A stretch of 64,000 bases of DNA, taken from positions 1,760,001 to 1,824,000 of the forward strand of contig OY969100.1 of assembly GCA_963697895.1 (NCBI GenBank), in the 5' to 3' direction. Position 1 is the stretch's first letter; each line of letters begins with the position of its first letter. The notes beneath the pieces are model-generated. The model was not told the DNA's origin. It searched no databases and was given only the letters and a program-made list of their open reading frames with translations. Made by a program: the position numbers and the translations under genes. Origin of the DNA: an uncultured Methanomicrobiales archaeon (GTDB lineage Archaea; Halobacteriota; Methanomicrobia; Methanomicrobiales; Methanospirillaceae). This document shows, piece by piece, positions 1-64,000 of the stretch.

Positions 1-676
1 CGGGATGATCGGCGACCCGGCTGCGGTCCTGCCGCTCATCGAGGCGTTGACCGGTGACCCGTACAGCGGCGTCCGATGGAAAGCTTCCGAAGCCCTTGCA
101 CGGATCGGAAAACCTGCTGTCGAACCCCTCATAGCCGTCCTTCGAAATCCCGACGCCGACGTCCGGTGGAAGGCGGCGATTGCCCTCGGGGATATCGGCG
201 ATGAACGGGCGGTCGGACCCCTCATCGAACTCCTCCGCGACGGGGACCGGTTTGTGAAAAGCAGGGCGGCATACGCGCTCAGTTCTGTCGGGCGCCCCGC
301 CGTTCTCCCGCTCATTCAGGCGCTCCGCACTGGGGACGGCAATCTCCGGTGGGGGGCAGCCATCGCTCTCGGTGCCATAAAGGACCCGGACTCGGCACTC
401 CCCCTCCTCCATGCGCTGGGAGACCGGCACGAGAATGTCCGGACCGAAGCAGCCGCAGCGCTGGTGGAGATCGGCCCCCCTGTTATCGGACCCGTACGCG
501 AATTTCTCCCTGATGCAGGGGTAGAAGAGACACGGGAGGTGATCCTCCTGCTCGGAGAGATCGAAGGCCCGGAATCGCGTATCCTGCTGGAAGACCTGTG
601 TAAACACCCCGAACCGGCGATCAGGGAACTGGCGGCAGCCATGCGCGAAAAGCGGGAAAAAGAACTCAATGAATGA
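1..676 (+). CDS. HEAT-repeat (PBS lyase-like) protein, probably 5'-truncated by the window edge
   Basis: Repeated VRWKAAxALGxIGxxAVxPLI units; the frame is open to the window start. Confidence 0.85.
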   Translation, partial: GMIGDPAAVLPLIEALTGDPYSGVRWKASEALARIGKPAVEPLIAVLRNPDADVRWKAAIALGDIGDERAVGPLIELLRDGDRFVKSRAAYALSSVGRPAVLPLIQALRTGDGNLRWGAAIALGAIKDPDSALPLLHALGDRHENVRTEAAAALVEIGPPVIGPVREFLPDAGVEETREVILLLGEIEGPESRILLEDLCKHPEPAIRELAAAMREKREKELNE

Positions 677-927
677 ACTCGGAATCCCAAGATGTCGGGT
701 CTGGTCTCTTTGTCCCGGTGATTGACCTTTACTTCAAGCTTATGAGAGGACAAGGTGCTTCACTACGGGTGTTAATCGATCTTATGAAATATCTTCTCCA
801 CAACAAAACGCGCTGGCCAGGGGTATTGACCTATTCTCCGGCGTTTCCGACGGGGAGCGGATGTGGGCGAACCCCTGCGCCTGCATGCGCGGGTTAGATA
901 TATGAACGCTCATGGTGAACCTGCTTC

Positions 928-1641
928 GTGTTTGGATTATACCGTTACCCGTTCCGGTACGAATCGGATCAATTCCGGATTGCGGTCGAAGAATCCGATA
1001 GTTTCTATCTTTATAGTCGGGACTGCGGCGGAGCGCACCGGGAAAAGGTCATCACGTCGGAGTCCGGGACGATCCTCATCCATCCCGTGGAGCCTTTGTC
1101 GACCCCGAAGCCGGTAACCCGGTTTCTCGAGATCCGGTTCCCCGCAACCATGATGGAACCGCAGTCGGAAAAGAACCTGTATCTCACCTTTCCCCTGGAT
1201 ATCGGCGTCTTCATCGAAGGAAAGGGAGATACCGAAAATATTGATGTTTTTTCGCTTAATTCCCCACAATATTCTTTGTACGGCCCCTCAGACCGCGGGG
1301 TAATTACCCGGTATTATGAGAGCAGGATATCGGGGATGATTCCGGAAACCGATCCGGTCAGGGAGGGGGTGATGAAGCTCACCCTGAAAAACTCAACCCG
1401 CTCGTGGCTCGAAGTATCACGGGCGGTCTTCGATAATACCAACATGTCCCTCTCGTACGACGAGATCGTCGCGATGGTGGGCGGAATGGATCTCCACAAC
1501 AACCTCGTCGCTGAGACATCCATCCTCGATCGGCCGCTCCGGGAGGGGATGAAACGTTCGATCGGCCTCTCTTCGGGGAGGAGAATATTCGCAGAACAGA
1601 AGGCATTTCTGATGGAGCACGGGATCGGTGAACAGCCATGA
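928..1641 (+). CDS. DUF432-family protein
   Basis: GTG start after GGTGA RBS; IHPVEP and YSLYGP..GVITRY motifs; overlaps the mscS start, a common archaeal pairing. Confidence 0.75.
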   Translation: MFGLYRYPFRYESDQFRIAVEESDSFYLYSRDCGGAHREKVITSESGTILIHPVEPLSTPKPVTRFLEIRFPATMMEPQSEKNLYLTFPLDIGVFIEGKGDTENIDVFSLNSPQYSLYGPSDRGVITRYYESRISGMIPETDPVREGVMKLTLKNSTRSWLEVSRAVFDNTNMSLSYDEIVAMVGGMDLHNNLVAETSILDRPLREGMKRSIGLSSGRRIFAEQKAFLMEHGIGEQP

Positions 1642-2477
1642 CTTCTCTTTCAGAGCCGATCATCGGCATGATCACGATCTATGATATTATCGCAATCGCG
1701 GTCATCCTCATCGGGACGCTGATCGCAGCCAAACTCCTCGCTTACCATTTTAGAAAACGTTTGTCGGGAAAGTTAGGGAAAGACGAGCTTGCGATCGTTA
1801 TCCGGGTCGTTTACTACGGGATTATCTTCATCGGCGTCCTGATAGCATTGCCATATTTCAATGTCAACCTCGCGGGGCTGCTGGTCGCGGGAGGGGTCAT
1901 CGGGGTAATCATCGGGTTTGCGAGCCAGAGCGTCGTTTCCAACTTTATTTCCGGACTCTTTATCATCGTCGAACGGCCGGTCAAGATAGGAGACGCCATC
2001 AATATCGGGGAGGTAAATGGAAATGTGGAAGAAATCCGGGTCCTTTCCACGACGGTGAGTGCGATGGACGGGACATACGTCCGTATCCCGAATGAGAAGG
2101 TCTTCACATCGAATATCACCAATTATGTCGCCCATGTGGCCCGCCGCGTGGAGTACACGATCGGGATCGACTATGCCGATGATGCGGCGAAGGCGGTATC
2201 CGTGATCGGGGCACTCCTCTCCACCCACCCGTTTGTGCTGAAGCACCCGAAGCCCCAGATCTTCGCGAAGGAACTCGGTGCGAGTGCGGTGAATATCAGT
2301 GTCCTATTCTGGGTACCATCGGGTGAATGGTGGGACGTTCGGATCGAAATGCTCTGGAAGATCAAGGTCGCGCTCGAAGAGAACGGGCTCTCATTCCCCA
2401 ACCCCCAGCAGATGATCCGGTTCGGGAACGAGCTCCGTATCGAAGGTGGGCCAAATCAGGGGATGGAAGGGAGATGA
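1638..2477 (+). CDS. mscS: Small-conductance mechanosensitive channel
   Basis: Three TM helices, then GFASQSVVSNFISGLFIIVERPVKIGD and IPN MscS motifs. Confidence 0.92.
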   Translation: MTSLSEPIIGMITIYDIIAIAVILIGTLIAAKLLAYHFRKRLSGKLGKDELAIVIRVVYYGIIFIGVLIALPYFNVNLAGLLVAGGVIGVIIGFASQSVVSNFISGLFIIVERPVKIGDAINIGEVNGNVEEIRVLSTTVSAMDGTYVRIPNEKVFTSNITNYVAHVARRVEYTIGIDYADDAAKAVSVIGALLSTHPFVLKHPKPQIFAKELGASAVNISVLFWVPSGEWWDVRIEMLWKIKVALEENGLSFPNPQQMIRFGNELRIEGGPNQGMEGR

Positions 2478-2556
2478 ACAGAGTACGGCCGAACGAAGGG
2501 ATGGAGAAGAGAATGAACAGGGGATGGCCGAGAGGGGGAATGGAGATGAACATGCG

Positions 2557-3120
2557 ATGAAGGACGACGAAGAGATCCAGCAATATGCTGCGGACCTGCA
2601 GCAACCGGATATGGAGGTCCGGAGGGCCGCGGTACGAAACCTGATCGCGGCCGGGCCGGAAGCGGTCCCGCTCCTGATCCAGACGCTGAAAGACGCCCGG
2701 GACGACGACTCCCGGTGGTACACGGCGGTCGCACTCGTCGGGATCGGGGAGCCGGCGATCCAGCCGCTCCTTGAAGCGATGAAGGAGGATACGAACCCGG
2801 GGTTCAGGCGCTATGCCGCGGCAGCCCTCGGTCATATCGGGGAACCCGCGATCACCCCCATGATTGCGGCGCTCGCCGATGGAGACCGGGAACTGCGGGG
2901 TTTTATCGCCCAGGCATTCTGCCGGATCGGCGAGCCGGCTCTCGGGGCGCTCCGCGAGCAGCTGGGAAGCACAGACGAGGTGCTCCGGTCCTGCAGTGAA
3001 CTGATCCTGTGGCAGATGGGAGAAGCGGGGATCGATGCAATGGTGGAATCCTACGCGATCGAAAAAGAGCCGAAGGGAAAGGGCCAGAGCGGGGGACCGG
3101 ACAACAGCCCGGGTTCGTGA
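2557..3120 (+). CDS. HEAT-repeat protein
   Basis: RRYAAAALGHIGEPAI-type repeats; ATG 2557 preferred over 2446, whose extension is low-complexity. Confidence 0.8.
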   Translation: MKDDEEIQQYAADLQQPDMEVRRAAVRNLIAAGPEAVPLLIQTLKDARDDDSRWYTAVALVGIGEPAIQPLLEAMKEDTNPGFRRYAAAALGHIGEPAITPMIAALADGDRELRGFIAQAFCRIGEPALGALREQLGSTDEVLRSCSELILWQMGEAGIDAMVESYAIEKEPKGKGQSGGPDNSPGS

Positions 3121-3350
3121 AAAAGTCTCGCGGTTCACCGGGGGGGGAGGGATTCAGAATCGGGGTTTTTAATCCCGGGACCGGTTGAAGGAAACGTTTT
3201 TCTTATCCCGCCGACAGTTTCGGGAGGCATTCACAACCCTCTTATGGCACGCGGTGAAATATCAGCTCGCATGAACAGGAGGCTGTCTTTCCGATCCGGG
3301 AGGCATCCGGCGCTTACCGGATCAGATACCGACAGAGGATACGGTCTCCC

Positions 3351-6300
3351 ATGATCGAGATCTCGCCGGCCATGGCCGCGTATCGTGCCTCTTTGCAGGA
3401 AGCCCTCGCAGAGGCGATAGAGGTGGCGAAGCGTGCGCGAACAGTCGGCATAGACCCGCAGACGGATACGGAGATCCCGATCGCGAACGACCTCGCAGAC
3501 CGGGTCGAAGCACTGCTGGGGATATCCGGTGTGGCCGCCCGGATACGGGAACTTGAGAGCGGGATGTCCCGGGAGGAGGCGGCGCTCCGGATCGGCGATG
3601 ATTTCGTGGAGCGGAGGTTCGGGGAAACCGACCGCGATCAGGTTCTGGACCATGCGATCCGGACGGCCATGGCCATGCTCACGGAAGGGGTCGTCGCGGC
3701 GCCGACGGAAGGGATCGCAAAGATCGGAATCGGGAAGAACGATGACGGGAGCGAATACCTGAAGATCCTGTATGCGGGACCGATCCGGAGTGCCGGGGGA
3801 ACGGCACAGGCCCTCTCCGTACTGGTCGGGGACTATGTAAGGCGTGCCCTGGGTATCGATCGGTACAAACCCCATCAGGACGAGATCGAACGATATATCG
3901 AGGAGATCCGACAGTATAATTCCATCATGAACCTCCAGTACCTCCCGAGCGAGAAGGAGATCCGGCTGATCGTCGCGAACTGCCCGGTATGCATCGATGG
4001 AGAGGGTACAGAACAGGAGGAAGTGAGCGGATACCGGAACCTTCCCCGCGTAGAGACAAACTCGGTGCGGGGAGGGATGGCGCTGGTTCTCGCCGAAGGC
4101 CTGGCATTAAAGGCGCCAAAAATCCAGAAAAATGTCCGCAAGATGCATATGGATGGATGGGAATGGCTCGGCGAGTTGATCGGAGGAAGCATCCGTAAGG
4201 AAGGAGATGAAGGGGCGGGAGTAGGGCCGAAAGACAAATACCTGCGGGATCTGATCGGCGGCAGGCCGGTCTTCGCCTACCCGATGAGGAAAGGGGGGTT
4301 CCGGCTCCGGTATGGGCGGTCCCGGAATACCGGGTTTGCGGCGGCCGGCCTGAACCCGGCGACCATGTTCGTCCTCGGGGAGTTTCTCGCAGTCGGCACA
4401 CAGATGAAGATTGAACGCCCGGGAAAAGCGGCGGGGATCGTGCCGGTAGATTCGATCGAAGGGCCGACTGTTCGCCTGAAGAACGGGGACGTGTTAAGGC
4501 TGGATGAGGTCGATACCGCCCGTGCAGTGATGGGGGATATCGATATGGTGCTCGATGTCGGGGAGATCCTGATCAGTTATGGTGAATTTCTCGAGAACAA
4601 TCACCTGCTGGTGCCTTCTGCGTACTGCGAAGAGTGGTGGCTCCAGGAAGGGGGGCTGCAGACTCCAGCCGACGAGATGGAAGCGATCACCTTCGCACTG
4701 GAAGGCGGGTATCTCCATCCCGCCTTCACGTATCTCTGGGATGATATCACCTGCGAACAGATCTGGTGGCTCGCCTCGTTCGTCGCAGAGAACGGGGAGA
4801 TCGGAGAAGAGGGGCTGATTCTTCCGTCCGACTCCCCTGCAAAGGCGATCCTCGAGGAACTCCTGGTCCCCCACCGGGTGGTCCCCGGGGAGATACGGGT
4901 GAACCCGTACCTGATCCTCCTCGCATGCCTCGGCCTGGACCATCGCCTCCGGAAGCGGTCCGTATGGGAGGATGCCCCCCGGGACGATCCGCTCCGGCTC
5001 GCGATGCACCTTTCGGGTCTTCCGATCCGTTCGAAGGCCGGAACCCGCATCGGCGGGAGGATGGGGAGGCCCGGGAAATCCAAGCCGCGCAAGATGAACC
5101 CCCCGCCACATTCGCTTTTTCCCCTCGGAGAAGCAGGAGGAACCCGCCGATCATTCCAGGAGGCATCCGCTCATCTGTTACAGGCGAACAGCGACGGGGG
5201 AGTGATCACCGTCGAGGTCGGGAAACGGCGGTGTTCGATCTGTGGGGAATTCACCTACCGGAACCGGTGCTCGTGTGGCGGGCACACTCTGCCGGTCTTC
5301 ACCTGCCCGAGATGCAAACGGGAATCGGATACCGGAGAATGCCCTGCATGCCATACCCCGACCGTATGCCTCCAGACCTGCACGATAAATATGAAGGCAG
5401 AATTTGCTGCGGCGGTTGCATCGCTCGGTATCCGCGAAACGGCGGTTACCCTGGTTAAGGGAGTAAAGGGCCTGATATCCCGGGAACGCGCAGTCGAAGA
5501 TATCCACAAGGGAATTCTCCGTGCACAGTACGAACTCTTCGTATTCAAGGACGGGACGATCCGCTATGATATGATCGACCTTCCGCTTACCCATTTCAGG
5601 CCATGTGAGATCGGGGTCACGATCGACCAGCTCCACCAACTCGGGTATCAGCAGGATATCGCCGGGAACGCACTCAATGAGCCCGGACAGGTTGTGGAGC
5701 TGCGACCACAGGATATTCTCGTCTCCGATTCCTCTGCGGATTACCTCATGCAGACGACCCGGTTCATCGATGACCTGCTCGTCAAATGTTACGGACTCGA
5801 ACCCTTCTACCGGGTGAGCGACAAAAAAGATCTCCTCGGGCATCTCGTGATCGGGCTTGCCCCGCACACGAGCGCCGGTGTGCTTGCCCGCATCGTGGGA
5901 TTTTCTCGGGCGAATGTCGGATATGCGCACCCGTTCTTCCACGCCGCCAAGAGGAGGAACTGTTTTTACGGAGACACCCGGATCGAGGTCTTCGACGGAC
6001 GGAACTGGAAGACGGTCCCCATCCGCCAGTTCGTGATCGAGAACTTCGATATCAGTCGCCCGGGGATCGACCGTCTGGGGACCTATTATTCCGATCCCCA
6101 GACCCATTGCCTGACACGGGCGGTGGATACCCAGGGGCACCTTCATACCCGCCGGATCACCTCCGTCTCCATTCATCGTGCCCCGGAATCCCTGATCCGG
6201 TTCACGACCGGGCTCGGGAAAGAGATCGCCGTGACACCCGATCATGCGATGCTCGTCTGGGACCTCGCCTATCTCCGAAAGGTAAAGGCGGTCGAACTGA

Positions 6301-7208
6301 AGGTCGGTGACCCGGTGCCGGTGCTCGTCGGGCAGAACATGCTCACCGACCATATCACCGCCCGGGATATCATTCCCTCCCCGGAGGAGCGGGTATTCTG
6401 CCTTACGGTCGCCGAGGAGCACACGGTACTCGCAAACGGGATCTTCACGGGCCAGTGCGATGGCGATGAGGATTGCATCATGCTCCTCCTCGATGGCCTG
6501 ATCAATTTCTCCCGGTCGTACCTTCCGGAGACCCGCGGGGGGACGATGGATGCGCCCCTCGTCCTGACGAGCTGGATAGACCCTTCTGAAATCGATAAGG
6601 AGAGCCACAATATCGATGTCGGGGCGAGCTACCCGCTCATACTCTACACCAGTGCGCTCCGGTATGCCCATCCGAAAGAGCTGGAAGGGGTGATCGACCG
6701 GGTAGAGCGGCGGCTCGGTACCCCGGCACAACACGAGGGATTCCTCTTCACCCACGACACCTCCGATATCTCTGCCGGCCCGATCGAGTCGATGTATACG
6801 CAGTTGAAGTCCATGACTGAGAAGCTCGAGGCCGAGCTCCGGCTTGCTGAGCAGATCCGCGCAGTGGACGCGGATGACGTGGCGGAGCGTGTACTCACCA
6901 CGCATTTCATCCGTGACCTGATGGGGAACCTGAACGCATTTTCAAAACAGAAGTTCCGTTGCAGCAAATGCAACCATAGCTACCGCCGGATGCCGATCGC
7001 CGGAAAATGCACCCGGTGTGGCGGGAACATCATACCGACGGTCCATGAAGGCTCGGTGAAGAAATATCTGGAGATGTCCCGGAATATCTGCCAGCGGTAC
7101 CGGGTATCGGAATACACCCGGCAGCGGGTCGAAGTGCTTGACATGGCGATCGCATCCACGTTCGGAACGGAAAAAGACCAGCAGCTGGGACTTGCAGATT
7201 TCATGTGA
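3351..7208 (+). CDS. polC: DNA polymerase D large subunit DP2, intein-containing
   Basis: [41 protein letters not shown] catalytic motif split by the intein, C-terminal Zn fingers and PIP-box QLGLADFM. Confidence 0.97.
5961..6455 (+). mobile_element. Mini-intein (165 aa, no homing endonuclease) in DP2
   Basis: Interrupts KRRN|CDGDED; begins CFYGDT, block B TPDH, block F VFCLTV, ends GIFTGQ before the +1 Cys. Confidence 0.95.
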
Positions 7209-7263
7209 ATGCATATCTCCAGGGTATTCGATCTTCCCCCGCATCCCGAAAAGAAATTATTTT

Positions 7264-7983
7264 TTATTTATTTTCAGGTCTCCAGGCATGAAGGATGCCC
7301 ATATGGCCGAAAGGACCGTGACAGGGGGTCCGGTCGATAACAAATTCGTACCGCCTCCCAATGTAATCAAGCAGTGCCTGATTGGGGAGACCACCGATGG
7401 GGGGCAGGTGAAGCTCCATCTCGATCCTGCGGATGCCGGAGAGATCATCGGGATCGATCAACCATTCAGCCCCCTCACAATCGCACTTCAGGAAGGTGCA
7501 CCCTTCGGCGAAACGGATTATATCCCGTAGCCGGTATGCCGGCACCCGGGCAGAGCAGCCATCCCATTCGCTCGTGGTGAATTGCCCGGTGCCGAGGGCT
7601 CCCCGGATTACCTGTACCGTTACCCTATTCAACCGGATATTATGGAATAAGAGGTCAGTGGTCACGGGTTCGACCGCAACAACGCGCCGACAGCGTTTCG
7701 CCGCACGTATGGAGAACGCTCCTACGTTCGCACCGATGTCAATCACGGTATCCTCCTCCCGGATATCGTCGACCCAATAGTCTGGAATTTCCGTGATCTG
7801 GCGGAACCCTGTAGGAACAGTACGGAAGAGGGTCCCATCCCGGGTCGTGCTGAGTTTCCCTTCCCGGGAGGTCTGCGGACCTCTCAAGAGAGGGAATCTT
7901 CTTCCTGATAGCGGATTTCGGAAATTCTCAGGAATGCCAGGCATAGAAAACACGCCGTGATCTTTGTACCGGTGGAAATTCAT
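7264..7983 (-). CDS. FkbM-family SAM-dependent methyltransferase
   Basis: VIDIGANVG, VAVEP and LKCDCEGAE motifs; start uncertain (7983 or 7944). Confidence 0.85.
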   Translation of the reverse strand: MNFHRYKDHGVFSMPGIPENFRNPLSGRRFPLLRGPQTSREGKLSTTRDGTLFRTVPTGFRQITEIPDYWVDDIREEDTVIDIGANVGAFSIRAAKRCRRVVAVEPVTTDLLFHNIRLNRVTVQVIRGALGTGQFTTSEWDGCSARVPAYRLRDIIRFAEGCTFLKCDCEGAEWLIDPDDLSGIRRIEMELHLPPIGGLPNQALLDYIGRRYEFVIDRTPCHGPFGHMGILHAWRPENK

Positions 7984-8383
7984 CCTCTGTTGCTATAATG
8001 TGAGAATAGATCCGGGAAAGGAAATAATTGCTGTCAGGCCGGGAGTACATAGTTCTGGCTCACGGTGAACAGGTGATATGGAGGAATCATCATCAGTCAG
8101 AGGAATCATTATCGATCCGTTCCCGGTGATCGGATTCCAGGTGCATTATCAGGGAGTAGTGAACCCCGGTTTTTTCTCGGGGGTAACCGGGAGCATTACG
8201 TATGAACCCGGCAGGGGATTCGTTCGTTGCATCATGGTAATTTCCGTAAAAATCCTGATTATTCTCATTTATGGTATCTTCTCGTCTCTTTCCTGGTGAA
8301 CTGGAGGGGTTCCTTTCGAAATCAGCAGAAGATCCTCTCTTTTACAAGCATTTTAATGGTCACAAAACCCATAATTAATCTGC

Positions 8384-8466
8384 GCGAGGGTATCCAAGTG
8401 GTTAAAGGAGGCAGACTCAAGATCTGTTCTCGCAGGAGTTCGCGGGTTCGAATCCCTCCCCTCGCA
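8384..8466 (+). tRNA. tRNA-Leu (CAA)
   Basis: GCGAGGG/CCCTCGC acceptor stem, GCAGA-CTCAAGA-TCTGT anticodon arm, long variable arm, TTCGAAT T-loop, A73; one C-U mismatch in the T-stem. Confidence 0.95.
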
Positions 8467-8504
8467 TCCAGACAGTAAGTCAGAATTACAGCTTGATGTA
8501 ATTT

Positions 8505-8936
8505 TTATCCTTCCTCATGGTTGCCCTTGACCCATCGATCTCCATCGGAAAGAATTTCGCGTTTCCAGATAGGTGCCCGTTCTTTGATACGTTCGAGAAT
8601 ACATTCGCATCCGCAAAACGCCTGCTTCCGGTGACCGGCCGAGACTACGATGAGCAGAATATCGTCACCGACCTTGAGTTTCCCGGTCCGGTGCACTATT
8701 GTCACTTCCTGAAGGTCGTACTTTGCAATTGCCTCATCCCTGATATCATGTAAGTCCTTCTCGGCAGCCTCTTCATATGCCTCAATTTCGATTAATTCGA
8801 TATCGTCATCCCGAACAACACCAATGAACGACACAATGGCGCCGGTTGTACGCCGCTTGGCATTTTCTATATGGGCCCCGGCATCAAAAGAGTCTCGAGT
8901 AATGGCGATCCTTCCTCTCGAATCCTGATTTCTCAA
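8505..8936 (-). CDS. moaE: Molybdopterin synthase catalytic subunit MoaE
   Basis: GAIVSFIGVVR, HRTGKL, SAGHR, IKERAPIWKRE; probable TTG start at 8936. Confidence 0.9.
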   Translation of the reverse strand: MRNQDSRGRIAITRDSFDAGAHIENAKRRTTGAIVSFIGVVRDDDIELIEIEAYEEAAEKDLHDIRDEAIAKYDLQEVTIVHRTGKLKVGDDILLIVVSAGHRKQAFCGCECILERIKERAPIWKREILSDGDRWVKGNHEEG

Positions 8937-8940
8937 ATGC

Positions 8941-9219
8941 TCAGCCTCCCGCGACAGGAGGTAGTAATGCCAGCTCATCGGTGTCATCCAGGAGAAGCGA
9001 GATGTAATCGGCAGGAAAGATTCGCTTCCGGTTTACCATCAGGATAATATGGTTCCTGATCCGATCCTGGTCATCGAAAATAGCTAGATATCCTTCAGGA
9101 TTCGTCGCAACTACTTCTTTTAATACATCCAACGGGGTAGCACTATCAGAAACTTCCACTTCCCGCCAATCCCCGAATTGGTGTTTGAATCGACCAAACA
9201 TCCGGACATGAATTTTCAT
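8941..9219 (-). CDS. moaD: MoaD/ThiS/SAMP ubiquitin-like sulfur carrier
   Basis: 92 aa ending PPVAGG; lies between a ThiF-family gene and moaE. Confidence 0.9.
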   Translation of the reverse strand: MKIHVRMFGRFKHQFGDWREVEVSDSATPLDVLKEVVATNPEGYLAIFDDQDRIRNHIILMVNRKRIFPADYISLLLDDTDELALLPPVAGG

Positions 9220-9223
9220 ACTG

Positions 9224-9961
9224 TCATCTCTGCAACCCTTTTCCTGAACAGTCCCCACAGTGAGGGTTCCTTTCGACCGGAATCTCCTCGAGCATGCACG
9301 AGAGCCCATCCCACAGGAGTAACCGGTTCTCAAGAAGGGTCCCCAAACTGAGCAGATACTTCAGCACTTCATGGGCCTGTATCAGTCCGATAATACCCGG
9401 GGCTACACCAACAACAGGAAATGTTTCTCTCGGCGGTGGATGGGGAAAAATACACCGCAGACATGCAGTTTTCCCGGGAATGATCGTGGTTATCTGACCC
9501 GCGAATCCGTGTATCGCACCGTGGATGAGAGGGATGTTGTGATCAATCGCGGCACAGTTCAGGATATACCGGGTGGGGTAATTATCCATTGCATCAACGA
9601 TGACATCCATATCGTCGAGTAATGGATCGATGCTCTGTGAATCAATGGTGATCCTGCGTGCATCAACCAGGACATACGGGTTTATCTGAGAAAGTTTTTC
9701 CCTGGCCGAATCTGCTTTCAGCACCCCGATATCCTGTTCCCGGTGCAAAATCTGCCGGTTGAGATTTGAGCGCTCTACCCGGTCATGATCCACGATACGG
9801 AGATGCCCCACTCCCGCAGCAGCAAGATAGTATGCTACCGGGGATCCGAGGCCTCCTGCCCCTGCAATAAGGACTGCCGAGTCCTTTAAGGCCGTTTGGC
9901 CTCTTTCCCCGAAGAGCAACATCTGTCTATGGTATCGCTCCGTTTCCCGGTGAGATAGCAT
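9224..9961 (-). CDS. ThiF/MoeB/UbaA-family adenylyltransferase
   Basis: GAGGLG, SNLNRQ, CLRC and CGDC Zn motifs. Confidence 0.92.
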   Translation of the reverse strand: MLSHRETERYHRQMLLFGERGQTALKDSAVLIAGAGGLGSPVAYYLAAAGVGHLRIVDHDRVERSNLNRQILHREQDIGVLKADSAREKLSQINPYVLVDARRITIDSQSIDPLLDDMDVIVDAMDNYPTRYILNCAAIDHNIPLIHGAIHGFAGQITTIIPGKTACLRCIFPHPPPRETFPVVGVAPGIIGLIQAHEVLKYLLSLGTLLENRLLLWDGLSCMLEEIPVERNPHCGDCSGKGLQR

Positions 9962-9973
9962 TCGGGTCCCCTG

Positions 9974-10435
9974 TTACTCCTTTGCGGTATCTATTTTAGG
10001 GATCTCCGGATGAGGTTCGCACTTGGGATCGTCACCATGGCGATGGCTGGTCTCCTCCCATGGTTCGAGACCATGGTTCACCCGGTAATCATTGATCGCC
10101 TTATGGATCCCTTCTTCAGCCAAGACTGAGCAATGCATTTTTATCGGGGGAAGACCTTCCAACGCTTCTGCGACCGCTTTGTTGCTCACAGTCCATGCTT
10201 CTTCAAGGGTCTTTCCCTTGATCAGCTCGGTGGCCATGCTGCTTGATGCGATCGCTGCCCCGCAACCGAACGTCTTGAATTTCGCATCAACAATACGATT
10301 GTTCTCGATCTTAAGGAAGATCTTCATAATATCCCCGCATATAGGATTGCCAACCTCGCCAACCCCGTCTGGGTTTTCTATCTCCCCCACATTTCGCGGA
10401 TTGGCGAAATGGTCCATCACCTTTTCGCTATACAT
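9974..10435 (-). CDS. iscU: Fe-S cluster scaffold IscU/NifU
   Basis: YSEKVMDHFANPRNVG, CGD, FGCG, KMHCS. Confidence 0.95.
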   Translation of the reverse strand: MYSEKVMDHFANPRNVGEIENPDGVGEVGNPICGDIMKIFLKIENNRIVDAKFKTFGCGAAIASSSMATELIKGKTLEEAWTVSNKAVAEALEGLPPIKMHCSVLAEEGIHKAINDYRVNHGLEPWEETSHRHGDDPKCEPHPEIPKIDTAKE

Positions 10436-11621
10436 GGCAATCTTTCTCCGTGGGGGAATAGAGCGGGGACATCGCACGCAATTTTGTTACCACCTGTGGT
10501 ACCACCTCAAGTACCTTGTCGACATCATCACGGGTATTTTCCTCTCCCAGTGTGAACCGGAGAGATCCATGTGCAACTTCATGGGGGAGACCGATTGCCA
10601 TCATCACGTGCGAAGGTTCAAGCGACCCTGAAGTGCAGGCGCTTCCCGTCGATGCACAGATGCCGTATCCATCGAGGAGTAGGAGCATTGACTCTCCCTC
10701 GACAAATTCCACACTCACGTTCACATTCCCAGGCAACCGCAGGTTGGAATGTCCGTTCAGCCGGGTGTGCGGGATTGTGCTGAGTATTCCATTAATCAGG
10801 CGATCACGCAGGTTCCGGAGCCTTTCAGCTTCTTCCTTCCTGTTTCGTATGGCGATATCGAGCGCTGTTGCCAGCCCCACGATCCCGGCAAGGTTCTCCG
10901 TACCTGCTCTCCGGTTCCGCTCCTGGCCCCCACCCTGAAGAAGGGGATCGATCTTCGTCCCTCTCCTGATATAGAGGACGCCCATTCCTTTCGGCCCATA
11001 GAATTTGTGCGCTGATATGGAGAGCAGGTCAATGTTATCTTCCTTCACCGATACAGGAATATGCCCGACTGCCTGGACAGCATCGGTGTGAAAAGGAATC
11101 CCGTGACTTCGGGCAATACTGCCGATTTCCCGTGTTGGTTCAATCGTCCCGATCTCGTTATTTGCTGTCATGATCGAAATGAGGATGGTCCTGTCGGTGA
11201 TGGAATCTTCAAGGAGTTTCGGATCAATAAGTCCGGATGCGTCAACCGGTAGGAAGGTGACTCGAAATCCCTGCTTTACCAAATACTGTGCTGGATAGAG
11301 CACAGCGTGATGCTCGATTGCAGAGGTGATGATATGGTCTCCTTTTTTCCGGTTTGCATAGGCAATACCTTTCAATGCCCAATTATCCGACTCCGTTCCA
11401 CCGGATGTAAAATAAATCTCTCCCGGCTCTGCACCCAGCGCACGGGCAACCACTTCACGGGCCGATTCAACAACTTTTTTCGATTCCCGTGCTATGGAAT
11501 AGATCGAAGAGGGGTTCCCGAAACGGTCATGAAAATACGGGAGCATGGCCTCCATGACTTCAGGTTTTACTGAAGTGGTAGCGGCATGATCCATGTAGAT
11601 GAGTTTTTGATCAGGTGTCAT
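10428..11621 (-). CDS. iscS: Cysteine desulfurase IscS/NifS (class I)
   Basis: YMDHAATT, SAHKFYGPKG, STGSACTSG. Confidence 0.95.
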   Translation of the reverse strand: MTPDQKLIYMDHAATTSVKPEVMEAMLPYFHDRFGNPSSIYSIARESKKVVESAREVVARALGAEPGEIYFTSGGTESDNWALKGIAYANRKKGDHIITSAIEHHAVLYPAQYLVKQGFRVTFLPVDASGLIDPKLLEDSITDRTILISIMTANNEIGTIEPTREIGSIARSHGIPFHTDAVQAVGHIPVSVKEDNIDLLSISAHKFYGPKGMGVLYIRRGTKIDPLLQGGGQERNRRAGTENLAGIVGLATALDIAIRNRKEEAERLRNLRDRLINGILSTIPHTRLNGHSNLRLPGNVNVSVEFVEGESMLLLLDGYGICASTGSACTSGSLEPSHVMMAIGLPHEVAHGSLRFTLGEENTRDDVDKVLEVVPQVVTKLRAMSPLYSPTEKDCHV

Positions 11622-11720
11622 ATCATTCGATCTCTCAAGTTTTCAGGATTCTGAGCGCTTGTCTGAGTCATCAATCACTTAAATTGGTGCCATAATGGTA
11701 TCTCAGGTTAAGCACGACAA

Positions 11721-11734
11721 TTCACAATTGTGAA
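11721..11734. promoter_or_regulatory. Palindromic operator TTCACAATTGTGAA between iscS and the PAPS-reductase::desulfurase gene
   Basis: Perfect palindrome (16 bp with flanking A/T), recurring in other island promoter regions. Confidence 0.85.
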
Positions 11735-11936
11735 TGCGTATTCAAATGTTGTGAGTGAGTGCATTTAATTGTTCTGTTTGAAGTTCCCAAAAATAATTCA
11801 GAGAAGACAATAACCTGGATTTTCATAACAGCTCCCGGAATTCTTACCTCAAGTCCGAGCTTGACGGTAATACCATGGGGTAGGTGCTCCCTCCTGGACA
11901 CTGATATTATCAAGCTGCCATGTGCACCTTATAGTG

Positions 11937-14564
11937 ATGCGGGATCCCCCGGTGAAAAAGACGCTCTATTGGTGCGACCACTGCGATGTCCCCCTGATCG
12001 GTAAGCATTGCGGATGCGGAAATACGGGAAGGGCGATCTCCCTGCTACAGCCCTATGATGTCCGTCCCGCCCTATCCCATGACACGGAGTTGATCTATTC
12101 GCTTATCAACGAGCGGTTTGGAGATTTACGCCTTCCACAAGTCATTCTTTTGAACAAAACAGGAGGAATTGACCGGAATGACCTGGTGATAACCCATGGA
12201 GAACGATTGGGGTGGCTCTCATTCGATCCGGTAAGCCGGAAGTTCCGGTTTGACCTTGCGCCAGAGGGACTCCCGTTCATCCTTTCGGAAATGAAAAGAG
12301 GAATAATCGATCTCGAGGCCGCGATTCCTTCTTCAGAAGGGAAGCCCTCAGGGAGGATTGGAGGCAAGCGGTTCAGGGTTACAACCCAGGAGCAGGATGG
12401 AACTGTTATCGTGCGGTATCGTAAACAGTTTGGTACTGGAGTCCTGAAGAATGGATATTTGAGGGTAAAGGAGCTGGGAACGGTACCGGAACGGGAATCC
12501 CCCGACCCGGGCTGGGATGTTGTGGTGGCCAGGAATCAGTACCACTTGAAAAACCTGGAGAGAAACGCGATACGGGCTATCCGCCAGCATATGCATGATC
12601 GCCCGAGGGTGAATGTATCATTTTCCGGGGGAAAGGACAGTACCGCGGTCCTTGCACTCGCTCGCAAGGCCGGTGTCCACGAAGCTTTCTTCATCGATAC
12701 CGGGATCGAATTCCCAGAGACCTTGGCATTTATTGAAAAACAGGGGGTAAAGATCGTCAGGAGAGGTGGGGATTTCTGGAGTGCCGTTCAGAAGGCCGGA
12801 CCACCGGCAAAAGATCGCAGATGGTGCTGCAAACTCCTGAAATTGAATCCACTGAAACTACATCTGGCTGAAACGGGCCCCTGTGTCACCATCCAGGGAA
12901 ACCGGTGGTATGAGTCGTGGAACAGGGCAGACCTAGACATCACCAGCCAGAACCCGGCCAATCCACTCCAGCTGAATATCTCGCCAATCCGAAATTGGCG
13001 GGCACTTGAAGTGTACCTCTACCTCTGGTGGCAGAGGATCCCCTACAATCCCCTATACGACCAGGGGCTTGAGCGGATCGGTTGTTACCTCTGCCCCGCC
13101 ATGCTCGAGAGCGAATCTGAACAACTCGAGAAGATACACCCTGAATTTGCGTCGCGATGGAATGATTTTCTCAGAGGTTGGGAAGATTCCCGGGGGCTTC
13201 CCCGTGAGTATCACAAATGGGGCCTTTGGCGTTGGAAGGAACTCCCTCCCAAGATGAAGGGACTCTGCGAAACCCATGGGATCGTGCTTCAGGAAAACCC
13301 TGTTGCTATCCGCCGGACAACTCCCTCCCCTTATGCGGTCTCCGGGAATGTCGCAGTGCCGAAAAAGGAAGATGATAGTATGATCTATGAAGATGTCAGG
13401 AAGGATTTCTCGCTGGTCGCCGACATTATCTACCTGGACAGCGCCGCGACCAGCCTCTCACCGGAACCGGTGCTGGAGGCAGTCCTTGAATTCGAAAGGA
13501 ACTATCGGGCGAACGTCGGTCGGGGGGTGCACCGATTGGCGCAGATAGCCACCCAGCGGTACTGGCACGCCCATGAGAAAGTTGCCCGTTTCATCGGCGG
13601 GGAGAATGGCACCACGGTGTTTACCAAGAATACCACGGAAGCCATCAACATGGTCGCCCGAGGCCTGGGGTTGCGGAAGGGGGACAGGGTTGTCACCACC
13701 ATCCTCGAGCACCATTCAAACCTCGTCCCCTGGATGCATCTCAGGCAAGAAGGAGTAGACCTCGAGATCGTGGGGATCAACAGAGACTATAGTTTGAATC
13801 TATCAGCACTCGAGGCTGCGGTCACCGATTCAACAAGGCTGGTCACTCTATCCCATGTGTCCAATGCCCTTGGGGTGATCTGTCCCGTCGAAGAGGTGGC
13901 CCGGATCTGCCGGGACCAGGGGGCACTCCTCCTCATTGATGGATCCCAGTCCGTCCCACACCTACCCCTAGATATACATCGTATCGGGGCTGATTTTCTC
14001 TGCTTCTCGGGGCACAAGATGCTCGGACCGACCGGAACAGGCGTGCTCTGGATGAAAGAGCCGGTAATTGCGCCAAGCGACCTGGGAGGAGGGATGATCG
14101 ATACCGTATCAGAGGGGGGATACACCCTCGCCGAAGGATACCAGCGGTATGAAGCCGGCACTCCGAACATCAGTGGTGGAATTGGCCTTGGTGCTGCTGT
14201 CGATTACCTGAAAAGGGTAGGTATGGACAAGATAAGGAGCTCTGAAGAACGTCTGACAACACGGCTTATCGAAGGGCTCCGTTCCATCGACGGGGTAACA
14301 GTCTATGCGCATGACGATCCTGCACGGCGAATCGGAGTCGTTTCATTCACCGTTTCAGGATTCCATCCCCACGAGGTGGCACAGGCACTCGATGAACAGG
14401 CCGATATCATGGTCCGGTCTGGGCATCACTGCTGCATGCCCCTCATGCAGCGACTAGGCCTGCCGGATGGCACAATCAGGGCAAGCCTTTACCTCTACTC
14501 TGCGAATCACGAGGTCGATACTCTCCTCGCGACGGGGAAGGACATTGCGAGAAGTCGTTTATAA
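11937..14564 (+). CDS. PAPS/APS-reductase-family PP-loop protein fused to a SufS-type cysteine desulfurase
   Basis: N-terminal WCDHC..CGC; FSGGKDS; WCCK and GCYLCP; from about 13380 YLDSAAT, FSGHKMLGP, RSGHHC. Confidence 0.88.
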   Translation: MRDPPVKKTLYWCDHCDVPLIGKHCGCGNTGRAISLLQPYDVRPALSHDTELIYSLINERFGDLRLPQVILLNKTGGIDRNDLVITHGERLGWLSFDPVSRKFRFDLAPEGLPFILSEMKRGIIDLEAAIPSSEGKPSGRIGGKRFRVTTQEQDGTVIVRYRKQFGTGVLKNGYLRVKELGTVPERESPDPGWDVVVARNQYHLKNLERNAIRAIRQHMHDRPRVNVSFSGGKDSTAVLALARKAGVHEAFFIDTGIEFPETLAFIEKQGVKIVRRGGDFWSAVQKAGPPAKDRRWCCKLLKLNPLKLHLAETGPCVTIQGNRWYESWNRADLDITSQNPANPLQLNISPIRNWRALEVYLYLWWQRIPYNPLYDQGLERIGCYLCPAMLESESEQLEKIHPEFASRWNDFLRGWEDSRGLPREYHKWGLWRWKELPPKMKGLCETHGIVLQENPVAIRRTTPSPYAVSGNVAVPKKEDDSMIYEDVRKDFSLVADIIYLDSAATSLSPEPVLEAVLEFERNYRANVGRGVHRLAQIATQRYWHAHEKVARFIGGENGTTVFTKNTTEAINMVARGLGLRKGDRVVTTILEHHSNLVPWMHLRQEGVDLEIVGINRDYSLNLSALEAAVTDSTRLVTLSHVSNALGVICPVEEVARICRDQGALLLIDGSQSVPHLPLDIHRIGADFLCFSGHKMLGPTGTGVLWMKEPVIAPSDLGGGMIDTVSEGGYTLAEGYQRYEAGTPNISGGIGLGAAVDYLKRVGMDKIRSSEERLTTRLIEGLRSIDGVTVYAHDDPARRIGVVSFTVSGFHPHEVAQALDEQADIMVRSGHHCCMPLMQRLGLPDGTIRASLYLYSANHEVDTLLATGKDIARSRL

Positions 14565-14629
14565 AACCCTGGCGTGAACCTTACAGGACCGCGATTTTCC
14601 GATCTAATATCCTGATAACTAGATCCTGT

Positions 14630-15613
14630 TCACACATCCCGGAAAGGCGTGAGATCGCACCCGGTACAGGGGAGGCACATCGTCTTTGCTGCACGGGGGT
14701 CAAGATTAAACTCAGCAAGAAGAGCCTTTTGCATCCGTGCCAGCCGGAGCAGGCGATCGGGCGAGGGTCTATTGACTTTCACCTCGCCAGCCCTGAGCGG
14801 GGAAGCGGAGATTGGTCGAAGGATAGGGATCACTCCCCGTTCGGCCAAAAGCCTCACGCCTTCCCTGACGCAGGCATCATCTTCCCCAAGCCCGATGATG
14901 AAATTGGAAAAGACTGCATTCTTCCCGAAAATCTCCACGGCATGCTCCAGGGAGGCAATGATGAACTCAAGGGAGAGGCCTGGGCAGACCCGTGCAAAGA
15001 TATCCCGGTCTGTGGTCTCAACATTTTACTTGATCTCGTCAGCCCCGGCAGCAGCAAGGATTTCTGAGGAAGTGGTTGTCGGGTATACCGAGACCCCGAT
15101 GGGGAGATCGAATTGTTCCCGGAGCACTCTCACAACCTCTGCCATTCTTAAAACCTCCTTCCCGGGCGTATCGGCAACCCCGCTTGTCAATGAAATTGCT
15201 TTAAGGGTCCCCCCGGCAGCAGCCTCTTCGACCTTTCTTAAGACGGTTGCTCTTCCCTTGATCTTCCCCTGCAGTCTTGGCACCGGGCAGAACTTGCAAT
15301 CATAGATGCACCGCTCGCTGATAGTAATGTACGCCTGATCGGGGCAGTGACAGAGTGATGGTTCAAGCGTTCCATGGGTGATCTCAGTACCGTTCAGGAC
15401 CGCTACTACCCGGTTTCCATCGGGCATAATGTTAAGTGAAGATGCCGGATTGATGGAGAGCCGGACACGGTGATCCCCGGACCGGAGAAAGAAGGAGGCC
15501 CCTCCCGCGCCGGGACCTGCTGTAGCAGTCGTCTTCAGGGACCCTGTGATAAGCGCCTCATCGATCCGTGCACTCCCGATGCTTAGCAGTAGGGCTTTTT
15601 CCTCAGGGGTCAT
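14630..15613 (-). CDS. Radical SAM protein (biotin-synthase-related) with an in-frame TAA at 15026-15028
   Basis: CIYDCKFC motif; frame continues ADEIK*NVETTDR to NFIIGLGE and C-terminal CLPCTGC; stop sits where Tyr would be expected. Confidence 0.8.
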
Positions 15614-15762
15614 GGTATGATATTCCTCTGGTTACAAAGATCCTCTGATCGAGGGTGATCGGTCTCCGGTATTGGAATGGAGAGTAGGCCCACGACGAGA
15701 GATGACTGTCTGTTCCTGATTTCGGCTGTTCAGGATGGGTATCCGGATGCTCGTCTGATGCA

Positions 15763-15804
15763 TTCACAATTGTGAATTACAATACAATGATTAACAATTG
15801 TGAA
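15763..15804. promoter_or_regulatory. Two operator copies (perfect 15763-15776; TTAACAATTGTGAA 15791-15804) next to a TATATAA box
   Basis: Divergent radical SAM/nadA intergenic region; copies 28 bp apart. Confidence 0.85.
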
Positions 15805-15907
15805 TATATAACTCTGATGATCAAGTCCGGCCGCCAGCCATGAAAAACGTCCCTGGTTATGGCTGGACCAGTATAAAGGGAAGACCAGAGCAGACCTGAG
15901 GAGAAGA

Positions 15908-16819
15908 ATGACTGATCGCAACACGCTCCGGAGGGAGATCCTTTCCCTCAAAGAGGAATGGAACGTTATCATCCTTGCACATAACTACCAGAATGCCGAG
16001 GTTCAGGATATCGCCGATCTGGTCGGGGATTCGCTCGAACTTGCACGGGCTGCAGGGTCAATGGAAGGTGCGGTTATCGTGTTCTGCGGTGTTGACTTCA
16101 TGGCAGAGACGGCTTCGCTCCTTTCACCGGACAAGACGGTTCTTCTGCCAGCAATTGATGCCTGCTGCCCCATGGCAGAGATGGTGACCTCTGGCGAACT
16201 TGCCGTCTTGAAGGACAGGTATGCGGATGCCGCTGTGGTTTCTTACGTGAATACTACGGCCGAAGTGAAAGCGGTGAGTGACATTTGCTGCACCTCAGCC
16301 AATGCGGTTAAAGTGGTAGAATCTCTCCCTGAATCACGGGTTATCTTTGTTCCCGATCGGAACCTTGCCAGTTATGTTGCCCGACATACATCCAAAATAA
16401 TCCTTCCCTGGGATGGCTACTGTATTGTTCATGATCGCATCACTGTTGAGGATGTCCTCAGGGAGAAAGCCCAGCATCCTGATGCTGAATTGCTTGTCCA
16501 TCCCGAATGCCGTCCCGAAGTGGTTGACTGTGCTGACCACGTATTCTCCACTTCGGGAATCATCAGGCACACCTGCGAAAGCCAAAAAGAGGAGTTCATA
16601 ATCGGAACTGAAGTCGGGATCCTCCACCGGATGAAGAAACTCTGCCCTGAAAAACGAATTTTCCCACTCTCTCCAAAAGCAATATGTGCGAATATGAAGA
16701 AGATATCCCTCGAAAAGGTGCTTACAGCCATGGAAAGGATGGAACCACGGGTTACGGTTCCACCTGACATTGCAGCACCAGCCCGTCGGGCAATCGAACG
16801 GATGCTTGCGATCTCCTGA
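15908..16819 (+). CDS. nadA: Quinolinate synthase A
   Basis: ILAHNYQ, FCGVDFMAE, CPMA, CIVH, HPEC, CANMKK. Confidence 0.96.
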   Translation: MTDRNTLRREILSLKEEWNVIILAHNYQNAEVQDIADLVGDSLELARAAGSMEGAVIVFCGVDFMAETASLLSPDKTVLLPAIDACCPMAEMVTSGELAVLKDRYADAAVVSYVNTTAEVKAVSDICCTSANAVKVVESLPESRVIFVPDRNLASYVARHTSKIILPWDGYCIVHDRITVEDVLREKAQHPDAELLVHPECRPEVVDCADHVFSTSGIIRHTCESQKEEFIIGTEVGILHRMKKLCPEKRIFPLSPKAICANMKKISLEKVLTAMERMEPRVTVPPDIAAPARRAIERMLAIS

Positions 16820-16971
16820 GCCTAACCTTGGAACGGATATAGAGTCCTCTGACCTGCGGTCCCCCATGGCTGGGAAGAAGAATGATTCTGAAGGACCGTT
16901 AGCCGGTCGGAGGAGACTGAGACGATGAACGGTGTACGCTATAAGAATACCCGTTCATCCCTCTCAACCTC

Positions 16972-18009
16972 TCAATCGCTGCCGGTAACACTCTCGAAGA
17001 ATACAGGCCAGAAGGGGTCTTGCTCTGGCATGGCAATCTTTTCTCTTTGGCCATTCCTTCTCGTAATCTGTCTGTATCCGGGATCACCGGTGACCTTCCC
17101 GATAACTGATGCGGGGATGCCGGCACTTCTTAACGCCTCGATGATGCCGTCAGTAGATTCAGGTCCCGCGGTGATCAATAGTGATCCTTCTGCAATCGCC
17201 GCAACAGGATCTATCCCGAAATGATCGCAGACCATCTTTACTTCTTCGGGATAAATGAACCGGGCTTCATCAACTTCAATTCCCACTCCGCTAGCCTCGG
17301 CGATCTCGAACAGGCCGCCGATTACCCCGCCCTCGGTGGCATCGTGCATCGCCGTGACTCCCCCGGCAGCCATCGCGATAAGCGCATCATCAACCACGGT
17401 CATCTGATGGACAAGCTCTATGGCTTTGACTACGAGGGAGCCCGGATACTGATCACGGAGGTCATCTTCCCTGAGGACCGATAAGATACCGGCTGTCTCG
17501 ATGGCGGGTCCCTTGGTGAGAATCACTGTATCCCCGGGCCGTGCACCGGCCGGAGTGACATACTCACCTCGGCGTGAGATCGCAAATACCGTGATCCCCC
17601 CGATGGTCGGCGCTGCAAAGCCCGGGTAATGACCGGTGTGGCCCCCGACAATAGCAATCCCGAGATCACGTGCGGCACGGTCGATCGATTCCACTACGGT
17701 GATAAGATCCTCCCTGGAGAACTCTGGGGGCATCAGGAGGGAATAGGTCATATACTGTGGTTTCACTCCCATGACCGCGATATCGCTTGCGCCGATATGC
17801 ACGGTGTACCAACCGAACATCTCCAGGGGCTGGCCCGGAATTGCAAAGATGGGGTCTTCGGCAACGATCAAAACCTTTCCATCCCCGATATCAATGACCC
17901 CCGCATCAATGCCTGGCATCGGGGGAACGATGATATGTTCATCCTTCTTCCCGAGTTTCGGTAGAATGACCGATGAGAATGTGCTCCCGTCGATCTTCCC
18001 GATCTTCAT
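16972..18009 (-). CDS. AIR synthase (PurM/HypE/ThiL)-superfamily protein
   Basis: DAGV, SDIAVMG, IVGGHT, AMHDATEGG motifs. Confidence 0.85.
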   Translation of the reverse strand: MKIGKIDGSTFSSVILPKLGKKDEHIIVPPMPGIDAGVIDIGDGKVLIVAEDPIFAIPGQPLEMFGWYTVHIGASDIAVMGVKPQYMTYSLLMPPEFSREDLITVVESIDRAARDLGIAIVGGHTGHYPGFAAPTIGGITVFAISRRGEYVTPAGARPGDTVILTKGPAIETAGILSVLREDDLRDQYPGSLVVKAIELVHQMTVVDDALIAMAAGGVTAMHDATEGGVIGGLFEIAEASGVGIEVDEARFIYPEEVKMVCDHFGIDPVAAIAEGSLLITAGPESTDGIIEALRSAGIPASVIGKVTGDPGYRQITRRNGQREKIAMPEQDPFWPVFFESVTGSD

Positions 18010-18614
18010 TCAGACCGCCTCCGTTGATAGGCTCGTGCAATCCCTATCATCTCATCAACCACGGAGACAGGGTCTCTCCCCACAAGTACTGTAACCGGTT
18101 CCTTTCCTATGGCACCCGTCTCGTAGAAGAGATTAGGCACCCGGCCACCTGCAGCGCGGATCGCCTCTCCCACTTTCCATGGCATGGACGCCCCCTCTTC
18201 CTCCTTCATGTCATCTGGTTCATTTCTCCGGTCGATCACGCTGAAGATCCACCCTTTCTCCAGAGAATAATCCTTCAGCCAGGCAGCGAGTGCGGGGTCA
18301 TTTGCAAAATTGATCCCTGCCCTGATTGATGGATCCCTCTTGCGTAGTTCAAGCAAGAGCCGCGCCATGTGGCTCGATGCACCGAATCTTGGCATTCCCG
18401 CCGCATGCGGCATTCCGTTCACAACCGTGATCCTCCCGTCTATCGCAAGAACATCATCAGGACTCCGGGCACGTTCCTTCGCATACACGAGATTGGTTCT
18501 CACTTCAGGGATCAACGATGTAAATTCCCTGCAGGATTCAAGCATGTAGAGCGCAATGCGCATTTTTTCAAACATCGCAACCGCTTCTTCAGTATCGTCC
18601 TCTCCCTCCATCAT
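18006..18614 (-). CDS. ThiN-like (archaeal thiamine-phosphate synthase family) domain protein
   Basis: LIPEVRTNLVYA, GRIT, FGASSHMAR, DRRNEP, GKEP. Confidence 0.82.
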   Translation of the reverse strand: MMEGEDDTEEAVAMFEKMRIALYMLESCREFTSLIPEVRTNLVYAKERARSPDDVLAIDGRITVVNGMPHAAGMPRFGASSHMARLLLELRKRDPSIRAGINFANDPALAAWLKDYSLEKGWIFSVIDRRNEPDDMKEEEGASMPWKVGEAIRAAGGRVPNLFYETGAIGKEPVTVLVGRDPVSVVDEMIGIARAYQRRRSE

Positions 18615-18744
18615 GGAAACTCCCTTCGAATTCTGTCTTATGTAATAGATCGGTCTGGTTCCGGGTTATTATGCAGGGGGATCTCAGAGCACGGGATGGA
18701 CGATTGAATCCATTCCTGCCTGGTCGCCCATGTATCCAGAACAT

Positions 18745-18758
18745 TTCACAATTGTGAA
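18745..18758. promoter_or_regulatory. Operator TTCACAATTGTGAA just downstream of a minus-strand TATA-like element (AAAGTATATC) for the ThiN-like operon
   Basis: Perfect palindrome. Confidence 0.85.
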
Positions 18759-18873
18759 TTGATATACTTTGCCACCGTACACTTCTCATACACTCGACAG
18801 AGCCCTGATTAGAAATACGTTCCTTGCTTTGGGGATCTTGCACTGCAGTACGAGGCTTGCAGGGTAGTGTTCA

Positions 18874-19650
18874 CTACGGAGTCGACTGCTCCTTCTTTTT
18901 GGAGACTTCGATCCGTTCCGGATGCGTGTACACGTTCATCTTATCGCCACGGGCAAATCCGACGATGCTGAGCCCGTTTTTATCGGCGATCTCTATTGCG
19001 AGAGTAGTTGTCGCACCCCGTGAGATAATGATGGGAATATTGGCAATCAGGCACTTCCGCGCCATCTCCGAGGAGATCCGCCCGGACGCGATGATGAATG
19101 TGTTCGATAGGTCAATTCCGTTTCTCAATGCATACCCAATGACCCTGTCCAAGGCATTGTGTCTCCCGATATCCTCAGATCCGCTGATGATTTTTTGGGC
19201 GCCAACAAGCGCAACGACGTGGATTCCTCCTGTTATTTTATAAAGTTCGGAGTTGAGGGTGTTTTTCATCATGTCCGTAATGAATGCAGTGCTGATAGAG
19301 AAAACAGAATGAATTTTGGGGAGTTTTTCTGGATCGATATACGAGGCACTTCCCCCGCATCCCGAAAGGATCGTTTTTTTCGGGCCGAGGACTTTGAACA
19401 GGTTTGTGGTGATCACACTGATCCGGTTCTTATCCAATTTTATTGATTCAATCTCGTCAGCCTTCCTGATTACCTGTTCGGTGAAGAGGAAGCCGGTGAC
19501 GAAGTCTTCAATACCATCAGGGCTCATCATTGCTGTCATCATGTGCCGCCCGTTCACAAAGAGAGCGTATGGTATCTCTTCGACGACTTCATGGAGGATC
19601 CGTTCAGATATTCCCCCAATGATCCGGATGCAGGGTACCTTACGATACAC
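18874..19650 (-). CDS. fdhD: Formate dehydrogenase accessory sulfurtransferase FdhD
   Basis: GFLFTE, SGCGG, TGGIH, EDIGRHNALDRVIG, SGRISSEM. Confidence 0.92.
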   Translation of the reverse strand: MYRKVPCIRIIGGISERILHEVVEEIPYALFVNGRHMMTAMMSPDGIEDFVTGFLFTEQVIRKADEIESIKLDKNRISVITTNLFKVLGPKKTILSGCGGSASYIDPEKLPKIHSVFSISTAFITDMMKNTLNSELYKITGGIHVVALVGAQKIISGSEDIGRHNALDRVIGYALRNGIDLSNTFIIASGRISSEMARKCLIANIPIIISRGATTTLAIEIADKNGLSIVGFARGDKMNVYTHPERIEVSKKKEQSTP

Positions 19651-19713
19651 CTGTCACACCCTCCTCTGTCCGTTGGCCAAGATTAGAGATGATTCCGGGT
19701 ATCGCATGTTCCA

Positions 19714-20523
19714 TCACTTGATTAACACCTCATCCATGCTCCCGCTCCGGTAACCTTCAAGATCCAGTGTAATATACGAAATCCCTAACTTTCTGAATTC
19801 TTTCGCTATCTCGTCTCTCATACCAGCGATCCTGGGTATATCCCTATTTTTTGCTTCAATTCTCGCAATTCCGGAATGCATCCTCACCCGAACCTGGAGA
19901 AACCCTTTGGAGTGAAGATAGTCTTCCGCAACTTCAATCATCCGGAGGCACTTTTCAGTTATCTCTTCTCCGTAGGGAATTCGAGAGGAGAGGCAAGCGG
20001 CGGAAGGTTTGTTCCAGAAATCGTACCCGCATTCCCGGGCAATATTCCTGATATCTTCTTTGTTGATCCTCGCATCGATAAAGGGGTGCACAATCCCCTC
20101 TTCAGTACTGGCGATGATCCCCGGGCGGTGTTCATTGATGTCAGAGAGATTTATCCCATCGGCAACACAGTAAAGGCCAAGTTCGTGAGCCCTCCTTTTC
20201 AGGATTTGTGCATCTGTCTTTTTACAGTGGTAGCAGCGATCGGGAGCATTTCTTCTGATTGTATCATTTATGGCATTCTCCCGGATGATTTCAAACGAGA
20301 GGCCGAGACTATAACCGATACGCTCCGCTTCGATTACTGCCGATCTCGGGACAAGGGGGCTGTCAAGAAAGACACAGTGGGCTCTCTCATCCATCACCAC
20401 TTTTGCCACTGCTGCCAGAAGAGCACTGTCTACCCCGCCCGAATAGGCAATGAGCATGGATTTCCTTATGCCAATCTGTTGCTTCAGGGCTTCATACTTG
20501 CAGCCGTTTCCCTCTTTGTCCAT
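19714..20523 (-). CDS. larE: ATP-dependent sulfur transferase LarE
   Basis: AYSGGVDS PP-loop, RCYHCK, RPG, ACLSSRIPYG, GYRSGSM. Confidence 0.92.
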   Translation of the reverse strand: MDKEGNGCKYEALKQQIGIRKSMLIAYSGGVDSALLAAVAKVVMDERAHCVFLDSPLVPRSAVIEAERIGYSLGLSFEIIRENAINDTIRRNAPDRCYHCKKTDAQILKRRAHELGLYCVADGINLSDINEHRPGIIASTEEGIVHPFIDARINKEDIRNIARECGYDFWNKPSAACLSSRIPYGEEITEKCLRMIEVAEDYLHSKGFLQVRVRMHSGIARIEAKNRDIPRIAGMRDEIAKEFRKLGISYITLDLEGYRSGSMDEVLIK

Positions 20524-20576
20524 GATGGAACGAGTATCTCCGATGGAAGGAATTCAGTGGGATGAGCCAAAAAAAA

Positions 20577-20906
20577 TCAGGAGTCGCACTCCGATGGTTC
20601 ATACCCGCACTGGTCCCCTTCCTCCCTTAGTTGCTTGCAGATATCACAGATCCGGTCAACGAGGTTTTCCACTTTTCCGTCCTTGAGGTCCTGTGCAAGG
20701 CGTTCAATCGATCGTTTTACTTCATCCTCAAACTCGATTCGGTACCCGCGTTTACCGGATATATACTGGGATACCGCAGAGGGGGCAATCTCGAGCATTT
20801 TTGAGGCCTCGATCTGGGATACTCCGCACCTTACCAGTTCGACGGCAATTGCCGCCCTGATTGCGGGCAAAACATCCCATACAATCTTTTGACACGGTGC
20901 CTGCAT
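20577..20906 (-). CDS. Cys-rich XRE-type HTH transcriptional regulator (COG2522-like)
   Basis: PC...LPAIRAAIAVEL..GVSQIEASKML..SAVSQYISGKRG HTH; C-terminal ICDIC. Confidence 0.85.
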   Translation of the reverse strand: MQAPCQKIVWDVLPAIRAAIAVELVRCGVSQIEASKMLEIAPSAVSQYISGKRGYRIEFEDEVKRSIERLAQDLKDGKVENLVDRICDICKQLREEGDQCGYEPSECDS

Positions 20907-20947
20907 ACTCTCACTCTCTGAGTGTAATCATCCATAGATGTTTGGCT

Positions 20948-20961
20948 TTCACAATTGTGAA
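20948..20961. promoter_or_regulatory. Operator TTCACAATTGTGAA about 40 bp upstream of the HTH gene
   Basis: Perfect palindrome; position suggests autoregulation. Confidence 0.85.
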
Positions 20962-21060
20962 TCAACTTAGGAACCCAAAATAGTTTGCACGCTCTTTTTT
21001 TTTCATTTTGGAACGATCACTCCCCTTTAAGAGATCCATTGGAGGATCATCTACCGCTTA

Positions 21061-21116
21061 CGAAATCTATAAATAATCACAATAGTTATCAAATAAGGTA
21101 AGTTCACAATTGTGAA
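21061..21116 (+). promoter_or_regulatory. tRNA-Cys/pscS promoter: BRE/TATA (CGAAATCTATAAATA), degenerate site 21076-21089, perfect operator 21103-21116
   Basis: TATA box followed by the palindrome, which ends 6 nt before the tRNA. Confidence 0.8.
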
Positions 21117-21122
21117 TTCAAT

Positions 21123-21194
21123 GCCCGGGTGGCAGAGTGGTGATGCGTCAGACTGCAGATCTGATCAATATGAGTTCAATTCTCATCCCGGGCT
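21123..21194 (+). tRNA. tRNA-Cys (GCA)
   Basis: GCCCGGG/CCCGGGC acceptor, U73, TCAGA-CTGCAGA-TCTGA anticodon arm with G37, ATGAG-TTCAATT-CTCAT T-arm. Confidence 0.93.
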
Positions 21195-21210
21195 TTCAGG
21201 TGACACAACA

Positions 21211-22575
21211 ATGGATAACAGGATAGATAACGTCTTTCGTGCCCTCTTTACCCTTGAGGACCTGCGGGAAATCCACCGCAAGGCACTCCCCACGGGTATG
21301 GATGCTAAAGAGGAGGACCAGTACCGGGAAACCCTGGCCCGCCTGAAAAGGATCATCTCTGATATCGAGCGGGGGAGACCCGCAAAGGAAATCACGAAAA
21401 TCGCCGGAACCATTGATATCCGTACCCGTGAGGAGAATTACATCAATATTCAGCCCATCCAGGCTGCAGGACGGCTCACACCGGAGGCACGGAAGGCGGT
21501 TATTGCATATGGAGACGGGTATTCGACCTGTGACGCCTGCCGAAAACCCTTCCGCCTCGACAAGATCTCAAGGCCGGGGATAGCCGAGTTCCATGCAGAC
21601 CTTGCAAAGTTCGTGAATATGGACCAGGCCCGGGTCGTGCCTGGGGCGAGGCGCGGGTTCCAGGCAGTCACGGGGACATTAGTGGAGAAAGGCGACAGCG
21701 TAATCGTATCCGCACTTGCTCACTATACCGAGTTCCTCGCAGTGGAAAATGCCGGAGGGATCGTTAAGGAAGTGCCCCTCAACGAGAAAAATATCGTAAC
21801 GGCAGATGCGATGGCACAAAAAATCGAGGATGTCAAACGGGAGACGGGAGAACTCCCGGTACTCGTCATGATCGACCACATCGATTACCAGTTCGCAAAT
21901 GAGCACGAGATCGCCGGAATCGGAAAAGTCGCGCACCAGTACGACATCCCGTTCCTCTATAATGGTGCCTACACTGTCGGGGTCATGCCGGTCGACGGTA
22001 AGAAAATAGGAGCTGACTTTGTCGTCGGCTCCGGACACAAGAGTATGGCATCGGTCGCACCGTCCGGGGTGCTTGCGATGACTGATGAATGGGCACCTTC
22101 CGCGCTCCGCACCACCGCGATGGTCGGTGACCTTACCAAGAGGAAGTTTGGCATCAAGGAGGTCGAGATGCTCGGATGCACGCTGATGGGCGGGACCCTC
22201 ATTTCCATGATGGCCTCGTTCCCGATCGTCAAAGCACGGACGCAGATTTGGGACAATGAGGTAAAAAGGTCCAACTACTTCATCGACCGTCTGTTGAAAA
22301 TTTCCGGCAGCACAGTGCTCTCTGAGTATCCACGCAAGCATACCCTCACGAAGGTGGACACAACAGGAAGCTTCGATACTGTGGCAAAAACTCACAAACG
22401 GCGCGGGTTCTACTTCAGCGACGAATTGTCATCCCGCGGGATCGCCGGAGAGTTTGCCGGGGCGACGAGGACCTGGAAGCTGAACACCTACGGGCTCAGT
22501 GATAAGAAAATCCGGTACCTTGCGGACGTTATCACCGAAATTGCGGAAAAATACGAATTACCCGTCTGTAAATGA
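21211..22575 (+). CDS. pscS: Sep-tRNA:Cys-tRNA synthase with an N-terminal SepCysE-like extension
   Basis: PIQAAGRLT, GDGYSTCDAC, GSGHKS, EMLGCT; AGGTGA RBS before ATG 21211; about 65 extra N-terminal residues. Confidence 0.93.
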   Translation: MDNRIDNVFRALFTLEDLREIHRKALPTGMDAKEEDQYRETLARLKRIISDIERGRPAKEITKIAGTIDIRTREENYINIQPIQAAGRLTPEARKAVIAYGDGYSTCDACRKPFRLDKISRPGIAEFHADLAKFVNMDQARVVPGARRGFQAVTGTLVEKGDSVIVSALAHYTEFLAVENAGGIVKEVPLNEKNIVTADAMAQKIEDVKRETGELPVLVMIDHIDYQFANEHEIAGIGKVAHQYDIPFLYNGAYTVGVMPVDGKKIGADFVVGSGHKSMASVAPSGVLAMTDEWAPSALRTTAMVGDLTKRKFGIKEVEMLGCTLMGGTLISMMASFPIVKARTQIWDNEVKRSNYFIDRLLKISGSTVLSEYPRKHTLTKVDTTGSFDTVAKTHKRRGFYFSDELSSRGIAGEFAGATRTWKLNTYGLSDKKIRYLADVITEIAEKYELPVCK

Positions 22576-22584
22576 GGACCAACA

Positions 22585-23883
22585 ATGTCAGACAAGAAAT
22601 TCCGTTTAGGAACGACCGCCCTCCATGCAGGGCAGGTACCCGACCCAACCACCGGGTCACGGACTGTACCGATCTACCAGACGACCTCGTACATGTTCAA
22701 GAACACGGAGCATGCTGCAAACCTATTCGGGTTAAAAGAGCTCGGGAATATCTACACCCGGCTTATGAACCCGACAACGGATGTCTTCGAAAAGCGCATT
22801 GCTGCAATTGAAGGAGGGACCGGCGCCATCGCAACAGCATCGGGAGCTGCGGCAATAACCTACGCGATCCTGAACATCACTCGTCCCGGTGACGAGATCG
22901 TCTCAGCAGACAACCTGTATGGCGGTACGTACGAGTTCTTCCACTATACCCTCCCGAAGTTCGGGCGGTACGTCATCTTCGTAAACTCCTCAAAACCGGA
23001 AGAATTCAGGAAAGCGATCACCGGGAAGACAAAGGCGATCTATGCTGAGACCGTCGGCAACCCGAAACTGGATGTCCCTGACTTTGAGAAGATTGCGCAG
23101 ATAGCCCATGATGCCGGCGTTCCCTTTATCGTTGACAACACGACCGGAGTCGGTCTTGTCCGCCCGATAGATCACGGTGCTGATGTCGTCGTCCATTCGG
23201 CGACCAAGTACATCGGCGGTCATGGGAACTCTCTCGGGGGAGTCGTCGTCGACTCTGGCAAATTCGCGTGGAATAATGGTAAGTTCCCCGAGTTCACCGA
23301 TCCGGACCCGAGTTATCACGGCCTGAAATACTGGGACACGTTCGGAAATTTTCCCGGCCTCGGGAACGTGGCATTTGTCTTCAAGATCCGGGTCTCACTC
23401 ATGAGGGATACCGGTGCCGTACTCAGCCCGTTCAATGCCTGGCTTTTCCTCCTCGGCCTTGAGACCCTGCACCTGCGGGTACCCCGCCACTCTGAGAATG
23501 CCCTTGCCGTCGCGGAATTCCTTAACAACCACCCGAAGGTGGCCTGGGTGAACTATCCGGGACTTCCCGATAACCCAAACCACGAGCTCACAAAAAAATA
23601 CCTTGTAGGCGGGTATGGCCCACTTGTCGGGGTTGGTATAAAGGGCGGTGAAAAGGCAAGCAGAAAGTTCATAGACAGCCTCAAGCTATTCAGTAACCTC
23701 GCTAATATCGGAGACTCGAAGAGCCTGGTCATCCACCCGGCGAGCACGACTCACCAGCAACTCACGGTCGAGGAACAGGCAAAGACCGGTGTCACGCCAG
23801 ATGCAGTTCGGCTCGCGATCGGTACCGAAGATATCGAAGATATTCTCTCAGACCTGGATCAGGCATTGGAAGGGGCTTGTTGA
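22585..23883 (+). CDS. metY: O-acetylhomoserine aminocarboxypropyltransferase (sulfhydrylase)
   Basis: [37 protein letters not shown]. Confidence 0.93.
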
Positions 23884-25359
23884 TGATCAAAGGTTCGGTG
23901 GGTATTGTGGAGACGAAGTATTACCAACATCAGTACATACTCGAACTAGAAAGCGGGGAAACCCTGCCTTTTCTCACAATCGCCTACGAGACCTATGGAA
24001 AACTGAACCGGGACAAGAGTAACGGGATTCTGCTCTGTCATGCCCTTTCAGGGGATGCCCATGTCGCCGGATTTCATGAAGGCGATGAAAAGGCCGGGTG
24101 GTGGGATAGTGTCGTCGGCCCCGGGAAAGCAATTGATACAGATCGTTACTTTGTCGTATGTTCCAATGTGATCGGCGGGTGCAAGGGCTCCACTGGTCCT
24201 TCGTCCCCTCATCCTGAAACCGGGAAGCCCTATGGGTTATCCTTTCCGGTCATCACCATCGGTGACATGGTGACAGTCCAGAAGATGCTCCTCGATCACC
24301 TGGGGATAAAGCGGCTTTTCGCCGTTGCGGGAGGGTCGATGGGAGGAATGCAGGCACTGCAATGGACGGTCTCCTACCCCGACATGGTAAAAAAAGCGAT
24401 CATCATCGCAGCAACCGGGTATTCAACACCCCAGCAGATCGCGTTTAATGAAGTGGGGAGGAAGGCGATCATCTCCGATCCCGACTGGAACAACGGGGAT
24501 TATTACGGAAGATCGCTGCCCATCCATGGGCTTTCGCTGGCACGGATGGTCGGTCATATCACCTACCTGTCCGACGAGTCGATGCACGCAAAGTTCGGAA
24601 GGGCGCTGCAGGGCAAGGAGCAGATCGGGTTTGACCTCTCCACCGACTTTCAGGTGGAGAGTTACCTCCATCACCAGGGCGATACATTTACCCGGCGGTT
24701 TGATGCGAACTCATACCTGTACATCACCAAGGCGATCGACTACTTTGATCTGACACAAGACGATTCACTCACAAACGGCCTCTCGGGGGCAAAGGCAAAC
24801 TTCCTCGTCATCTCGGTCTCCTCCGACTGGCTCTACCCTCCGTACCAGTCGCAGGAGATCGTATCAGCGCTGGCGGCAAACGAGCGGGATGTTCATTACT
24901 GTGAGATACGCTCCAATTATGGCCACGATGCCTTTCTGCTGGAATCCGGGCAGCTCGAACTACCTTATCGGGAAATTCCTCTCCTCAACCGTGGTGGAGG
25001 ATATAATGACCCGGAATATCCAGATTATCGAGGAAGGAACGACGATCGCAGTCGCGGCGCGTTGCATGATAACGGTGGGGGTAAACCACCTCCCTGTTCT
25101 TACCAGTAATGGGAAACTCGTAGGGATTGTTACATCATGGGACATTGCAAAGGCAGTGGCCTCCAATTACCTGTGGCTGGATGAGATCATGTCAAAAAAT
25201 GTAATCACGAGCACGGTGGGTGAGTCAATCGAGTCGGCGGCAAAGAAGATGGAAGAACATCAGATCTCGGCGCTTCCGGTAATTGATGAACAGGAACATG
25301 TTATCGGGCTTGTCACGAGCGAAGCAATCAGTATGCTCATCGGTGGGTGGAATACGTGA
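23883..25359 (+). CDS. metX: Homoserine O-acetyltransferase with C-terminal CBS pair (frameshift near 24957)
   Basis: CHALSGD, GGSMGG, YGHDAFL; removing one base joins it to the CBS-domain ORF ending at 25359. Confidence 0.88.
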
Positions 25360-25871
25360 GAATTCTTTCCATTCATGCCGATTCAATGTGGTACCGTGCA
25401 ACACAGAAGACGCAAATGGCCGAGTACATCCAGCAGAGGGAAGATCTGATGAAGGAATGTGTCGTGCTCTTCTGCTGTGTGGAAAAGCTGGACGAGCGGA
25501 GCCCGGATTACGTGATCGCAAGCGCGATAAGGAACATCCTCGAACGGCTGAACAAATTGAAGGTGCACCAGGTGATGATCTATCCGTACGCACATCTCAC
25601 GAGCACACTCGGCTCTCCGGAGTGTGCGCTCCGGATCCTCATAGGTATTGAAGAAGGGCTTCGTGCATCGTCGGTGGAGGTCAAACGGGCGCCGTTTGGC
25701 TGGTATAAGGAGTTCGAGATCCGGGGAAAGGGACACCCGCTTGCGGATCTCTCCATGACAATCTGCCCGTATGAAGGGGTCGAATGTGATTTCCAGTGCC
25801 CGTACTGCAAAAATCCGATCAAGGAAGGCGATCTCCAGAGAACCCGACCTGTGGCGCACATCATGAATTAG
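25347..25871 (+). CDS. Stand-alone archaeal ThrRS editing domain (Ser-tRNA deacylase-like) with a Cys-rich tail
   Basis: [30 protein letters not shown]; tail CPY...CDFQCPYC. Confidence 0.85.
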   Translation: MEYVRILSIHADSMWYRATQKTQMAEYIQQREDLMKECVVLFCCVEKLDERSPDYVIASAIRNILERLNKLKVHQVMIYPYAHLTSTLGSPECALRILIGIEEGLRASSVEVKRAPFGWYKEFEIRGKGHPLADLSMTICPYEGVECDFQCPYCKNPIKEGDLQRTRPVAHIMN

Positions 25872-25897
25872 ACGGTACCCGGGGATGGAATATTCGA

Positions 25898-27010
25898 ATG
25901 ACAAGGCAATGGCTCGTCCGATATTCGGAACTGTTCCTGAAATCAGACCCGGTTCGTCGTCGGTGGGAACAGGTCCTCATTGCGAATATCCTGAAGGTAT
26001 CGCCGGAGATCCAGGTAAGAAGCGAGCGTGGACGCATTTGGCTTAGCGGAGAGGTGATTCCGGAGTGGCTGGAAAAAATCTTCGGCGTTATCTCGTTCTC
26101 CGAGGTCGAGCAGGTACCACTCGGACGGCTCGATTCGGTCCTTCCGGATTACTGCCGTTGTAAAGGGATGGAAAAGGTCAAAACGTTTGCCATCCGAATG
26201 AAGCGGGTTGGGAATCATACCTTCACTTCGCATGAAAAAGCGATCGAATACGGCAACCTGATTCGAAGAACGTTTCCACACCTGAAAGTGAACCTTGCGA
26301 CTCCGGATAAGGAGATATTCATTGAGATCCGGGGATACGAATGTTACCTGTATGATTCGATGATCAAGGGGCCGGGGGGTCTTCCCCTGGGCGTTGAAGG
26401 AACACTGGTTGCGCTCCTGTCCGGTGGAATCGACTCGCCGGTTGCCACATGGATGATGATGAAGCGGGGGTGCAGGATCATTCCGTTGTTCATCGCCCTC
26501 GACAGTGTCCTCGATGAGACTAACCGCGAGCGTGCAGAGAGCGTCGTCGAAGCACTACGGGCGTATCAGCCGGATATCGAGCTCTGCGTGATCACCGATT
26601 CGTATCTTTCCCGTGCAAAACAGGAACTCACACGGGTCGGTCTGGAAAAATATACCTGTATCTTCTGTAAACGAAGGATGTACCGGGTCGCAGAAAAGTT
26701 CGCGCGAAATGCGGGGGCGAAAGGGTTCGTTACGGGTGAATCCCTCGGACAGGTCGCGTCCCAGACACTGGATAATCTCATGGTCCTGAACGAGGCAGCG
26801 ACCATGCCGGTATACCGCCCCCTCATCGGGTTTGACAAGGAAGAAACAATCCGCATCGCACGGGAGATTGGCACCTTCGCCGCTTCCATCACACACGCAA
26901 CCGGATGTACAGCGGTTCCGAAGGGACCCTCAACGAAGGCAGATCTCGACACAATCAGACAGATTGAAAAGGAACTACTTTCCTTCAGTGATACTATTCC
27001 CTTATCCTGA
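25898..27010 (+). CDS. thiI: tRNA 4-thiouridine synthase ThiI (methanogen Fe-S type)
   Basis: VRYSELFLKS, THUMP region, LLSGGIDSPVA, CIFCKR, GESLGQVASQT; no rhodanese domain. Confidence 0.93.
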   Translation: MTRQWLVRYSELFLKSDPVRRRWEQVLIANILKVSPEIQVRSERGRIWLSGEVIPEWLEKIFGVISFSEVEQVPLGRLDSVLPDYCRCKGMEKVKTFAIRMKRVGNHTFTSHEKAIEYGNLIRRTFPHLKVNLATPDKEIFIEIRGYECYLYDSMIKGPGGLPLGVEGTLVALLSGGIDSPVATWMMMKRGCRIIPLFIALDSVLDETNRERAESVVEALRAYQPDIELCVITDSYLSRAKQELTRVGLEKYTCIFCKRRMYRVAEKFARNAGAKGFVTGESLGQVASQTLDNLMVLNEAATMPVYRPLIGFDKEETIRIAREIGTFAASITHATGCTAVPKGPSTKADLDTIRQIEKELLSFSDTIPLS

Positions 27011-27069
27011 TATTAGGGTTCGGGGTACATGTCGGGTCATTCGGTTACTGCCCGAAAAGATATTCCTGA

Positions 27070-27354
27070 TCATGGCTTTTTTCTCGCCTTCGCCCGGATC
27101 ATATCGGCTTCTTCCGCGGATTCGACACGGAGGATATAGGTCCCGTAACAGGGTTTTGTATAGGGGAGGATGACCACCGGACCTTCCAGGCCGATTGAGA
27201 TGGGGGGCACGCCGATCAAACATTTCTCAAAGATTTTAAAGCCGGGATCCACGTAGTATCTCTCCTCACAACGATCCTCGATATATTTCCGCGATTCCTT
27301 AAATGAGACTCCGAAAGCGAGAACTTCGTATCCTAGGTCTTCGACGCAGCCCAT
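27070..27354 (-). CDS. DUF1894-family protein
   Basis: MGCVEDLGYE..., IGVPPI, YTKPCYGT; paired with DUF1890. Confidence 0.72.
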   Translation of the reverse strand: MGCVEDLGYEVLAFGVSFKESRKYIEDRCEERYYVDPGFKIFEKCLIGVPPISIGLEGPVVILPYTKPCYGTYILRVESAEEADMIRAKARKKP

Positions 27355-27806
27355 CCAAACACCTCGTCCATTTTCCTCCGCAGCTGCCCGGGATTATGCA
27401 CAGCTTTCTCCACAATCTTCTCACAGGGTACCTCGAGTTGTTCCCCCAAAGCCTCGGCCTCCCTTCCGAAGATCACTGCAATAAGCCGCCCTCCGGTCAG
27501 AAACCGAACGGTAGTTGCATACGAAATCCCGGCATCACTGTGGGCGAAGACAATGCAGAGCTTTGGTTGACGTTTTTTTGTCGAAAGTTCCTCAATGCAC
27601 CGGTCCAGTTCCACGAATTTTTTAATATACATCTTTGCCGGATCAGATACCCGCAACAACGTTAATACCGCCGCATTACCAGCAACCACCAGGGGCTGCC
27701 CGCTCTGGTTGAACCGATACCCACAGTACAGTGCAAGCGCCTGTTGAACCGGTACCTCAGGGCAACCAAGAATTAACAATGGTTCCGTATTTTCAGTATC
27801 ATTCAT
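27333..27806 (-). CDS. DUF1890-family protein
   Basis: LILGCPEVPVQ, HSDAG, AVHNP motifs. Confidence 0.75.
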   Translation of the reverse strand: MNDTENTEPLLILGCPEVPVQQALALYCGYRFNQSGQPLVVAGNAAVLTLLRVSDPAKMYIKKFVELDRCIEELSTKKRQPKLCIVFAHSDAGISYATTVRFLTGGRLIAVIFGREAEALGEQLEVPCEKIVEKAVHNPGQLRRKMDEVFGWAASKT

Positions 27807-27894
27807 AGAGATCCCACAGGGACAAAGCCGGATTTGCATTGGAGCGTCGCTGATTTGTAGTCAGCCAACGAGTTGTTATTCAGCTTCTGTTCGG

Positions 27895-27921
27895 TTCACA
27901 ATTGTGATTCACAATTGTGAA
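27895..27921. promoter_or_regulatory. Tandem overlapping operators TTCACAATTGTGAT and TTCACAATTGTGAA upstream of DUF1890
   Basis: Copies at 27895-27908 and 27908-27921. Confidence 0.85.
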
Positions 27922-28088
27922 ATAATTCTCGGTCTATATTCTATAAGAACATATTCTTTGAGGAAAATCGATAAGGAATTTCATATAGGTAATGCGGCCC
28001 AGATTAGAAATATTTTATAAATACATGGATGATAGGATACACGTTATTTTCAGCGATTGATATAACCATTGAGTGAATTGATCTAAAG

Positions 28089-28102
28089 ATAACAATTGTG
28101 AA
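28089..28102. promoter_or_regulatory. Operator variant ATAACAATTGTGAA upstream of the desulfurase-cysM operon
   Basis: 12/14 match to the palindrome. Confidence 0.7.
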
Positions 28103-28173
28103 CATTTTTATCCCATGCGATTCTCATGAGTATTGCACATTCCGTGGATACCTTTTCTCCAGGGTGATTGTTG

Positions 28174-29340
28174 ATGTATGATCTACAAAAGTTACGCCAG
28201 GAATTTCCGATACTTTCAAAATGTGTCTACCTAGACAGTGCCTCGACCAGCCAGACACCCCGGTGCTCTGTCGATGCGATGTGTGAATATTTCTTCGAAT
28301 ATGCGGCGAACCATGGAAGAGGTGCTCATCACCTCGCCCGGAAGACAACCGAAAGGTACGAAGAGACCAGAACCAGGCTCGGAAATTTTCTGAAGGTCAC
28401 TCCGGATCACATTATATTCACAAAGAATACCACAGATGCGGTAAATACGGTTGCAAACGGGCTTACGTGGAAACGGGGCGATGAAATTATCACCACGTGG
28501 CTGGAACATCATTCAAATCTTCTTCCCTGGATGATGCTTAAGCGAAAGGGTGTCCGACTTACGATCATCCCACATGAGAACGGATATCTCGATCCCCATG
28601 CAATCCAGGAGGCAATCTCATCAAAGACGAGATTGATTGCGGTCACCCATATGCCCAATATCCTCGGAACGGTCCAACCGGTCGAGGCAATCGGTCGAAT
28701 CGCCCATGATGCCGGGGTGCCTGTGGTCGTTGACGGAGCGCAATCCGTCGGGCATTTTCCTGTTGATGTTACTTATATCGATTACCTGGCAATTCCCGGT
28801 CACAAAGGACTTCTCGGGCCGCAGGGTACTGGGGCGCTTTATACGAAAGATCCAGAGTCTTTGAATTGTTCGATCTACGGGGGAGGGATGGTGGTATCCG
28901 TCTCGCATAATGAAGTAAAATTACTCCCTCCCCCAGCCAAATTTGAACCAGGGACGCCAAATATCCCGGGAGTTATCGGGCTCGGTCCGGCAATTAATCT
29001 CGTCAGTTCAATGGGCGTCAGGAATATTCACTCTTATGAGAAGAAACTCGGCTCTCAGATGTATGCGGGATTGGTAAGAATTCCCGGCGTGAGTATATAC
29101 AGCCCGCACGGAACCGGCGTAGTTTCATTCAATGTCGCCGGGCATAATCCGAATGAATTTTCCCGGAAGCTTGATGATTACCGGAAGATCTGTGTGAGGA
29201 GCGGTATGCATTGCGCAGAACCACTGGCGAGCAGTTATCATTGTGAAGGGACGATCCGGGCCTCGGTCGGTTGTTATACCACGTCTGATGAAGTTGATGA
29301 CCTGATCGAGAGTGTCCGGCATCTGAGCGGGAACGATTAG
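28174..29340 (+). CDS. SufS-like (class II) cysteine desulfurase, island copy
   Basis: YLDSAST, EHHSN, PGHKGLLGP, RSGMHCA. Confidence 0.92.
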   Translation: MYDLQKLRQEFPILSKCVYLDSASTSQTPRCSVDAMCEYFFEYAANHGRGAHHLARKTTERYEETRTRLGNFLKVTPDHIIFTKNTTDAVNTVANGLTWKRGDEIITTWLEHHSNLLPWMMLKRKGVRLTIIPHENGYLDPHAIQEAISSKTRLIAVTHMPNILGTVQPVEAIGRIAHDAGVPVVVDGAQSVGHFPVDVTYIDYLAIPGHKGLLGPQGTGALYTKDPESLNCSIYGGGMVVSVSHNEVKLLPPPAKFEPGTPNIPGVIGLGPAINLVSSMGVRNIHSYEKKLGSQMYAGLVRIPGVSIYSPHGTGVVSFNVAGHNPNEFSRKLDDYRKICVRSGMHCAEPLASSYHCEGTIRASVGCYTTSDEVDDLIESVRHLSGND

Positions 29341-29345
29341 ATCTT

Positions 29346-30275
29346 ATGGTCTCCATAGATCAAGCGCGAACGGTTCTTGATGCAATCGGGAACACCCCGC
29401 TCGTCGAGATCCGGAACCTAAACCCCTATCCGGCGATCCGCATCTTTGCAAAGTTTGAAGGCTGCAATCCCGGAGGGTCGATCAAGGACCGGATTGCCCT
29501 TTTCATGATCCTTGCAGCGGAACAATCCGGTGAACTTTCGCGCGATAAAATCATTATGGAACCGACCTCAGGGAATACCGGTATTTCGCTCGCCATGATC
29601 GGAGCTGCAAAAGGGTACCGGGTAAAGCTGGTTATGCCTGGTTGCGTAAGTGTCGAACGCAGACGAATTATTGAGGCGTTTGGGGCGGAAGTGGTGATCA
29701 CCCCTTCGGAGGAGGGAACGGATGGCGCGATCCGGCGAGCATGGAAACTTGCTCAGGAGGACCCGGATATGTACTATATGCCCGATCAGTTCTCAAATCC
29801 TGCGAATATTCAGGCCCATTATGAAACCACAGGTCCGGAGATATATCGCGCACTGGACGGGAAGATCGATTGTTTTGTCGCAGGTATGGGTACCACGGGG
29901 ACACTGATGGGTGTCGGGCGATTTTTAAAAGAGATGAATCCGGGGATACGCATTATTGGGATTGAACCTGAACCGGGACATGCCATCCAGGGCCTGAAAA
30001 ACATGGAAGAGGCAATCGTACCGAAGATCTACGATGCAAATCTGCTCGATGAAAAGATACGGATCGGAGATGAGGAGGCGTATGTGATGGCCCGGAAAAT
30101 TGCGACCCGGGAAGGGATATTCACTGGCATGTCGAGCGGAGCAGCTTTTGCTGGAGTGCTGAAAGTCGCAGAATCACTGGATTCCGGAACCATCGTCACC
30201 ATCTTCCCGGACCGTGGGGACCGTTACCTCAGTACCACCCTATTCCGTTCGATCTGCGGCGATTGCAATCCTTAG
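29346..30275 (+). CDS. cysM: Cysteine synthase (CysK/CysM family)
   Basis: IGNTPL, NPGGSIKDR, PTSGNTG, GMGTTGT, PDRGDRYLST; C-terminal CGDC. Confidence 0.88.
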   Translation: MVSIDQARTVLDAIGNTPLVEIRNLNPYPAIRIFAKFEGCNPGGSIKDRIALFMILAAEQSGELSRDKIIMEPTSGNTGISLAMIGAAKGYRVKLVMPGCVSVERRRIIEAFGAEVVITPSEEGTDGAIRRAWKLAQEDPDMYYMPDQFSNPANIQAHYETTGPEIYRALDGKIDCFVAGMGTTGTLMGVGRFLKEMNPGIRIIGIEPEPGHAIQGLKNMEEAIVPKIYDANLLDEKIRIGDEEAYVMARKIATREGIFTGMSSGAAFAGVLKVAESLDSGTIVTIFPDRGDRYLSTTLFRSICGDCNP

Positions 30276-30976
30276 AAAGAAGATCATTATTTATTTACTA
30301 AAGTTCAAGTCCACACAGGTCGGTAAGTATTCCACGCTGATGCAGATCGTCGCTCGACCCGTGTGATAATATCATCCGCAGGGGCGATGTTCGTTGCCCC
30401 TCCTCGTGCAATTGGAACTTGAATTCCCGAAGTATATCTGTGTATGGCAGGCAGAGGTGCAATGCATATTGAAATTGATCAGTGATTTAAGCGTGGTCAT
30501 CGTGCTTTAAGACGAATCTTCACCAAGGCTCGGTACAAGATCATCGTTCTTCTAGTCTACCTTGGTATCAATAATAAATCGTAATAATTCGCATTGATAC
30601 CATGCCAACTTAGTATTATTATTACTCAGAAAGGAGTGCTGCTTTGGAGCATCCGCGCCTGCGGTTAAAATCCCCCAGAATTTTATCTTTGGTGATCATT
30701 TTTCCACCAAGTTTGATCTATTCACGGGGATCTATAAATTATTGTTGATGTTTTTGTTATGTACTAACGTTTTTACTTGATTATAATCGTGAAATCAAGG
30801 TCCCGGGTCATTCAACTCCAGACAATATCCTCAATCAAAACAGTTCCCGGTGATGACGCATCGGGGGTTGGATCCCGATCGTCAGAGACTGTCCTCGGAT
30901 ACCTCCTGAGACTTTGAAAACATCCTTGTTTATATATCAGAGTGAGACTCATACTGTTTTAAGGAGAGAAAACAGG

Positions 30977-31676
30977 ATGGTCAATAAAGAGATATTTCTC
31001 TGCCAGATTTGCAGGGAGCGAAAAACACAGGATGAAATTGTGCCCGCTCAATCGGTTCCAGAGCCCATCGCCGATCTGATTCGGAAAGAATATCCCTCGT
31101 GGTCATCGAGTGGCTACATTTGCCGATCTGATTTTGACCTTTTCAGGGCGTATTACGTCGGAGAGGTGCTGGAAAAAGAGAAAAATGAACTCGCCTTGCT
31201 GGAAGAGGTTGTCGGACAAACAATGAAAGACCATGCGCAGTCCGTAAAAAATATCAATATCGAATTTGAACGCCAGCAAAGCTACGGGAGCACCTTTCTG
31301 ATAATATCGCCGATTTTGCGGGGAGCTGGACATTCGTAATCATTTTTTCGGGAGTGATATTACTGTGGGTTGTTGTCAACACTTTCATCATTTTAACGAG
31401 ACCATTTGACCCATATCCCTATATTCTGCTCAATCTCGTCCTCTCGACAGTTGCCGCGCTCCAAGCTCCCATCATCATAATGAGTCAGAAGCGGCATGAA
31501 TCGCGGGACCGCCTCAATGCAAAACAAGATTACCGTTTAAATTTGCATCCTGAAATGGAAATTCATCAATTGCATAAAAAAATTGACCATCTCCTTTTTG
31601 GTCAAGGGCAAAAGCTTCTGGAGATACAGAAGATCAAGTGGAACTGATGGAGGATCTTTTCCGGAAATCCCAATAA
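30977..31676 (+). CDS. DUF1003 membrane protein (frameshifts near 31288 and 31634)
   Basis: CQIC...IC; after frame correction ADFAGSWTF, FDPYPYILLNLVLS, QAPIIIMSQ. Confidence 0.75.
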
Positions 31677-31790
31677 ATCAATGAAATAACAAATTCAACA
31701 ATTTTCATATAATTGTCATCTTTCCGCCAAATCATAAATAACTCCTAAATTTAATCACTTAGCGCCCATTCCGTACCCATTCGAGAACGA

Positions 31791-33365
31791 TCACATATTT
31801 TCCATCTGAAGAACCATTTTTTTCCCAAATATTTTTTGGAAATTCGCCGCCTCGTTCTCTCCCCCCTTCATCTCGAGATGACAGTCTTCAGGGGCTGCAA
31901 TGTGCAGGACCACCCGATCTTCATCGGTTTTGCTGAACCGGACACTCCTGACCAGTCCCATGTGACTCCGGTCCAGGCTCTCAGCCAGCCGGATAAAAGC
32001 GGATAAGACGATCACCTGTTCCCGGGCTTCGTTATCAAGGATACCCAGTTTCTTGTGTTTTCTGTGGGGTGGCTTTTTCCTGTGAAATTGGGCGATCTTC
32101 GCCATGATCAGGATCTCCCGGGGAGTAAAACCGGGAAGATCGGTATTCTGGATGATATACGCAGAATGTAACTGGTGATTGACATAGGAGATGAAAGAAC
32201 CGATATCATGGAGAAATGTTGCATACTCCAGGAGCTCGCGTTCCCGGTCTGCAAAATGATGCAGGCCCAGGGCACGGGCAGAATCATAGAGCTCAAGCGC
32301 AATGCGGGTGACATTCCGGGCATGAAATTCATTAATCCCGTACGAATGCCCGACCTGGAGGATGCTTCGCTGCCTGAGGTTCAGATCGCTGATGATCGGA
32401 AAATTCTCCATCTGAGATAAATAGTCCACAATCAACCCATCCTGGAGGCCACGATTGGATACGGCAATCTGATCGATATCCAGTTCTTTGAGCAGGGTCT
32501 CAAGGATTGCCGTCCCGCAGATGAGGATGTCGGCACGGTCAGGGTTGATACCGGGAAGCTTTTTCCGTTCTTTCAGCGGAAGTGAGCAAAGCATCGCGGA
32601 TATCGCCTCTATTTCGGTCCGGCTGATGAAGATGGCATCTTCCTCATTCTTACGGGGGAACGCACGGCGGGCGATCTCTCCCAGGTTTATTACGGTGCCC
32701 GAACTCCCGATCGCACAGTCTATCCTGAACTGCCGGGATTCCCTGATGACAGCGGCCATAGAATCCCGTACATAATCGCAGATCTGGCGATATTCCGATT
32801 CGCTGACCGCCGCAACGTTTCCCCCCGGGAAGAACCTGTTCGAAAGCCGGATCGATCCCAGATCGATACTGTCGAGAAAGAAATGGCAGCGCTGGCTGCC
32901 GATGGCAATTTCCGTGCTCCCTCCCCCGATATCGACAAACAGGGCGTGCTGGTCCCCTAGATTGATTCCACTGGAGACCCCGAGATAGATCAGGCGGGCC
33001 TCCTCCCGGCCGGAGATCACCCGCACGTCCACCCCGGTCTCCCGACGGAGCCTCCCCAGGAAGAGGTTCCGGTTCACGGCGTCCCGGGCCGCCGAGGTTG
33101 CAACGGCAACCACTTCTTCCGCTCCAAAGGACCGGGCCAGCTTGATGAACTGGGAGGTGACGAGGATCCCCCGGTCCATCGCCTCATCGCGGAGGATGTT
33201 TTCGGAGAATTCGCCTTCGCCGAGGCGGACCAGTTGTTTCTGCCGGGAGAGGATCGTGTATGAGCAGTCCCTGTTGATTCGGGCCACGAGGAGCCGTGTT
33301 GAATTGGTCCCGATATCGATAAAGGCCACGATACGAACCTTCGGGGAAGCGGGAGAACGAACCAT
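31791..33365 (-). CDS. ppx: Ppx/GppA exopolyphosphatase
   Basis: IDIGTNS, ATSAARDA, EEARL, DIGGGSTE, HDIG in the HD domain. Confidence 0.92.
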   Translation of the reverse strand: MVRSPASPKVRIVAFIDIGTNSTRLLVARINRDCSYTILSRQKQLVRLGEGEFSENILRDEAMDRGILVTSQFIKLARSFGAEEVVAVATSAARDAVNRNLFLGRLRRETGVDVRVISGREEARLIYLGVSSGINLGDQHALFVDIGGGSTEIAIGSQRCHFFLDSIDLGSIRLSNRFFPGGNVAAVSESEYRQICDYVRDSMAAVIRESRQFRIDCAIGSSGTVINLGEIARRAFPRKNEEDAIFISRTEIEAISAMLCSLPLKERKKLPGINPDRADILICGTAILETLLKELDIDQIAVSNRGLQDGLIVDYLSQMENFPIISDLNLRQRSILQVGHSYGINEFHARNVTRIALELYDSARALGLHHFADRERELLEYATFLHDIGSFISYVNHQLHSAYIIQNTDLPGFTPREILIMAKIAQFHRKKPPHRKHKKLGILDNEAREQVIVLSAFIRLAESLDRSHMGLVRSVRFSKTDEDRVVLHIAAPEDCHLEMKGGENEAANFQKIFGKKMVLQMENM

Positions 33366-33787
33366 GAGTATTTCAGTATGCAGCTTCTCATGATTAGAAA
33401 GATTCGGTCCGAAGCCAGGGGCTTCTCTCCCGATCACGCCTCTTTTGCACGTTCGTCGGGAACGGAGCGTGAATTACCGGCTTTGATGATCGTTCGGCAC
33501 ACCCGACAATAAGCAAGTTCAGGGTAATTCAATCGGTACAAGTGCACGATGATTCTCTTTAGATATCCTGGGTGTTTTTTACGGGGATTCCGTCCCCAGA
33601 TTCAGGAAGTATTTTCCCGGGAATATTGAGATATTCCCCAAAATCCGGGAAGACTTTCTCGCGGATACGTGATCTCGTACGGCTGATTATCTATAATCTC
33701 TATTGATCACTATATCATATAGAGTTAAATATATTCTATGGCGATAAAATGTATATATGCGGCGGCCCTTTTTCCCTTCGGAAAACC

Positions 33788-34663
33788 ATGAAAAAATTAC
33801 AGAAACATTCCGGTTTCATCGCCCTCGCGCTGGCAGGAATCCTCATTCTGATGCTCCTTGCAGCCGGTTGCACGGGAACCGGGGGAACTGTGACCCCCAC
33901 CCCGACAACTACGACCAAGACCTCCATCACCGTGACCGGCTCGACGACGGTTCTTCCCGTCGCCCAGGAAGCCGCGGATGACTATATGCTGATTCATCCG
34001 GATGCCAACATCCAGATCACCGGGGGAGGCTCCGGGGTGGGTGTCCAGGCGGCCGGCGAAAAGACCGCGGATATCGGGATGTCTTCCCGGGATGTCAAGC
34101 CCGATGAGATGAAGAAGTACCCGGACCTTGTCGCCATCCCCATCGGAAAAGACGGCCTGACGATGATCGTCAACCCCGCAAACCCGGTCAATTCCCTCAC
34201 GGCGGCACAGATTAAGGATATTTATACCGGGAATACCACGAACTGGAAACAGGTCGGCGGTTCCGATATGCCGATCGTCGTGATCGGAAGGGACAGTGCG
34301 TCCGGGACCCGGGACTATTTCACGAGCAGCATCATGGGCGGAGCGAACGCGACCAAGACGATGCTCGAAAAGAACTCGAACGGGGCGGTCACCCAGACAG
34401 TCGCCCAGACACCCGGCGCGATCGGGTATGTCGGGATCGGGTTTGTCGACCAGTACGTCAAGGCCCTGAAGATCGATATCAACGGAACCCTGTTCGAATC
34501 GACCGCGGATAATGTCCTCTCCGGGACGTACCCGTACTCGCGGTATCTCTACATGCTCACCTCCGGACAGCCGACCGGTCTTGCAAAGGACTACATCGAC
34601 TTCATCCTCTCGCCTCAAGGACAGGAGCACCTCAAGGTAGAGGGATACGTGCCGCTGAAGTGA
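33788..34663 (+). CDS. pstS: Phosphate ABC transporter substrate-binding lipoprotein
   Basis: AAGC lipobox, GSTTVLP, GGGSGVG, RDSASGTR. Confidence 0.95.
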   Translation: MKKLQKHSGFIALALAGILILMLLAAGCTGTGGTVTPTPTTTTKTSITVTGSTTVLPVAQEAADDYMLIHPDANIQITGGGSGVGVQAAGEKTADIGMSSRDVKPDEMKKYPDLVAIPIGKDGLTMIVNPANPVNSLTAAQIKDIYTGNTTNWKQVGGSDMPIVVIGRDSASGTRDYFTSSIMGGANATKTMLEKNSNGAVTQTVAQTPGAIGYVGIGFVDQYVKALKIDINGTLFESTADNVLSGTYPYSRYLYMLTSGQPTGLAKDYIDFILSPQGQEHLKVEGYVPLK

Positions 34664-34754
34664 GCAGTCATCCTTAAACCCCATTATTTTTTGATGAACG
34701 CAATCCCCGGGTTAGAGGGACGAACCGATCGGAACAGGCCCTGCAAGAAGGTAT

Positions 34755-36698
34755 ATGATGGCAGCTGAAAGGAGCGGGTATCAGACGGCCGGATCTGTAT
34801 GGGGGAGATGGAAAGATCGGCTGATCAGATCCGTCTGGTTCATCTGTGCGATCTTTGCCGTCGTTGTCGTCTCGTTCATCCTCCTCTATCTCCTGTATAA
34901 CGGGTACCCTGCCTTCGTCGAGATCGGTCTTCAGGCATTTCTCTTCGGTACCACGTGGAACCCGACCGGCGTTCCTCCGTCCTACGGCATATTCCCCCTT
35001 ATCGTGGACACGATCCTCGTCATGATCGGCGCAATGGTGATCGCGGTCCCGCTGGGGATGGCCAGTGCCATCTTTATCTCCGAGCTGGCGGGGGACCGCC
35101 TGAAGAGCGTCATCAAACCGGCGGTTGAACTCCTCGCCGGCATCCCGTCGGTCGTGTACGGGTTCTTCGGGCTCGTGGTGCTCACGACCTGGATCCGGGT
35201 ATCCTTCGATATCCCGTCCGGGGAGACCTGGCTTGCCGGGTCGATCCTGCTCGGGATAATGGCCCTCCCGACGATCGTCAGCGTCTCCGAAGACGCGATC
35301 AGCGCGGTACCGCGGGAGTACAAGGAAGGCTCTCTCGCCGCCGGTGCCACCCGCTGGCAGACGATCAGCCGGGTGATCGTGCCTTCCGCCCTCTCCGGCA
35401 TCACCGCCGCGATCATACTCGGAATGGGACGGGCGATCGGGGAGACGATGGCCGTGCTCATGGTCACCGGAAATGCGGCAGTGATTCCGCAGCCCCTGTG
35501 GGATGTCCTCTCCCCGATCCGTACCCTCACGGCGACGCTCGGTATCGAGACCGGGGAGGTGCCGGTGGGAAGTCTCCACTACAGCGCCCTGTTCGGTATC
35601 GCCGTCGTCCTCCTCGTCATGACCCTCGCCATCAATATCATCGCCACGGTCATACTCGGCCGGATCCGGGCGGCACAGACCGGCGGTTCGGGGAAAAAAC
35701 CCTGGTTTACCGCGGACACCCGGAGCCGGATGACCAGGATCGCCCTATATTCCCTGTTTGCCCTTTTCGCCCTCCTGATCGTGAAAATCGCGGGGATCGG
35801 GCCCGGTCTCCTCACCATCTTCGCCATTGCAGTGCTCGCCCTCATCTGGAACCGGGTCTCCGCGCAGACCGGGCAGAAGATCGCGTATCTCTGTATCATC
35901 ATCGCGGTCGGGGTCGTCCTCGCCGCGCTCGGGGTCATCCTCCTCGATATCATCGTGAAAGGGATACCTGCACTCTCCTGGGAGTTTATCACCGGGTTTC
36001 CGGCCAATCTCGGCCGTTCCGGGGGGATCCTGCCGGCGATCGTCGGCACCATTTACCTGGTACTGGGGGCGATCGCGATCGCCCTCCCGATCGGGATCGG
36101 CGCCACCATCTACCTCTCCGAATACACCCGTGAGGGATGGGTCACCAAGGCCATCCGGACCGGGGTTGACCTCCTGAACGGCACCCCGTCGATCGTATTC
36201 GGGCTCTTCGGGTTCGCCTTCCTGGTGATCTTCCTCGGGTTCGGGGTATCCCTCCTCGCCGGCTGGATCACCCTGGCCATCATGGTGCTCCCGACGATCA
36301 TCCGCACGAGCGAGGAGTCGCTGAAGAGTGTTCCGAATTCCATCCGCGAGGGGAGCCTGGCGCTGGGAGCGACACAGTGGCAGACGATCCGGAAGGTCGT
36401 CCTGCCGCCGGCGGTGCCCGGGATCATCACCGGGACCATCCTCTCGATCGGACGGGCCGCCGGAGAGACAGCACCGATCCTCTTCACCGCGGTGGTATTT
36501 TCCACCCGGTTCCTCCCGAGCTCGATCTTCGAGCCCGTGATGGCCCTTCCCTACCACCTGTACATCCTCTCCACGAGTATACCAGGGGCACAGGCGAACG
36601 CGTACGCGACGGCTCTCGTCCTCCTGATCCTCGTGATCCTCTTCTACGGTGGTGCGATCCTGATTCGCAATTACTATCATAAAAAAATGAAATGGTGA
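34755..36698 (+). CDS. pstA: Fused PstC-PstA phosphate permease
   Basis: Two permease halves ([18 protein letters not shown] and [18 protein letters not shown]) in a single ORF. Confidence 0.92.
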
Positions 36699-37540
36699 TC
36701 TCAATGACCATATCCGAACCCAAAAATATCGTCCCGCCGATGGTTATGCCCCGGGAGGCGGACGAAGAGATTTCCCCGGAAAAACCCGGGGAGATCATAG
36801 AGACCCGGAACCTTAACCTCTGGTACGGGGAAACGCAGGCGCTCAAAGAGGTCAGCATCCGGATCCTGAAAAACCGCGTGACTGCCCTGATCGGCCCTTC
36901 CGGCTGCGGAAAATCCACCCTTCTCCGGTGCTTCAACCGGATGAACGAGTTGATCGATACCTGCCGTATCGATGGCCTGGTCAACTTCCACGGCACGAAT
37001 ATCTATGGTCCGGGTATGGACCCGGTGGATATCCGGCGGAAGATCGGCATGGTCTTCCAGAAGCCGAACCCGTTCCCAAAGTCTGTCTACGAGAACGTCG
37101 CGTACGGCCCGAAGGTGCACGGTATGCGGGACCGGAGGAGACTCGATGCGATCGTTGAAGAGAGCCTGAGAAAGGCGGCGATCTGGGACGAGGTGAAAGA
37201 CCGGCTGCATGACTCGGCGATGGGGTTGTCCGGAGGGCAGCAGCAGCGGCTCTGCATCGCCCGGACCATTGCGGTGGAGCCGGAAGTGATCCTCATGGAC
37301 GAGCCGTGTTCTGCACTCGACCCGATCGCGACGGCAAAGATCGAGAGCCTGATCGATGAACTGAAGAAACAGTACTCGGTGATCATCGTCACCCACAACA
37401 TGCAGCAGGCATCCCGGGTGAGCGACTATACCGGCTTCATGTACCTCGGGCAGCTCGTAGAATGCGGGGTGACGAAGACGATATTTGAGCATCCGAAGGA
37501 GAAACTGACCGAGAATTATATCACGGGCCGGTTCGGATAG
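36692..37540 (+). CDS. pstB: Phosphate ABC transporter ATPase
   Basis: [38 protein letters not shown]. Confidence 0.96.
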
Positions 37541-37547
37541 GGGCACC

Positions 37548-38198
37548 ATGTCGGACAAATTTCATACAGAACTGGCGGAGACGAAGGAGGAAGTCCTCTC
37601 CCTGGGACATCTCGCGGAGGAGATGCTGGAAAAATCCGTCAGGGCTCTGGAGGACCGGGACATGGATCTTGCGGAGTGGGTGAAAGGGCAGAAGAGAGAT
37701 CTCTCCGGCCGGAACGATCGCATCGAGGAGGAGATCTACCAGATCATCGCGATCTACCAGCCCGTGGCAAAGGATATGCGGATGATCGCGTGTTCCCTCG
37801 GCCTCATCTCGTCATCCGAGCGGATAGGCCGGTACGGGAAGGATATCGCAAACATCGTGGTGGCCATCGGAGACGAGCCCGAGGTCGGAAACCTCGTCAG
37901 TATCCCGCACATGGCGGACCTGGTCCTCTCGATGATCGACGACGCGCTGTCGGCCTACGAGACCGGAGAACTCGCCTTAATCCGGAATCATTCACGGCGG
38001 GACGACGTGGTCGATGCGCTCCGGCACTCGATCTTCCGGGAATGCATCACGTACATGATGGAAGATCCCAAGACCATCACCCGGTGCACCAACTACGTGA
38101 TGGTCGCCCGCTACCTGGAGCGGAGCGCCGATCATTCGTGCAAAATGGCAGAAAAGATCCATTACATGATTACAGGGGAGCGGGTCGGGATAAAGTAG
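37548..38198 (+). CDS. phoU: Phosphate uptake regulator PhoU
   Basis: QPVAKDMR, ERIGRY, YLERSADH; follows pstB. Confidence 0.94.
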   Translation: MSDKFHTELAETKEEVLSLGHLAEEMLEKSVRALEDRDMDLAEWVKGQKRDLSGRNDRIEEEIYQIIAIYQPVAKDMRMIACSLGLISSSERIGRYGKDIANIVVAIGDEPEVGNLVSIPHMADLVLSMIDDALSAYETGELALIRNHSRRDDVVDALRHSIFRECITYMMEDPKTITRCTNYVMVARYLERSADHSCKMAEKIHYMITGERVGIK

Positions 38199-38818
38199 GG
38201 ATAGAAAACGGTTTTTACTTCGCGGTCACTAAACCTTTGGCGGGCAGAAAGAAATCTTTTGTAACAGAGGGGGTCTTCTTATCATCTATACAGGTAATTC
38301 CTTCCGGTCCCGTTCATCGGAGGTAGATGATATCGCCCTTTCCGGATCTAAATATTCTCCTTGGAATTTTGTGCCAGCAGATCCCCATGAGGCAGTTGAA
38401 TGTACTGCTGGTGCGATATCAGGATCATAGACCAGATTTAAGCCCGGTCCGCGAGTTTAGCGGAGATCGTTTTTTTTATATCCTCTTTCTTGCAGAATGG
38501 GAAAGATCCCCCCGATTCGGGGGATGAACCTTAATTTCCCATAAAAAAACACTTGGAAAGAATCTTCGTGATGGCGTGAATATGGCTCTTAAAGGCCGAA
38601 AATTGTGAAAAGCGATGAAAAGCCGGCTATTGAAAAACCCGTGCCATCTCCGGACGTCATGAAGAAAGTAAACCATATCAACTTTACTTGTATAAAAATC
38701 AAGAATAAAATAACAAAATTTTTCCCATAACCTGCCGAGAAGAATACGATACTCGTCACATCAAGGCCCTTATTCGGGGAGGTTTCAGCATATCGTGTCA
38801 TTTCCGCATAGATGTTCT

Positions 38819-39652
38819 ATGGGAAGAACAGAATCTGCACCAGGTTTCCTGTATGCACACGTGCTTTTCCTCCTCATGCTATTCTTCATTAGTGCCGCAC
38901 CGGGGGCCATGGCAACAACAACATCACTCCATATCCAGAAGATCGGCGTCGATGGTAAGACGATCCTTGCGGAAAAGACCGTGGATTACCGCTGGATGGA
39001 ACAAAATCTCCCGATTGAAGGGGATGGAACAGTCCATTATTATCACCAGGGCCCGATATTTGCCGATGATCCTGATCCGGCAGCGGAGGAACTCTTGCGA
39101 TGGAATCACCCGGAGGACCGGAATGTCCGGGAAAAGGATATGGGCGCCGTGAAGGGGACAAAACTACCGGATCTGACCGACCTGGTGGGGGGAATGAACC
39201 CGGGCGATACCGTCCGGGTGAAGGCGGATGACGGCTTTTCACGGACCTTTGCCTATGAAAATGTCTATAACCCTCCCCCGAGGCAGGGTCCGATGGTGAT
39301 CACCTGGTTCCGGGCGGATGATGGCTACGTTCCCAATTATACGACGGGTATGCGTCTGGTATTCTTTGCAGATAACGCCACCAACCCGTGGGGTATCCAC
39401 GCATTCGGAAACTGGGACTGGCACGAATCGGCGGCGACCGAATACTGGTATTACTATATCCAGGGGAACGAACGGTACCCGACCACGACCGGACTTTCTG
39501 TACAGTCGGTCTCGGAAATTACGGTCTACCAGGGGAATAATTCCGCAGGATCGGGTACTAATGCAACATCCGGGCCATCTCCCGGTCTCGAGGCACTTTT
39601 GATCGTCTGTGCGCTCGGGCTCGCCGGTATATTCCTTATGAGGAGTCGATAG
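38819..39652 (+). CDS. Exported type-A domain protein with a PGF-CTERM-like anchor
   Basis: Signal peptide; HYYHQGP..KDMGAVKGT..GGM..DGF..YWYYY..TTGLSV; C-terminal SPGL-TM-RSR. Confidence 0.8.
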   Translation: MGRTESAPGFLYAHVLFLLMLFFISAAPGAMATTTSLHIQKIGVDGKTILAEKTVDYRWMEQNLPIEGDGTVHYYHQGPIFADDPDPAAEELLRWNHPEDRNVREKDMGAVKGTKLPDLTDLVGGMNPGDTVRVKADDGFSRTFAYENVYNPPPRQGPMVITWFRADDGYVPNYTTGMRLVFFADNATNPWGIHAFGNWDWHESAATEYWYYYIQGNERYPTTTGLSVQSVSEITVYQGNNSAGSGTNATSGPSPGLEALLIVCALGLAGIFLMRSR

Positions 39653-39653
39653 C

Positions 39654-40518
39654 ATGTATCGCGAAAAAAAGTGTCTTTTCTGTGTCTGGTGTATTGTCAT
39701 CGTGCTGCTCGGGTGTGCCGGATGTCTGTTCATCCCTGTTTCGGCCGCCCCCACGTCCGAACTCCACATCCTCAAGCTCGCAGACAACGGGACGCGGATT
39801 TTGAATGAAACCACGGTCACCTGTCTATGGATGGAATCTCATCTCCCGGTATACGGGGACGGAAAGACGCACTACTACCACCAGGGGCCGGTCTTTGCCG
39901 AATCGAAGGAAGACCAGTGGGACCCGAATGAAACCACTAATTTCAAGGACATGGGTGCGGTGAAGGGAACGGCGGTCAAAGATCTCTGCGAACAGGTCGG
40001 AGGGATGGTCGCCGGCGATGAGGTGATGGTCAAGGCGGATGACGGCTACCACGTGGAATTCCCGTATGCAAATATCTATACCCCCGAGTCACGCCAGGGA
40101 GCCATCGCGGTCTGCTGGTTCAACGGAGAAGAATCGAGCTGTGGGTGAACGGCAGGGTACCGGCTACCCTCCTGATTATTATTCGGGCATGCGGATCGTC
40201 TTCTTTGCGGATAACACCACCAATGCGGGAGGACGGCACGTCTTCGGGAACGCGGACATGCGTGCGGTGATGCCCGCCGAATCGATACACCTGTTCGACA
40301 ACCTCTACCCCTCCACGAGTGGGTATACGGTGAAGTGGGTTGACGAGGTCCGCGTGTACCAGGGAGGATACCATGGCTCCGCCGATGCACTCCCGAAATC
40401 GTTCGCGGCGAAGACGAACGAATCGTATACCCCATCAGAAAAAAGCCCGTTATGGAGCATCTACGTCATAATCGCCCTCATATCCACGGCGTTTATCGCT
40501 TCCCGGAGGAGGAGATGA
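39654..40518 (+). CDS. Exported type-A domain protein with a C-terminal TM anchor (frameshift near 40138)
   Basis: ORFs 39654-40148 and 40039-40518 together make one complete domain; ends SPL-TM-RRRR. Confidence 0.75.
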
Positions 40519-41105
40519 TTCGGAGGCGCTTCAGGGTTGATCTTTTGGTTATCGCGGCCATCGTCATCCTGTCCGCATTGATCGCAGGATGTACAGGGAA
40601 CGGTACAGGGCCCCCATCTCAGACATCAGACCCCGCATTTGTGGACTGGCATCTCACGCTGAATGGTACCACAGGGAAAGTACTGACCCTGGAAGATCTG
40701 CGTGCCCTCCCGGCGGTCACGGGGCACGGGTATGCCGTTTCGACGACCGGAATCCGGTTTGGCCCCTATCTATGCACGGGAGTGGATCTTAGAGAACTCG
40801 TCTCCCTTGCGGGAGGCATGGAGCAGAACGACTCGGTCTGGGTATCCGCACCGGACGGGTACCTCTGGGTCTTCGATACCGAACAGCTCGAAGGGAGAGG
40901 GTTCATCACCATGAACGAATCCCTCCGGGAGATTCCCTCCCCTCCTCTCCGTATCATTCTCATGTATGAGCAGGATGGTAAGCCGCTTACGTACGATGAA
41001 GGTGGCCCGGCCCGGATCGCGATCGTGTCGGAGAAAAAAGGTATAGTTACCGAAGGGAGTGCCTGGGTCAAATGGGTCGATCGAATCGAGATTCACCGGA
41101 AATAA
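40515..41105 (+). CDS. Lipoprotein with a molybdopterin-oxidoreductase (sulfite oxidase/MsrP-like) domain
   Basis: IAGC lipobox; LTLEDLRALP, GVDLRELV, APDGY, YEQDGKPL..GGPARI, WVKWVDRIE. Confidence 0.82.
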   Translation: MIRRRFRVDLLVIAAIVILSALIAGCTGNGTGPPSQTSDPAFVDWHLTLNGTTGKVLTLEDLRALPAVTGHGYAVSTTGIRFGPYLCTGVDLRELVSLAGGMEQNDSVWVSAPDGYLWVFDTEQLEGRGFITMNESLREIPSPPLRIILMYEQDGKPLTYDEGGPARIAIVSEKKGIVTEGSAWVKWVDRIEIHRK

Positions 41106-42115
41106 CGGCAATAATCAGATATGGCTCCCTGCTCCTCTCCCTCATGATAGTCATGGGGATTGCGGGGTGCCTATCGCAGGGGGAAGAAAAAGTTCCCCTG
41201 AAAGTCTTTGCTGCGGGAAGTCTGTTACTTCCGTTCGATCAGGCCGAGCACGAGTTTGAGCAGCTACATCCGGACATCGATGTCCAGATCGAGGGGCATG
41301 GCAGCATTCAGGTGATCCGGCAGGTCACGGACCTCCATCGTCCGGGGGACATGGTGGCCGTTGCAGACGAATCCCTGATCCCCGATATGATGTTCCGGCA
41401 GATGGACGATTCGGCAGGCAATTACTCCGATTCTCTCATCCCGTTCGGAAGAAACGAGATGGTGATAGTCTACACCAATAAGAGCCGGTACGCTGACGAA
41501 ATAAATGGAAATAACTGGTTTCGGGTACTTTCCCGGCCCGATGTCCGGGTGGGTATCGCGAACCCGATGCTTGATGCGTCGGGGTACCGGGCGTTGATGG
41601 TTACGATGCTTGCCGAGACCGAGTACCGGAACAGTACCATATTCGACCGGGTCATCGGAGACCATTTCTCCCCGCCTCTCAATGTGACCCGGAATGGATC
41701 TGATGTCCGCATCACGCTGCCGGAAGTCATGAAACCCTCGGACGATCATGTCGCGGTACGGGACGGGAGCATCTATCTGCTCTCGCTCCTCGAGACCGGC
41801 GGCATCGATTATGCGTTCGAGTACCGGAGTGTCGCCGAGGGCAATGACCTCAGGTGGATCAGTCTCCCTCCTTCCATCAACCTGGGGTCCGAAGCATATG
41901 AAGATCAGTATCGGACGGTCGCCGTGACCCTCGGTTTCCGGCGTTTCAGCACGATCGGAAGCGAGAGGACAGGGAGGCCGATCGTCTACGCCATGAGCAT
42001 TCCCCACACCGCTTCCCATCCTGAGATGGCCCAGGCATTCGCCGATTATATCGTCAATGAATCAAAGAAAGAACGCATTGGATGGCCTGCACCGTTGGGA
42101 GGAAGCAGCGGATGA
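41072..42115 (+). CDS. wtpA: Tungstate/molybdate ABC substrate-binding lipoprotein (WtpA family); start uncertain
   Basis: IAGC lipobox, FAAGSL, GS..RQVTDL, NEMV..YT.KS.YADEIN..NW, D.SGYR, IDYAFEYRSVA. Confidence 0.88.
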   Translation: MGRSNRDSPEITAIIRYGSLLLSLMIVMGIAGCLSQGEEKVPLKVFAAGSLLLPFDQAEHEFEQLHPDIDVQIEGHGSIQVIRQVTDLHRPGDMVAVADESLIPDMMFRQMDDSAGNYSDSLIPFGRNEMVIVYTNKSRYADEINGNNWFRVLSRPDVRVGIANPMLDASGYRALMVTMLAETEYRNSTIFDRVIGDHFSPPLNVTRNGSDVRITLPEVMKPSDDHVAVRDGSIYLLSLLETGGIDYAFEYRSVAEGNDLRWISLPPSINLGSEAYEDQYRTVAVTLGFRRFSTIGSERTGRPIVYAMSIPHTASHPEMAQAFADYIVNESKKERIGWPAPLGGSSG

Positions 42116-42942
42116 CTGCCCGGTTTGGAATCCCCCTGCCGGGGCGTCGGGTCGAATGGAGCATGGTCGCATTCTGGGCGATCGGGGCAATCCTCATCGG
42201 CCTCATATCTCTGGCGATCCTGGTCATCGCCCTCCCCAATCTCGTGCGCCCGGTGCACCTCGCCGAAACGGCGGCCGACCCGCTCGTGATATCAGCCCTC
42301 CTGGTCACCATGGTTGCCGGGCTGAATGCCGTCCTGATCCTGATCCTAACCGGAACCCCGCTCTCGTACGCCCTGTCAAGAACAGAATTCCGCGGAAAGG
42401 GAGTGGTCGAGAGCATCATTGACATCCCGCTCATCCTTCCCCACACGGTCGCGGGGTTGATGGTATATCTCCTCTTCATGACCAGGGGGGTGATCGGTGC
42501 CCCCTTCGCGAGTATCGGGGTGGTCTTCGAAGACGCTTACCCGGGAATCGTTGCAGCCATGGTGTTTGTGGCGATCCCCTACTATGTCAACTCGGTGCGG
42601 GAAGGATTCGAGAAGGTCCCGGTTCACCTGGAAAATGTGGCAAGGACGCTCGGGGCATCCCGGTTCCGGGCATTCTGGCACGTCGCAGTGCCGCTTTCGT
42701 TCCGGCACATCCTCTACGGTTCCCTGCTCGCATGGGGGCGGGCGATCGGAGAATTTGCCGCGGTGATCATGATTGCGTACTTCCCGATCGTGATCTCCAC
42801 GCTTATTTATTACCGGTTCAGCACGGGTGGCATCGTAGAGGCGAGCAGCATCGCATTTATCATGATCCTCGTATGTGCCGCGATCTTCGTATTGTTCCGG
42901 ATTCTCACGAAAAAGAGAGGCATCCGTGATGATCGGGCTTGA
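42112..42942 (+). CDS. wtpB: Tungstate/molybdate ABC permease
   Basis: IDIPLILPHTVAG, ENVARTLGAS, WGRAIGEF. Confidence 0.88.
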   Translation: MTARFGIPLPGRRVEWSMVAFWAIGAILIGLISLAILVIALPNLVRPVHLAETAADPLVISALLVTMVAGLNAVLILILTGTPLSYALSRTEFRGKGVVESIIDIPLILPHTVAGLMVYLLFMTRGVIGAPFASIGVVFEDAYPGIVAAMVFVAIPYYVNSVREGFEKVPVHLENVARTLGASRFRAFWHVAVPLSFRHILYGSLLAWGRAIGEFAAVIMIAYFPIVISTLIYYRFSTGGIVEASSIAFIMILVCAAIFVLFRILTKKRGIRDDRA

Positions 42943-43993
42943 TAACGTCTCTTTGAAGATTGGATCCTTCTCGCTCAACCGGATATCGCTCGATATCCGG
43001 GACGGTGCCCATGTCTTCCTGATGGGACCATCGGGCGCCGGGAAAACCGTTGTACTGGAGACGATCGCCGGGCTCCACGTTCCCGAACAGGGAGCGGTGC
43101 TCATAGACGGGGTCGATTGCACCACCCTCCCCCCGGAAGAACGGAGAGTTGGGTTTGTCTATCAGGACTATTCGCTCTTTCCCCATTACACGGTAGCCCG
43201 GAATATTGCGTTCGGGATGCAGATGCGAGGAAAATCCCGGGATCACCAGGACCGGATGACCCGCGAACTGATCGACATGCTGGGCATCTCGCATCTCGCC
43301 GACCGGTACCCGCAGACATTGAGCGGCGGGGAGCAGCAACGGGTGGCGCTCGCCCGGGCACTCGCGATCGAGCCCCGGATACTCCTCCTCGATGAACCGT
43401 TTGCGGCGATCGACGCCCTGGCACGGGAAGAATGCATGGAAGGATTGCGGCAGGTGCACCGGAAAACCGACCTCACCATCCTCCAGGTAAGCCATTCCCG
43501 GGAAGAGGCATACACGCTCGGGGACGAGGTGATCCTGCTTGACCAGGGATCTGTCCTCCAGACAGGATCGACTACAGAGGTATTATCTCACCCGGTCAGC
43601 AGGAGAGCGGCAGCGATCGCCGGTTTTGAGAATATCTTCGAGGGAATCGCGGGCGATTCACAGGATGGCATTCTCGATGTTCACCTGAACGGGATCACAT
43701 TCCGGGGGTACGGACACATTCCTCAGGGAAACAGCGTGGTCGTCTGTATCCGTGCAGGTGCGTTCCGGTTTCTCTCTCCGGATGCCCGCGGGGAAAACAT
43801 CGTCCCGGGAGTCGTCAGTTCCCTGATCTATACCGATTACGAATGCAGGGTAACCCTCGAGGGGACTCCTTCGTTCAGGGCCTTTATACCCATACGGATA
43901 GCCAGGTCAGCCGATATCAGGGTTGGAGTGCCCATCCGGATATGTGTTGACCGGAACGAGGTCGTATTCCTCGATGCGGCGGTGCCGGTATGA
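42929..43993 (+). CDS. wtpC: Tungstate/molybdate ABC ATPase with a TOBE-like C-terminus
   Basis: GPSGAGKT, LSGGEQQR, LLLDEP. Confidence 0.88.
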   Translation: MIGLDNVSLKIGSFSLNRISLDIRDGAHVFLMGPSGAGKTVVLETIAGLHVPEQGAVLIDGVDCTTLPPEERRVGFVYQDYSLFPHYTVARNIAFGMQMRGKSRDHQDRMTRELIDMLGISHLADRYPQTLSGGEQQRVALARALAIEPRILLLDEPFAAIDALAREECMEGLRQVHRKTDLTILQVSHSREEAYTLGDEVILLDQGSVLQTGSTTEVLSHPVSRRAAAIAGFENIFEGIAGDSQDGILDVHLNGITFRGYGHIPQGNSVVVCIRAGAFRFLSPDARGENIVPGVVSSLIYTDYECRVTLEGTPSFRAFIPIRIARSADIRVGVPIRICVDRNEVVFLDAAVPV

Positions 43994-46900
43994 ACAGGAA
44001 CCGAGTCGTCCGTGGATTACTCACCTGCATTTTCCTGTCGCTCATCCTCGTTATCCCGCCGGGGACCGCGACATCGACGGAAGTACGAATCGTGAAATTC
44101 GCTTCCGACGGGTATACGATCCTCAACGAGACAACGGTTGATTTCCGCTGGATGGAACAGCACCTTCCGGTACAGGGAGACGGAAACACCCATTATTACC
44201 TCCAGGGCCCGGTCTTTGCGGATAACCCGGATGATCGCTGGAACCCCGGGGAAGATACGAATGTAAAAGAGAAGGACATGGGAGCCGTGAAGGGGACGAA
44301 TCTCAAAGACCTCTGCGACCTCGTGGGAGGGATGGCGCTGGACGACGAAATGGTCGTAAAGGCAACAGACGGGTTCAGCCGCACGTTCGCGTATGACAAT
44401 ATCTACTCTCCCCCGTCGCGACAGGGCCCGGTTATTCTCGCATGGTACCGGGCTGACACGGGGTATGTTCCCACATATGCGGAGGGCATGCGACTACTCT
44501 TCCTCGCCGATACTTCGGACAATCCATGGGGGATTCATGCCATAGGGGTCTGGGACTGGCATGAAAGTGCCGCGGAACGGTACTGGTATTACTATTATAA
44601 CGGCAATGAACGGTATCCGACCACGACCGGGCTTTCGGTACAGTCCGTGGGGGAACTCCAGATCTTCAGCCAGGAAGAACCCACCGGGGTCATCCATGTG
44701 ACATCCCGGCCCGATGGCGGCCGGATATATCTCGATGATGAAGATACCGGGGAACTGACCCCCGCGTCCGTCACCGGTGTCACGGTCGGGTCGCATTCCG
44801 TCCGCGTGGAGAAGGACGGGTACGAAGTGCCGGACGAGGCGTGGGTAGACGTCACATACAACCGGGTCTCAGAAGCATTTTTTGATCTGATGCAGATCCC
44901 GGCGGTCTCGTCTGATGGATCCGGGGATTCATCCGCTGAAGAGGAGGACACAAAGGGAAAGGAATCAGGACCATCAGGATCGGAACTGGGCTTTTTCGCG
45001 CAGAATTCCCTGCGGGGAACTATATCTCTTGCAGAAATCCCGGGAATGAACGGATCCTGGAAGGACGGGGTGGAGCGCCCGTTTACCATCCCCGGGCTTC
45101 CCGATCAGGGTCTTGCCTTTGGCCGGTTGTATGTCTTCACCGCGAACTGTTCGGATACCTCATCGGCGTTGAATGAGGATTCCCTGTTTATTCTGAATAT
45201 TTCGGGCAGATCGATCCGGCCGGATCGCGTATACCGCGACCAGGGAGCAGAGGGATCGATCAAAACCTTTGCCTATAACATAACCGGCATTACGGATCGG
45301 GATTCGGGTGCAGCACTCCGCATGGAATCCCCGCCGGGGAGCTTATGCACGGTGGAAGGAGTGGTCATGCTTGGAGCCGTGGAAAATGATACGGCACAGC
45401 GGGTATCGTACCGGGTAAATGAAGGAGCGGATCTCATTGCTTCATCTCCCGGGCAGCCCCTGATCGACGCGGGAACCACGGCCGAGTTCGATATGGATCC
45501 TTTTGGAGTACCGTATACCCAGGCAAATCTCACCTTCATCACCACCGGAATGATCGCTGATCCCGCACCACGGTTCCAGGTCCAGGTAAACGGGGAGACC
45601 ATCTCGGGGACCTTCCCCGCGTCGGCGGACCCGGTGCATATCGCCAGAGTTTCATTCGAACCCCCCCCGCCGGGATCTCCGGTGGTTACATCCATACAGG
45701 CATTGATCAATCAAACGAACGGGTTGTACGGGGAAACCCGGGTTGCGGTCTTTACATTCACCGCGGTGAATGCCTCAAATCTGACACAATCGGCCCCCTA
45801 TGAAAATAAATCCGCCGAATCGGAACAAAATCAACATCCCATAGCAACATCTCCTCCCGTCACCATCGGGGAATCCTTACAGTCACCATCTCCCCCAGCC
45901 CCCGCGAATATACACGAACCGCCGGGCACAGGTCCGATCCACTGGATTACAGATATTTTCGATGCAATTACTACATTTATTCTTACCCTGTTCGGAGAAC
46001 CGGTTCCGGCCATTGCAACCGGAACGTCGGCACCGAACCCGGAACCGGGCAATCAGAGTATAGCAGACACAACTGATGCATCTCAACCGGGAACCGGAGA
46101 TGAACTCCAGGGATATCCGGAGGTTAAGAATAATGAGTCAGCTGTTTCGTTCGACCCTGATGATGAACACTCCGGCGTTGACGAAAAAACGCAGGATAAT
46201 ACCCTGAGCGCCACAACCGGTACCCCGGTTTCCCATCACGGGGGAGTGTATATCACTTCGTATCCCGCAGATGTCGAGCTGCGCATCGATAACAAGGTGA
46301 TCACCCGTCATCTCCCGGCGGTTATCTACGGAATGAGAGAAGGGATCCATTCGATCGAGGTACGGTTGAAATCCGATGATAACCGCATCATCGGCTCACA
46401 GTCCTCACGGGTCTGGATTTACCCGGAAGCCATAACGACCGCTCACTTCGACCTGGTCAGACCCGATATAAAACAGCAGGTTCATGTCAGCACCCGTGAT
46501 GGAACCAATGTTTCATTCGCCCTGAACGGATATTACCCCCTCCAGCGCACGCCTGCAGATATCGAATTCACCGGGACAGACCCCTTCATATCCGTCACCT
46601 ACGATGGTTCCTATCTTTCCTATACACTCTCCGCGAGGGTCATCAATACCGGGGAAATGGTGATTCTTCCCGGAATGCCCGACCTGTACCGGCTCCCGGT
46701 CGAGTCCTCCCCTTCCGGTGCGGAGGTGATCGTGGACGGGATACGCACGGGATACCGGACACCGGCGGTTGTTCCAAACCTCTCTGCCGGACTGCACCGG
46801 ATCATCGTCTCCCTTCCCGGGTACGATCCGGGAGAGGGGGTGGTCTCCATCCCGGTGAATGACGAGCCGATCGTGAAAACGCCTCTCCGCTATACCCTTG

Positions 46901-47142
46901 AAACCTATCCCTGCGGTTCCCTGAGTATTGAAAGTACGCCCCCCCGGGGAACCATCTATCTCGACGGTATCCTGACCGGTGAGAAGACCCCGTATCTCTT
47001 TACCGGAATACCTCTCGGGATCCATGAAATCATGCTCCGTCGCAATGGAGAAGACCGGATGATCGATGTGGTCGTAAAACCAGATGAGATTCAGCGGTAT
47101 GTCGTCGCGTTCAGGGAGAACGGGACAGAGGATTCCGTATGA
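43990..47142 (+). CDS. Exported multidomain protein: type-A domain, PEGA, DUF3344-like, linker, PEGA repeats
   Basis: Signal peptide; type-A motifs; VTSRPDGGRIYLD and VESSPSGAEVIVDG PEGA signatures; RLYV..YRDQG..NEGADL. Confidence 0.78.
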   Translation: MNRNRVVRGLLTCIFLSLILVIPPGTATSTEVRIVKFASDGYTILNETTVDFRWMEQHLPVQGDGNTHYYLQGPVFADNPDDRWNPGEDTNVKEKDMGAVKGTNLKDLCDLVGGMALDDEMVVKATDGFSRTFAYDNIYSPPSRQGPVILAWYRADTGYVPTYAEGMRLLFLADTSDNPWGIHAIGVWDWHESAAERYWYYYYNGNERYPTTTGLSVQSVGELQIFSQEEPTGVIHVTSRPDGGRIYLDDEDTGELTPASVTGVTVGSHSVRVEKDGYEVPDEAWVDVTYNRVSEAFFDLMQIPAVSSDGSGDSSAEEEDTKGKESGPSGSELGFFAQNSLRGTISLAEIPGMNGSWKDGVERPFTIPGLPDQGLAFGRLYVFTANCSDTSSALNEDSLFILNISGRSIRPDRVYRDQGAEGSIKTFAYNITGITDRDSGAALRMESPPGSLCTVEGVVMLGAVENDTAQRVSYRVNEGADLIASSPGQPLIDAGTTAEFDMDPFGVPYTQANLTFITTGMIADPAPRFQVQVNGETISGTFPASADPVHIARVSFEPPPPGSPVVTSIQALINQTNGLYGETRVAVFTFTAVNASNLTQSAPYENKSAESEQNQHPIATSPPVTIGESLQSPSPPAPANIHEPPGTGPIHWITDIFDAITTFILTLFGEPVPAIATGTSAPNPEPGNQSIADTTDASQPGTGDELQGYPEVKNNESAVSFDPDDEHSGVDEKTQDNTLSATTGTPVSHHGGVYITSYPADVELRIDNKVITRHLPAVIYGMREGIHSIEVRLKSDDNRIIGSQSSRVWIYPEAITTAHFDLVRPDIKQQVHVSTRDGTNVSFALNGYYPLQRTPADIEFTGTDPFISVTYDGSYLSYTLSARVINTGEMVILPGMPDLYRLPVESSPSGAEVIVDGIRTGYRTPAVVPNLSAGLHRIIVSLPGYDPGEGVVSIPVNDEPIVKTPLRYTLETYPCGSLSIESTPPRGTIYLDGILTGEKTPYLFTGIPLGIHEIMLRRNGEDRMIDVVVKPDEIQRYVVAFRENGTEDSV

Positions 47143-48446
47143 TTCGGAACACGCTGAAATCCGTGCAACCGGTAACTCTCCTATCGTTGCGCACTCTTCC
47201 TCCTTCAGGGAAGGCGATCTCCCTGATGCTTCTCCTCATGGCATTATCCTGCGTGGCATCTACGGTCTCCGCATACGATCTTCCCTCTGGCGATCAACAC
47301 GATTCCGTTATTCAATGGGGACCGTTTGTCACCGGAACCACCTCCCATTCGGCGATTATTAACTGGCGGACCGGGCTGCCAGTCGTCGGAGCGGTCGATT
47401 ATTGGAAAGGGGATGAAACCGGAGGTGAACTGTTCGAAGGTACCGTATCGGAAGATGATTCATTCACGATGCATCATCTTCTGTTGACCGATCTCGACCC
47501 TGACCAGACCTATACCTATCGTATCGCCGGATCCCCCGGGACCTTTTCATTCCATACCTACCCGCTCAACGGTCCCATCCGGTTTGCGGTGTATGGTGAT
47601 ACGCGGGAGCAGCTGCCGGACTGGAACCAGACGGCCCTTCATGCGCTCGTTGCGGAACGGATCGCCGGGGAACCCGGACTCCTGTTCGTGGTGCATACCG
47701 GGGATATGGTGAATGATCCGGCAGATAGTGGAGAGTGGAACCGTTTCTTTAACGCGGCAGGTCCGATGCTTGGGAACATCACCTTTTACCCGGTCCCGGG
47801 CAACCACGAAGGGGACCTGACAGAGTACCAGGACATCTTCGGGATGCCGGCCTGGTATTCGTTTAAGTGCGGCGATTCCGCATTTCTGGTCCTCGACAGC
47901 AATACCATTTCCCCCGCTATGAAGACCGAACAGGATTACTGGCTCATTGAGAATCTGAGTCGGCCTGCCGCATGGAAATTCGTATTTTTACACCACCCGA
48001 TGTACAGCGCGGAGATCAACCACTGGGGAGGATACGAGAATATCCGGAGATCCTGGGAAGATCTGTTCGTCAGGGAGGGGGTCAGTGCGGTCTTTTCCGC
48101 ACACGTGCATGCGTATGAGCATTTCGAGGAGAAGGGAATTCACTATTTTACCATTGCCACCGGAGGTGCACCATTCTACCCGCTTTCACCCCAAAATCCG
48201 GAAGGTTACCGGAACAGCCTTGAAAACACCCTCGCGTATGCGATTGTCACGGTGAATGGTTCTTCGGGAACAACGACGGTCGAAGTGATCGAAGTCGCCC
48301 GGGTACTGGATAAAGAGATAACCACCTTCCCTCCAGGGACCGTGTTCGATCGGGTCATCATATCACCGTCGGCACATGACAGATCTCTATTAAGGAAGTT
48401 CCCTGATATCTACCCGTTATTCAAGAAGCATCTCTCTCTGGTATGA
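47139..48446 (+). CDS. Secreted purple-acid-phosphatase-like metallophosphoesterase
   Basis: FN3-like N-domain; YGD, TGD, GNHE, HHP, AHVH metal motifs. Confidence 0.88.
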   Translation: MIRNTLKSVQPVTLLSLRTLPPSGKAISLMLLLMALSCVASTVSAYDLPSGDQHDSVIQWGPFVTGTTSHSAIINWRTGLPVVGAVDYWKGDETGGELFEGTVSEDDSFTMHHLLLTDLDPDQTYTYRIAGSPGTFSFHTYPLNGPIRFAVYGDTREQLPDWNQTALHALVAERIAGEPGLLFVVHTGDMVNDPADSGEWNRFFNAAGPMLGNITFYPVPGNHEGDLTEYQDIFGMPAWYSFKCGDSAFLVLDSNTISPAMKTEQDYWLIENLSRPAAWKFVFLHHPMYSAEINHWGGYENIRRSWEDLFVREGVSAVFSAHVHAYEHFEEKGIHYFTIATGGAPFYPLSPQNPEGYRNSLENTLAYAIVTVNGSSGTTTVEVIEVARVLDKEITTFPPGTVFDRVIISPSAHDRSLLRKFPDIYPLFKKHLSLV

Positions 48447-48606
48447 ATTATTTCGAATTGAAAAGCACCAGAGCCCGCAATCATGAAGAGAGACCTGTTC
48501 ACATTAACCGGGTAAACTTAACTTTTTCCTATAACCATCGGGAATACTAACCTTTGTGCATTGACGGACCTGGCTCCCATCAGGTCTTCGGACAGGTGAT
48601 TCAAGC

Positions 48607-51600
48607 ATGAAAACGATACCGGCAATCATTACTCTCAGTGTTTCCCTATTTTTCATGGCAGCACTCTTCATCGTGCCTGTACTGGCAGCAGCGACCACAT
48701 CGGTCCAGATTATCAAGTATGCAGACGATGGATCGACGATTCTGAATCAGACCGCGGTCGATTTTCAGTGGATGGAGACCCATTTACCGGTCTATGGGGA
48801 CGGGGTCACCCATTACTATCACCAGGGACCGGTCTTTAACGACAGTATCCCTGACAAATGGAACCCGGAAGAGAACGATCCTGCCATCCTGACGAAAGAT
48901 TACGGGGCACTAAAAGGAACCGATTTAAAAGAGCCTGTGTGATCTGGTCGGGGGTATGCAGGCGGATGATTACAATGTCACGCTTAAGGCATCGGATGGA
49001 TTCTCCAAGGCCTTTGCCTATTCGAGTGTCTATAATCCACCTGCCCGGGCAGGGCCGATCGTCCTCACCTGGTACAGGGCCGATCAGGGGTATGTCAATG
49101 GTTCGTATACAACCGGAATACGGAACGTGATGTTTGCAGACACCTCTACAAATCCCTGGGGGGACCATGTCTTCGGACTCTGGGACATGCACGAGTCCTA
49201 TCCCGAAGCGTTCTGGTATTATTACCAGCCGGGGCTCCCGAGTACAACCGGCCTCTCGGTCCAGAATATTGCCTATGTCATCATTTACAGTTCAATTTCG
49301 CCACCGGAGACCCCATCCGCGAACTTCTCCGCCCTTCCTGTATCGGGAACGATCCCGCTTACCGTTCAGTTTACAGACAGACTCCCTGAATGATCCGACG
49401 AGCTGGGCCTGGGACTTCGACGATGACGGTGATGTCGACAGCATCGCCCAAAGCCCGGTATTCACCTATGCCGTGCCCGGGTCCTATTCGGTGAATCTTA
49501 CCGTCATGAATGCCGCCGGGAGCGATTCCGATGTTAAGATAGGGTATATCAATGCATTTGCAGCAACCAACACAACCCCAGCCATATCGTTCGTTCCCGC
49601 ATCCGCGTCCGTGCTCCCGGGAGGTTCAAAGGAGTATGAGATCAGGGTGGACAGCCTCCCGAAAGGTCTTGCGGGTTATGATCTCGTCTGCACCGTCTCA
49701 AACACCAGTGTCGCCGAGATCATCTCGGTCTCCTATCCGTCCTGGGCCGGTCTCCGGAATACCACGAATTACTCTGCCTGGTCCGTCCGGTTAAGCGGAG
49801 TGGATACCGACCGTCAGATTCAGCCGGGGGCAGTAAATGTGATCCTGGCAAACATGACTCTCAAAGGAGACATGGCCGGAGTAACGCCGATCGTCATCAG
49901 CAATGTGCACATGGACGCGGATGGGGGAGATGCGATAAATTCCTCGACGAATAACGGACAACTCATCGTCCAATCACTAACTCCGGCACCACCGGTAGCA
50001 AACTTCACCGGAACACCGAGATCAGGGAATGCTCCGTTGTTGGTCCAGTTCACCGACACTTCAACCGGTTCTCCGACGTCATGGGCCTGGGACTTCAACA
50101 ACGATGGGGTGATCGACAACACGAGCAGGAATCCGATGTATACCTACCTGAGTCCCGGAACGTATTCGGTGAACCTCACGGTCACGAATGCGGGCGGAAG
50201 CGACAGCGAGCTGAAGATGAATTATATTTCGGTGCAGTCACCGCCTCCGGCACCACCGGTTGCGAACTTCACGGGAACACCAAGGTCGGGGAATGCTCCG
50301 TTGTCTGTCCAGTTCATCGATACCTCGACTGGTTCCCCGACGAGCTGGGCCTGGGACTTCAACAACGACGGAGTGATCGACAACACCTCGCGAAATCCGA
50401 TGTATACCTACCTCAGTCCCAGAACGTATTCGGTGAACCTCACGGTCACAAATGCCGGCGGAAGTGACAGCGAACTGAAGACGAATTACGTCTCGGTGCA
50501 TTCACCGCCTCCGGCACCACCGGTTGCGAACTTCACGGGGACACCGAGATCAGGGAATGCTCCGTTGTCTGTCCAGTTCACCGACACTTCAACCGGTTCT
50601 CCGACGTCATGGGCCTGGGACTTCAACAACGATGGGGTGATCGACAACACCTCGCGGAACCCGATCTATACCTACCTAAGTCCGGGAACGTATTCGGTGA
50701 ACCTCACGGTCACGAATGCGGGCGGAAGCGACAACGAGCTGAAGATGAATTACGTCTCGGTGCATTCACCGCCTCCGGCACCACCGGTTGCGAACTTCAC
50801 GGGAACACCAAGGTTGGGGAATGCTCCGTTGTCTGTCCAGTTCATCGATACCTCGACTGGTTCCCCGACGAGCTGGGCCTGGGACTTCAACAATGACGGG
50901 GTAATCGACAACACCTCGCGGAACCCGATCTATACTTATCCGAGTCCGGGAACGTATTCAGTGAACCTTACGGTCACGAATGAAGGGGGAAGCGACAGCG
51001 AGCTGAAGACGAATTACATCACGGTGCAGGCACCGCCACCAGCTCCGCCGGTTGCGAACTTTTCGGGGACACCTCGATCCGGGAATGCCCCGTTGTCTGT
51101 CCAGTTCACTGACACTTCATCCGGTTCACCAACCAGCTGGGCCTGGGACTTCAACAACGACGGAGTGATCGACAACACCTCGCGGAATCCGATGTATACC
51201 TATCCGAATCCGGGAACGTATTCGGTGAACCTTACGGTCACGAATGCGGGCGGAAGCGACAGCGAGCTGAAGACGAATTACATCACGGTTTTGACACCAC
51301 CTCCCGCACCACCGGTCGCGAACTTCACGGGGACACCGAGATCGGGGAATGCTCCGTTGTCGGTGCAGTTCACTGACACTTCATCCGGAAGTCCGACGTC
51401 ATGGGCCTGGGACTTCAACAACGACGGAGTGATCGATAACACCTCGCGGAACCCGAGTTATACCTATCCGAATCCCGGAACGTATTCGGTGAACCTCACC
51501 GTCACAAATGCTGGTGGAAGCGACAGCGAGCTGAAGACGAATTATATCTCGGTGCAGGCAACACCCTCGGGAACAGCATCCGTCAGCGGTTGGGTCTCTA

Positions 51601-51959
51601 CAGGATCGGATATCGGATCTGTGTACGTCCCGGAGATCAGGGTCCGGTTCGCAACGAGCGTTTCCGATCTTTCCAACCCGGATCACTATTGGGAAGCAAC
51701 GACCGACCAGCGGGGAACGTATTCGATATCCGGCCTGCCGTCCGGAGTGACGCTCTATGCAAAGGCCCTGTCTCCTGTCGCTCGTCCGAATGCATATCTG
51801 GAACGGCCAATCCAGTACGAGGTGAATTCCGGCCGCCTGATCACCTGTCAAAACATTTCCAGCACCCCGCAGGTACTGCCGATCGCATTAGATGGCAAAA
51901 TACAGGTCAACTGGGTTCTGACTCAAAACCCCAGTGCCTTTGGTCTGCTCCTCTTATAA
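48607..51959 (+). CDS. Exported protein: type-A domain, PKD, cohesin-like, six PKD, C-terminal Ig-like (frameshifts near 48933 and 49380)
   Basis: Three overlapping ORFs join into one protein whose N-domain is near-identical to that of the 52102 protein; AGGTGA RBS. Confidence 0.78.
49981..51558 (+). repeat. Six tandem 264-bp PKD-domain repeats
   Basis: ANF codons at 49998, 50262, 50526, 50790, 51054, 51318; SWAWDFNNDG in each. Confidence 0.95.
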
Positions 51960-52101
51960 TTTTTTTCTCCCTTAAAGAGAATTAATATTGTTAAGTTAAC
52001 TAATACAATAATTAAATAGTAATGTTGATATCTGTTTCAAACGACTTCGATAATACCAGTCAAAAATTTTCTATCGAGCATTTCGACTGAGGTGAATTCA
52101 T

Positions 52102-55100
52102 TTGAGACAATTTCCCGTAAAATATACTTTGTATGCCGTGTTCATCCTCGCGGCAGTACTGCTTCTCGCGCCCGTAATGGCGGCGACGACTTCAGTACAT
52201 ATTGTAAAGTATGCGAATGACAATACGACCATCCTGAACGAAACAACGGTTGATTTCGCGTGGATGGAGGCAAATCTGCCGGTGCTTGGTGATGGTGTAA
52301 CACATTATTACCTGCAAGGGCCGGTGATGAATGAAAGCATCACTGATAAGTGGAACCCCGAGGAGAACGATCCCGCCATTCTCACAAAGGATTTCGGGGC
52401 GGTAAAAGGAACCGATCTTAAAGATCTTTGTGACTTGGTCGGTGGTATGCAGCCGGATGACTACAACGTCACGCTTAAAGCGCCGGATGGATTTAAACAG
52501 GCCTTTGCCTATTCAAGCATTTATAATACTCCCGCACGAGCAGGGCCGATCGTACTTACCTGGTACAGAGCAGATCAGGGTTATGTAAACGGTTCATATT
52601 CCGCGGGTATCCGGAACGTGATGTTTGCTGACACATCAACAAATCCCTGGGGGGATCATGTCTTCGGACTCTGGGATATGCATGAGGTCTATCCGGAAGC
52701 GTTCTGGTACTATTACCAGCCTGGCTTCCCGAGTGCAACCGGGCTCTCCGTTCAGAATATCGATCGAGTTCTTATCTATACCAACGACCCGGCGCCCCTC
52801 AACGCAAACTTCACGGCAAACGTAACCACCGGCCAAGTCCCGTTGGCCGTCCAGTTTAACGACACATCTACCGGTGGTCCGACAACATGGGCCTGGGATT
52901 TCTTTAATGACGGGACCATCGACAGCAACGCCCGTAACCCGGCATACACCTTTCCCGTTCCCGGTAATTACACGGTAAATCTGACGGTAACGAACGCAGA
53001 TGGAAGAGACAGTGAGGTGAAAACGAATTTCATTCATGTAACTGCCATCCCGGCATTCAATGTAATATTTAACGGCACCGTTACCCTAACCCCGGGTGAG
53101 ACATTTACTCAACTGGCGTACAATACCGGGACAAACTATACGGTCAACCGGACCACCCCGCTCGGGGCATTGAACGCTGCGGCAACGACCGCCGGATTCA
53201 CATATTCTGTAACTGATAAAAAATGGTCTGCAGATCAGGTCCTTCTTCTTGATAACGTCAGTGCCTATACGAAAGCTACCGGTAAATGGTATGCATATGT
53301 GAATGACGTATACAAAGATGGTGTCGGGAATCATCCAAATGGGTTGAACGTGATCGAGCTCTTCGATAACGATAGGGTTGAATTCTACTTTACAACCACA
53401 AGTGTCTCCGATCCTACTAATCTCACTGCAGTAAAGGAGCTGGCGACAACTGCAGTGAAGACCATTGCGGACATCCCTACCGTTCCTTCAATGGATGTCG
53501 TTTTTAACGGTACCGTGACCCTTACCCCGGGTGAAACGTTTACTCAACTGGCGTACAATACCGGGACAAACTATACGGTTAACCGGACCACCCCGCTCGG
53601 GGCATTGAACGCTGCGGCAACGACCGCCGGATTCACATATTCTGTAACTGATAAAAAATGGTCTGCAGATCAGGTCCTTCTTCTTGATAACGTCAGTGCC
53701 TATACGAAAGCTACCGGTAAATGGTATGCATATGTGAATGACGTATACAAAGATGGTGTCGGGAATCATCCAAATGGGTTGAACGTGATCGAGCTCTCCG
53801 ATAACGATAGGGTTGAATTCTACTTTACAACCACAAGTGTCTCCGATCCTACTAATCTCACTGCAGTAAAGGAGCTGGCGACAGCTGCAGTGAAGACCAT
53901 TGCGGACATCCCTACCGTTCCTTCAATGGATGTCGTATTTAACGGTACCGTGACCCTCACCCCGGGTGAAACATTCACCCAGCTGGCGTACAACTCCGGG
54001 ACAAACTATACGATCAACCGGACCACGCCGCTCGGTGCATTGAACGCTGCGGCAACGATAGCCGGATTCACGTACGATGTAACGGATAAGCGATGGTCTT
54101 CCGATCAGGTGCTCCTGCTCGATAACGTGTCTGTCTACAACAAATCCGCAGGCAAGTGGTATGCGTACGTGAACGGTGTATTCAAGGACGGGTACCAGAA
54201 CCATCCTGATGGCCTGAACGTTTTCGCGCTTGCGAACAATGATCAGGTAAATTACTTCTTCTCGATCAACGGTACCAATCTCACCGCCCCGACCGATGCT
54301 ATCGCAGCGGTGAAGATCAAAGTAAATATCGCAGGTTCAACTCCATCCGACTGGTCCCTCTCCCTCAGGGGTGCACGGACAGACACCATAACCAAGTCAT
54401 TCTTTGAACAGGCACTTGCGTGCCCAAGTTCAGGCCACCAGGTGAACTGGACCGATACCGACGGAAGTGTGTGGAGTGGTGTACCCCTCTGGCTTCTCGT
54501 GGGCGTGATCGACGACAACCCCGATGTCGGGCCCGATCACTTTAATTTCAATGATTCACTCGCCGCACAGGGATATTCGGTAAAGATAACCGCCGGCGAT
54601 GGCTTCAACACCACACTCGCGAGCGCCGACATCGCCCGCAATAACGGGTATATCGTTGCAAATAAACTGAACGGGAGCGATCTCCCGCTTCTTACTCCGG
54701 GAGGAAAGCGGTGCTGGCCGCTCTACCTGAAAGGTTCGGCGGTATTCGGCGGGCAGCAGGTCGGAAACATCACCTCAATCGAGCTCACGGGAATGCCACA
54801 GCCATCAGCTGGCTGGACACTAACGATGGAGGGTGACGTTACTGATGTGATCACCCAGGAATACTTCGAACAGGCGATCGCCTGCCACCACAACGTGACC
54901 TATACCGATGCAGGGGGGAGCGTCTGGACTGGTGTTGCCCTCTGGGACCTGGTCGGTTCCGTGGATGACATCGAGACGACCAGCCACTGGACATTTAATG
55001 ATACCCGGGCAAATGTAACCGGGTATACCGTCAGGGTTATCGCCGGCGATGGATTCAATAAAACATTTGACAGCCTCAACGTGAGCCATAATAACGGTTT

Positions 55101-57699
55101 TATTGTTGCAAATACTCTGAACGGATCAGCTCTCAGCGGTACAAACGGGCATTTGAAGCTCGTCGGACCGGCGACCACCTCCGGTCAACAGCGGGTCGGC
55201 AATATCACGACAATCCGCCTGGAAGGCCTCCCATCGTATCCTGCAGGGGCATACAGTCTCTCCCTGAAAGGAAAGATCAGCGATATCATCCCCGAACCGG
55301 AACTCGAGGCTTGGATTGCGGCGAATACTGCGACATACACTGACAGCAACGGGAATGAATACTCCGGTATTCCCCTTTGGTATTTGCTTGGCTGGGTGGA
55401 TGATCGGATTCCTGCCGGTCCAAATGGGTTCAACGAGGCGACCGCGGCAGCCGGTTACAAGGTGATTGTGAAAGCGGGTGATGGCTACTCGAAGGAGTTC
55501 TCGAGCACGACGATCGGGAAAAACAACGATCTGATCGTCGCCAATATGCTGAACGGGACTGCTCTTCCGAGCGACGGAAGTCATCCGCCATGGCCGCTCC
55601 GGCTGGTTGGGCCAGGGGCGACCGGAAGCAACAGCGTCGGGAATATCGTGGAGATTGACCTGACCGATTTCCAGACCGTGCAGTACCCGCGATTCCCCTC
55701 CATATCATCAAGTACGGTCCTGACGGAACCACCATCATCAATCAGACGAACGTAACCTATCAGTGGATGGAAATAAACCTCGCCGTCATCGGGGACGGGG
55801 TAACTGCGTATAAGTTCGAGGGTCTCACGCTCAACTCCTCGAACCTGTGGGACCCCGAGGAGACCTATCCGGGGGGGTTCAAGATCTCGAACGTGGTGAA
55901 AGGAACCCGTGTCCATGACTTGGCTGAACTCGTTGGCGGGATGGGATCGGGAACAACGATCACCTTCGTCGCAAGCGATGGCTTCGAGACAACACTCCCT
56001 TACTCGTCAATTTATACCAACCCGGCGATCCAGTCCCGGCAGGGAGATGCCGTCCTTGCTTGGTGGGGCGATGGGCAGTACGTGCCCGGTTATGCGGATG
56101 GGATGCGCCTCTTCTTCATGCCGTCTGACCATATCTATGGCCAGTGGGACATGCACGAGACACTGCCATCCCAGTACTGGCGTTATAATTACCAGGATGG
56201 TGTCCAGTACCCGTCCTGTGCGGGGCTTTCTGCAAAGTACATCACCGCCATCAAGGTTTATTCCTCTCCGGAATCAGACTGGACCCTGAATCTGGACGGG
56301 CGGGATATCGGCGGGATCAATTATACCGTGAGCAAGCCATACTTCGAGGAGGCACTGGCCTGCCAGTTCGAGTCGAACCACAGTGCAACCTTCACCGATA
56401 GCAGCGGACGGGTATGGGAAGGGATGCCGCTCTGGTTCCTCTGCGGGTTCGTCGATGATGCCGACATGCATTCTGCTAACTCCTACAACGACACAAAGGC
56501 GCTCGCGGGTTACAATATCACCATCACCGGAACGGATGGGTACAACTATACCTTCGATAGCAGGGATACGATCCGGAGTACCAACTATATCGTCGCGAAC
56601 ACCCTGAATGGCACGCATATCAACGGATCGGATTCCAGCTGGCCGCTGCGGCTTGTCGGGCAGAATGTGACCGGCGGAATGGTGGTCAAGAAGATCGCGT
56701 CGATCAAACTGACTCCCCAGGCATCTCTTCCACCCGAAACCCCGACCATATCGGTCGTTCCTGCCAGCCAGTCGTTCCCGGTGGGGACGAGCAGGGAATA
56801 CCAGATCGTGATGAATTCCATCCCGCCGGGTCTCGCGGGGTATGATCTGGTCGTGACCTGTTCCAATGCAAGTGTTGCGGAGATCCTCTCCATATCGTAT
56901 CCTTCATGGGCCGGGTTGAGCAATAACACCGTGATTACCCCGTCATCATTAAAACTGAGTGCGGTGGATACAAACCGGCAGGTCCAGCTGAATGCAACGA
57001 ACGTGGTCCTCGCAAATGTTACCGTAAAGGGTAATGCGGCAGGGACGACCTCCATTGTTATCACGAAGGTGCATATGGATACCGATGGCGGGGGGATTAT
57101 CACCCCTGATATCGTAAACGGACGGGCAATTGTATTCAGCCCCCTGAATGCGGATTTCAGCGGGACCCCGAGGACCGGCATGGCGTCGAGGAATGTATCG
57201 CTCGACGTGAATTTCACGGATCTTACGACCGGGTCGCCGAATGCGACGGCATGGCACTGGGACTTCGGGACGCTCGGGAACGGCAACACATCGACGGCGC
57301 ATAATCCAAAGGCCCACTACTACGGGGTAGTAGGGAGTGTATCCGACTCCAGCCTCGTGAGACTCTACGGGAACCATACCGTGACTCTCATCGCGAGCAA
57401 TGCGTATAACCAGTCGACGAAGGTCCGGACGGATTATATCTATATCACGCCACTGCTGAAACCGTTCCCCGGGTACACTTTACTGCCGACAGATATGAAC
57501 AGCGACTGGATGATGGAGGACATCAACGGCAACGGAAACCTCGATTATGACGACGTGGTCGCGTATTACCAGAACATGCAGTGGATCCGGGACCAGGTCG
57601 ATGTCGGTGTCGAACCTGTACGACTACAACAACAACGGTCGCATCGATTACGATGATGTCGTGGTTCTCTACTGGATCATCCTGGACAGTCATCCATGA
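52102..57699 (+). CDS. Giant surface protein (about 1865 aa): type-A, PKD, 3x DUF4430-like, 3x type-B, type-A, type-B, cohesin-like, PKD, dockerin-like (frameshifts near 55680 and 57618)
   Basis: TTG start after GAGGTGA; shifted frames restore LHIIKYGPDGTTIINQTNVTYQWME and YDYNNNGRIDYDDVV. Confidence 0.78.
53068..54330 (+). repeat. Three tandem 435-bp repeats (DUF4430-like domains)
   Basis: NGTVTLTPGE at 53071, 53506, 53941; the first two copies are nearly identical in DNA. Confidence 0.92.
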
Positions 57700-57942
57700 T
57701 CCTTGAGAGTGAGTCTGAGACTGCCGGACATAAACCGGCATCATTTTTTTTTTGAAAACGAATAAGGGCAATCGGATCCTATTGAATGAGTGGAAATGAA
57801 TCACATACCCAAGTCATTCCGGATAAGCAGTATCTCACCCGTAAAAAGGACAGCCCTGATCCCCCATTCGGTGATCTCAGTTGAATTGTTCTGAATCCTT
57901 TTCCCGTCCGGATGGACGGGTTATCATATCTCGCGAGGGACC

Positions 57943-58830
57943 ATGAAACACGCAATCCTCATAATTATCCTGATATCAGCCGCAGCATTCGCGTGCAGCT
58001 GCTCCGCTGCACCGACTCTGTCATTTGATCCCGTTGAACTGACCCTGGACCAGGGATCATCGGGAACCGTATCGATTTTTCTCTCGGAAGCACCGGATGG
58101 CCTTGCCGGCTATGACCTTGTGGTCACCCTGGCAAACCCCGGTACTGCCCGGATCACCGCAGTCTCGTACCCGTCCTGGGCAGGACTGAGTAACAGTTCG
58201 GGTGTTCCCGGAGAGCAGGTCTTCATGAGCGGTGTCGACATCAACCGGCAGGTGCAGGCGGGAGCGACGGGTATCCAGCTCGCGACCATTACCCTTGAGG
58301 GAGGAACAACGGGCACATCCACGCTGACAGTCTCGGATATCCATATGGATGCCGACGGAGGGGCGGGGATTGTTCCGTTAGTGAATACCGGGACGGTCGT
58401 CGTGGGTTCGGGGGTACTCCGGTCACCTGGACAACGGTCCCGACGACGGCCCCCGTGACGACGACGGTAACCGCGGCGTCTTCGACCGGCTCATCGTCTT
58501 CTGGTAATGGGGGCAGTTCCGGCGGAGATGGAGCCGGAACCTCCTCTGCGGAGACCACTTCCCCCGTGACGGGTGTCACTACCGTGTCACTCACACCGCT
58601 CGAAACCCATGTTGAAATCCCGGTCAGCACGCCATCCGCCGAACCTTCTCCGGCAACGGCTGTGACCGGAGACGACGACTGGAGCGAGCGCACCCCCGGC
58701 AACCCTGCCCAAGTTACCGTCTGTGCCGTCAGCCCTTGCCGGAATACCGCTCCTCTGGCTGGGAATCGTGATTATTCTGATCATAATCAGCATTGTCATC
58801 CTGGTTCTCGCCATAACCAAGAGGATCTAA
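57943..58830 (+). CDS. Membrane-anchored cohesin-like protein with an S/T-rich stalk (compensating frameshifts near 58412 and 58668)
   Basis: Signal peptide; GLAGYDL..VSYPSWAGL..HMDADGG; C-terminal TM LLWLGIVIILIIISIVILVLAITKRI in the starting frame. Confidence 0.72.
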
Positions 58831-59063
58831 CTTTTTTTCCGCTGTCATCTCCCGAATTGAACTGAGGTTTGGGAGATGAACCGGCTTGATCGAAATGAAT
58901 ATCTAAAAGAATCGGGTCAAGTACGCGAATATCAGACAGACAACAGGTAATCAGCAGACTAAAATTGCCATTCGTCTCTTCGAGATTCGGCATTCATCGG
59001 TTCCCGTTAAAAAAACCTCTCCTTTAATGCATTATCCGTCGATTCATTCTTACTGGTGACGGA

Positions 59064-60370
59064 ATGGCGGATATCCGGACGGAACGAATGGACGGGATTC
59101 TCATCGTCGGCGTGGAAGGCAGGCTGGACGAGTTCGGAGCCGTGCACCTCCAGGAAGCAATGGAAAAGGAGATCCATGACGATGACCGGTCGGTCATCAT
59201 AGATATGGACAATGTACCGTACCTGAGCAGTGCCGGAATCCGGGTATTCACCGCCTGGAAAAAGCGGGTAAAGGAACGAGGGGGGATCTTCGCCCTATCC
59301 GGCCTGCAGGAATTCCCGCTCGAGGTACTCCACATGGCCGGGTACACTCCTCGTTTTCGATCTTTGCCTCCCGGCAGGAGGCAGTCGACGCATGCCTGAA
59401 AGGGGACGATCGCTCCTTGCTCCTGCACGAGATGGCGTACCCGGCTGTTACCCGTGATGAAGCAGTATACACGATCGAGCAGGGTCATTCCCGTAAACCG
59501 GCAGTGCTGAGTGTTACCGGCGATCTTGGGAAGCTGCTCTCCTCCCGCCTGACAAACAGCGATATCAGGTCGCTCCGGTTCTCGGATGCGGTCTACTCGC
59601 TCGGGCTCGGGGCGCTCGGGAAGAACATCACCGCAGCGATGCCGCTCCTCGGGGAGATGATCACCCTTCACGGCTCGATGGTCTGGGTGCCGACCGACGG
59701 GAACATGACCCCGGATTTTTTCACCCCCGCCCATGACACCGGCGAGGTCCGGATCTTTACCGGGTTCAACATTGCACTCCACGGTCCCTTCCACGATATT
59801 GTCACGGTCGAGAGCCGGGGGAACACAGGTTTCACGATCGCGGAACTCTACCGATCCCTCTTCTCGATTGCACGGGAGCGGAGGCGTCCGTTCTCGGGGA
59901 TCCTTTCGATCGTCATGTGGGTGATCGCGGGAGGGGTCCGGAGCTCGGAGATCCGCCACGCGCCTGTGCTCGAAAATGCCCCTCTCAATGAGAAGACCAT
60001 CATGGACCCGGAGAATTACGACGAGTGGAATGCCACGATCCGCGATCCCCGGTACGGAGGCGACACCCTGGTCAGTTTCGGGTTTGGGATCGATCTCTCC
60101 GGGGATCTCTCCTCCTTCGACCGGCGGGTTCTCGGGTCCCTGTATTACGTCCACCCGGATAACGCTGGTGAACAGAATGAATATCTCCATAACCACGGGG
60201 TCGTCTTCCGGGATATTCCCTGGGAACCGGAACGGGACCTCGATCGGCATATCAGAAAGATCGTGAAGGAGGGGGAGTTCGTGGATATGCGGCACCTGCT
60301 CGATGATACGAGGATCCTCCACGCGAAATGCGGGGTGTCCTATATCTCCGCGATCACGACGAACCGGTGA
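59064..60370 (+). CDS. STAS (anti-anti-sigma-like) domain fused to an uncharacterised C-terminal domain (frameshift near 59350)
   Basis: GRLD, IDMDNVPYLSSAGIR; shifted frame gives FSIFASRQEAV running into ORF 59417-60370. Confidence 0.72.
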
Positions 60371-60384
60371 TCGCGGAAGCCGTT

Positions 60385-60595
60385 TCCATACAACGAATCA
60401 TCGAGTGATATCTGTTTTTCACTCGACGAATTTTTAAAGAGGGGAATGGTTCCCCGCGACGAACCTTGATCGGTGTATCTGCTCCCCGCAAAGAACCGTT
60501 GAGGGATATCAGTTTCCACTCGACGAACGATTGAACAGCGAACCTTTTCCCCGCAAAGAACCGTTGAGCGTGGATCTGATTACGCTCGACGAACT
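60385..60595. repeat. Degenerate tandem array of seven units with a 32-33 bp period
   Basis: 13-mer cores resembling TCCMCKCRAMGAA at 60385, 60418, 60451, 60483, 60515, 60548, 60581; TCCCCGCAAAGAACCGTTGAG occurs exactly twice. Confidence 0.75.
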
Positions 60596-60684
60596 ATGGG
60601 AGTATACTGCTCTCCCCTTACCCCCCCTTGAAGATCTGATCCGGGGTTCCGGAACAGGGACGAGCCGGGCTTCAGACCCCTGTC

Positions 60685-61443
60685 TCACTCGTCTTGGAAT
60701 GCACCGTTGTACAGCCAGACATGGTCGAGATCCTTCCCCCATTTCCCTTCCGTCTTTCGTTCACGAATGACGCGGGCGGGAATCCCGGCGGCGACTGAAT
60801 TCGGGGGGACGTCCGCGGTCACGATAGCACCACCGGCAACAATCGACTGTTCCCCGATGGTGACCCCGGGAAGGATCATCGCCCCGGTGAAGATCTTGGC
60901 AAAATCCCCGATCCGGACCGGAGCATAGGTACGGATGGCATGGTCCGATTCCGAGTGGTTGTGCGTGAATATCCGCACGAATTCCCCGATTCCCACAAAA
61001 TTCCCGATACGGATGCCTCCTTTCGTGTCAAAAAACGAACCGCGGTTGAAGAAGACGTCATCTCCGAGGCTGAGGAACTGCCCGAAGTTGAACCGGACAT
61101 CCCCTTCCGAATTGAAGTTCTTCCCGCACTCGCGAAAGAGTTTACGGGCTATCATCCGCCGGAACGGGAATGCGACATTCATGGAGAGGGAGAGCGGCGA
61201 TCGGTCGAACGCATCCCATAAAAAGTGGAGGTGGCGTTGTTCCGGACTGAATGGACTCTCTGCCGCTTTCGGCAGGTATTCACTGTATAACCGCATCTCG
61301 TCGAGGAACGTCTTATGAACGGGAGGCAACTCCAGGAGGGATAGGACCCGTTCCGTCCCCCCGGTATCGGGGCCTTCATCCAGTATAGACTTCAGTTCGT
61401 CGAGCAGATCCGGAACGGCTCTTTCCGACTGGGTTTGACTCAT
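60685..61443 (-). CDS. Hexapeptide-repeat (left-handed beta-helix) acyltransferase
   Basis: APVRIGD, ILPGVTIG, VAGGAIVTADVP, AGIPARVIR; ATG 61443 preferred. Confidence 0.85.
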   Translation of the reverse strand: MSQTQSERAVPDLLDELKSILDEGPDTGGTERVLSLLELPPVHKTFLDEMRLYSEYLPKAAESPFSPEQRHLHFLWDAFDRSPLSLSMNVAFPFRRMIARKLFRECGKNFNSEGDVRFNFGQFLSLGDDVFFNRGSFFDTKGGIRIGNFVGIGEFVRIFTHNHSESDHAIRTYAPVRIGDFAKIFTGAMILPGVTIGEQSIVAGGAIVTADVPPNSVAAGIPARVIRERKTEGKWGKDLDHVWLYNGAFQDE

Positions 61444-61724
61444 ACCTATGGATAGGGGATGAATTATATGATAAGTAATCCCTCCTCGTGGGGGGATTGC
61501 CGGATGAGCAGCGGCGATTGATATACGTTCAGAACGCCTTGCGGGTGAATCTGCAATATCGGAGGTCGGGTTTACCCGATACCCGCCGAATCCCCGGATT
61601 TCCATTCTTGTTATCTCACTCCTTTCCGACAACGCCCGTCTTTCTTGAAAGACCGCCAGCCTCATCCCTTACTCACATGCAGACGAAAATCCTCATCCCT
61701 TCCCCGCGCCTATACTCCTGATCA

Positions 61725-62897
61725 ATGTACGACCTCGCCAGACTCCGGGAAGAGTTCCCCGTCCTCTCCTCCTGCGTCTATCTCGACAGCGCGTCCACGA
61801 GCCAGACCCCCCGGTGTGCGGTTGAAGCGATCTGCGACTATTTTTATCACTACGCGGGAAATCACGGGAGAGGTGCCCATCATCTCGCCCGGAAGACCAC
61901 CGAACGGTACGAAGAGACACGGGATATTCTGGCTTCGTTCCTCGCGGTGCCGCCGGACCACCTCGTCTTCACCCGGAACACTACGGAAGCCCTGAACATG
62001 GTTGCAAACGGCCTGTCGTGGAAACAGGGAGACGAGGTTATCACGACCGTTCTCGAGCATCACGCAAATCTTCTCCCCTGGATGATGCTTCGGAAGAAAG
62101 GGGTCCATGTCCGTATTGTGCCTCACCGGAACGGCTACATCGAGCCGGGCACCGTTCAGGAAGCGATCTCTGCACGGACACGGCTGATCGCCGTAACGCA
62201 TATGCCCAACGTCATCGGCACGGTGCAGCCGGTCGGGGAGATCGGGCGGATCGCCCACGATGCGGGGGTGCCGATCGTGGTCGACGGCGCCCAGTCGGTC
62301 GGGCATTTTCCGGTCGATCTCAGGGATATCGATTACATGGGCATCCCGGGTCACAAGGGGCTGCTGGGGCCCCAAGGCACCGGTGCGCTCTATATGCAGG
62401 ATACGGGCTCGATCGAGCCCTCCCTCTTCGGGGGAGGGATGGTCGAGCGGGTATCACACGAGGAGGTGATCTTCCTGCCTCCACCGGCAAAATTCGAACC
62501 CGGCACCCCGAATATTCCGGGGGTCATCGGACTCGGCGCCGCAATCAGGCTCGTGGAGGCGCTTGGTGTCGGTAATATTCATGCCCACGAGATGGCGCTC
62601 GGCCACCAGATCTTCCGGGGGTTGTCTGAGATACCCGGGGTTACCGTGTACAGTCCCCCCGGGACCGGTGTGGTTTCGTTCACGGTCGCGGGGAAGAACC
62701 CGAACGCATTCGCCCGGGAACTCGATGACTACGGGAAGATCTGCGTGCGAAGCGGGATGCACTGCGCGGAACCCCTGACCCGTTCGTACCATTGCGAGGG
62801 GACGATCCGGGCATCGGTCGGGTGTTATTCCACGGAAGAGGAAGTCCGTGCCCTGGTCGATGCGGTACGTGTGCTGTCCGGCAGCGGAAAGGGTTGA
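61725..62897 (+). CDS. SufS-like cysteine desulfurase, GC-rich paralog of 28174-29340
   Basis: YLDSAST, PGHKGLLGP, RSGMHCA. Confidence 0.92.
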   Translation: MYDLARLREEFPVLSSCVYLDSASTSQTPRCAVEAICDYFYHYAGNHGRGAHHLARKTTERYEETRDILASFLAVPPDHLVFTRNTTEALNMVANGLSWKQGDEVITTVLEHHANLLPWMMLRKKGVHVRIVPHRNGYIEPGTVQEAISARTRLIAVTHMPNVIGTVQPVGEIGRIAHDAGVPIVVDGAQSVGHFPVDLRDIDYMGIPGHKGLLGPQGTGALYMQDTGSIEPSLFGGGMVERVSHEEVIFLPPPAKFEPGTPNIPGVIGLGAAIRLVEALGVGNIHAHEMALGHQIFRGLSEIPGVTVYSPPGTGVVSFTVAGKNPNAFARELDDYGKICVRSGMHCAEPLTRSYHCEGTIRASVGCYSTEEEVRALVDAVRVLSGSGKG

Positions 62898-63041
62898 TCT
62901 CCCTTCCTTCTCTTCATCACCGGAGTATCCCGAATTCTCTTCCTAACAGGATAATTCTATATAAGACGAATGGCAAAGTGTCTTATACTCGCAGAAGGTT
63001 CAAGAGAAATTACGCGAGGCTCTGGAATCCGTTCGTAATGC

Positions 63042-63368
63042 ATGTTACAAGGAGATGATGTACTGCCCGAAAGGAAGAACAACAATCCGCCGGAAGAGAT
63101 CGTCAGGGTACGATTACCCCAGAAGAGAAACAGGGAATTGTTTGCGATCGCCGAACTGATGATGGGGGCCAACCACATCCGGGTCAAAGGGTATGACGGT
63201 GTCATCCGGATGGGCCGGATCAAGGGAAAGATCAAGAAGAAGGTCTGGATCCGCGAAGGCGACATCCTCATCGTGATCCCCTGGAGCTTCCAGGACGATA
63301 AATGCGACATCATCTACCGGTACACCGGGCCCCAGGTTGAGTGGCTGAGAAGCCACGGTTACCTGTAG
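63042..63368 (+). CDS. eif1a: Archaeal translation initiation factor aIF-1A
   Basis: RVRLP, MGANH, DGVIRMGRIKGK, WIREGD, PWSFQ, YRY. Confidence 0.94.
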   Translation: MLQGDDVLPERKNNNPPEEIVRVRLPQKRNRELFAIAELMMGANHIRVKGYDGVIRMGRIKGKIKKKVWIREGDILIVIPWSFQDDKCDIIYRYTGPQVEWLRSHGYL

Positions 63369-63468
63369 AATATCATTTTTCCCCATCGGTCGGAGAAGGA
63401 TAACTCTCTTTTCCGGGTCTTCTGATCGATGCGAATTATTTTTTTCATCAGCTCATCAGACGAACTGC

Positions 63469-64000
63469 TCATTGTTCTTTCTGTCTGATCGATACGGCGG
63501 GTACGTGGAGTTCGAACCGTGCACCCTTCCCGAATATCCCGGTTTCCCGTATCGTGATCCCGGTGATGGAGAGAATTTCACGGGACAGGAACAACCCCAA
63601 CCCGGTATTTTTTCCGTAATCCCGGGTGAAGATCAGTTCTTTCTCGGCATCCCGGATCCCTTCCCCGTCATCCTCGCAGAAGATGGTGAGCCCGTCATCC
63701 AAGGGTACGCATGAGAAACGGATCCCCTTCAGTGCCGGTCCGCCGTGCCGGATCGCATTCTCGATGAGGTTGTAGAAGACCTTTTCGAGGAGGAGATCTG
63801 CATAGACCTCGATTCCATCGGTATCGACGATGATGGAGGGTGTGGGTAACGGGAACTGGTCTGCAGATCTCTGGATGGTCTCCCGCAGGTCCTGCCACCG
63901 CGGTGCCTCGACCCCGATCTCCTGGTAATCCCGGGAGAAGGTGATCAATTCCTGTATCGTCTGTGCAGCTTTCTCGATCCGCTCGAAATACGAGTCTTTA
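63469..64000 (-). CDS. Sensor histidine kinase, C-terminal HATPase part (5'-truncated by the window edge)
   Basis: NLIENAIRHG, EDDGEGI, TGLGL, GARF boxes. Confidence 0.9.
   Translation of the reverse strand, partial: KDSYFERIEKAAQTIQELITFSRDYQEIGVEAPRWQDLRETIQRSADQFPLPTPSIIVDTDGIEVYADLLLEKVFYNLIENAIRHGGPALKGIRFSCVPLDDGLTIFCEDDGEGIRDAEKELIFTRDYGKNTGLGLFLSREILSITGITIRETGIFGKGARFELHVPAVSIRQKEQ

Follow-up and report, generated by a model that had tools for sequence, protein, structure and literature searches.

A conserved palindrome unites the promoters of a methanogen sulfur and Fe-S gene island and points to a small HTH protein as its likely regulator

IscR, a bacterial member of the Rrf2 family, is an autoregulated repressor of iscSU whose cysteine-ligated Fe-S cluster reports Fe-S status. 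SurR, a redox- and sulfur-linked archaeal regulator of the Thermococcales, carries a CxxC motif and recognizes a palindromic site, GTTn3AAC, through which it controls hydrogenase and S0-reduction genes, repressing or activating them by site position. SurR and TrmBL1, also from Thermococcales, are dual regulators that activate from sites upstream of BRE/TATA. We know of no CymR- or CysB-type regulator that controls a tRNA-Cys gene. Methanogens need much iron and sulfur, and a literature search returned no description of the motif or of the regulator protein reported here. Term searches found neither 'regulon' nor IscR in the searched text of a 2021 comparative survey of methanogen Fe/S pathways (PMC8351635), and the regulator is unmentioned in the searched text of Payne 2021 (PMC8516115) and of the M. 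acetivorans ISC paper (PMC7585200). According to the main text of Mukai et al. 2017 (PMC5424206), clade VII SepCysS genes often adjoin tRNA-Cys, sulfur metabolism genes and a gene for a ThrRS editing domain, an arrangement that recurs in the island described below; words that start with regulat, promoter or transcription are absent from that main text, which describes neither the operator nor the regulator.

The window, a 64,000-nucleotide stretch from an uncultured Methanomicrobiales archaeon, contains a gene island whose intergenic regions carry the 14-base palindrome TTCACAATTGTGAA (extended form, ATTCACAATTGTGAAT). Its genes and putative operators, the latter listed without strand, are as follows.

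8505..11621, minus strand: iscS-iscU-thiF-moaD(SAMP-like)-moaE operon
11721..11734: operator, perfect, between the divergent iscS (minus) and PAPS-reductase::SufS fusion (plus), 99 nt from the iscS start
11922..14564, plus strand: PAPS-reductase-domain::SufS fusion, 880 aa
14630..15613, minus strand: radical-SAM gene, with an in-frame TAA at 15026-15028
15763..15776: operator, perfect, promoter-proximal member of a pair between the radical-SAM gene (minus) and nadA (plus)
15791..15804: operator, one mismatch (TTAACAATTGTGAA), with adjoining TATA-like GTTATATA read in the radical-SAM direction
15908..16819, plus strand: nadA (quinolinate synthase)
16972..18614, minus strand: ThiN-like and AIR-synthase-related genes
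18745..18758: operator, perfect, 130 nt upstream of the ThiN-like/AIR-synthase-like operon (minus); related locus L001 is arranged alike
18874..20523, minus strand: larE and fdhD, downstream of the HTH gene
20577..20906, minus strand: candidate regulator gene, encoding a 109-aa HTH protein, at the head of the HTH-larE-fdhD operon
20948..20961: operator, perfect (putative autoregulatory site), 41 nt upstream of the HTH regulator gene
21076..21089: degenerate operator, four mismatches, next to the TATA-like CTATAAATAA in the promoter of tRNA-Cys/SepCysS
21103..21116: operator, perfect, with its end 6 nt short of the tRNA-Cys 5' end
21123..21194, plus strand: tRNA-Cys (GCA), leader gene of the SepCysS operon
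21211..27010, plus strand: SepCysS-metY-metX-CBS-ThrRS editing domain-thiI
27070..27839, minus strand: DUF1890 and DUF1894 genes
27895..27921: two overlapping operators (27895 with one mismatch, 27908 perfect), upstream of DUF1890-DUF1894 (minus)
28089..28102: operator, two mismatches, 65 nt upstream of sufS-cysM (plus), with a TTTTTATC run 2 nt downstream
28168..30275, plus strand: sufS and a cysM-like PALP enzyme

Annotation bore out the gene names given in the original prediction, namely IscS, IscU, ThiF, MoaD, MoaE, the PAPS-reductase::SufS fusion, radical SAM, NadA, ThiN, AIR-synthase-like, HTH, LarE, FdhD, tRNA-Cys, SepCysS, MetY, MetX, ThrRS editing domain, ThiI, DUF1890, DUF1894, SufS and the PALP enzyme; a CBS-domain gene (24889-25359) was missing from its list. 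The fusion is represented by separate genes in most relatives. Profile annotation revealed no DNA-binding gene in the island other than the HTH gene.

The palindrome occurs six times in the window against zero expected (0 in each of 100 shuffles). Counting recovered the six perfect copies previously reported (11721, 15763, 18745, 20948, 21103 and 27908) and the near-copies at 15791 and 27895 (one mismatch each) and 28089 (two mismatches), and the claim that none lie elsewhere in the window holds, the remaining matches (18418 and 51682) having three mismatches. A whole-genome scan placed all six perfect copies of the 2,091,725-base genome inside this one island. Outside it, the single match with at most one mismatch (genome position 1898783) and five matches with two mismatches are all inside open frames of 125-528 aa and look like chance coding matches. 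The nine perfect and near copies are, as had been noted, all intergenic; they fall within five promoter regions of the 22-kb island, with at least one copy in every one of its five promoter-bearing intergenic regions. Paired copies, previously noted at 27-28 bp, are spaced in the window by 28 bp (15763/15791), 27 bp (degenerate 21076 and 21103) and 13 bp (27895/27908); spacing in relatives ranges over 13-32 bp and is thus not fixed.

Exclusive to the island in this genome, the motif is kept upstream of orthologous genes in 25 other genomes. Exact copies were found in 14 of 40 relatives (reversed control, 0 of 41 genomes), and both in relatives and in a second, lower G+C group of methanogen genomes carrying the target set they lie upstream of orthologues of the HTH gene, iscS, SepCysS, cysM and the radical-SAM gene. 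The fetched loci were chosen for holding sites and come from kindred genomes, which makes the counts non-independent; in them, the 300 nt upstream of the HTH gene include a site with at most one mismatch in 18/18 other genomes, those upstream of IscS in 11/11, SepCysS in 12/13, CysM in 6/7 and radical SAM in 5/7. The conserved stretch is 14-16 bp alone, and its flanks are not conserved. An operator also stands 6-22 nt ahead of 24 of the 32 tRNA-Cys genes in these loci. This placement is a new observation here, and tRNA-Cys genes, overlooked in the original prediction, appear from these sequences to be the most frequent direct target. The two-site layout of the tRNA-Cys/SepCysS promoter (21076 and 21103) recurs in five related loci (L001, L003, L006, L014 and L036).

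The explanation that we consider probable is that TTCACAATTGTGAA is the operator of a compact sulfur/Fe-S regulon whose factor is, most likely, the 109-aa product of 20577-20906, proposed to act as a dimeric repressor with a cysteine-held sensor. The regulon would take in the mobilisation of sulfur, the assembly of Fe-S clusters, the tRNA-dependent route to cysteine and the making of sulfur cofactors. The dimer would place one HTH on each TTCAC half-site, the half-sites being about one helical turn apart. Besides its own gene it would govern all remaining transcription units of the island, among them the tRNA-Cys gene at the head of the SepCysS operon. In most of the promoters, the operator appears to lie on or just below the predicted start, or to adjoin the TATA box on its downstream side, from which we infer that binding blocks recruitment of RNA polymerase, i.e. 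represses. The four conserved cysteines probably hold a metal or Fe-S cluster and could report sulfur or Fe-S sufficiency by an IscR-like switch, in which the liganded form would bind and repress and ligand loss would de-repress.

The sign of regulation has to be read from promoter geometry. TATA-like elements were called by a crude rule that asked for 6 or more matches out of 8 to TTTAWATA, which we take to be the TATA consensus, and for 7 or more A/T, and the global count over all site-gene pairs did not separate gene-distal from gene-proximal sides (45 vs 42 of 88), so the argument for repression has to be made gene class by gene class. At iscS, a TATA-like octamer lies 19-31 nt upstream of the operator in 9/10 promoters, and, read towards iscS, such octamers precede operator 11721 by 4 and 27 nt. 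At SepCysS, a TATA-like element adjoins the distal site, with the proximal site 25-30 nt below it. For iscS, SepCysS/tRNA-Cys, radical-SAM and HTH genes alike, the best TATA-like element precedes the operator, which falls on the expected start or past it, and operators ending 6-22 nt before mature tRNA 5' ends leave no room for a promoter behind them. Such positions on or just below predicted start sites favour repression and make 'repressor' a plausible label. They also render it unlikely that the same factor, at the same operator, is an activator or a dual regulator that activates where its site precedes BRE/TATA. What speaks for activation is found at nadA (TATATAAC after 15791) and sufS (TTTTTATC after 28089), where a TATA-like run directly follows the site; at these two genes and the PAPS-reductase::SufS fusion the site is upstream of or against a possible TATA box, which could mean activation or TFB exclusion. 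In addition, no CysRS scored above cut-off, so that SepCysS is the only Cys-tRNA route found here and its full repression would be lethal.

Turning to the proposed repressor itself, the 109-aa protein scores 21.3 bits against Pfam HTH_3 (PF01381), below the gathering cut-off of 23, and 61 of 67 family members match HTH_3 at E at most 0.01. Its predicted structure consists of five helices (pLDDT 89.5). Foldseek against the PDB gave no match to this model at E at most 0.001, the best being ClgR, HigA and XRE proteins, all at E 0.2 or worse, and the best hit of the VIA wide structure search (Z 6.0) covered the HTH only. Resemblance to CsoR/CstR-type proteins was limited to weak matches of a C-terminal helical hairpin, whose Z of 5.3-5.8 is in the generic-helix range. 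A PDB sequence search returned nothing below an E of 1.5, NCBIfam has no family for the protein, and the ESM Atlas returned only HTH_3-containing clusters labelled generically as 'transcriptional regulator', a number of which are bacterial (Chlorobiota). Pfam showed no Rrf2 match in the protein, and Rrf2 is absent from the 25 most frequent of the 60 Pfam families listed for its 67 relatives. The cysteine pattern is Cys5 plus Cys87-x2-Cys90-x9-Cys100; Cys5, Cys87 and Cys90 are present in 39/39 orthologues and Cys100 in 38/39. This conservation suggests a metal or Fe-S sensor, but the four residues could equally form a structural zinc site.

Several observations tie this protein to the palindrome. 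An orthologue (E threshold 1e-20) is present in 24 of 41 order-level genomes, which together contain 104 sites with at most one mismatch; the 17 genomes that lack it contain 9, and the reversed motif gave 5 matches in all 41. In a phylum sample of 201 genomes, the exact motif occurs in 16, all among the 95 with an orthologue, and in none of the 106 without. The operator of the HTH gene is two-fold symmetric and lies upstream of it, as expected of an autoregulated repressor; a site stands about 45 nt upstream in most genomes, and the form TT[AC]ACAATTGT[GT]AA (at most two mismatches) is found within 130 nt upstream of 30 of 39 HTH genes. Protein and operator also covary: APSAVSQY proteins go with TTCAC half-sites (18/19) and T(P/Q)xA(V/I)SQY proteins with TAAC half-sites (11/11), the changed HTH-turn segment of distant orthologues matching a changed operator, TTAAC...GTTAA. 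In a genome whose orthologue is only 38% identical, a 17-kb island holds seven sites of the TTAACAATTGTTAA form (two exact, five with one mismatch), which precede the same gene families.

It is against this evidence that a different transcription factor, encoded elsewhere and binding a genuine operator for which the HTH gene is merely another target, must be weighed. Two motif-bearing genomes lack an orthologue at the above threshold (G002, 73% complete, and G017, in 400 contigs), and a distant paralogue (about 40% identity) is found in nearly all genomes of the order. However, that paralogue is also present in motif-free genomes, and its neighbourhood (PLD-like, HEAT, nadC and aspartate dehydrogenase) shows no sulfur link. 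The phylum-wide co-occurrence, the joint change of HTH turn and half-site base, and an island with no further DNA-binding gene leave such a factor only a small chance. Because of exclusivity, motif conservation, co-occurrence with the regulator gene and protein-operator covariation, the original inference of one dimeric regulator over Fe-S assembly, Cys/Met synthesis, tRNA thiolation and cofactor sulfuration is supported. That prediction left the regulator unnamed, and the HTH gene of the island is now the strong candidate.

A decayed tRNA-Cys lies behind operators 27895/27908, so that some operator copies may have spread with tRNA-Cys cassettes. A sigma-70/terminator scan, of bacterial type and uninformative for an archaeal host, gave a sigma-70-type match (15763-15791) starting on operator 15763 and no terminator-like match on any site. 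That the motif is altogether non-regulatory, whether a target of restriction-modification (its core, CAATTG, is a known restriction site), an RNA hairpin or terminator, or a repeat spread as tRNA-Cys was duplicated together with the DNA before it, is hardly credible: the decayed gene and the 24/32 tRNA-Cys genes would fit duplication, but the motif is likewise found ahead of iscS, the HTH gene, ThiN and cysM where there is no tRNA, is conserved over 14-16 bp rather than its flanks, forms a weak hairpin (-5.2 to -5.7 kcal/mol, z of -2.0 to -2.6) and coincides with no terminator-like match. Nor would a restriction site keep to a single island in 2 Mb of genome.

With the 109-aa protein as the preferred factor, we tentatively raise a broader possibility, that a hitherto undescribed family of small HTH proteins with four conserved cysteines plays in methanogens the part that IscR plays in bacteria, as a repressor that senses Fe-S or sulfide, and that operator plus tRNA-Cys form a portable regulated leader cassette. 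If so, the regulator would set the level of the whole sulfur-trafficking network, including dedicated tRNA-Cys transcription, and the cassette would have been placed repeatedly before SepCysS, thiF, radical SAM, cysM, larE and DUF1890, recruiting them into the regulon. The arrangement suggests transcription-factor control of one specific tRNA gene along with the enzyme acting on it. The outcome is a concrete, testable regulator-operator pair with a target set conserved across Methanomicrobiales and the second, lower G+C methanogen group, and the covariation of APS/TTCAC versus T-x-x/TTAAC offers a ready basis for a specificity swap.

Compared with described systems, the proposed logic is that of IscR, with iscS-iscU as a core target; the candidate differs in having no Rrf2 domain, a small, predicted all-helical HTH fold, an unrelated operator, and a regulon that also takes in SepCysS, tRNA-Cys, Met synthesis, LarE, ThiI and MoaD/E. 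Like SurR, it would be a sulfur- and redox-linked regulator of archaea that has a CxxC motif and whose site is palindromic, but it has only a weak HTH_3 match, biosynthetic sulfur targets and, as originally noted, another operator. Similarly, in CymR- and CysB-type regulons a single factor coordinates the genes of cysteine and sulfur assimilation, as proposed here, yet these regulators belong to other protein families and are at work in bacteria.

Scanning the window recovered six perfect copies of the palindrome TTCACAATTGTGAA, at 11721, 15763, 18745, 20948, 21103 and 27908, and copies with one or two mismatches at 15791, 27895 and 28089. The remaining matches carry three mismatches each, and TTCACAATTGTGAA was absent from all 100 dinucleotide-preserving shuffles of the window. 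Together with a scan of the whole genome under study (G000, a single 2,091,725-base contig, in which the window spans C1:1760001-1824000), this confirmed the original prediction that these copies are intergenic and precede the transcription units of a sulfur and Fe-S gene island. All six perfect genomic copies lie within the island. Elsewhere in the genome, only one match was found at ≤1 mismatch (1898783) and five at two mismatches, all inside open frames of 125–528 aa; island copies lie outside ORFs. From the scan and this ORF placement, the motif in G000 is limited to one stretch of ~16 kb. Pfam and NCBIfam searches, with a tRNA search for the tRNA-Cys, upheld the predicted gene calls:

11621 down to 8505, minus strand: iscS-iscU-thiF-moaD-moaE
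11922-14564: PAPS-reductase-domain::SufS fusion, 880 aa
14630-15613, minus strand: radical-SAM gene
15908-16819: nadA
16972-18614, minus strand: ThiN-like and AIR-synthase-like genes
18874-20906, minus strand: HTH-larE-fdhD, the HTH gene encoding protein P0001
21123-21194: tRNA-Cys
after tRNA-Cys, to 27010: SepCysS-metY-metX-CBS-ThrRS editing domain-thiI
27070-27839, minus strand: DUF1890 and DUF1894
28168-30275: sufS and cysM-like gene

All five promoter-bearing intergenic regions, which serve eight or nine transcription units, carry at least one site, and sites are absent from island intergenic regions between convergent genes. Several details of gene content were also observed. The PAPS-reductase-domain::SufS protein is one ORF in the window and likewise fused in another fetched locus (L013, 874 aa); the two parts are separate in most relatives (about 394 aa and 663 aa). 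The radical-SAM gene, whose promoter keeps two operators, contains a single in-frame TAA (15026-15028, minus strand) where 4/4 orthologues have Tyr (IK-Y-NVET), reflecting a recent nonsense mutation (pseudogene) or else a sequencing error. A tandem-CBS-domain gene missing from the predicted list (24889-25359) lies between metX and the ThrRS-editing-domain gene and overlaps an extended metX ORF.

Of 40 same-order relatives, 14 carry the exact 14-mer, and a reversed control sequence was absent from all 41 genomes of the order. When ORFs of 24 loci fetched around same-order copies were compared with the island proteins, the motif was found upstream of orthologues of island genes. It extends beyond the order to 16 of 201 genomes in a phylum-wide sample; eight of these belong to a second family (G+C ~40–48%), in which it flanks HTH, iscS-iscU-nadA, cysM, sufS-fdhD, thiF and SepCysS-metY. 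We then tallied, for 25 other genomes, how many of the orthologues within the fetched loci have a site (≤1 mismatch) no more than 300 nt upstream. As loci were picked for holding sites, the tally indicates which genes recur beside sites rather than the regulated share of all orthologues: HTH (18/18), SepCysS (12/13), IscS (11/11), CysM (6/7), PAPS-reductase or SufS (5/11), radical SAM (5/7), NadA (3/9), ThiF (3/13) and LarE (3/11). As expected, operon-internal genes (IscU, MetY, FdhD and others) had no site within 300 nt upstream in these 25 genomes. Additional site neighbors in relatives were TauE/SafE permeases, DUF6803, a MarR-like gene, RibD_C and YbjQ. The palindrome extends outward, with preferred A at -1 and T at +15 (62% each). 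A distant genome, whose P0001 orthologue is 38% identical, has, in the 17 kb that surround its HTH gene, seven TTAACAATTGTTAA-form sites (2 exact, 5 with one mismatch); these precede SepCysS-metY-metX-ThrRS-ED, tRNA-Cys-larE-thiI, radical SAM and thiF-moaD. Overall, comparative genomics strongly supports the prediction of a single regulon. Locus L073 (G048:C1:1517000-1536900), from a distant lineage, holds such an equivalent sulfur island with TTAACAATTGTTAA-variant operators, one of them preceding tRNA-Cys, after which comes larE-thiI.

The two half-sites of the operator form a perfect two-fold palindrome and are spaced by about one helical turn; this symmetry and spacing would fit binding by a dimer. 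Promoter geometry was scored in gene orientation with a crude TATA-consensus rule. In 9 of 10 iscS promoters a TATA-like octamer lies 19–31 nt (mostly 25–27) upstream of the operator, a spacing that puts the operator near +1 to +18. The SepCysS/tRNA-Cys promoters have a distal site, often degenerate, with a TATA-like element right against it (CTATAAATAA, then 21076-21089 in the window), and the proximal site lies 25–30 nt below TATA; the radical-SAM promoter of the window is arranged likewise (GTTATATA, then 15804-15791, then 15776-15763). In most genomes the site at the HTH gene ends 41–48 nt short of the start codon, and a weaker TTTATG-type element lies ~15 nt upstream of this operator. Divergent HTH/iscS regions hold one operator between two facing TATA-like elements, and this single operator could serve both promoters. 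Such geometry favours repression, in which operator occupancy would block polymerase recruitment. The nadA and sufS sites immediately precede a TATA-like run, and the crude rule, applied to all 88 site-gene pairs, matched 45 times on the upstream and 42 times on the downstream side; at some promoters the role may be activating or dual. Immediately 5' of the HTH ATG, a GGTTGTGATA-like run is kept (window 20907-20925; fetched loci L001, L005, L017-L019 and L023), probably as a Shine-Dalgarno-type element, and the TTTAAA(G) just 5' of this run may also act as TATA box for the divergent iscS promoter.

Operators were also linked to tRNA-Cys genes, an association new relative to the original prediction. 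Among 37 tRNA genes called by ARAGORN in the island and 51 site-centred loci, 32 were tRNA-Cys(GCA), and an operator (≤2 mismatches) ends 6–22 nt before the mature 5' end of 24 of them, in 13 genomes; none of the five other tRNAs has an operator so placed. The pair often heads a protein-coding operon, mostly that of SepCysS but also thiF, radical SAM, cysM, larE or DUF1890. Some genomes carry many tRNA-Cys copies, with at least eight in the fetched loci of one relative, G020. In the window, a stretch at ~27830-27895 (minus strand), between the double operator 27895/27908 and DUF1890, aligns with the intact operator-linked tRNA-Cys of locus L014. There, CTACAAA replaces the CTGCAGA anticodon loop and ARAGORN makes no call; the decayed loop marks this stretch as a relic. 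The second tRNA-Cys of G000 (45/72 positions identical) is without operator. One operator-linked copy in G020 is followed by a phage-integrase-family gene (L065:1160-2511), which suggests that it is an integration site. Across the whole G000 genome no CysRS scored above the family cut-off, and SepRS (1925856-1927316) lies outside the island without operator. G000 thus seems to rely on the regulated SepCysS to form Cys-tRNA, and with SepRS present and CysRS not found, SepCysS expression can be modulated but not switched off, which tempers the repression reading.

P0001 (109 aa) is the sole DNA-binding protein encoded in the island. Its Pfam HTH_3 score falls just under the cut-off, it matched no NCBIfam family, and sequence search gave no relative of solved structure. 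Public records, from Methanoregulaceae and other Methanomicrobiales, are named no more specifically than "transcriptional regulator" or "hypothetical protein", and the family counts 963 representatives at E ≤0.001. P0001-like ESM Atlas clusters, all unnamed HTH_3 regulators, included bacterial ones (most commonly Chlorobiota) and others from Methanobacteriota, Bathyarchaeota and Nitrososphaerota. AlphaFold models P0001 with confidence (pLDDT 89.5) as five helices; Foldseek returned no match at E ≤0.001, and the best hit of a wide VIA search (Z 6.0) covered the HTH alone. The C-terminal hairpin matched CsoR/CstR-type helices at Z 5.3–5.8 (VIA), the range expected of generic helical matches, and the predicted structure is without close relative. 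P4, C5, P14, Y48, R53, C87 and C90 are near-invariant in an alignment of 67 representatives. Cys5, Cys87 and Cys90 are present in 39/39 operator-linked orthologues and Cys100 in 38/39; Cys27 and Cys107 vary. Four invariant cysteines are suggestive of an Fe-S cluster or thiol-based sensor in this putative regulator of Fe-S and sulfur genes, and we infer both repression and an Fe-S/sulfur signal. Alternatively, the cysteines might form a structural zinc site.

P0001 orthologues (E ≤1e-20) were found in 24 of 41 order genomes, and sites at ≤1 mismatch numbered 104 in these carriers versus 9 in the 17 non-carriers (reversed control: 5 matches over all 41 genomes). Two motif genomes lacked a detected orthologue, one a 73%-complete and one a 400-contig assembly. 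A paralogue of ~40% identity occurs in nearly all order genomes, motif present or absent; that of G000 (G000:C1:1961696-1961956; L037:3679-3987, minus strand) has nadC and aspartate dehydrogenase genes nearby. In the phylum sample, 95/201 genomes have an orthologue (E ≤1e-18), including 16/16 with the exact motif, which occurs in 0/106 without one. With 20 more HTH loci fetched from distant families, 39 HTH genes were compared: within 130 nt upstream, 23 have the exact 8-mer ACAATTGT and 30 a match (≤2 mismatches) to TT[AC]ACAATTGT[GT]AA. Proteins with APSAVSQY just past the HTH turn have TTCAC half-sites (18/19) and those with T(P/Q)xA(V/I)SQY have TAAC half-sites (11/11), although, the genomes being related, these co-occurrence and covariation counts are not independent tests. 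The motif-P0001 association is consistent at every depth sampled, and P0001 is predicted with good confidence to be the regulator. Binding by a different factor is unlikely given both P0001 co-occurrence with the motif and protein-operator covariation. Other readings of the palindrome were rejected: a non-regulatory repeat (conservation spans 14–16 bp only), an RNA hairpin (weak, -5.2 to -5.7 kcal/mol), a terminator (no terminator-like match on any site) and a restriction site (the motif is confined to one island).

The exact 14-mer was not found in literature text outside subscription-only papers, and its 10-base core turned up in 21 papers, none of the 20 listed dealing with archaeal regulation. 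Keyword and term searches returned no description of the regulator or motif in the portions of open literature covered, and the main text of Mukai et al. (PMC5424206), on SepCysS gene neighborhoods, gave no hit in a term search for regulation, promoters and transcription. Mukai et al. report that clade VII SepCysS genes often neighbor a tRNA-Cys gene, genes of sulfur metabolism and a ThrRS-editing-domain gene. No earlier description appears to exist of the P0001 protein family, the operator, the sulfur network in its full extent or such control of tRNA-Cys genes; in kind, the system would be an autoregulated HTH-operator regulon, a familiar design.

Follow-up and report, generated by a model that had tools for sequence, protein, structure and literature searches.

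Exported proteins with predicted sulfite-oxidase-fold modules adjoin a distinct WtpABC importer in a Methanospirillaceae archaeon: a candidate accessory apparatus for tungsten and molybdenum acquisition

Organization of the locus

The window analyzed here is a 64-kb stretch of DNA from an uncultured Methanomicrobiales archaeon. Eleven genes between positions 38795 and 58830, with wtpABC among them, share a single orientation on the + strand, as judged from the open reading frames and their translations (Table 1). The initial annotation had described about eleven co-oriented genes with export signals, and the signal peptides, lipoboxes and C-terminal membrane anchors are indeed legible in the translations; the lipoprotein and WtpA both have the lipobox IAGC. 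The genes are closely packed. The first two are separated by 1 nt (39652/39654), the pairs lipoprotein/wtpA, wtpA/wtpB and wtpB/wtpC overlap, and the junctions at 40515-40518, 43990-43993 and 47139-47142 are ATGA overlaps. Translation of the lipoprotein probably begins with ATG 40515, in overlap with the stop of the preceding gene. The earlier claim that wtpABC is coupled to the lipoprotein gene, the 43990 gene and the phosphoesterase gene agrees with overlaps at each of these junctions. Pfam profiles support PKD, PEGA, Oxidored_molyb, Metallophos and Pur_ac_phosph_N domains in the window.

Table 1. Genes of the locus and their predicted products (positions in the window)
Position	Strand	Product and domains	Family or remark
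38795..39652	+	Small type-A protein: signal peptide, one Cys-less SUOX-like (type A) domain, C-terminal PGF-like membrane anchor	
39654..40518	+	Second small type-A protein, membrane anchor	Frame break at ~40130
40452..41105	+	Lipoprotein with single SUOX-fold domain (lipoSUOX)	PF00174
41072..42115	+	WtpA, tungstate/molybdate-binding lipoprotein	TIGR03730; distinct SUOX-linked subfamily
42082..42942	+	WtpB permease	NF040839, BPD_transp_1
42875..43993	+	WtpC ATPase	NF040840, ABC_tran
43990..47142	+	1050-aa surface protein: type A, PEGA, DUF3344, PEGA repeats	Start overlaps wtpC stop (ATGA)
47139..48446	+	Secreted purple-acid-phosphatase-like metallophosphoesterase	Start overlaps upstream stop (ATGA)
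48607..51959	+	Surface protein: type A, PKD, cohesin-like (49578-49976), six PKD, C-terminal beta domain	
52102..57699	+	Giant surface protein: type A, PKD, three DUF4430-like repeats (53053-54315), three type B (54385-55707), type A (55698-56264), type B (56292-56756), cohesin-like (56742-57140), PKD-like, putative dockerin-like (57498-57696)	
57943..58830	+	Cohesin-fold protein with signal peptide, Ser/Thr linker and, as membrane anchor, a C-terminal TM helix	

Three-frame translation and comparison with relatives place seven frame breaks in four accessory genes (~40130, 48933, ~49375, ~55680, 57617, ~58409 and ~58670). The type-A match of the second small protein is split by tblastn into 39747-40166 and 40150-40365. 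Contigs of relatives are without 1 nt at 48933, show indels at 55679/55681 and 57617, and carry one additional G at 58409. A homolog of 296 aa that is intact and 94% identical to the membrane-anchored cohesin protein aligns to the window in three frames. Relatives have one gene in place of the open reading frames beginning at 52102 and 55767, and in bacterial relatives the architecture of the giant protein is found as a single open reading frame (1826 or 2318 aa); ortholog positions of the 1050-aa surface protein were also found in relatives. As four accessory genes are frame-broken in the assembly, the complete apparatus may be non-functional here. The frame breaks and the three DUF4430-like repeats were absent from the first reading.

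The sulfite-oxidase-like modules

The SUOX-like modules of the 2.09-Mb genome, counted by tblastn, number exactly six of type A, four of type B and one in the lipoprotein, all within the locus, which reproduces the tally first made from the window. The best canonical Oxidored_molyb protein of the genome is not in the locus but at genome positions 1576343-1576753. The small type-A protein has 588 homologs, and in an alignment with homologs a C-terminal PG[FL] motif is followed by a TM helix and a basic tail.

That these divergent domains have the sulfite-oxidase fold had been proposed from the sequence and is upheld by several comparisons. Type A has no Pfam match. The predicted type-A model is of moderate confidence (pLDDT 71) and its Foldseek E-values are marginal (best 1.8e-3); in VIA comparisons it gives Z 9.7 to PruR, 9.1 and 8.7 to other PruR chains, and 9.3-9.0 to SoxC, sulfite oxidase and SorA. 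The best 32 rows are all of the SUOX fold, and the next, unrelated row has Z 4.4. In hhalign, type A is matched to the lipoprotein family at 97.2% (E 3e-11), while the lipoprotein (E 1.3e-10, profile positions 11-162 of 169) and type B (8.2e-9) match Pfam Oxidored_molyb directly. On the predicted model, type A has a SUOX/PruR-like fold.

The Mo-binding cysteine is absent from the aligned SUOX-like modules. No invariant Cys occurs among 34 type-A or among 28 lipoprotein sequences, and the lipoprotein has Val/Ala at the position of the Mo-Cys of SorT and SoxC, beside which a Ser-Thr pair is invariant in the lipoprotein family. Type A is rich in invariant His, Tyr, Trp, Asp and Glu (HYYHQGP, WDWHES). 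The window's lipoprotein has an RR pair that is missing in relatives, so a twin-arginine signal is not conserved.

Cohesin, dockerin-like and phosphoesterase components

Three cohesin-like modules lie in the locus and a fourth elsewhere in the genome, as found by tblastn. The cohesin fold first suggested for such domains is borne out for the 57943..58830 protein, whose model (pLDDT 90.8) has as its top match the Archaeoglobus fulgidus cohesin 2xdh (E 9.6e-9, TM 0.78); among 141 matches at E<=1e-3, the rows listed are almost all cohesins. The dockerin-like domain is in part upheld, having two Ca-loop repeats (DxNxNGxxDYDDVV) and no match to Pfam Dockerin; neither Pfam Cohesin nor Dockerin_1 is matched. 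Cohesin and dockerin-like modules could hold the surface proteins together, and the fold and motif suggest that a cellulosome-like assembly may form. The three DUF4430-like repeats are each 135 aa long, and 14 of 33 members match DUF4430 (best E 0.001; ESM lead 0.89); this assignment, like that of the dockerin, is weak. The metallophosphoesterase is matched by Metallophos (2e-16) and Pur_ac_phosph_N (7e-8). Of the 51 loci labelled archaeal, 28 conserve it in the cassette, as do 6 of the 11 labelled bacterial.

The linked importer

WtpA scores 315 bits against TIGR03730 (cut-off 242.75) and aligns over its full length with the solved WtpA/ModA chains MA_0280, MJ1186 and AF_0094 (E 1e-64 to 1e-90), keeping the oxyanion-coordinating Asp of NPxxDxxGYR. 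The best matches of WtpB (NF040839, 252 bits) and WtpC (NF040840, 301 bits) fall under the NCBIfam equivalog cut-offs of 340 and 440. The scores of WtpA proteins are bimodal, with one set at 375-573 bits and the other at 299 or less. The lipoprotein is present in 76 of the 201 genomes of the class, and a high-scoring WtpA directly follows it on the same strand in 74 of these 76; lower-scoring paralogs, among those listed, never adjoin it. Counted by locus, the adjacency holds in 38 of 40 lipoprotein-bearing loci. Type A is found in 81 of the 201 genomes, including all 76 with the lipoprotein. The linkage to W/Mo transporters for which the initial annotation called is present and strong, and it is to one subfamily of WtpA. 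Occurrence is patchy, with 1 of 41 genomes in one genus, and the system is dispensable.

Bacterial homologs and regulation

The same cassette is found in syntrophic bacteria, where an RF01055 (Moco/tungsten-cofactor) riboswitch, single or in tandem, heads the homologous operon in four of the five genomes checked. In the one bacterial alignment inspected, the element is without P3. As described in the available text of PMC2408646, forms lacking P3 are associated with the tungsten cofactor, and the riboswitch works as an OFF switch and senses the metal cofactor rather than free pterin. The expectation that expression follows W/Mo thus finds support in the bacterial homologs; for the archaea, where expression may also respond to W/Mo, the 64-kb window yielded no riboswitch and the loci no conserved upstream motif. 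In bacterial variants behind the same riboswitch, the importer paired with the surface proteins is of the ECF type (L049) or the FecCD/Peripla_BP_2 type (L036). In L049, a small SUOX-fold protein has FMN_bind and NapH-like Fe-S membrane proteins as neighbors, and in the L078 operon a c-di-GMP-II riboswitch immediately precedes the Moco riboswitch.

Relation to known systems

Among the nearest structural relatives of type A is PruR, which binds pterins in the periplasm of Agrobacterium, Vibrio and Klebsiella (PDB 7kos, 7kou, 7kom, 7kp2 and 7rkb), with 126-128 residues aligned of 134-138 and an identity of 9-18%. PruR is likewise a secreted SUOX fold without the Mo-ligating Cys, a binder rather than an enzyme, and in the available text of PMC11194511 such proteins are the only characterized ones of this kind. 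The Cys is replaced in PruR by a PW motif, whereas the aligned position in the lipoprotein is V/A-S-T and PW is not seen. The partner of PruR is a DcpA-type c-di-GMP enzyme, whereas here it is WtpA; the present modules exist in multiple copies, anchored through giant surface proteins, and their hosts are archaea and Firmicutes rather than Proteobacteria. Sulfite oxidase, SorA/SorT, SoxC and YedY/MsrP share the Moco-binding-domain fold, but the window's modules lack the Mo-ligating Cys, a dimerization or haem domain and a conserved Tat signal, and occur in 11 copies on surface proteins.

The importer resembles Pyrococcus furiosus WtpA, A. fulgidus ModA/WtpA-ModBC (PDB 2onk) and Methanosarcina acetivorans MA_0280 (3k6u), with permease and ATPase genes after wtpA. 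It differs in belonging to a separate high-scoring subfamily with a SUOX lipoprotein gene upstream. The Glu of RSxE (3 residues past the conserved Arg) in three solved chains is an invariant Ser here, and an invariant Glu occurs in FEY.SVA instead. No accessory surface proteins of characterized Wtp systems are described in the literature searched.

The bacterial operons resemble the Tuco riboswitch (RF01055) regulons, such as the tupABC, WOR1 and 'fetABC' operons of Eubacterium limosum (PMC11725836), from which the archaeal locus differs in having no detected riboswitch. Regulon genes named in the available text of PMC2408646 and PMC11725836 are for transport, cofactor synthesis and 'unknown function', and that of PMC11725836 makes no mention of 'sulfite oxidase', 'molybdopterin-binding' or 'surface'. 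The cohesin fold and dockerin-like repeats recall the cellulosome and the non-cellulosomal A. fulgidus cohesin, but carbohydrate-active enzymes are lacking and the pairing is putative. In the Isd/NEAT haem relay of Gram-positives and the BtuG-type B12 capture of Bacteroides, anchored outer binding modules feed an ABC or TonB importer. These are alike in principle, with folds and ligands unrelated to those of the locus, and we know of no surface capture relay described for W/Mo.

Proposed function and alternatives

The locus is best explained as encoding an importer, WtpABC, from a distinct subfamily and, dedicated to it, an extracellular accessory apparatus that probably serves W/Mo acquisition. 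The apparatus would consist of proteins exported by Sec and fixed to the membrane or surface, with PKD, PEGA and DUF4430-like domains spacing Cys-less, cofactor-less SUOX-fold modules of three forms (type A, type B and the lipoprotein form adjoining WtpA). The modules would act as binders, not enzymes, capturing scarce W/Mo species outside the cell, the likeliest being the metal on a pyranopterin-type ligand or its breakdown product. The secreted phosphoesterase would process such a ligand, and the lipoprotein module would assist in charging WtpA with tungstate or molybdate ahead of import. This metal-pterin version is plausible but slightly more apt to be wrong than right. A pterin-type or complexed ligand is favored because the characterized Cys-less SUOX-fold protein, PruR, binds pterins, and because the phosphoesterase is conserved, the bacterial variants use ECF or FecCD/Peripla_BP_2 importers and DUF4430-like repeats are present. 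The species that is finally imported is probably the bare oxyanion, making a pterin step unnecessary, because WtpA keeps the Asp and matches tungstate binders (E 1e-90) and WtpB belongs to an oxyanion permease family.

The preference for a metal-pterin ligand over the bare oxyanion is only slight. The modules might instead bind inorganic tungstate, molybdate or thio-forms directly, concentrating or exchanging them at the surface to supply WtpA without any pterin, the phosphoesterase having a side role such as an oxyanion-binding binuclear site or phosphate release. The WtpA linkage and the riboswitches fit this equally well, the importer is of the oxyanion type with its Asp ligand conserved, and the invariant type-A residues could line an anion site. 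We consider it unlikely, though a serious contender, as it leaves the conserved phosphoesterase and the variant bacterial importers unexplained and we know of no SUOX-fold protein that binds free oxyanions without a pterin cofactor. The three PruR chains among the best structural matches, the pterin binding of PruR without the Mo-Cys (PMC11194511, available text) and the c-di-GMP-II element of L078 would suit PruR-like sensors or uptake proteins for metal-free pterin as signal or nutrient, with a regulatory link to WtpA rather than delivery. This is improbable: no DcpA-type GGDEF/EAL or kinase partner occurs in the window, the steady partner is an ABC binding protein, up to 11 module copies per locus on giant anchored proteins are unlike a soluble sensor, and the riboswitch ligand is a metal cofactor (PMC2408646, available text).

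Extracytoplasmic redox enzymes, with a pyranopterin or other cofactor on a non-Cys ligand and converting, for example, thiotungstate or another W/Mo species to an importable form, would be consistent with the SUOX fold, the invariant Ser-Thr of the lipoprotein and the membrane redox proteins of L049. Little likelihood attaches to such enzymes, given the missing Cys ligand, the lack of a conserved twin-arginine signal for cofactor-loaded export, tandem arrays of 4-9 modules that would be atypical of enzymes, and no electron-transfer partner found in the window. Finally, pstSCAB-phoU and ppx lie directly upstream, a secreted phosphatase is within the cluster, and archaeal surface proteins often contain PKD, PEGA and cohesin modules, so that the accessory genes could encode ordinary envelope or adhesion proteins, or belong to a phosphate-starvation regulon, and just happen to adjoin wtpABC. 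A pst operon is nearby in just 3 of 62 related loci; together with the WtpA adjacency, the bacterial riboswitches and the confinement of the modules to the locus, this largely refutes that explanation, which is very improbable.

A W/Mo accessory apparatus for WtpABC thus remains the favored reading. No description of such a system was found in the literature searched, and the helper system is apparently undescribed. It may account for how methanogens obtain scarce tungsten.

Gene Organization and Genome Setting

The window (positions 1760001-1824000) belongs to a genome assembled as a single contig of 2.09 Mb, with an estimated completeness of 93.85%, and the closest relatives of its proteins carry the labels Methanoregulaceae, Methanolinea or Methanomicrobiales. 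The locus consists of eleven co-oriented genes, in which wtpABC is accompanied by genes for surface proteins with visible signal peptides and with PKD, PEGA, DUF3344, Metallophos and Pur_ac_phosph_N domains recognized by Pfam. The ATGA start/stop overlaps, and further overlaps around wtpABC, are consistent with translational coupling in the first part of the locus. A tblastn search of the whole genome with one copy of each module found six type-A, four type-B and one lipoprotein module of the sulfite-oxidase (SUOX) fold, none of them outside the locus, and three cohesin-like modules in the locus with a fourth elsewhere. The counts in the initial annotation (six type-A, four type-B, one canonical and three cohesin-like) are exact by this search, and what it had observed stands as a whole.

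Positions of the features discussed (G000, genome of the window; L, loci fetched from relatives)
Feature	Position	Strand	Remark
Eleven-gene cluster	window 38795-58830	+	
ATGA start/stop overlaps	window 40515, 43990, 47139	+	
Stretch fitting translational coupling	window 38795-48446	+	
wtpA	window 41072-42115	+	
Two large ORFs	window 52102, 55767	+	architecture shared with bacterial giant gene
Three 135-aa repeats (rep135)	window 53053-54315	+	
Cohesin-like ORF	window 57943	+	171 aa
Frame breaks	window 48933, 55679/55681, 58409	+	compensating indels in relatives' contigs
Frame break	window 57617	+	compensating indel in contigs of three runs
Frame break	window 49375	+	outside coverage of the public contigs compared
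ppx and pst-phoU genes	window 31791-38198		ppx on - strand
Sulfur-trafficking genes	window 10428-14564, 21112-30275, 61725-62897		
Split molybdopterin-oxidoreductase gene	G000:C1:260879-262151	-	
TupA-like/WtpA-like fusion	G000:C1:1273200-1275176		659 aa
Genome's strongest Oxidored_molyb match, away from locus	G000:C1:1576343-1576753	-	E 3e-30
Pelotomaculum operon	L049:12208-17826		
Operon of another Firmicute	L036:3188-10373		
Mixed tandem riboswitches	L078, 338-423 and 489-608		RF01786 first, 57.7 bits

Directly upstream of the cluster are ppx and the genes pstS, fused pstC-pstA, pstB and phoU. A phosphate-regulon reading was rejected, since only 3 of the 62 related loci (L005, L037 and L045) have a pst operon nearby. 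Sulfur-trafficking genes are unusually concentrated in the window; they include four class-V aminotransferase/cysteine-desulfurase paralogs, one of them fused to a PAPS-reductase domain, together with ThiI, a SepSecS-like protein, a Cys/Met PLP enzyme and a PALP enzyme. Molybdopterin oxidoreductases are encoded at three loci of the genome, which therefore has tungsten- or molybdenum-dependent (W/Mo) enzymes to supply.

Linkage to One WtpA Subfamily

In profile searches of 201 genomes of the same class, the lipoprotein was found as a single copy in each of 76 genomes from 25 of 36 genera. WtpA proteins fell into two score classes (375-573 bits versus at most 299 bits), and a high-class wtpA follows the lipoprotein gene directly, on the same strand and within about 45 nt or overlapping, in 74 of the 76, as judged from the coordinates by eye. 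The two exceptions are a genome in which the genes lie on separate contigs (G115) and one in which the contig ends at the gene (G092), while none of the low-class wtpA genes listed adjoins a lipoprotein gene. Type A is present in 81 of the 201 genomes, including all 76 with the lipoprotein. Among 62 loci around relatives of the wtpA-proximal type-A gene, wtpA comes directly after the lipoprotein gene in 38 of the 40 that have one, and the phosphoesterase is present in 28 of the 51 loci labelled archaeal and in 6 of the 11 labelled bacterial. The class-level count is the fairer figure because these loci were chosen as best matches and are often cut by contig ends. The association of the SUOX modules with one WtpA subfamily is obligate, and the synteny with wtpA that the initial annotation proposed to check is borne out in both samples.

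At 53-61% type-A identity, the cassette is found as well in metagenome-assembled genomes labelled Syntrophomonas, Syntrophomonadaceae, Pelotomaculum, Firmicutes and Dehalococcoidales (loci L034, L036, L039, L043, L046, L047, L049, L050, L056, L060 and L062). This distribution suggests transfer between syntrophs and methanogens, with mis-binning of some contigs possible.

SUOX-Fold Modules without the Metal-Binding Cysteine

The lipoprotein of 217 residues matches Pfam Oxidored_molyb over nearly its full length (E 1.3e-10), and the type-B modules of the two large ORFs also have Oxidored_molyb matches. Type A, mostly the N-terminal domain of long multidomain proteins in a family of 655 clusters (50% identity, E ≤ 1e-3), gave no match in Pfam or NCBIfam, nor to Oxidored_molyb even at permissive E values. 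Its fold was assigned from a predicted structure. The first Foldseek match of the AlphaFold model (pLDDT 71) is the periplasmic pterin-binding protein PruR (E 1.8e-3), and VIA-align gave Z scores of 9.7 to two PruR chains (9.7, 9.1 and 8.7 across four PruR entries) and 9.3-9.0 to SoxC, chicken sulfite oxidase and SorA. The best 32 rows are all of the SUOX fold, the next unrelated fold having a Z of 4.4, and a profile-profile comparison joined type A to the lipoprotein family with 97.2% probability (E 3e-11, 75 columns). The divergent domains thus adopt the sulfite-oxidase fold, as had been proposed from the sequence. Public records name some type-A members (P0008, P0029, P0031, P0055 and P0074) 'argininosuccinate synthase', which looks like a propagated misannotation.

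The Oxidored_molyb fold that binds the molybdenum cofactor (Moco) is common to the locus modules and the SUOX-family molybdoenzymes, but the Mo-ligating Cys is missing: no Cys is conserved across the 34 aligned sequences of type A or the 28 of the lipoprotein, and where SorT and SoxC have this Cys the lipoprotein carries Val or Ala followed by an invariant Ser-Thr. The RRRF motif in the window's copy is not kept among lipoprotein relatives, so that a typical Tat-exported enzyme was rejected. The fold, the lack of a conserved Cys and the lack of a conserved twin-arginine signal therefore indicate that type A and the lipoprotein are cofactor-less SUOX-fold modules, exported unfolded. Away from the locus, the strongest Oxidored_molyb match of the genome lies in an open frame of 241 residues, which may encode a genuine SUOX-family enzyme.

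PruR shares with these modules a secreted, Cys-less SUOX fold, but sequence identity is only 9-18%. Parts of the PruR study describe a Pro-Trp motif at the former Cys position and an Asn/Tyr/Trp triad that stacks the pterin (PMC11194511). In the lipoprotein, the column that aligns with the Cys of SorT and SoxC reads V/A-S-T. Within type A and the lipoprotein family, the motifs DG[YF] and W.KW are kept.

WtpA and the Importer

The assignment of wtpA is confirmed by NCBIfam model TIGR03730 (315 bits, cut-off 242.75), with a score of 296 against NF003196, under its cut-off of 355. Genes for a Wtp-type permease and ATPase adjoin it, as in known WtpABC importers; Wtp models are the best matches of WtpB and WtpC, at scores below the equivalog cut-offs (252 against 340 and 301 against 440). 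WtpA matches the solved tungstate/molybdate binders with E values of about 1e-90 and retains the Asp of the NPxxDxxGYR motif (D168, invariant in 28 sequences). The ligand Glu presumably lies in the RSxE column, going by A. fulgidus numbering. Residues 230-256 carry a subfamily signature in which the Glu at R+3 (RSxE) of the solved M. jannaschii, M. acetivorans and A. fulgidus chains is replaced by an invariant Ser233, while Glu250 (FEY.SVA) is invariant here and Ile in those three chains. According to sections of two structural studies, WtpA-type binders hold tungsten octahedrally with two carboxylates, one Asp and one Glu (PMC10221389, PMC4139814); Glu250 may be the relocated carboxylate ligand.

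The genome encodes a second binder, a lipoprotein in which a TupA-like domain with a TTTS motif is fused to a WtpA-like domain. There is no SUOX module alongside, and WtpB- and WtpC-like genes are found about 4 kb downstream. Similar open frames of 640-670 residues occur in several relatives.

Riboswitch Control in Bacterial Relatives

The related bacterial operons are under the control of RF01055, the Moco/tungsten-cofactor riboswitch. Rfam placed it in 3 of 9 bacterial loci scanned, and with two further loci extended it stands at the operon head in four of five bacterial genomes (G001, G002, G004 and G005), each of these bacterial genomes having 7-12 such riboswitches; the contig of the fifth (G003) seems, by an estimate from coordinates, to stop short of where the operon head should lie. 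In G001 and G002 the (tandem) riboswitch is followed by a type-A/rep135 gene, a gene for 1826 or 2318 residues with the architecture of the two large window ORFs combined, and a phosphoesterase gene, then, where the fetched stretch reaches, by another type-A gene and the lipoprotein, with WtpABC after the lipoprotein in overlapping loci. In G004 the first gene is shorter, with rep135, type-B and SLH domains, and the operon runs through WtpABC to a last type-A gene. The one element inspected by alignment lacks the P3 stem. Passages of Regulski et al. (PMC2408646) associate the P3-less form with the tungsten cofactor (Tuco) and demonstrate that the motif is an OFF switch.

Other arrangements were also seen. 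In Pelotomaculum the riboswitch precedes a 1658-residue type-A/PKD/rep135/type-B protein, an SLH protein and a phosphoesterase resembling purple acid phosphatase (PAP), with ECF-type transporter genes (ECF ATPases and CbiQ/EcfT) and a gene for a NusG_II protein after them. A different Firmicute has tandem riboswitches ahead of genes for SLH/Big_5 proteins and an importer of the FecCD/ABC/Peripla_BP_2 type. Mixed tandem riboswitches, with a c-di-GMP-II element directly before the Moco/tungsten-cofactor element, head an operon for a type-A surface protein in one bacterial locus (L078).

In the archaeal window, an Rfam scan of positions 30000-60000 (E ≤ 1) found no riboswitch. A comparison of 9-mers ahead of the first type-A gene identified no common operator: the most widely shared word occurred in 7 of 37 loci. 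It is thus only from homology that we infer that the archaeal locus may be regulated by W/Mo. No RNA run turned up among the public sequencing runs, in which the highest share of sampled words was 0.19.

Repeats, Cohesin and Phosphoesterase

Three 135-residue repeats, missed in the initial annotation, probably represent divergent copies of DUF4430, which 14 of the 33 family members match at E ≤ 0.05 (best 0.001); the ESM lead is 0.89. Pfam searches of rep135 at permissive E gave no Cohesin, Dockerin or Oxidored_molyb match, and a profile search of the PDB with rep135 gave nothing meaningful. We take DUF4430 to be related, through InterPro, to the C-terminal domain of transcobalamin.

The proposed cohesin-like domain has the cohesin fold. 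The model of the small ORF near the end of the locus is confident (pLDDT 90.8). Foldseek ranks the non-cellulosomal A. fulgidus cohesin first (2xdh, E 9.6e-9, TM 0.78), with many type I cohesins next in line; the ESM lead is 0.93. Intact homologs of 260-300 residues consist of the cohesin, a Ser/Thr linker and a transmembrane helix. Two DxNxNGxxDYDDVV repeats, with a frame break between them, lie in the tail of the giant protein, where Pfam gives weak EF-hand matches (E 0.0016-0.038). Pfam at permissive E gave no Cohesin or Dockerin_1 match in these segments, and a profile search of the PDB with the cohesin-like alignment found only Gly/Ser linkers of scFvs. A cohesin-anchored assembly with a putative dockerin partner is plausible.

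The phosphoesterase combines a Metallophos domain with a PAP N-terminal domain. Of the motifs that we take to define purple acid phosphatases, GNHE and AHVH are present, but GDMVND replaces GDxxY and the Tyr ligand is missing.

Frame Breaks

Seven frame breaks interrupt four accessory genes, while wtpABC, the lipoprotein, the first type-A gene, the 1050-residue protein and the phosphoesterase are intact. Contigs of relatives from public metagenomes carry compensating indels at several of the breaks; at 57617, contigs of three runs have such an indel, and one of these contigs is otherwise identical to the window over the 168 bases compared. A molybdopterin-oxidoreductase gene elsewhere in the genome has PF00384 in three pieces and two reading frames, and a break of this kind in a core gene suggests that the assembly contains indel errors. 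Given these indels, the split gene and the estimated completeness, assembly errors appear at least as likely as real decay.

Possible Function and Significance

The interpretation in the initial annotation, a scaffolded surface array that captures W/Mo species and passes them to WtpA, is supported in part: the SUOX and cohesin folds, the WtpA linkage and the riboswitch control in bacteria agree with it, and that the modules bind W/Mo species and serve uptake we infer from these. The apparatus probably serves W/Mo acquisition in general. Within this role, a ligand that is pterin-bound or otherwise complexed is slightly favoured, at somewhat short of even chances, because the only known Cys-less relatives of the fold bind pterins, because the phosphoesterase is conserved in the cassette, and because some bacterial variants use ECF or FecCD-type importers. 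The importer here is plainly of the oxyanion type, which speaks for direct binding of an oxyanion or thiometallate by the modules, a less probable but real contender. Pterin signalling would draw on the likeness to PruR, but a DcpA-type GGDEF/EAL or kinase partner is absent from the locus and the partner is WtpA; it is a minor alternative. So is an unconventional redox enzyme: the modules have the molybdoenzyme fold, but the Cys that ligates the metal is lost and Pfam found only PKD, PEGA and DUF3344, not the extra catalytic, dimerisation or haem domains of SUOX-family enzymes. Chance co-location, to be set against the obligate linkage, is likewise minor.

A more specific proposal, which we consider tentative, is an extracellular relay that salvages the W/Mo pyranopterin cofactor, or its metal, from dead cells. 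Arrays of apo SUOX-fold and DUF4430-like modules would catch released cofactor, and the secreted phosphoesterase would remove its phosphate or dinucleotide; the metal would then be imported, or the pterin complex itself in the ECF- and FecCD-linked bacterial variants. Cofactor shortage would switch the relay on, and horizontal exchange would have carried it between syntrophic bacteria and the methanogens that live as their partners.

No description of SUOX-fold surface proteins coupled to Wtp was found in the literature searched, though supplements of papers may list such genes. Sections of a study of E. limosum give WOR1, tupABC, two 'iron' ABC transporters and focA as Tuco-riboswitch genes, and its text, supplements aside, has no match for 'sulfite oxidase', 'molybdopterin-binding' or 'surface' (PMC11725836). 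The locus is a real and conserved accessory module of a known importer type, and apparently an undescribed one.

Methanogens that use H2 or formate and their syntrophic partners depend on W/Mo enzymes such as formylmethanofuran and formate dehydrogenases, and W/Mo are scarce and sulfide-complexed in their habitats. To our knowledge, apart from the Mod, Tup and Wtp pumps, little is understood of how they compete for these metals. If the reading is correct, an accessory apparatus tied to one WtpA subfamily, present in 76 of 201 sampled genomes of the class and in syntrophic Firmicutes, and under tungsten-cofactor riboswitch control in bacteria, would represent a new layer in the acquisition of trace metals. 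It would have implications for methane production, anaerobic digestion and the function of a large group of Cys-less SUOX-fold proteins, and it makes testable the question of whether microbes salvage metal-pterin cofactors from their surroundings.
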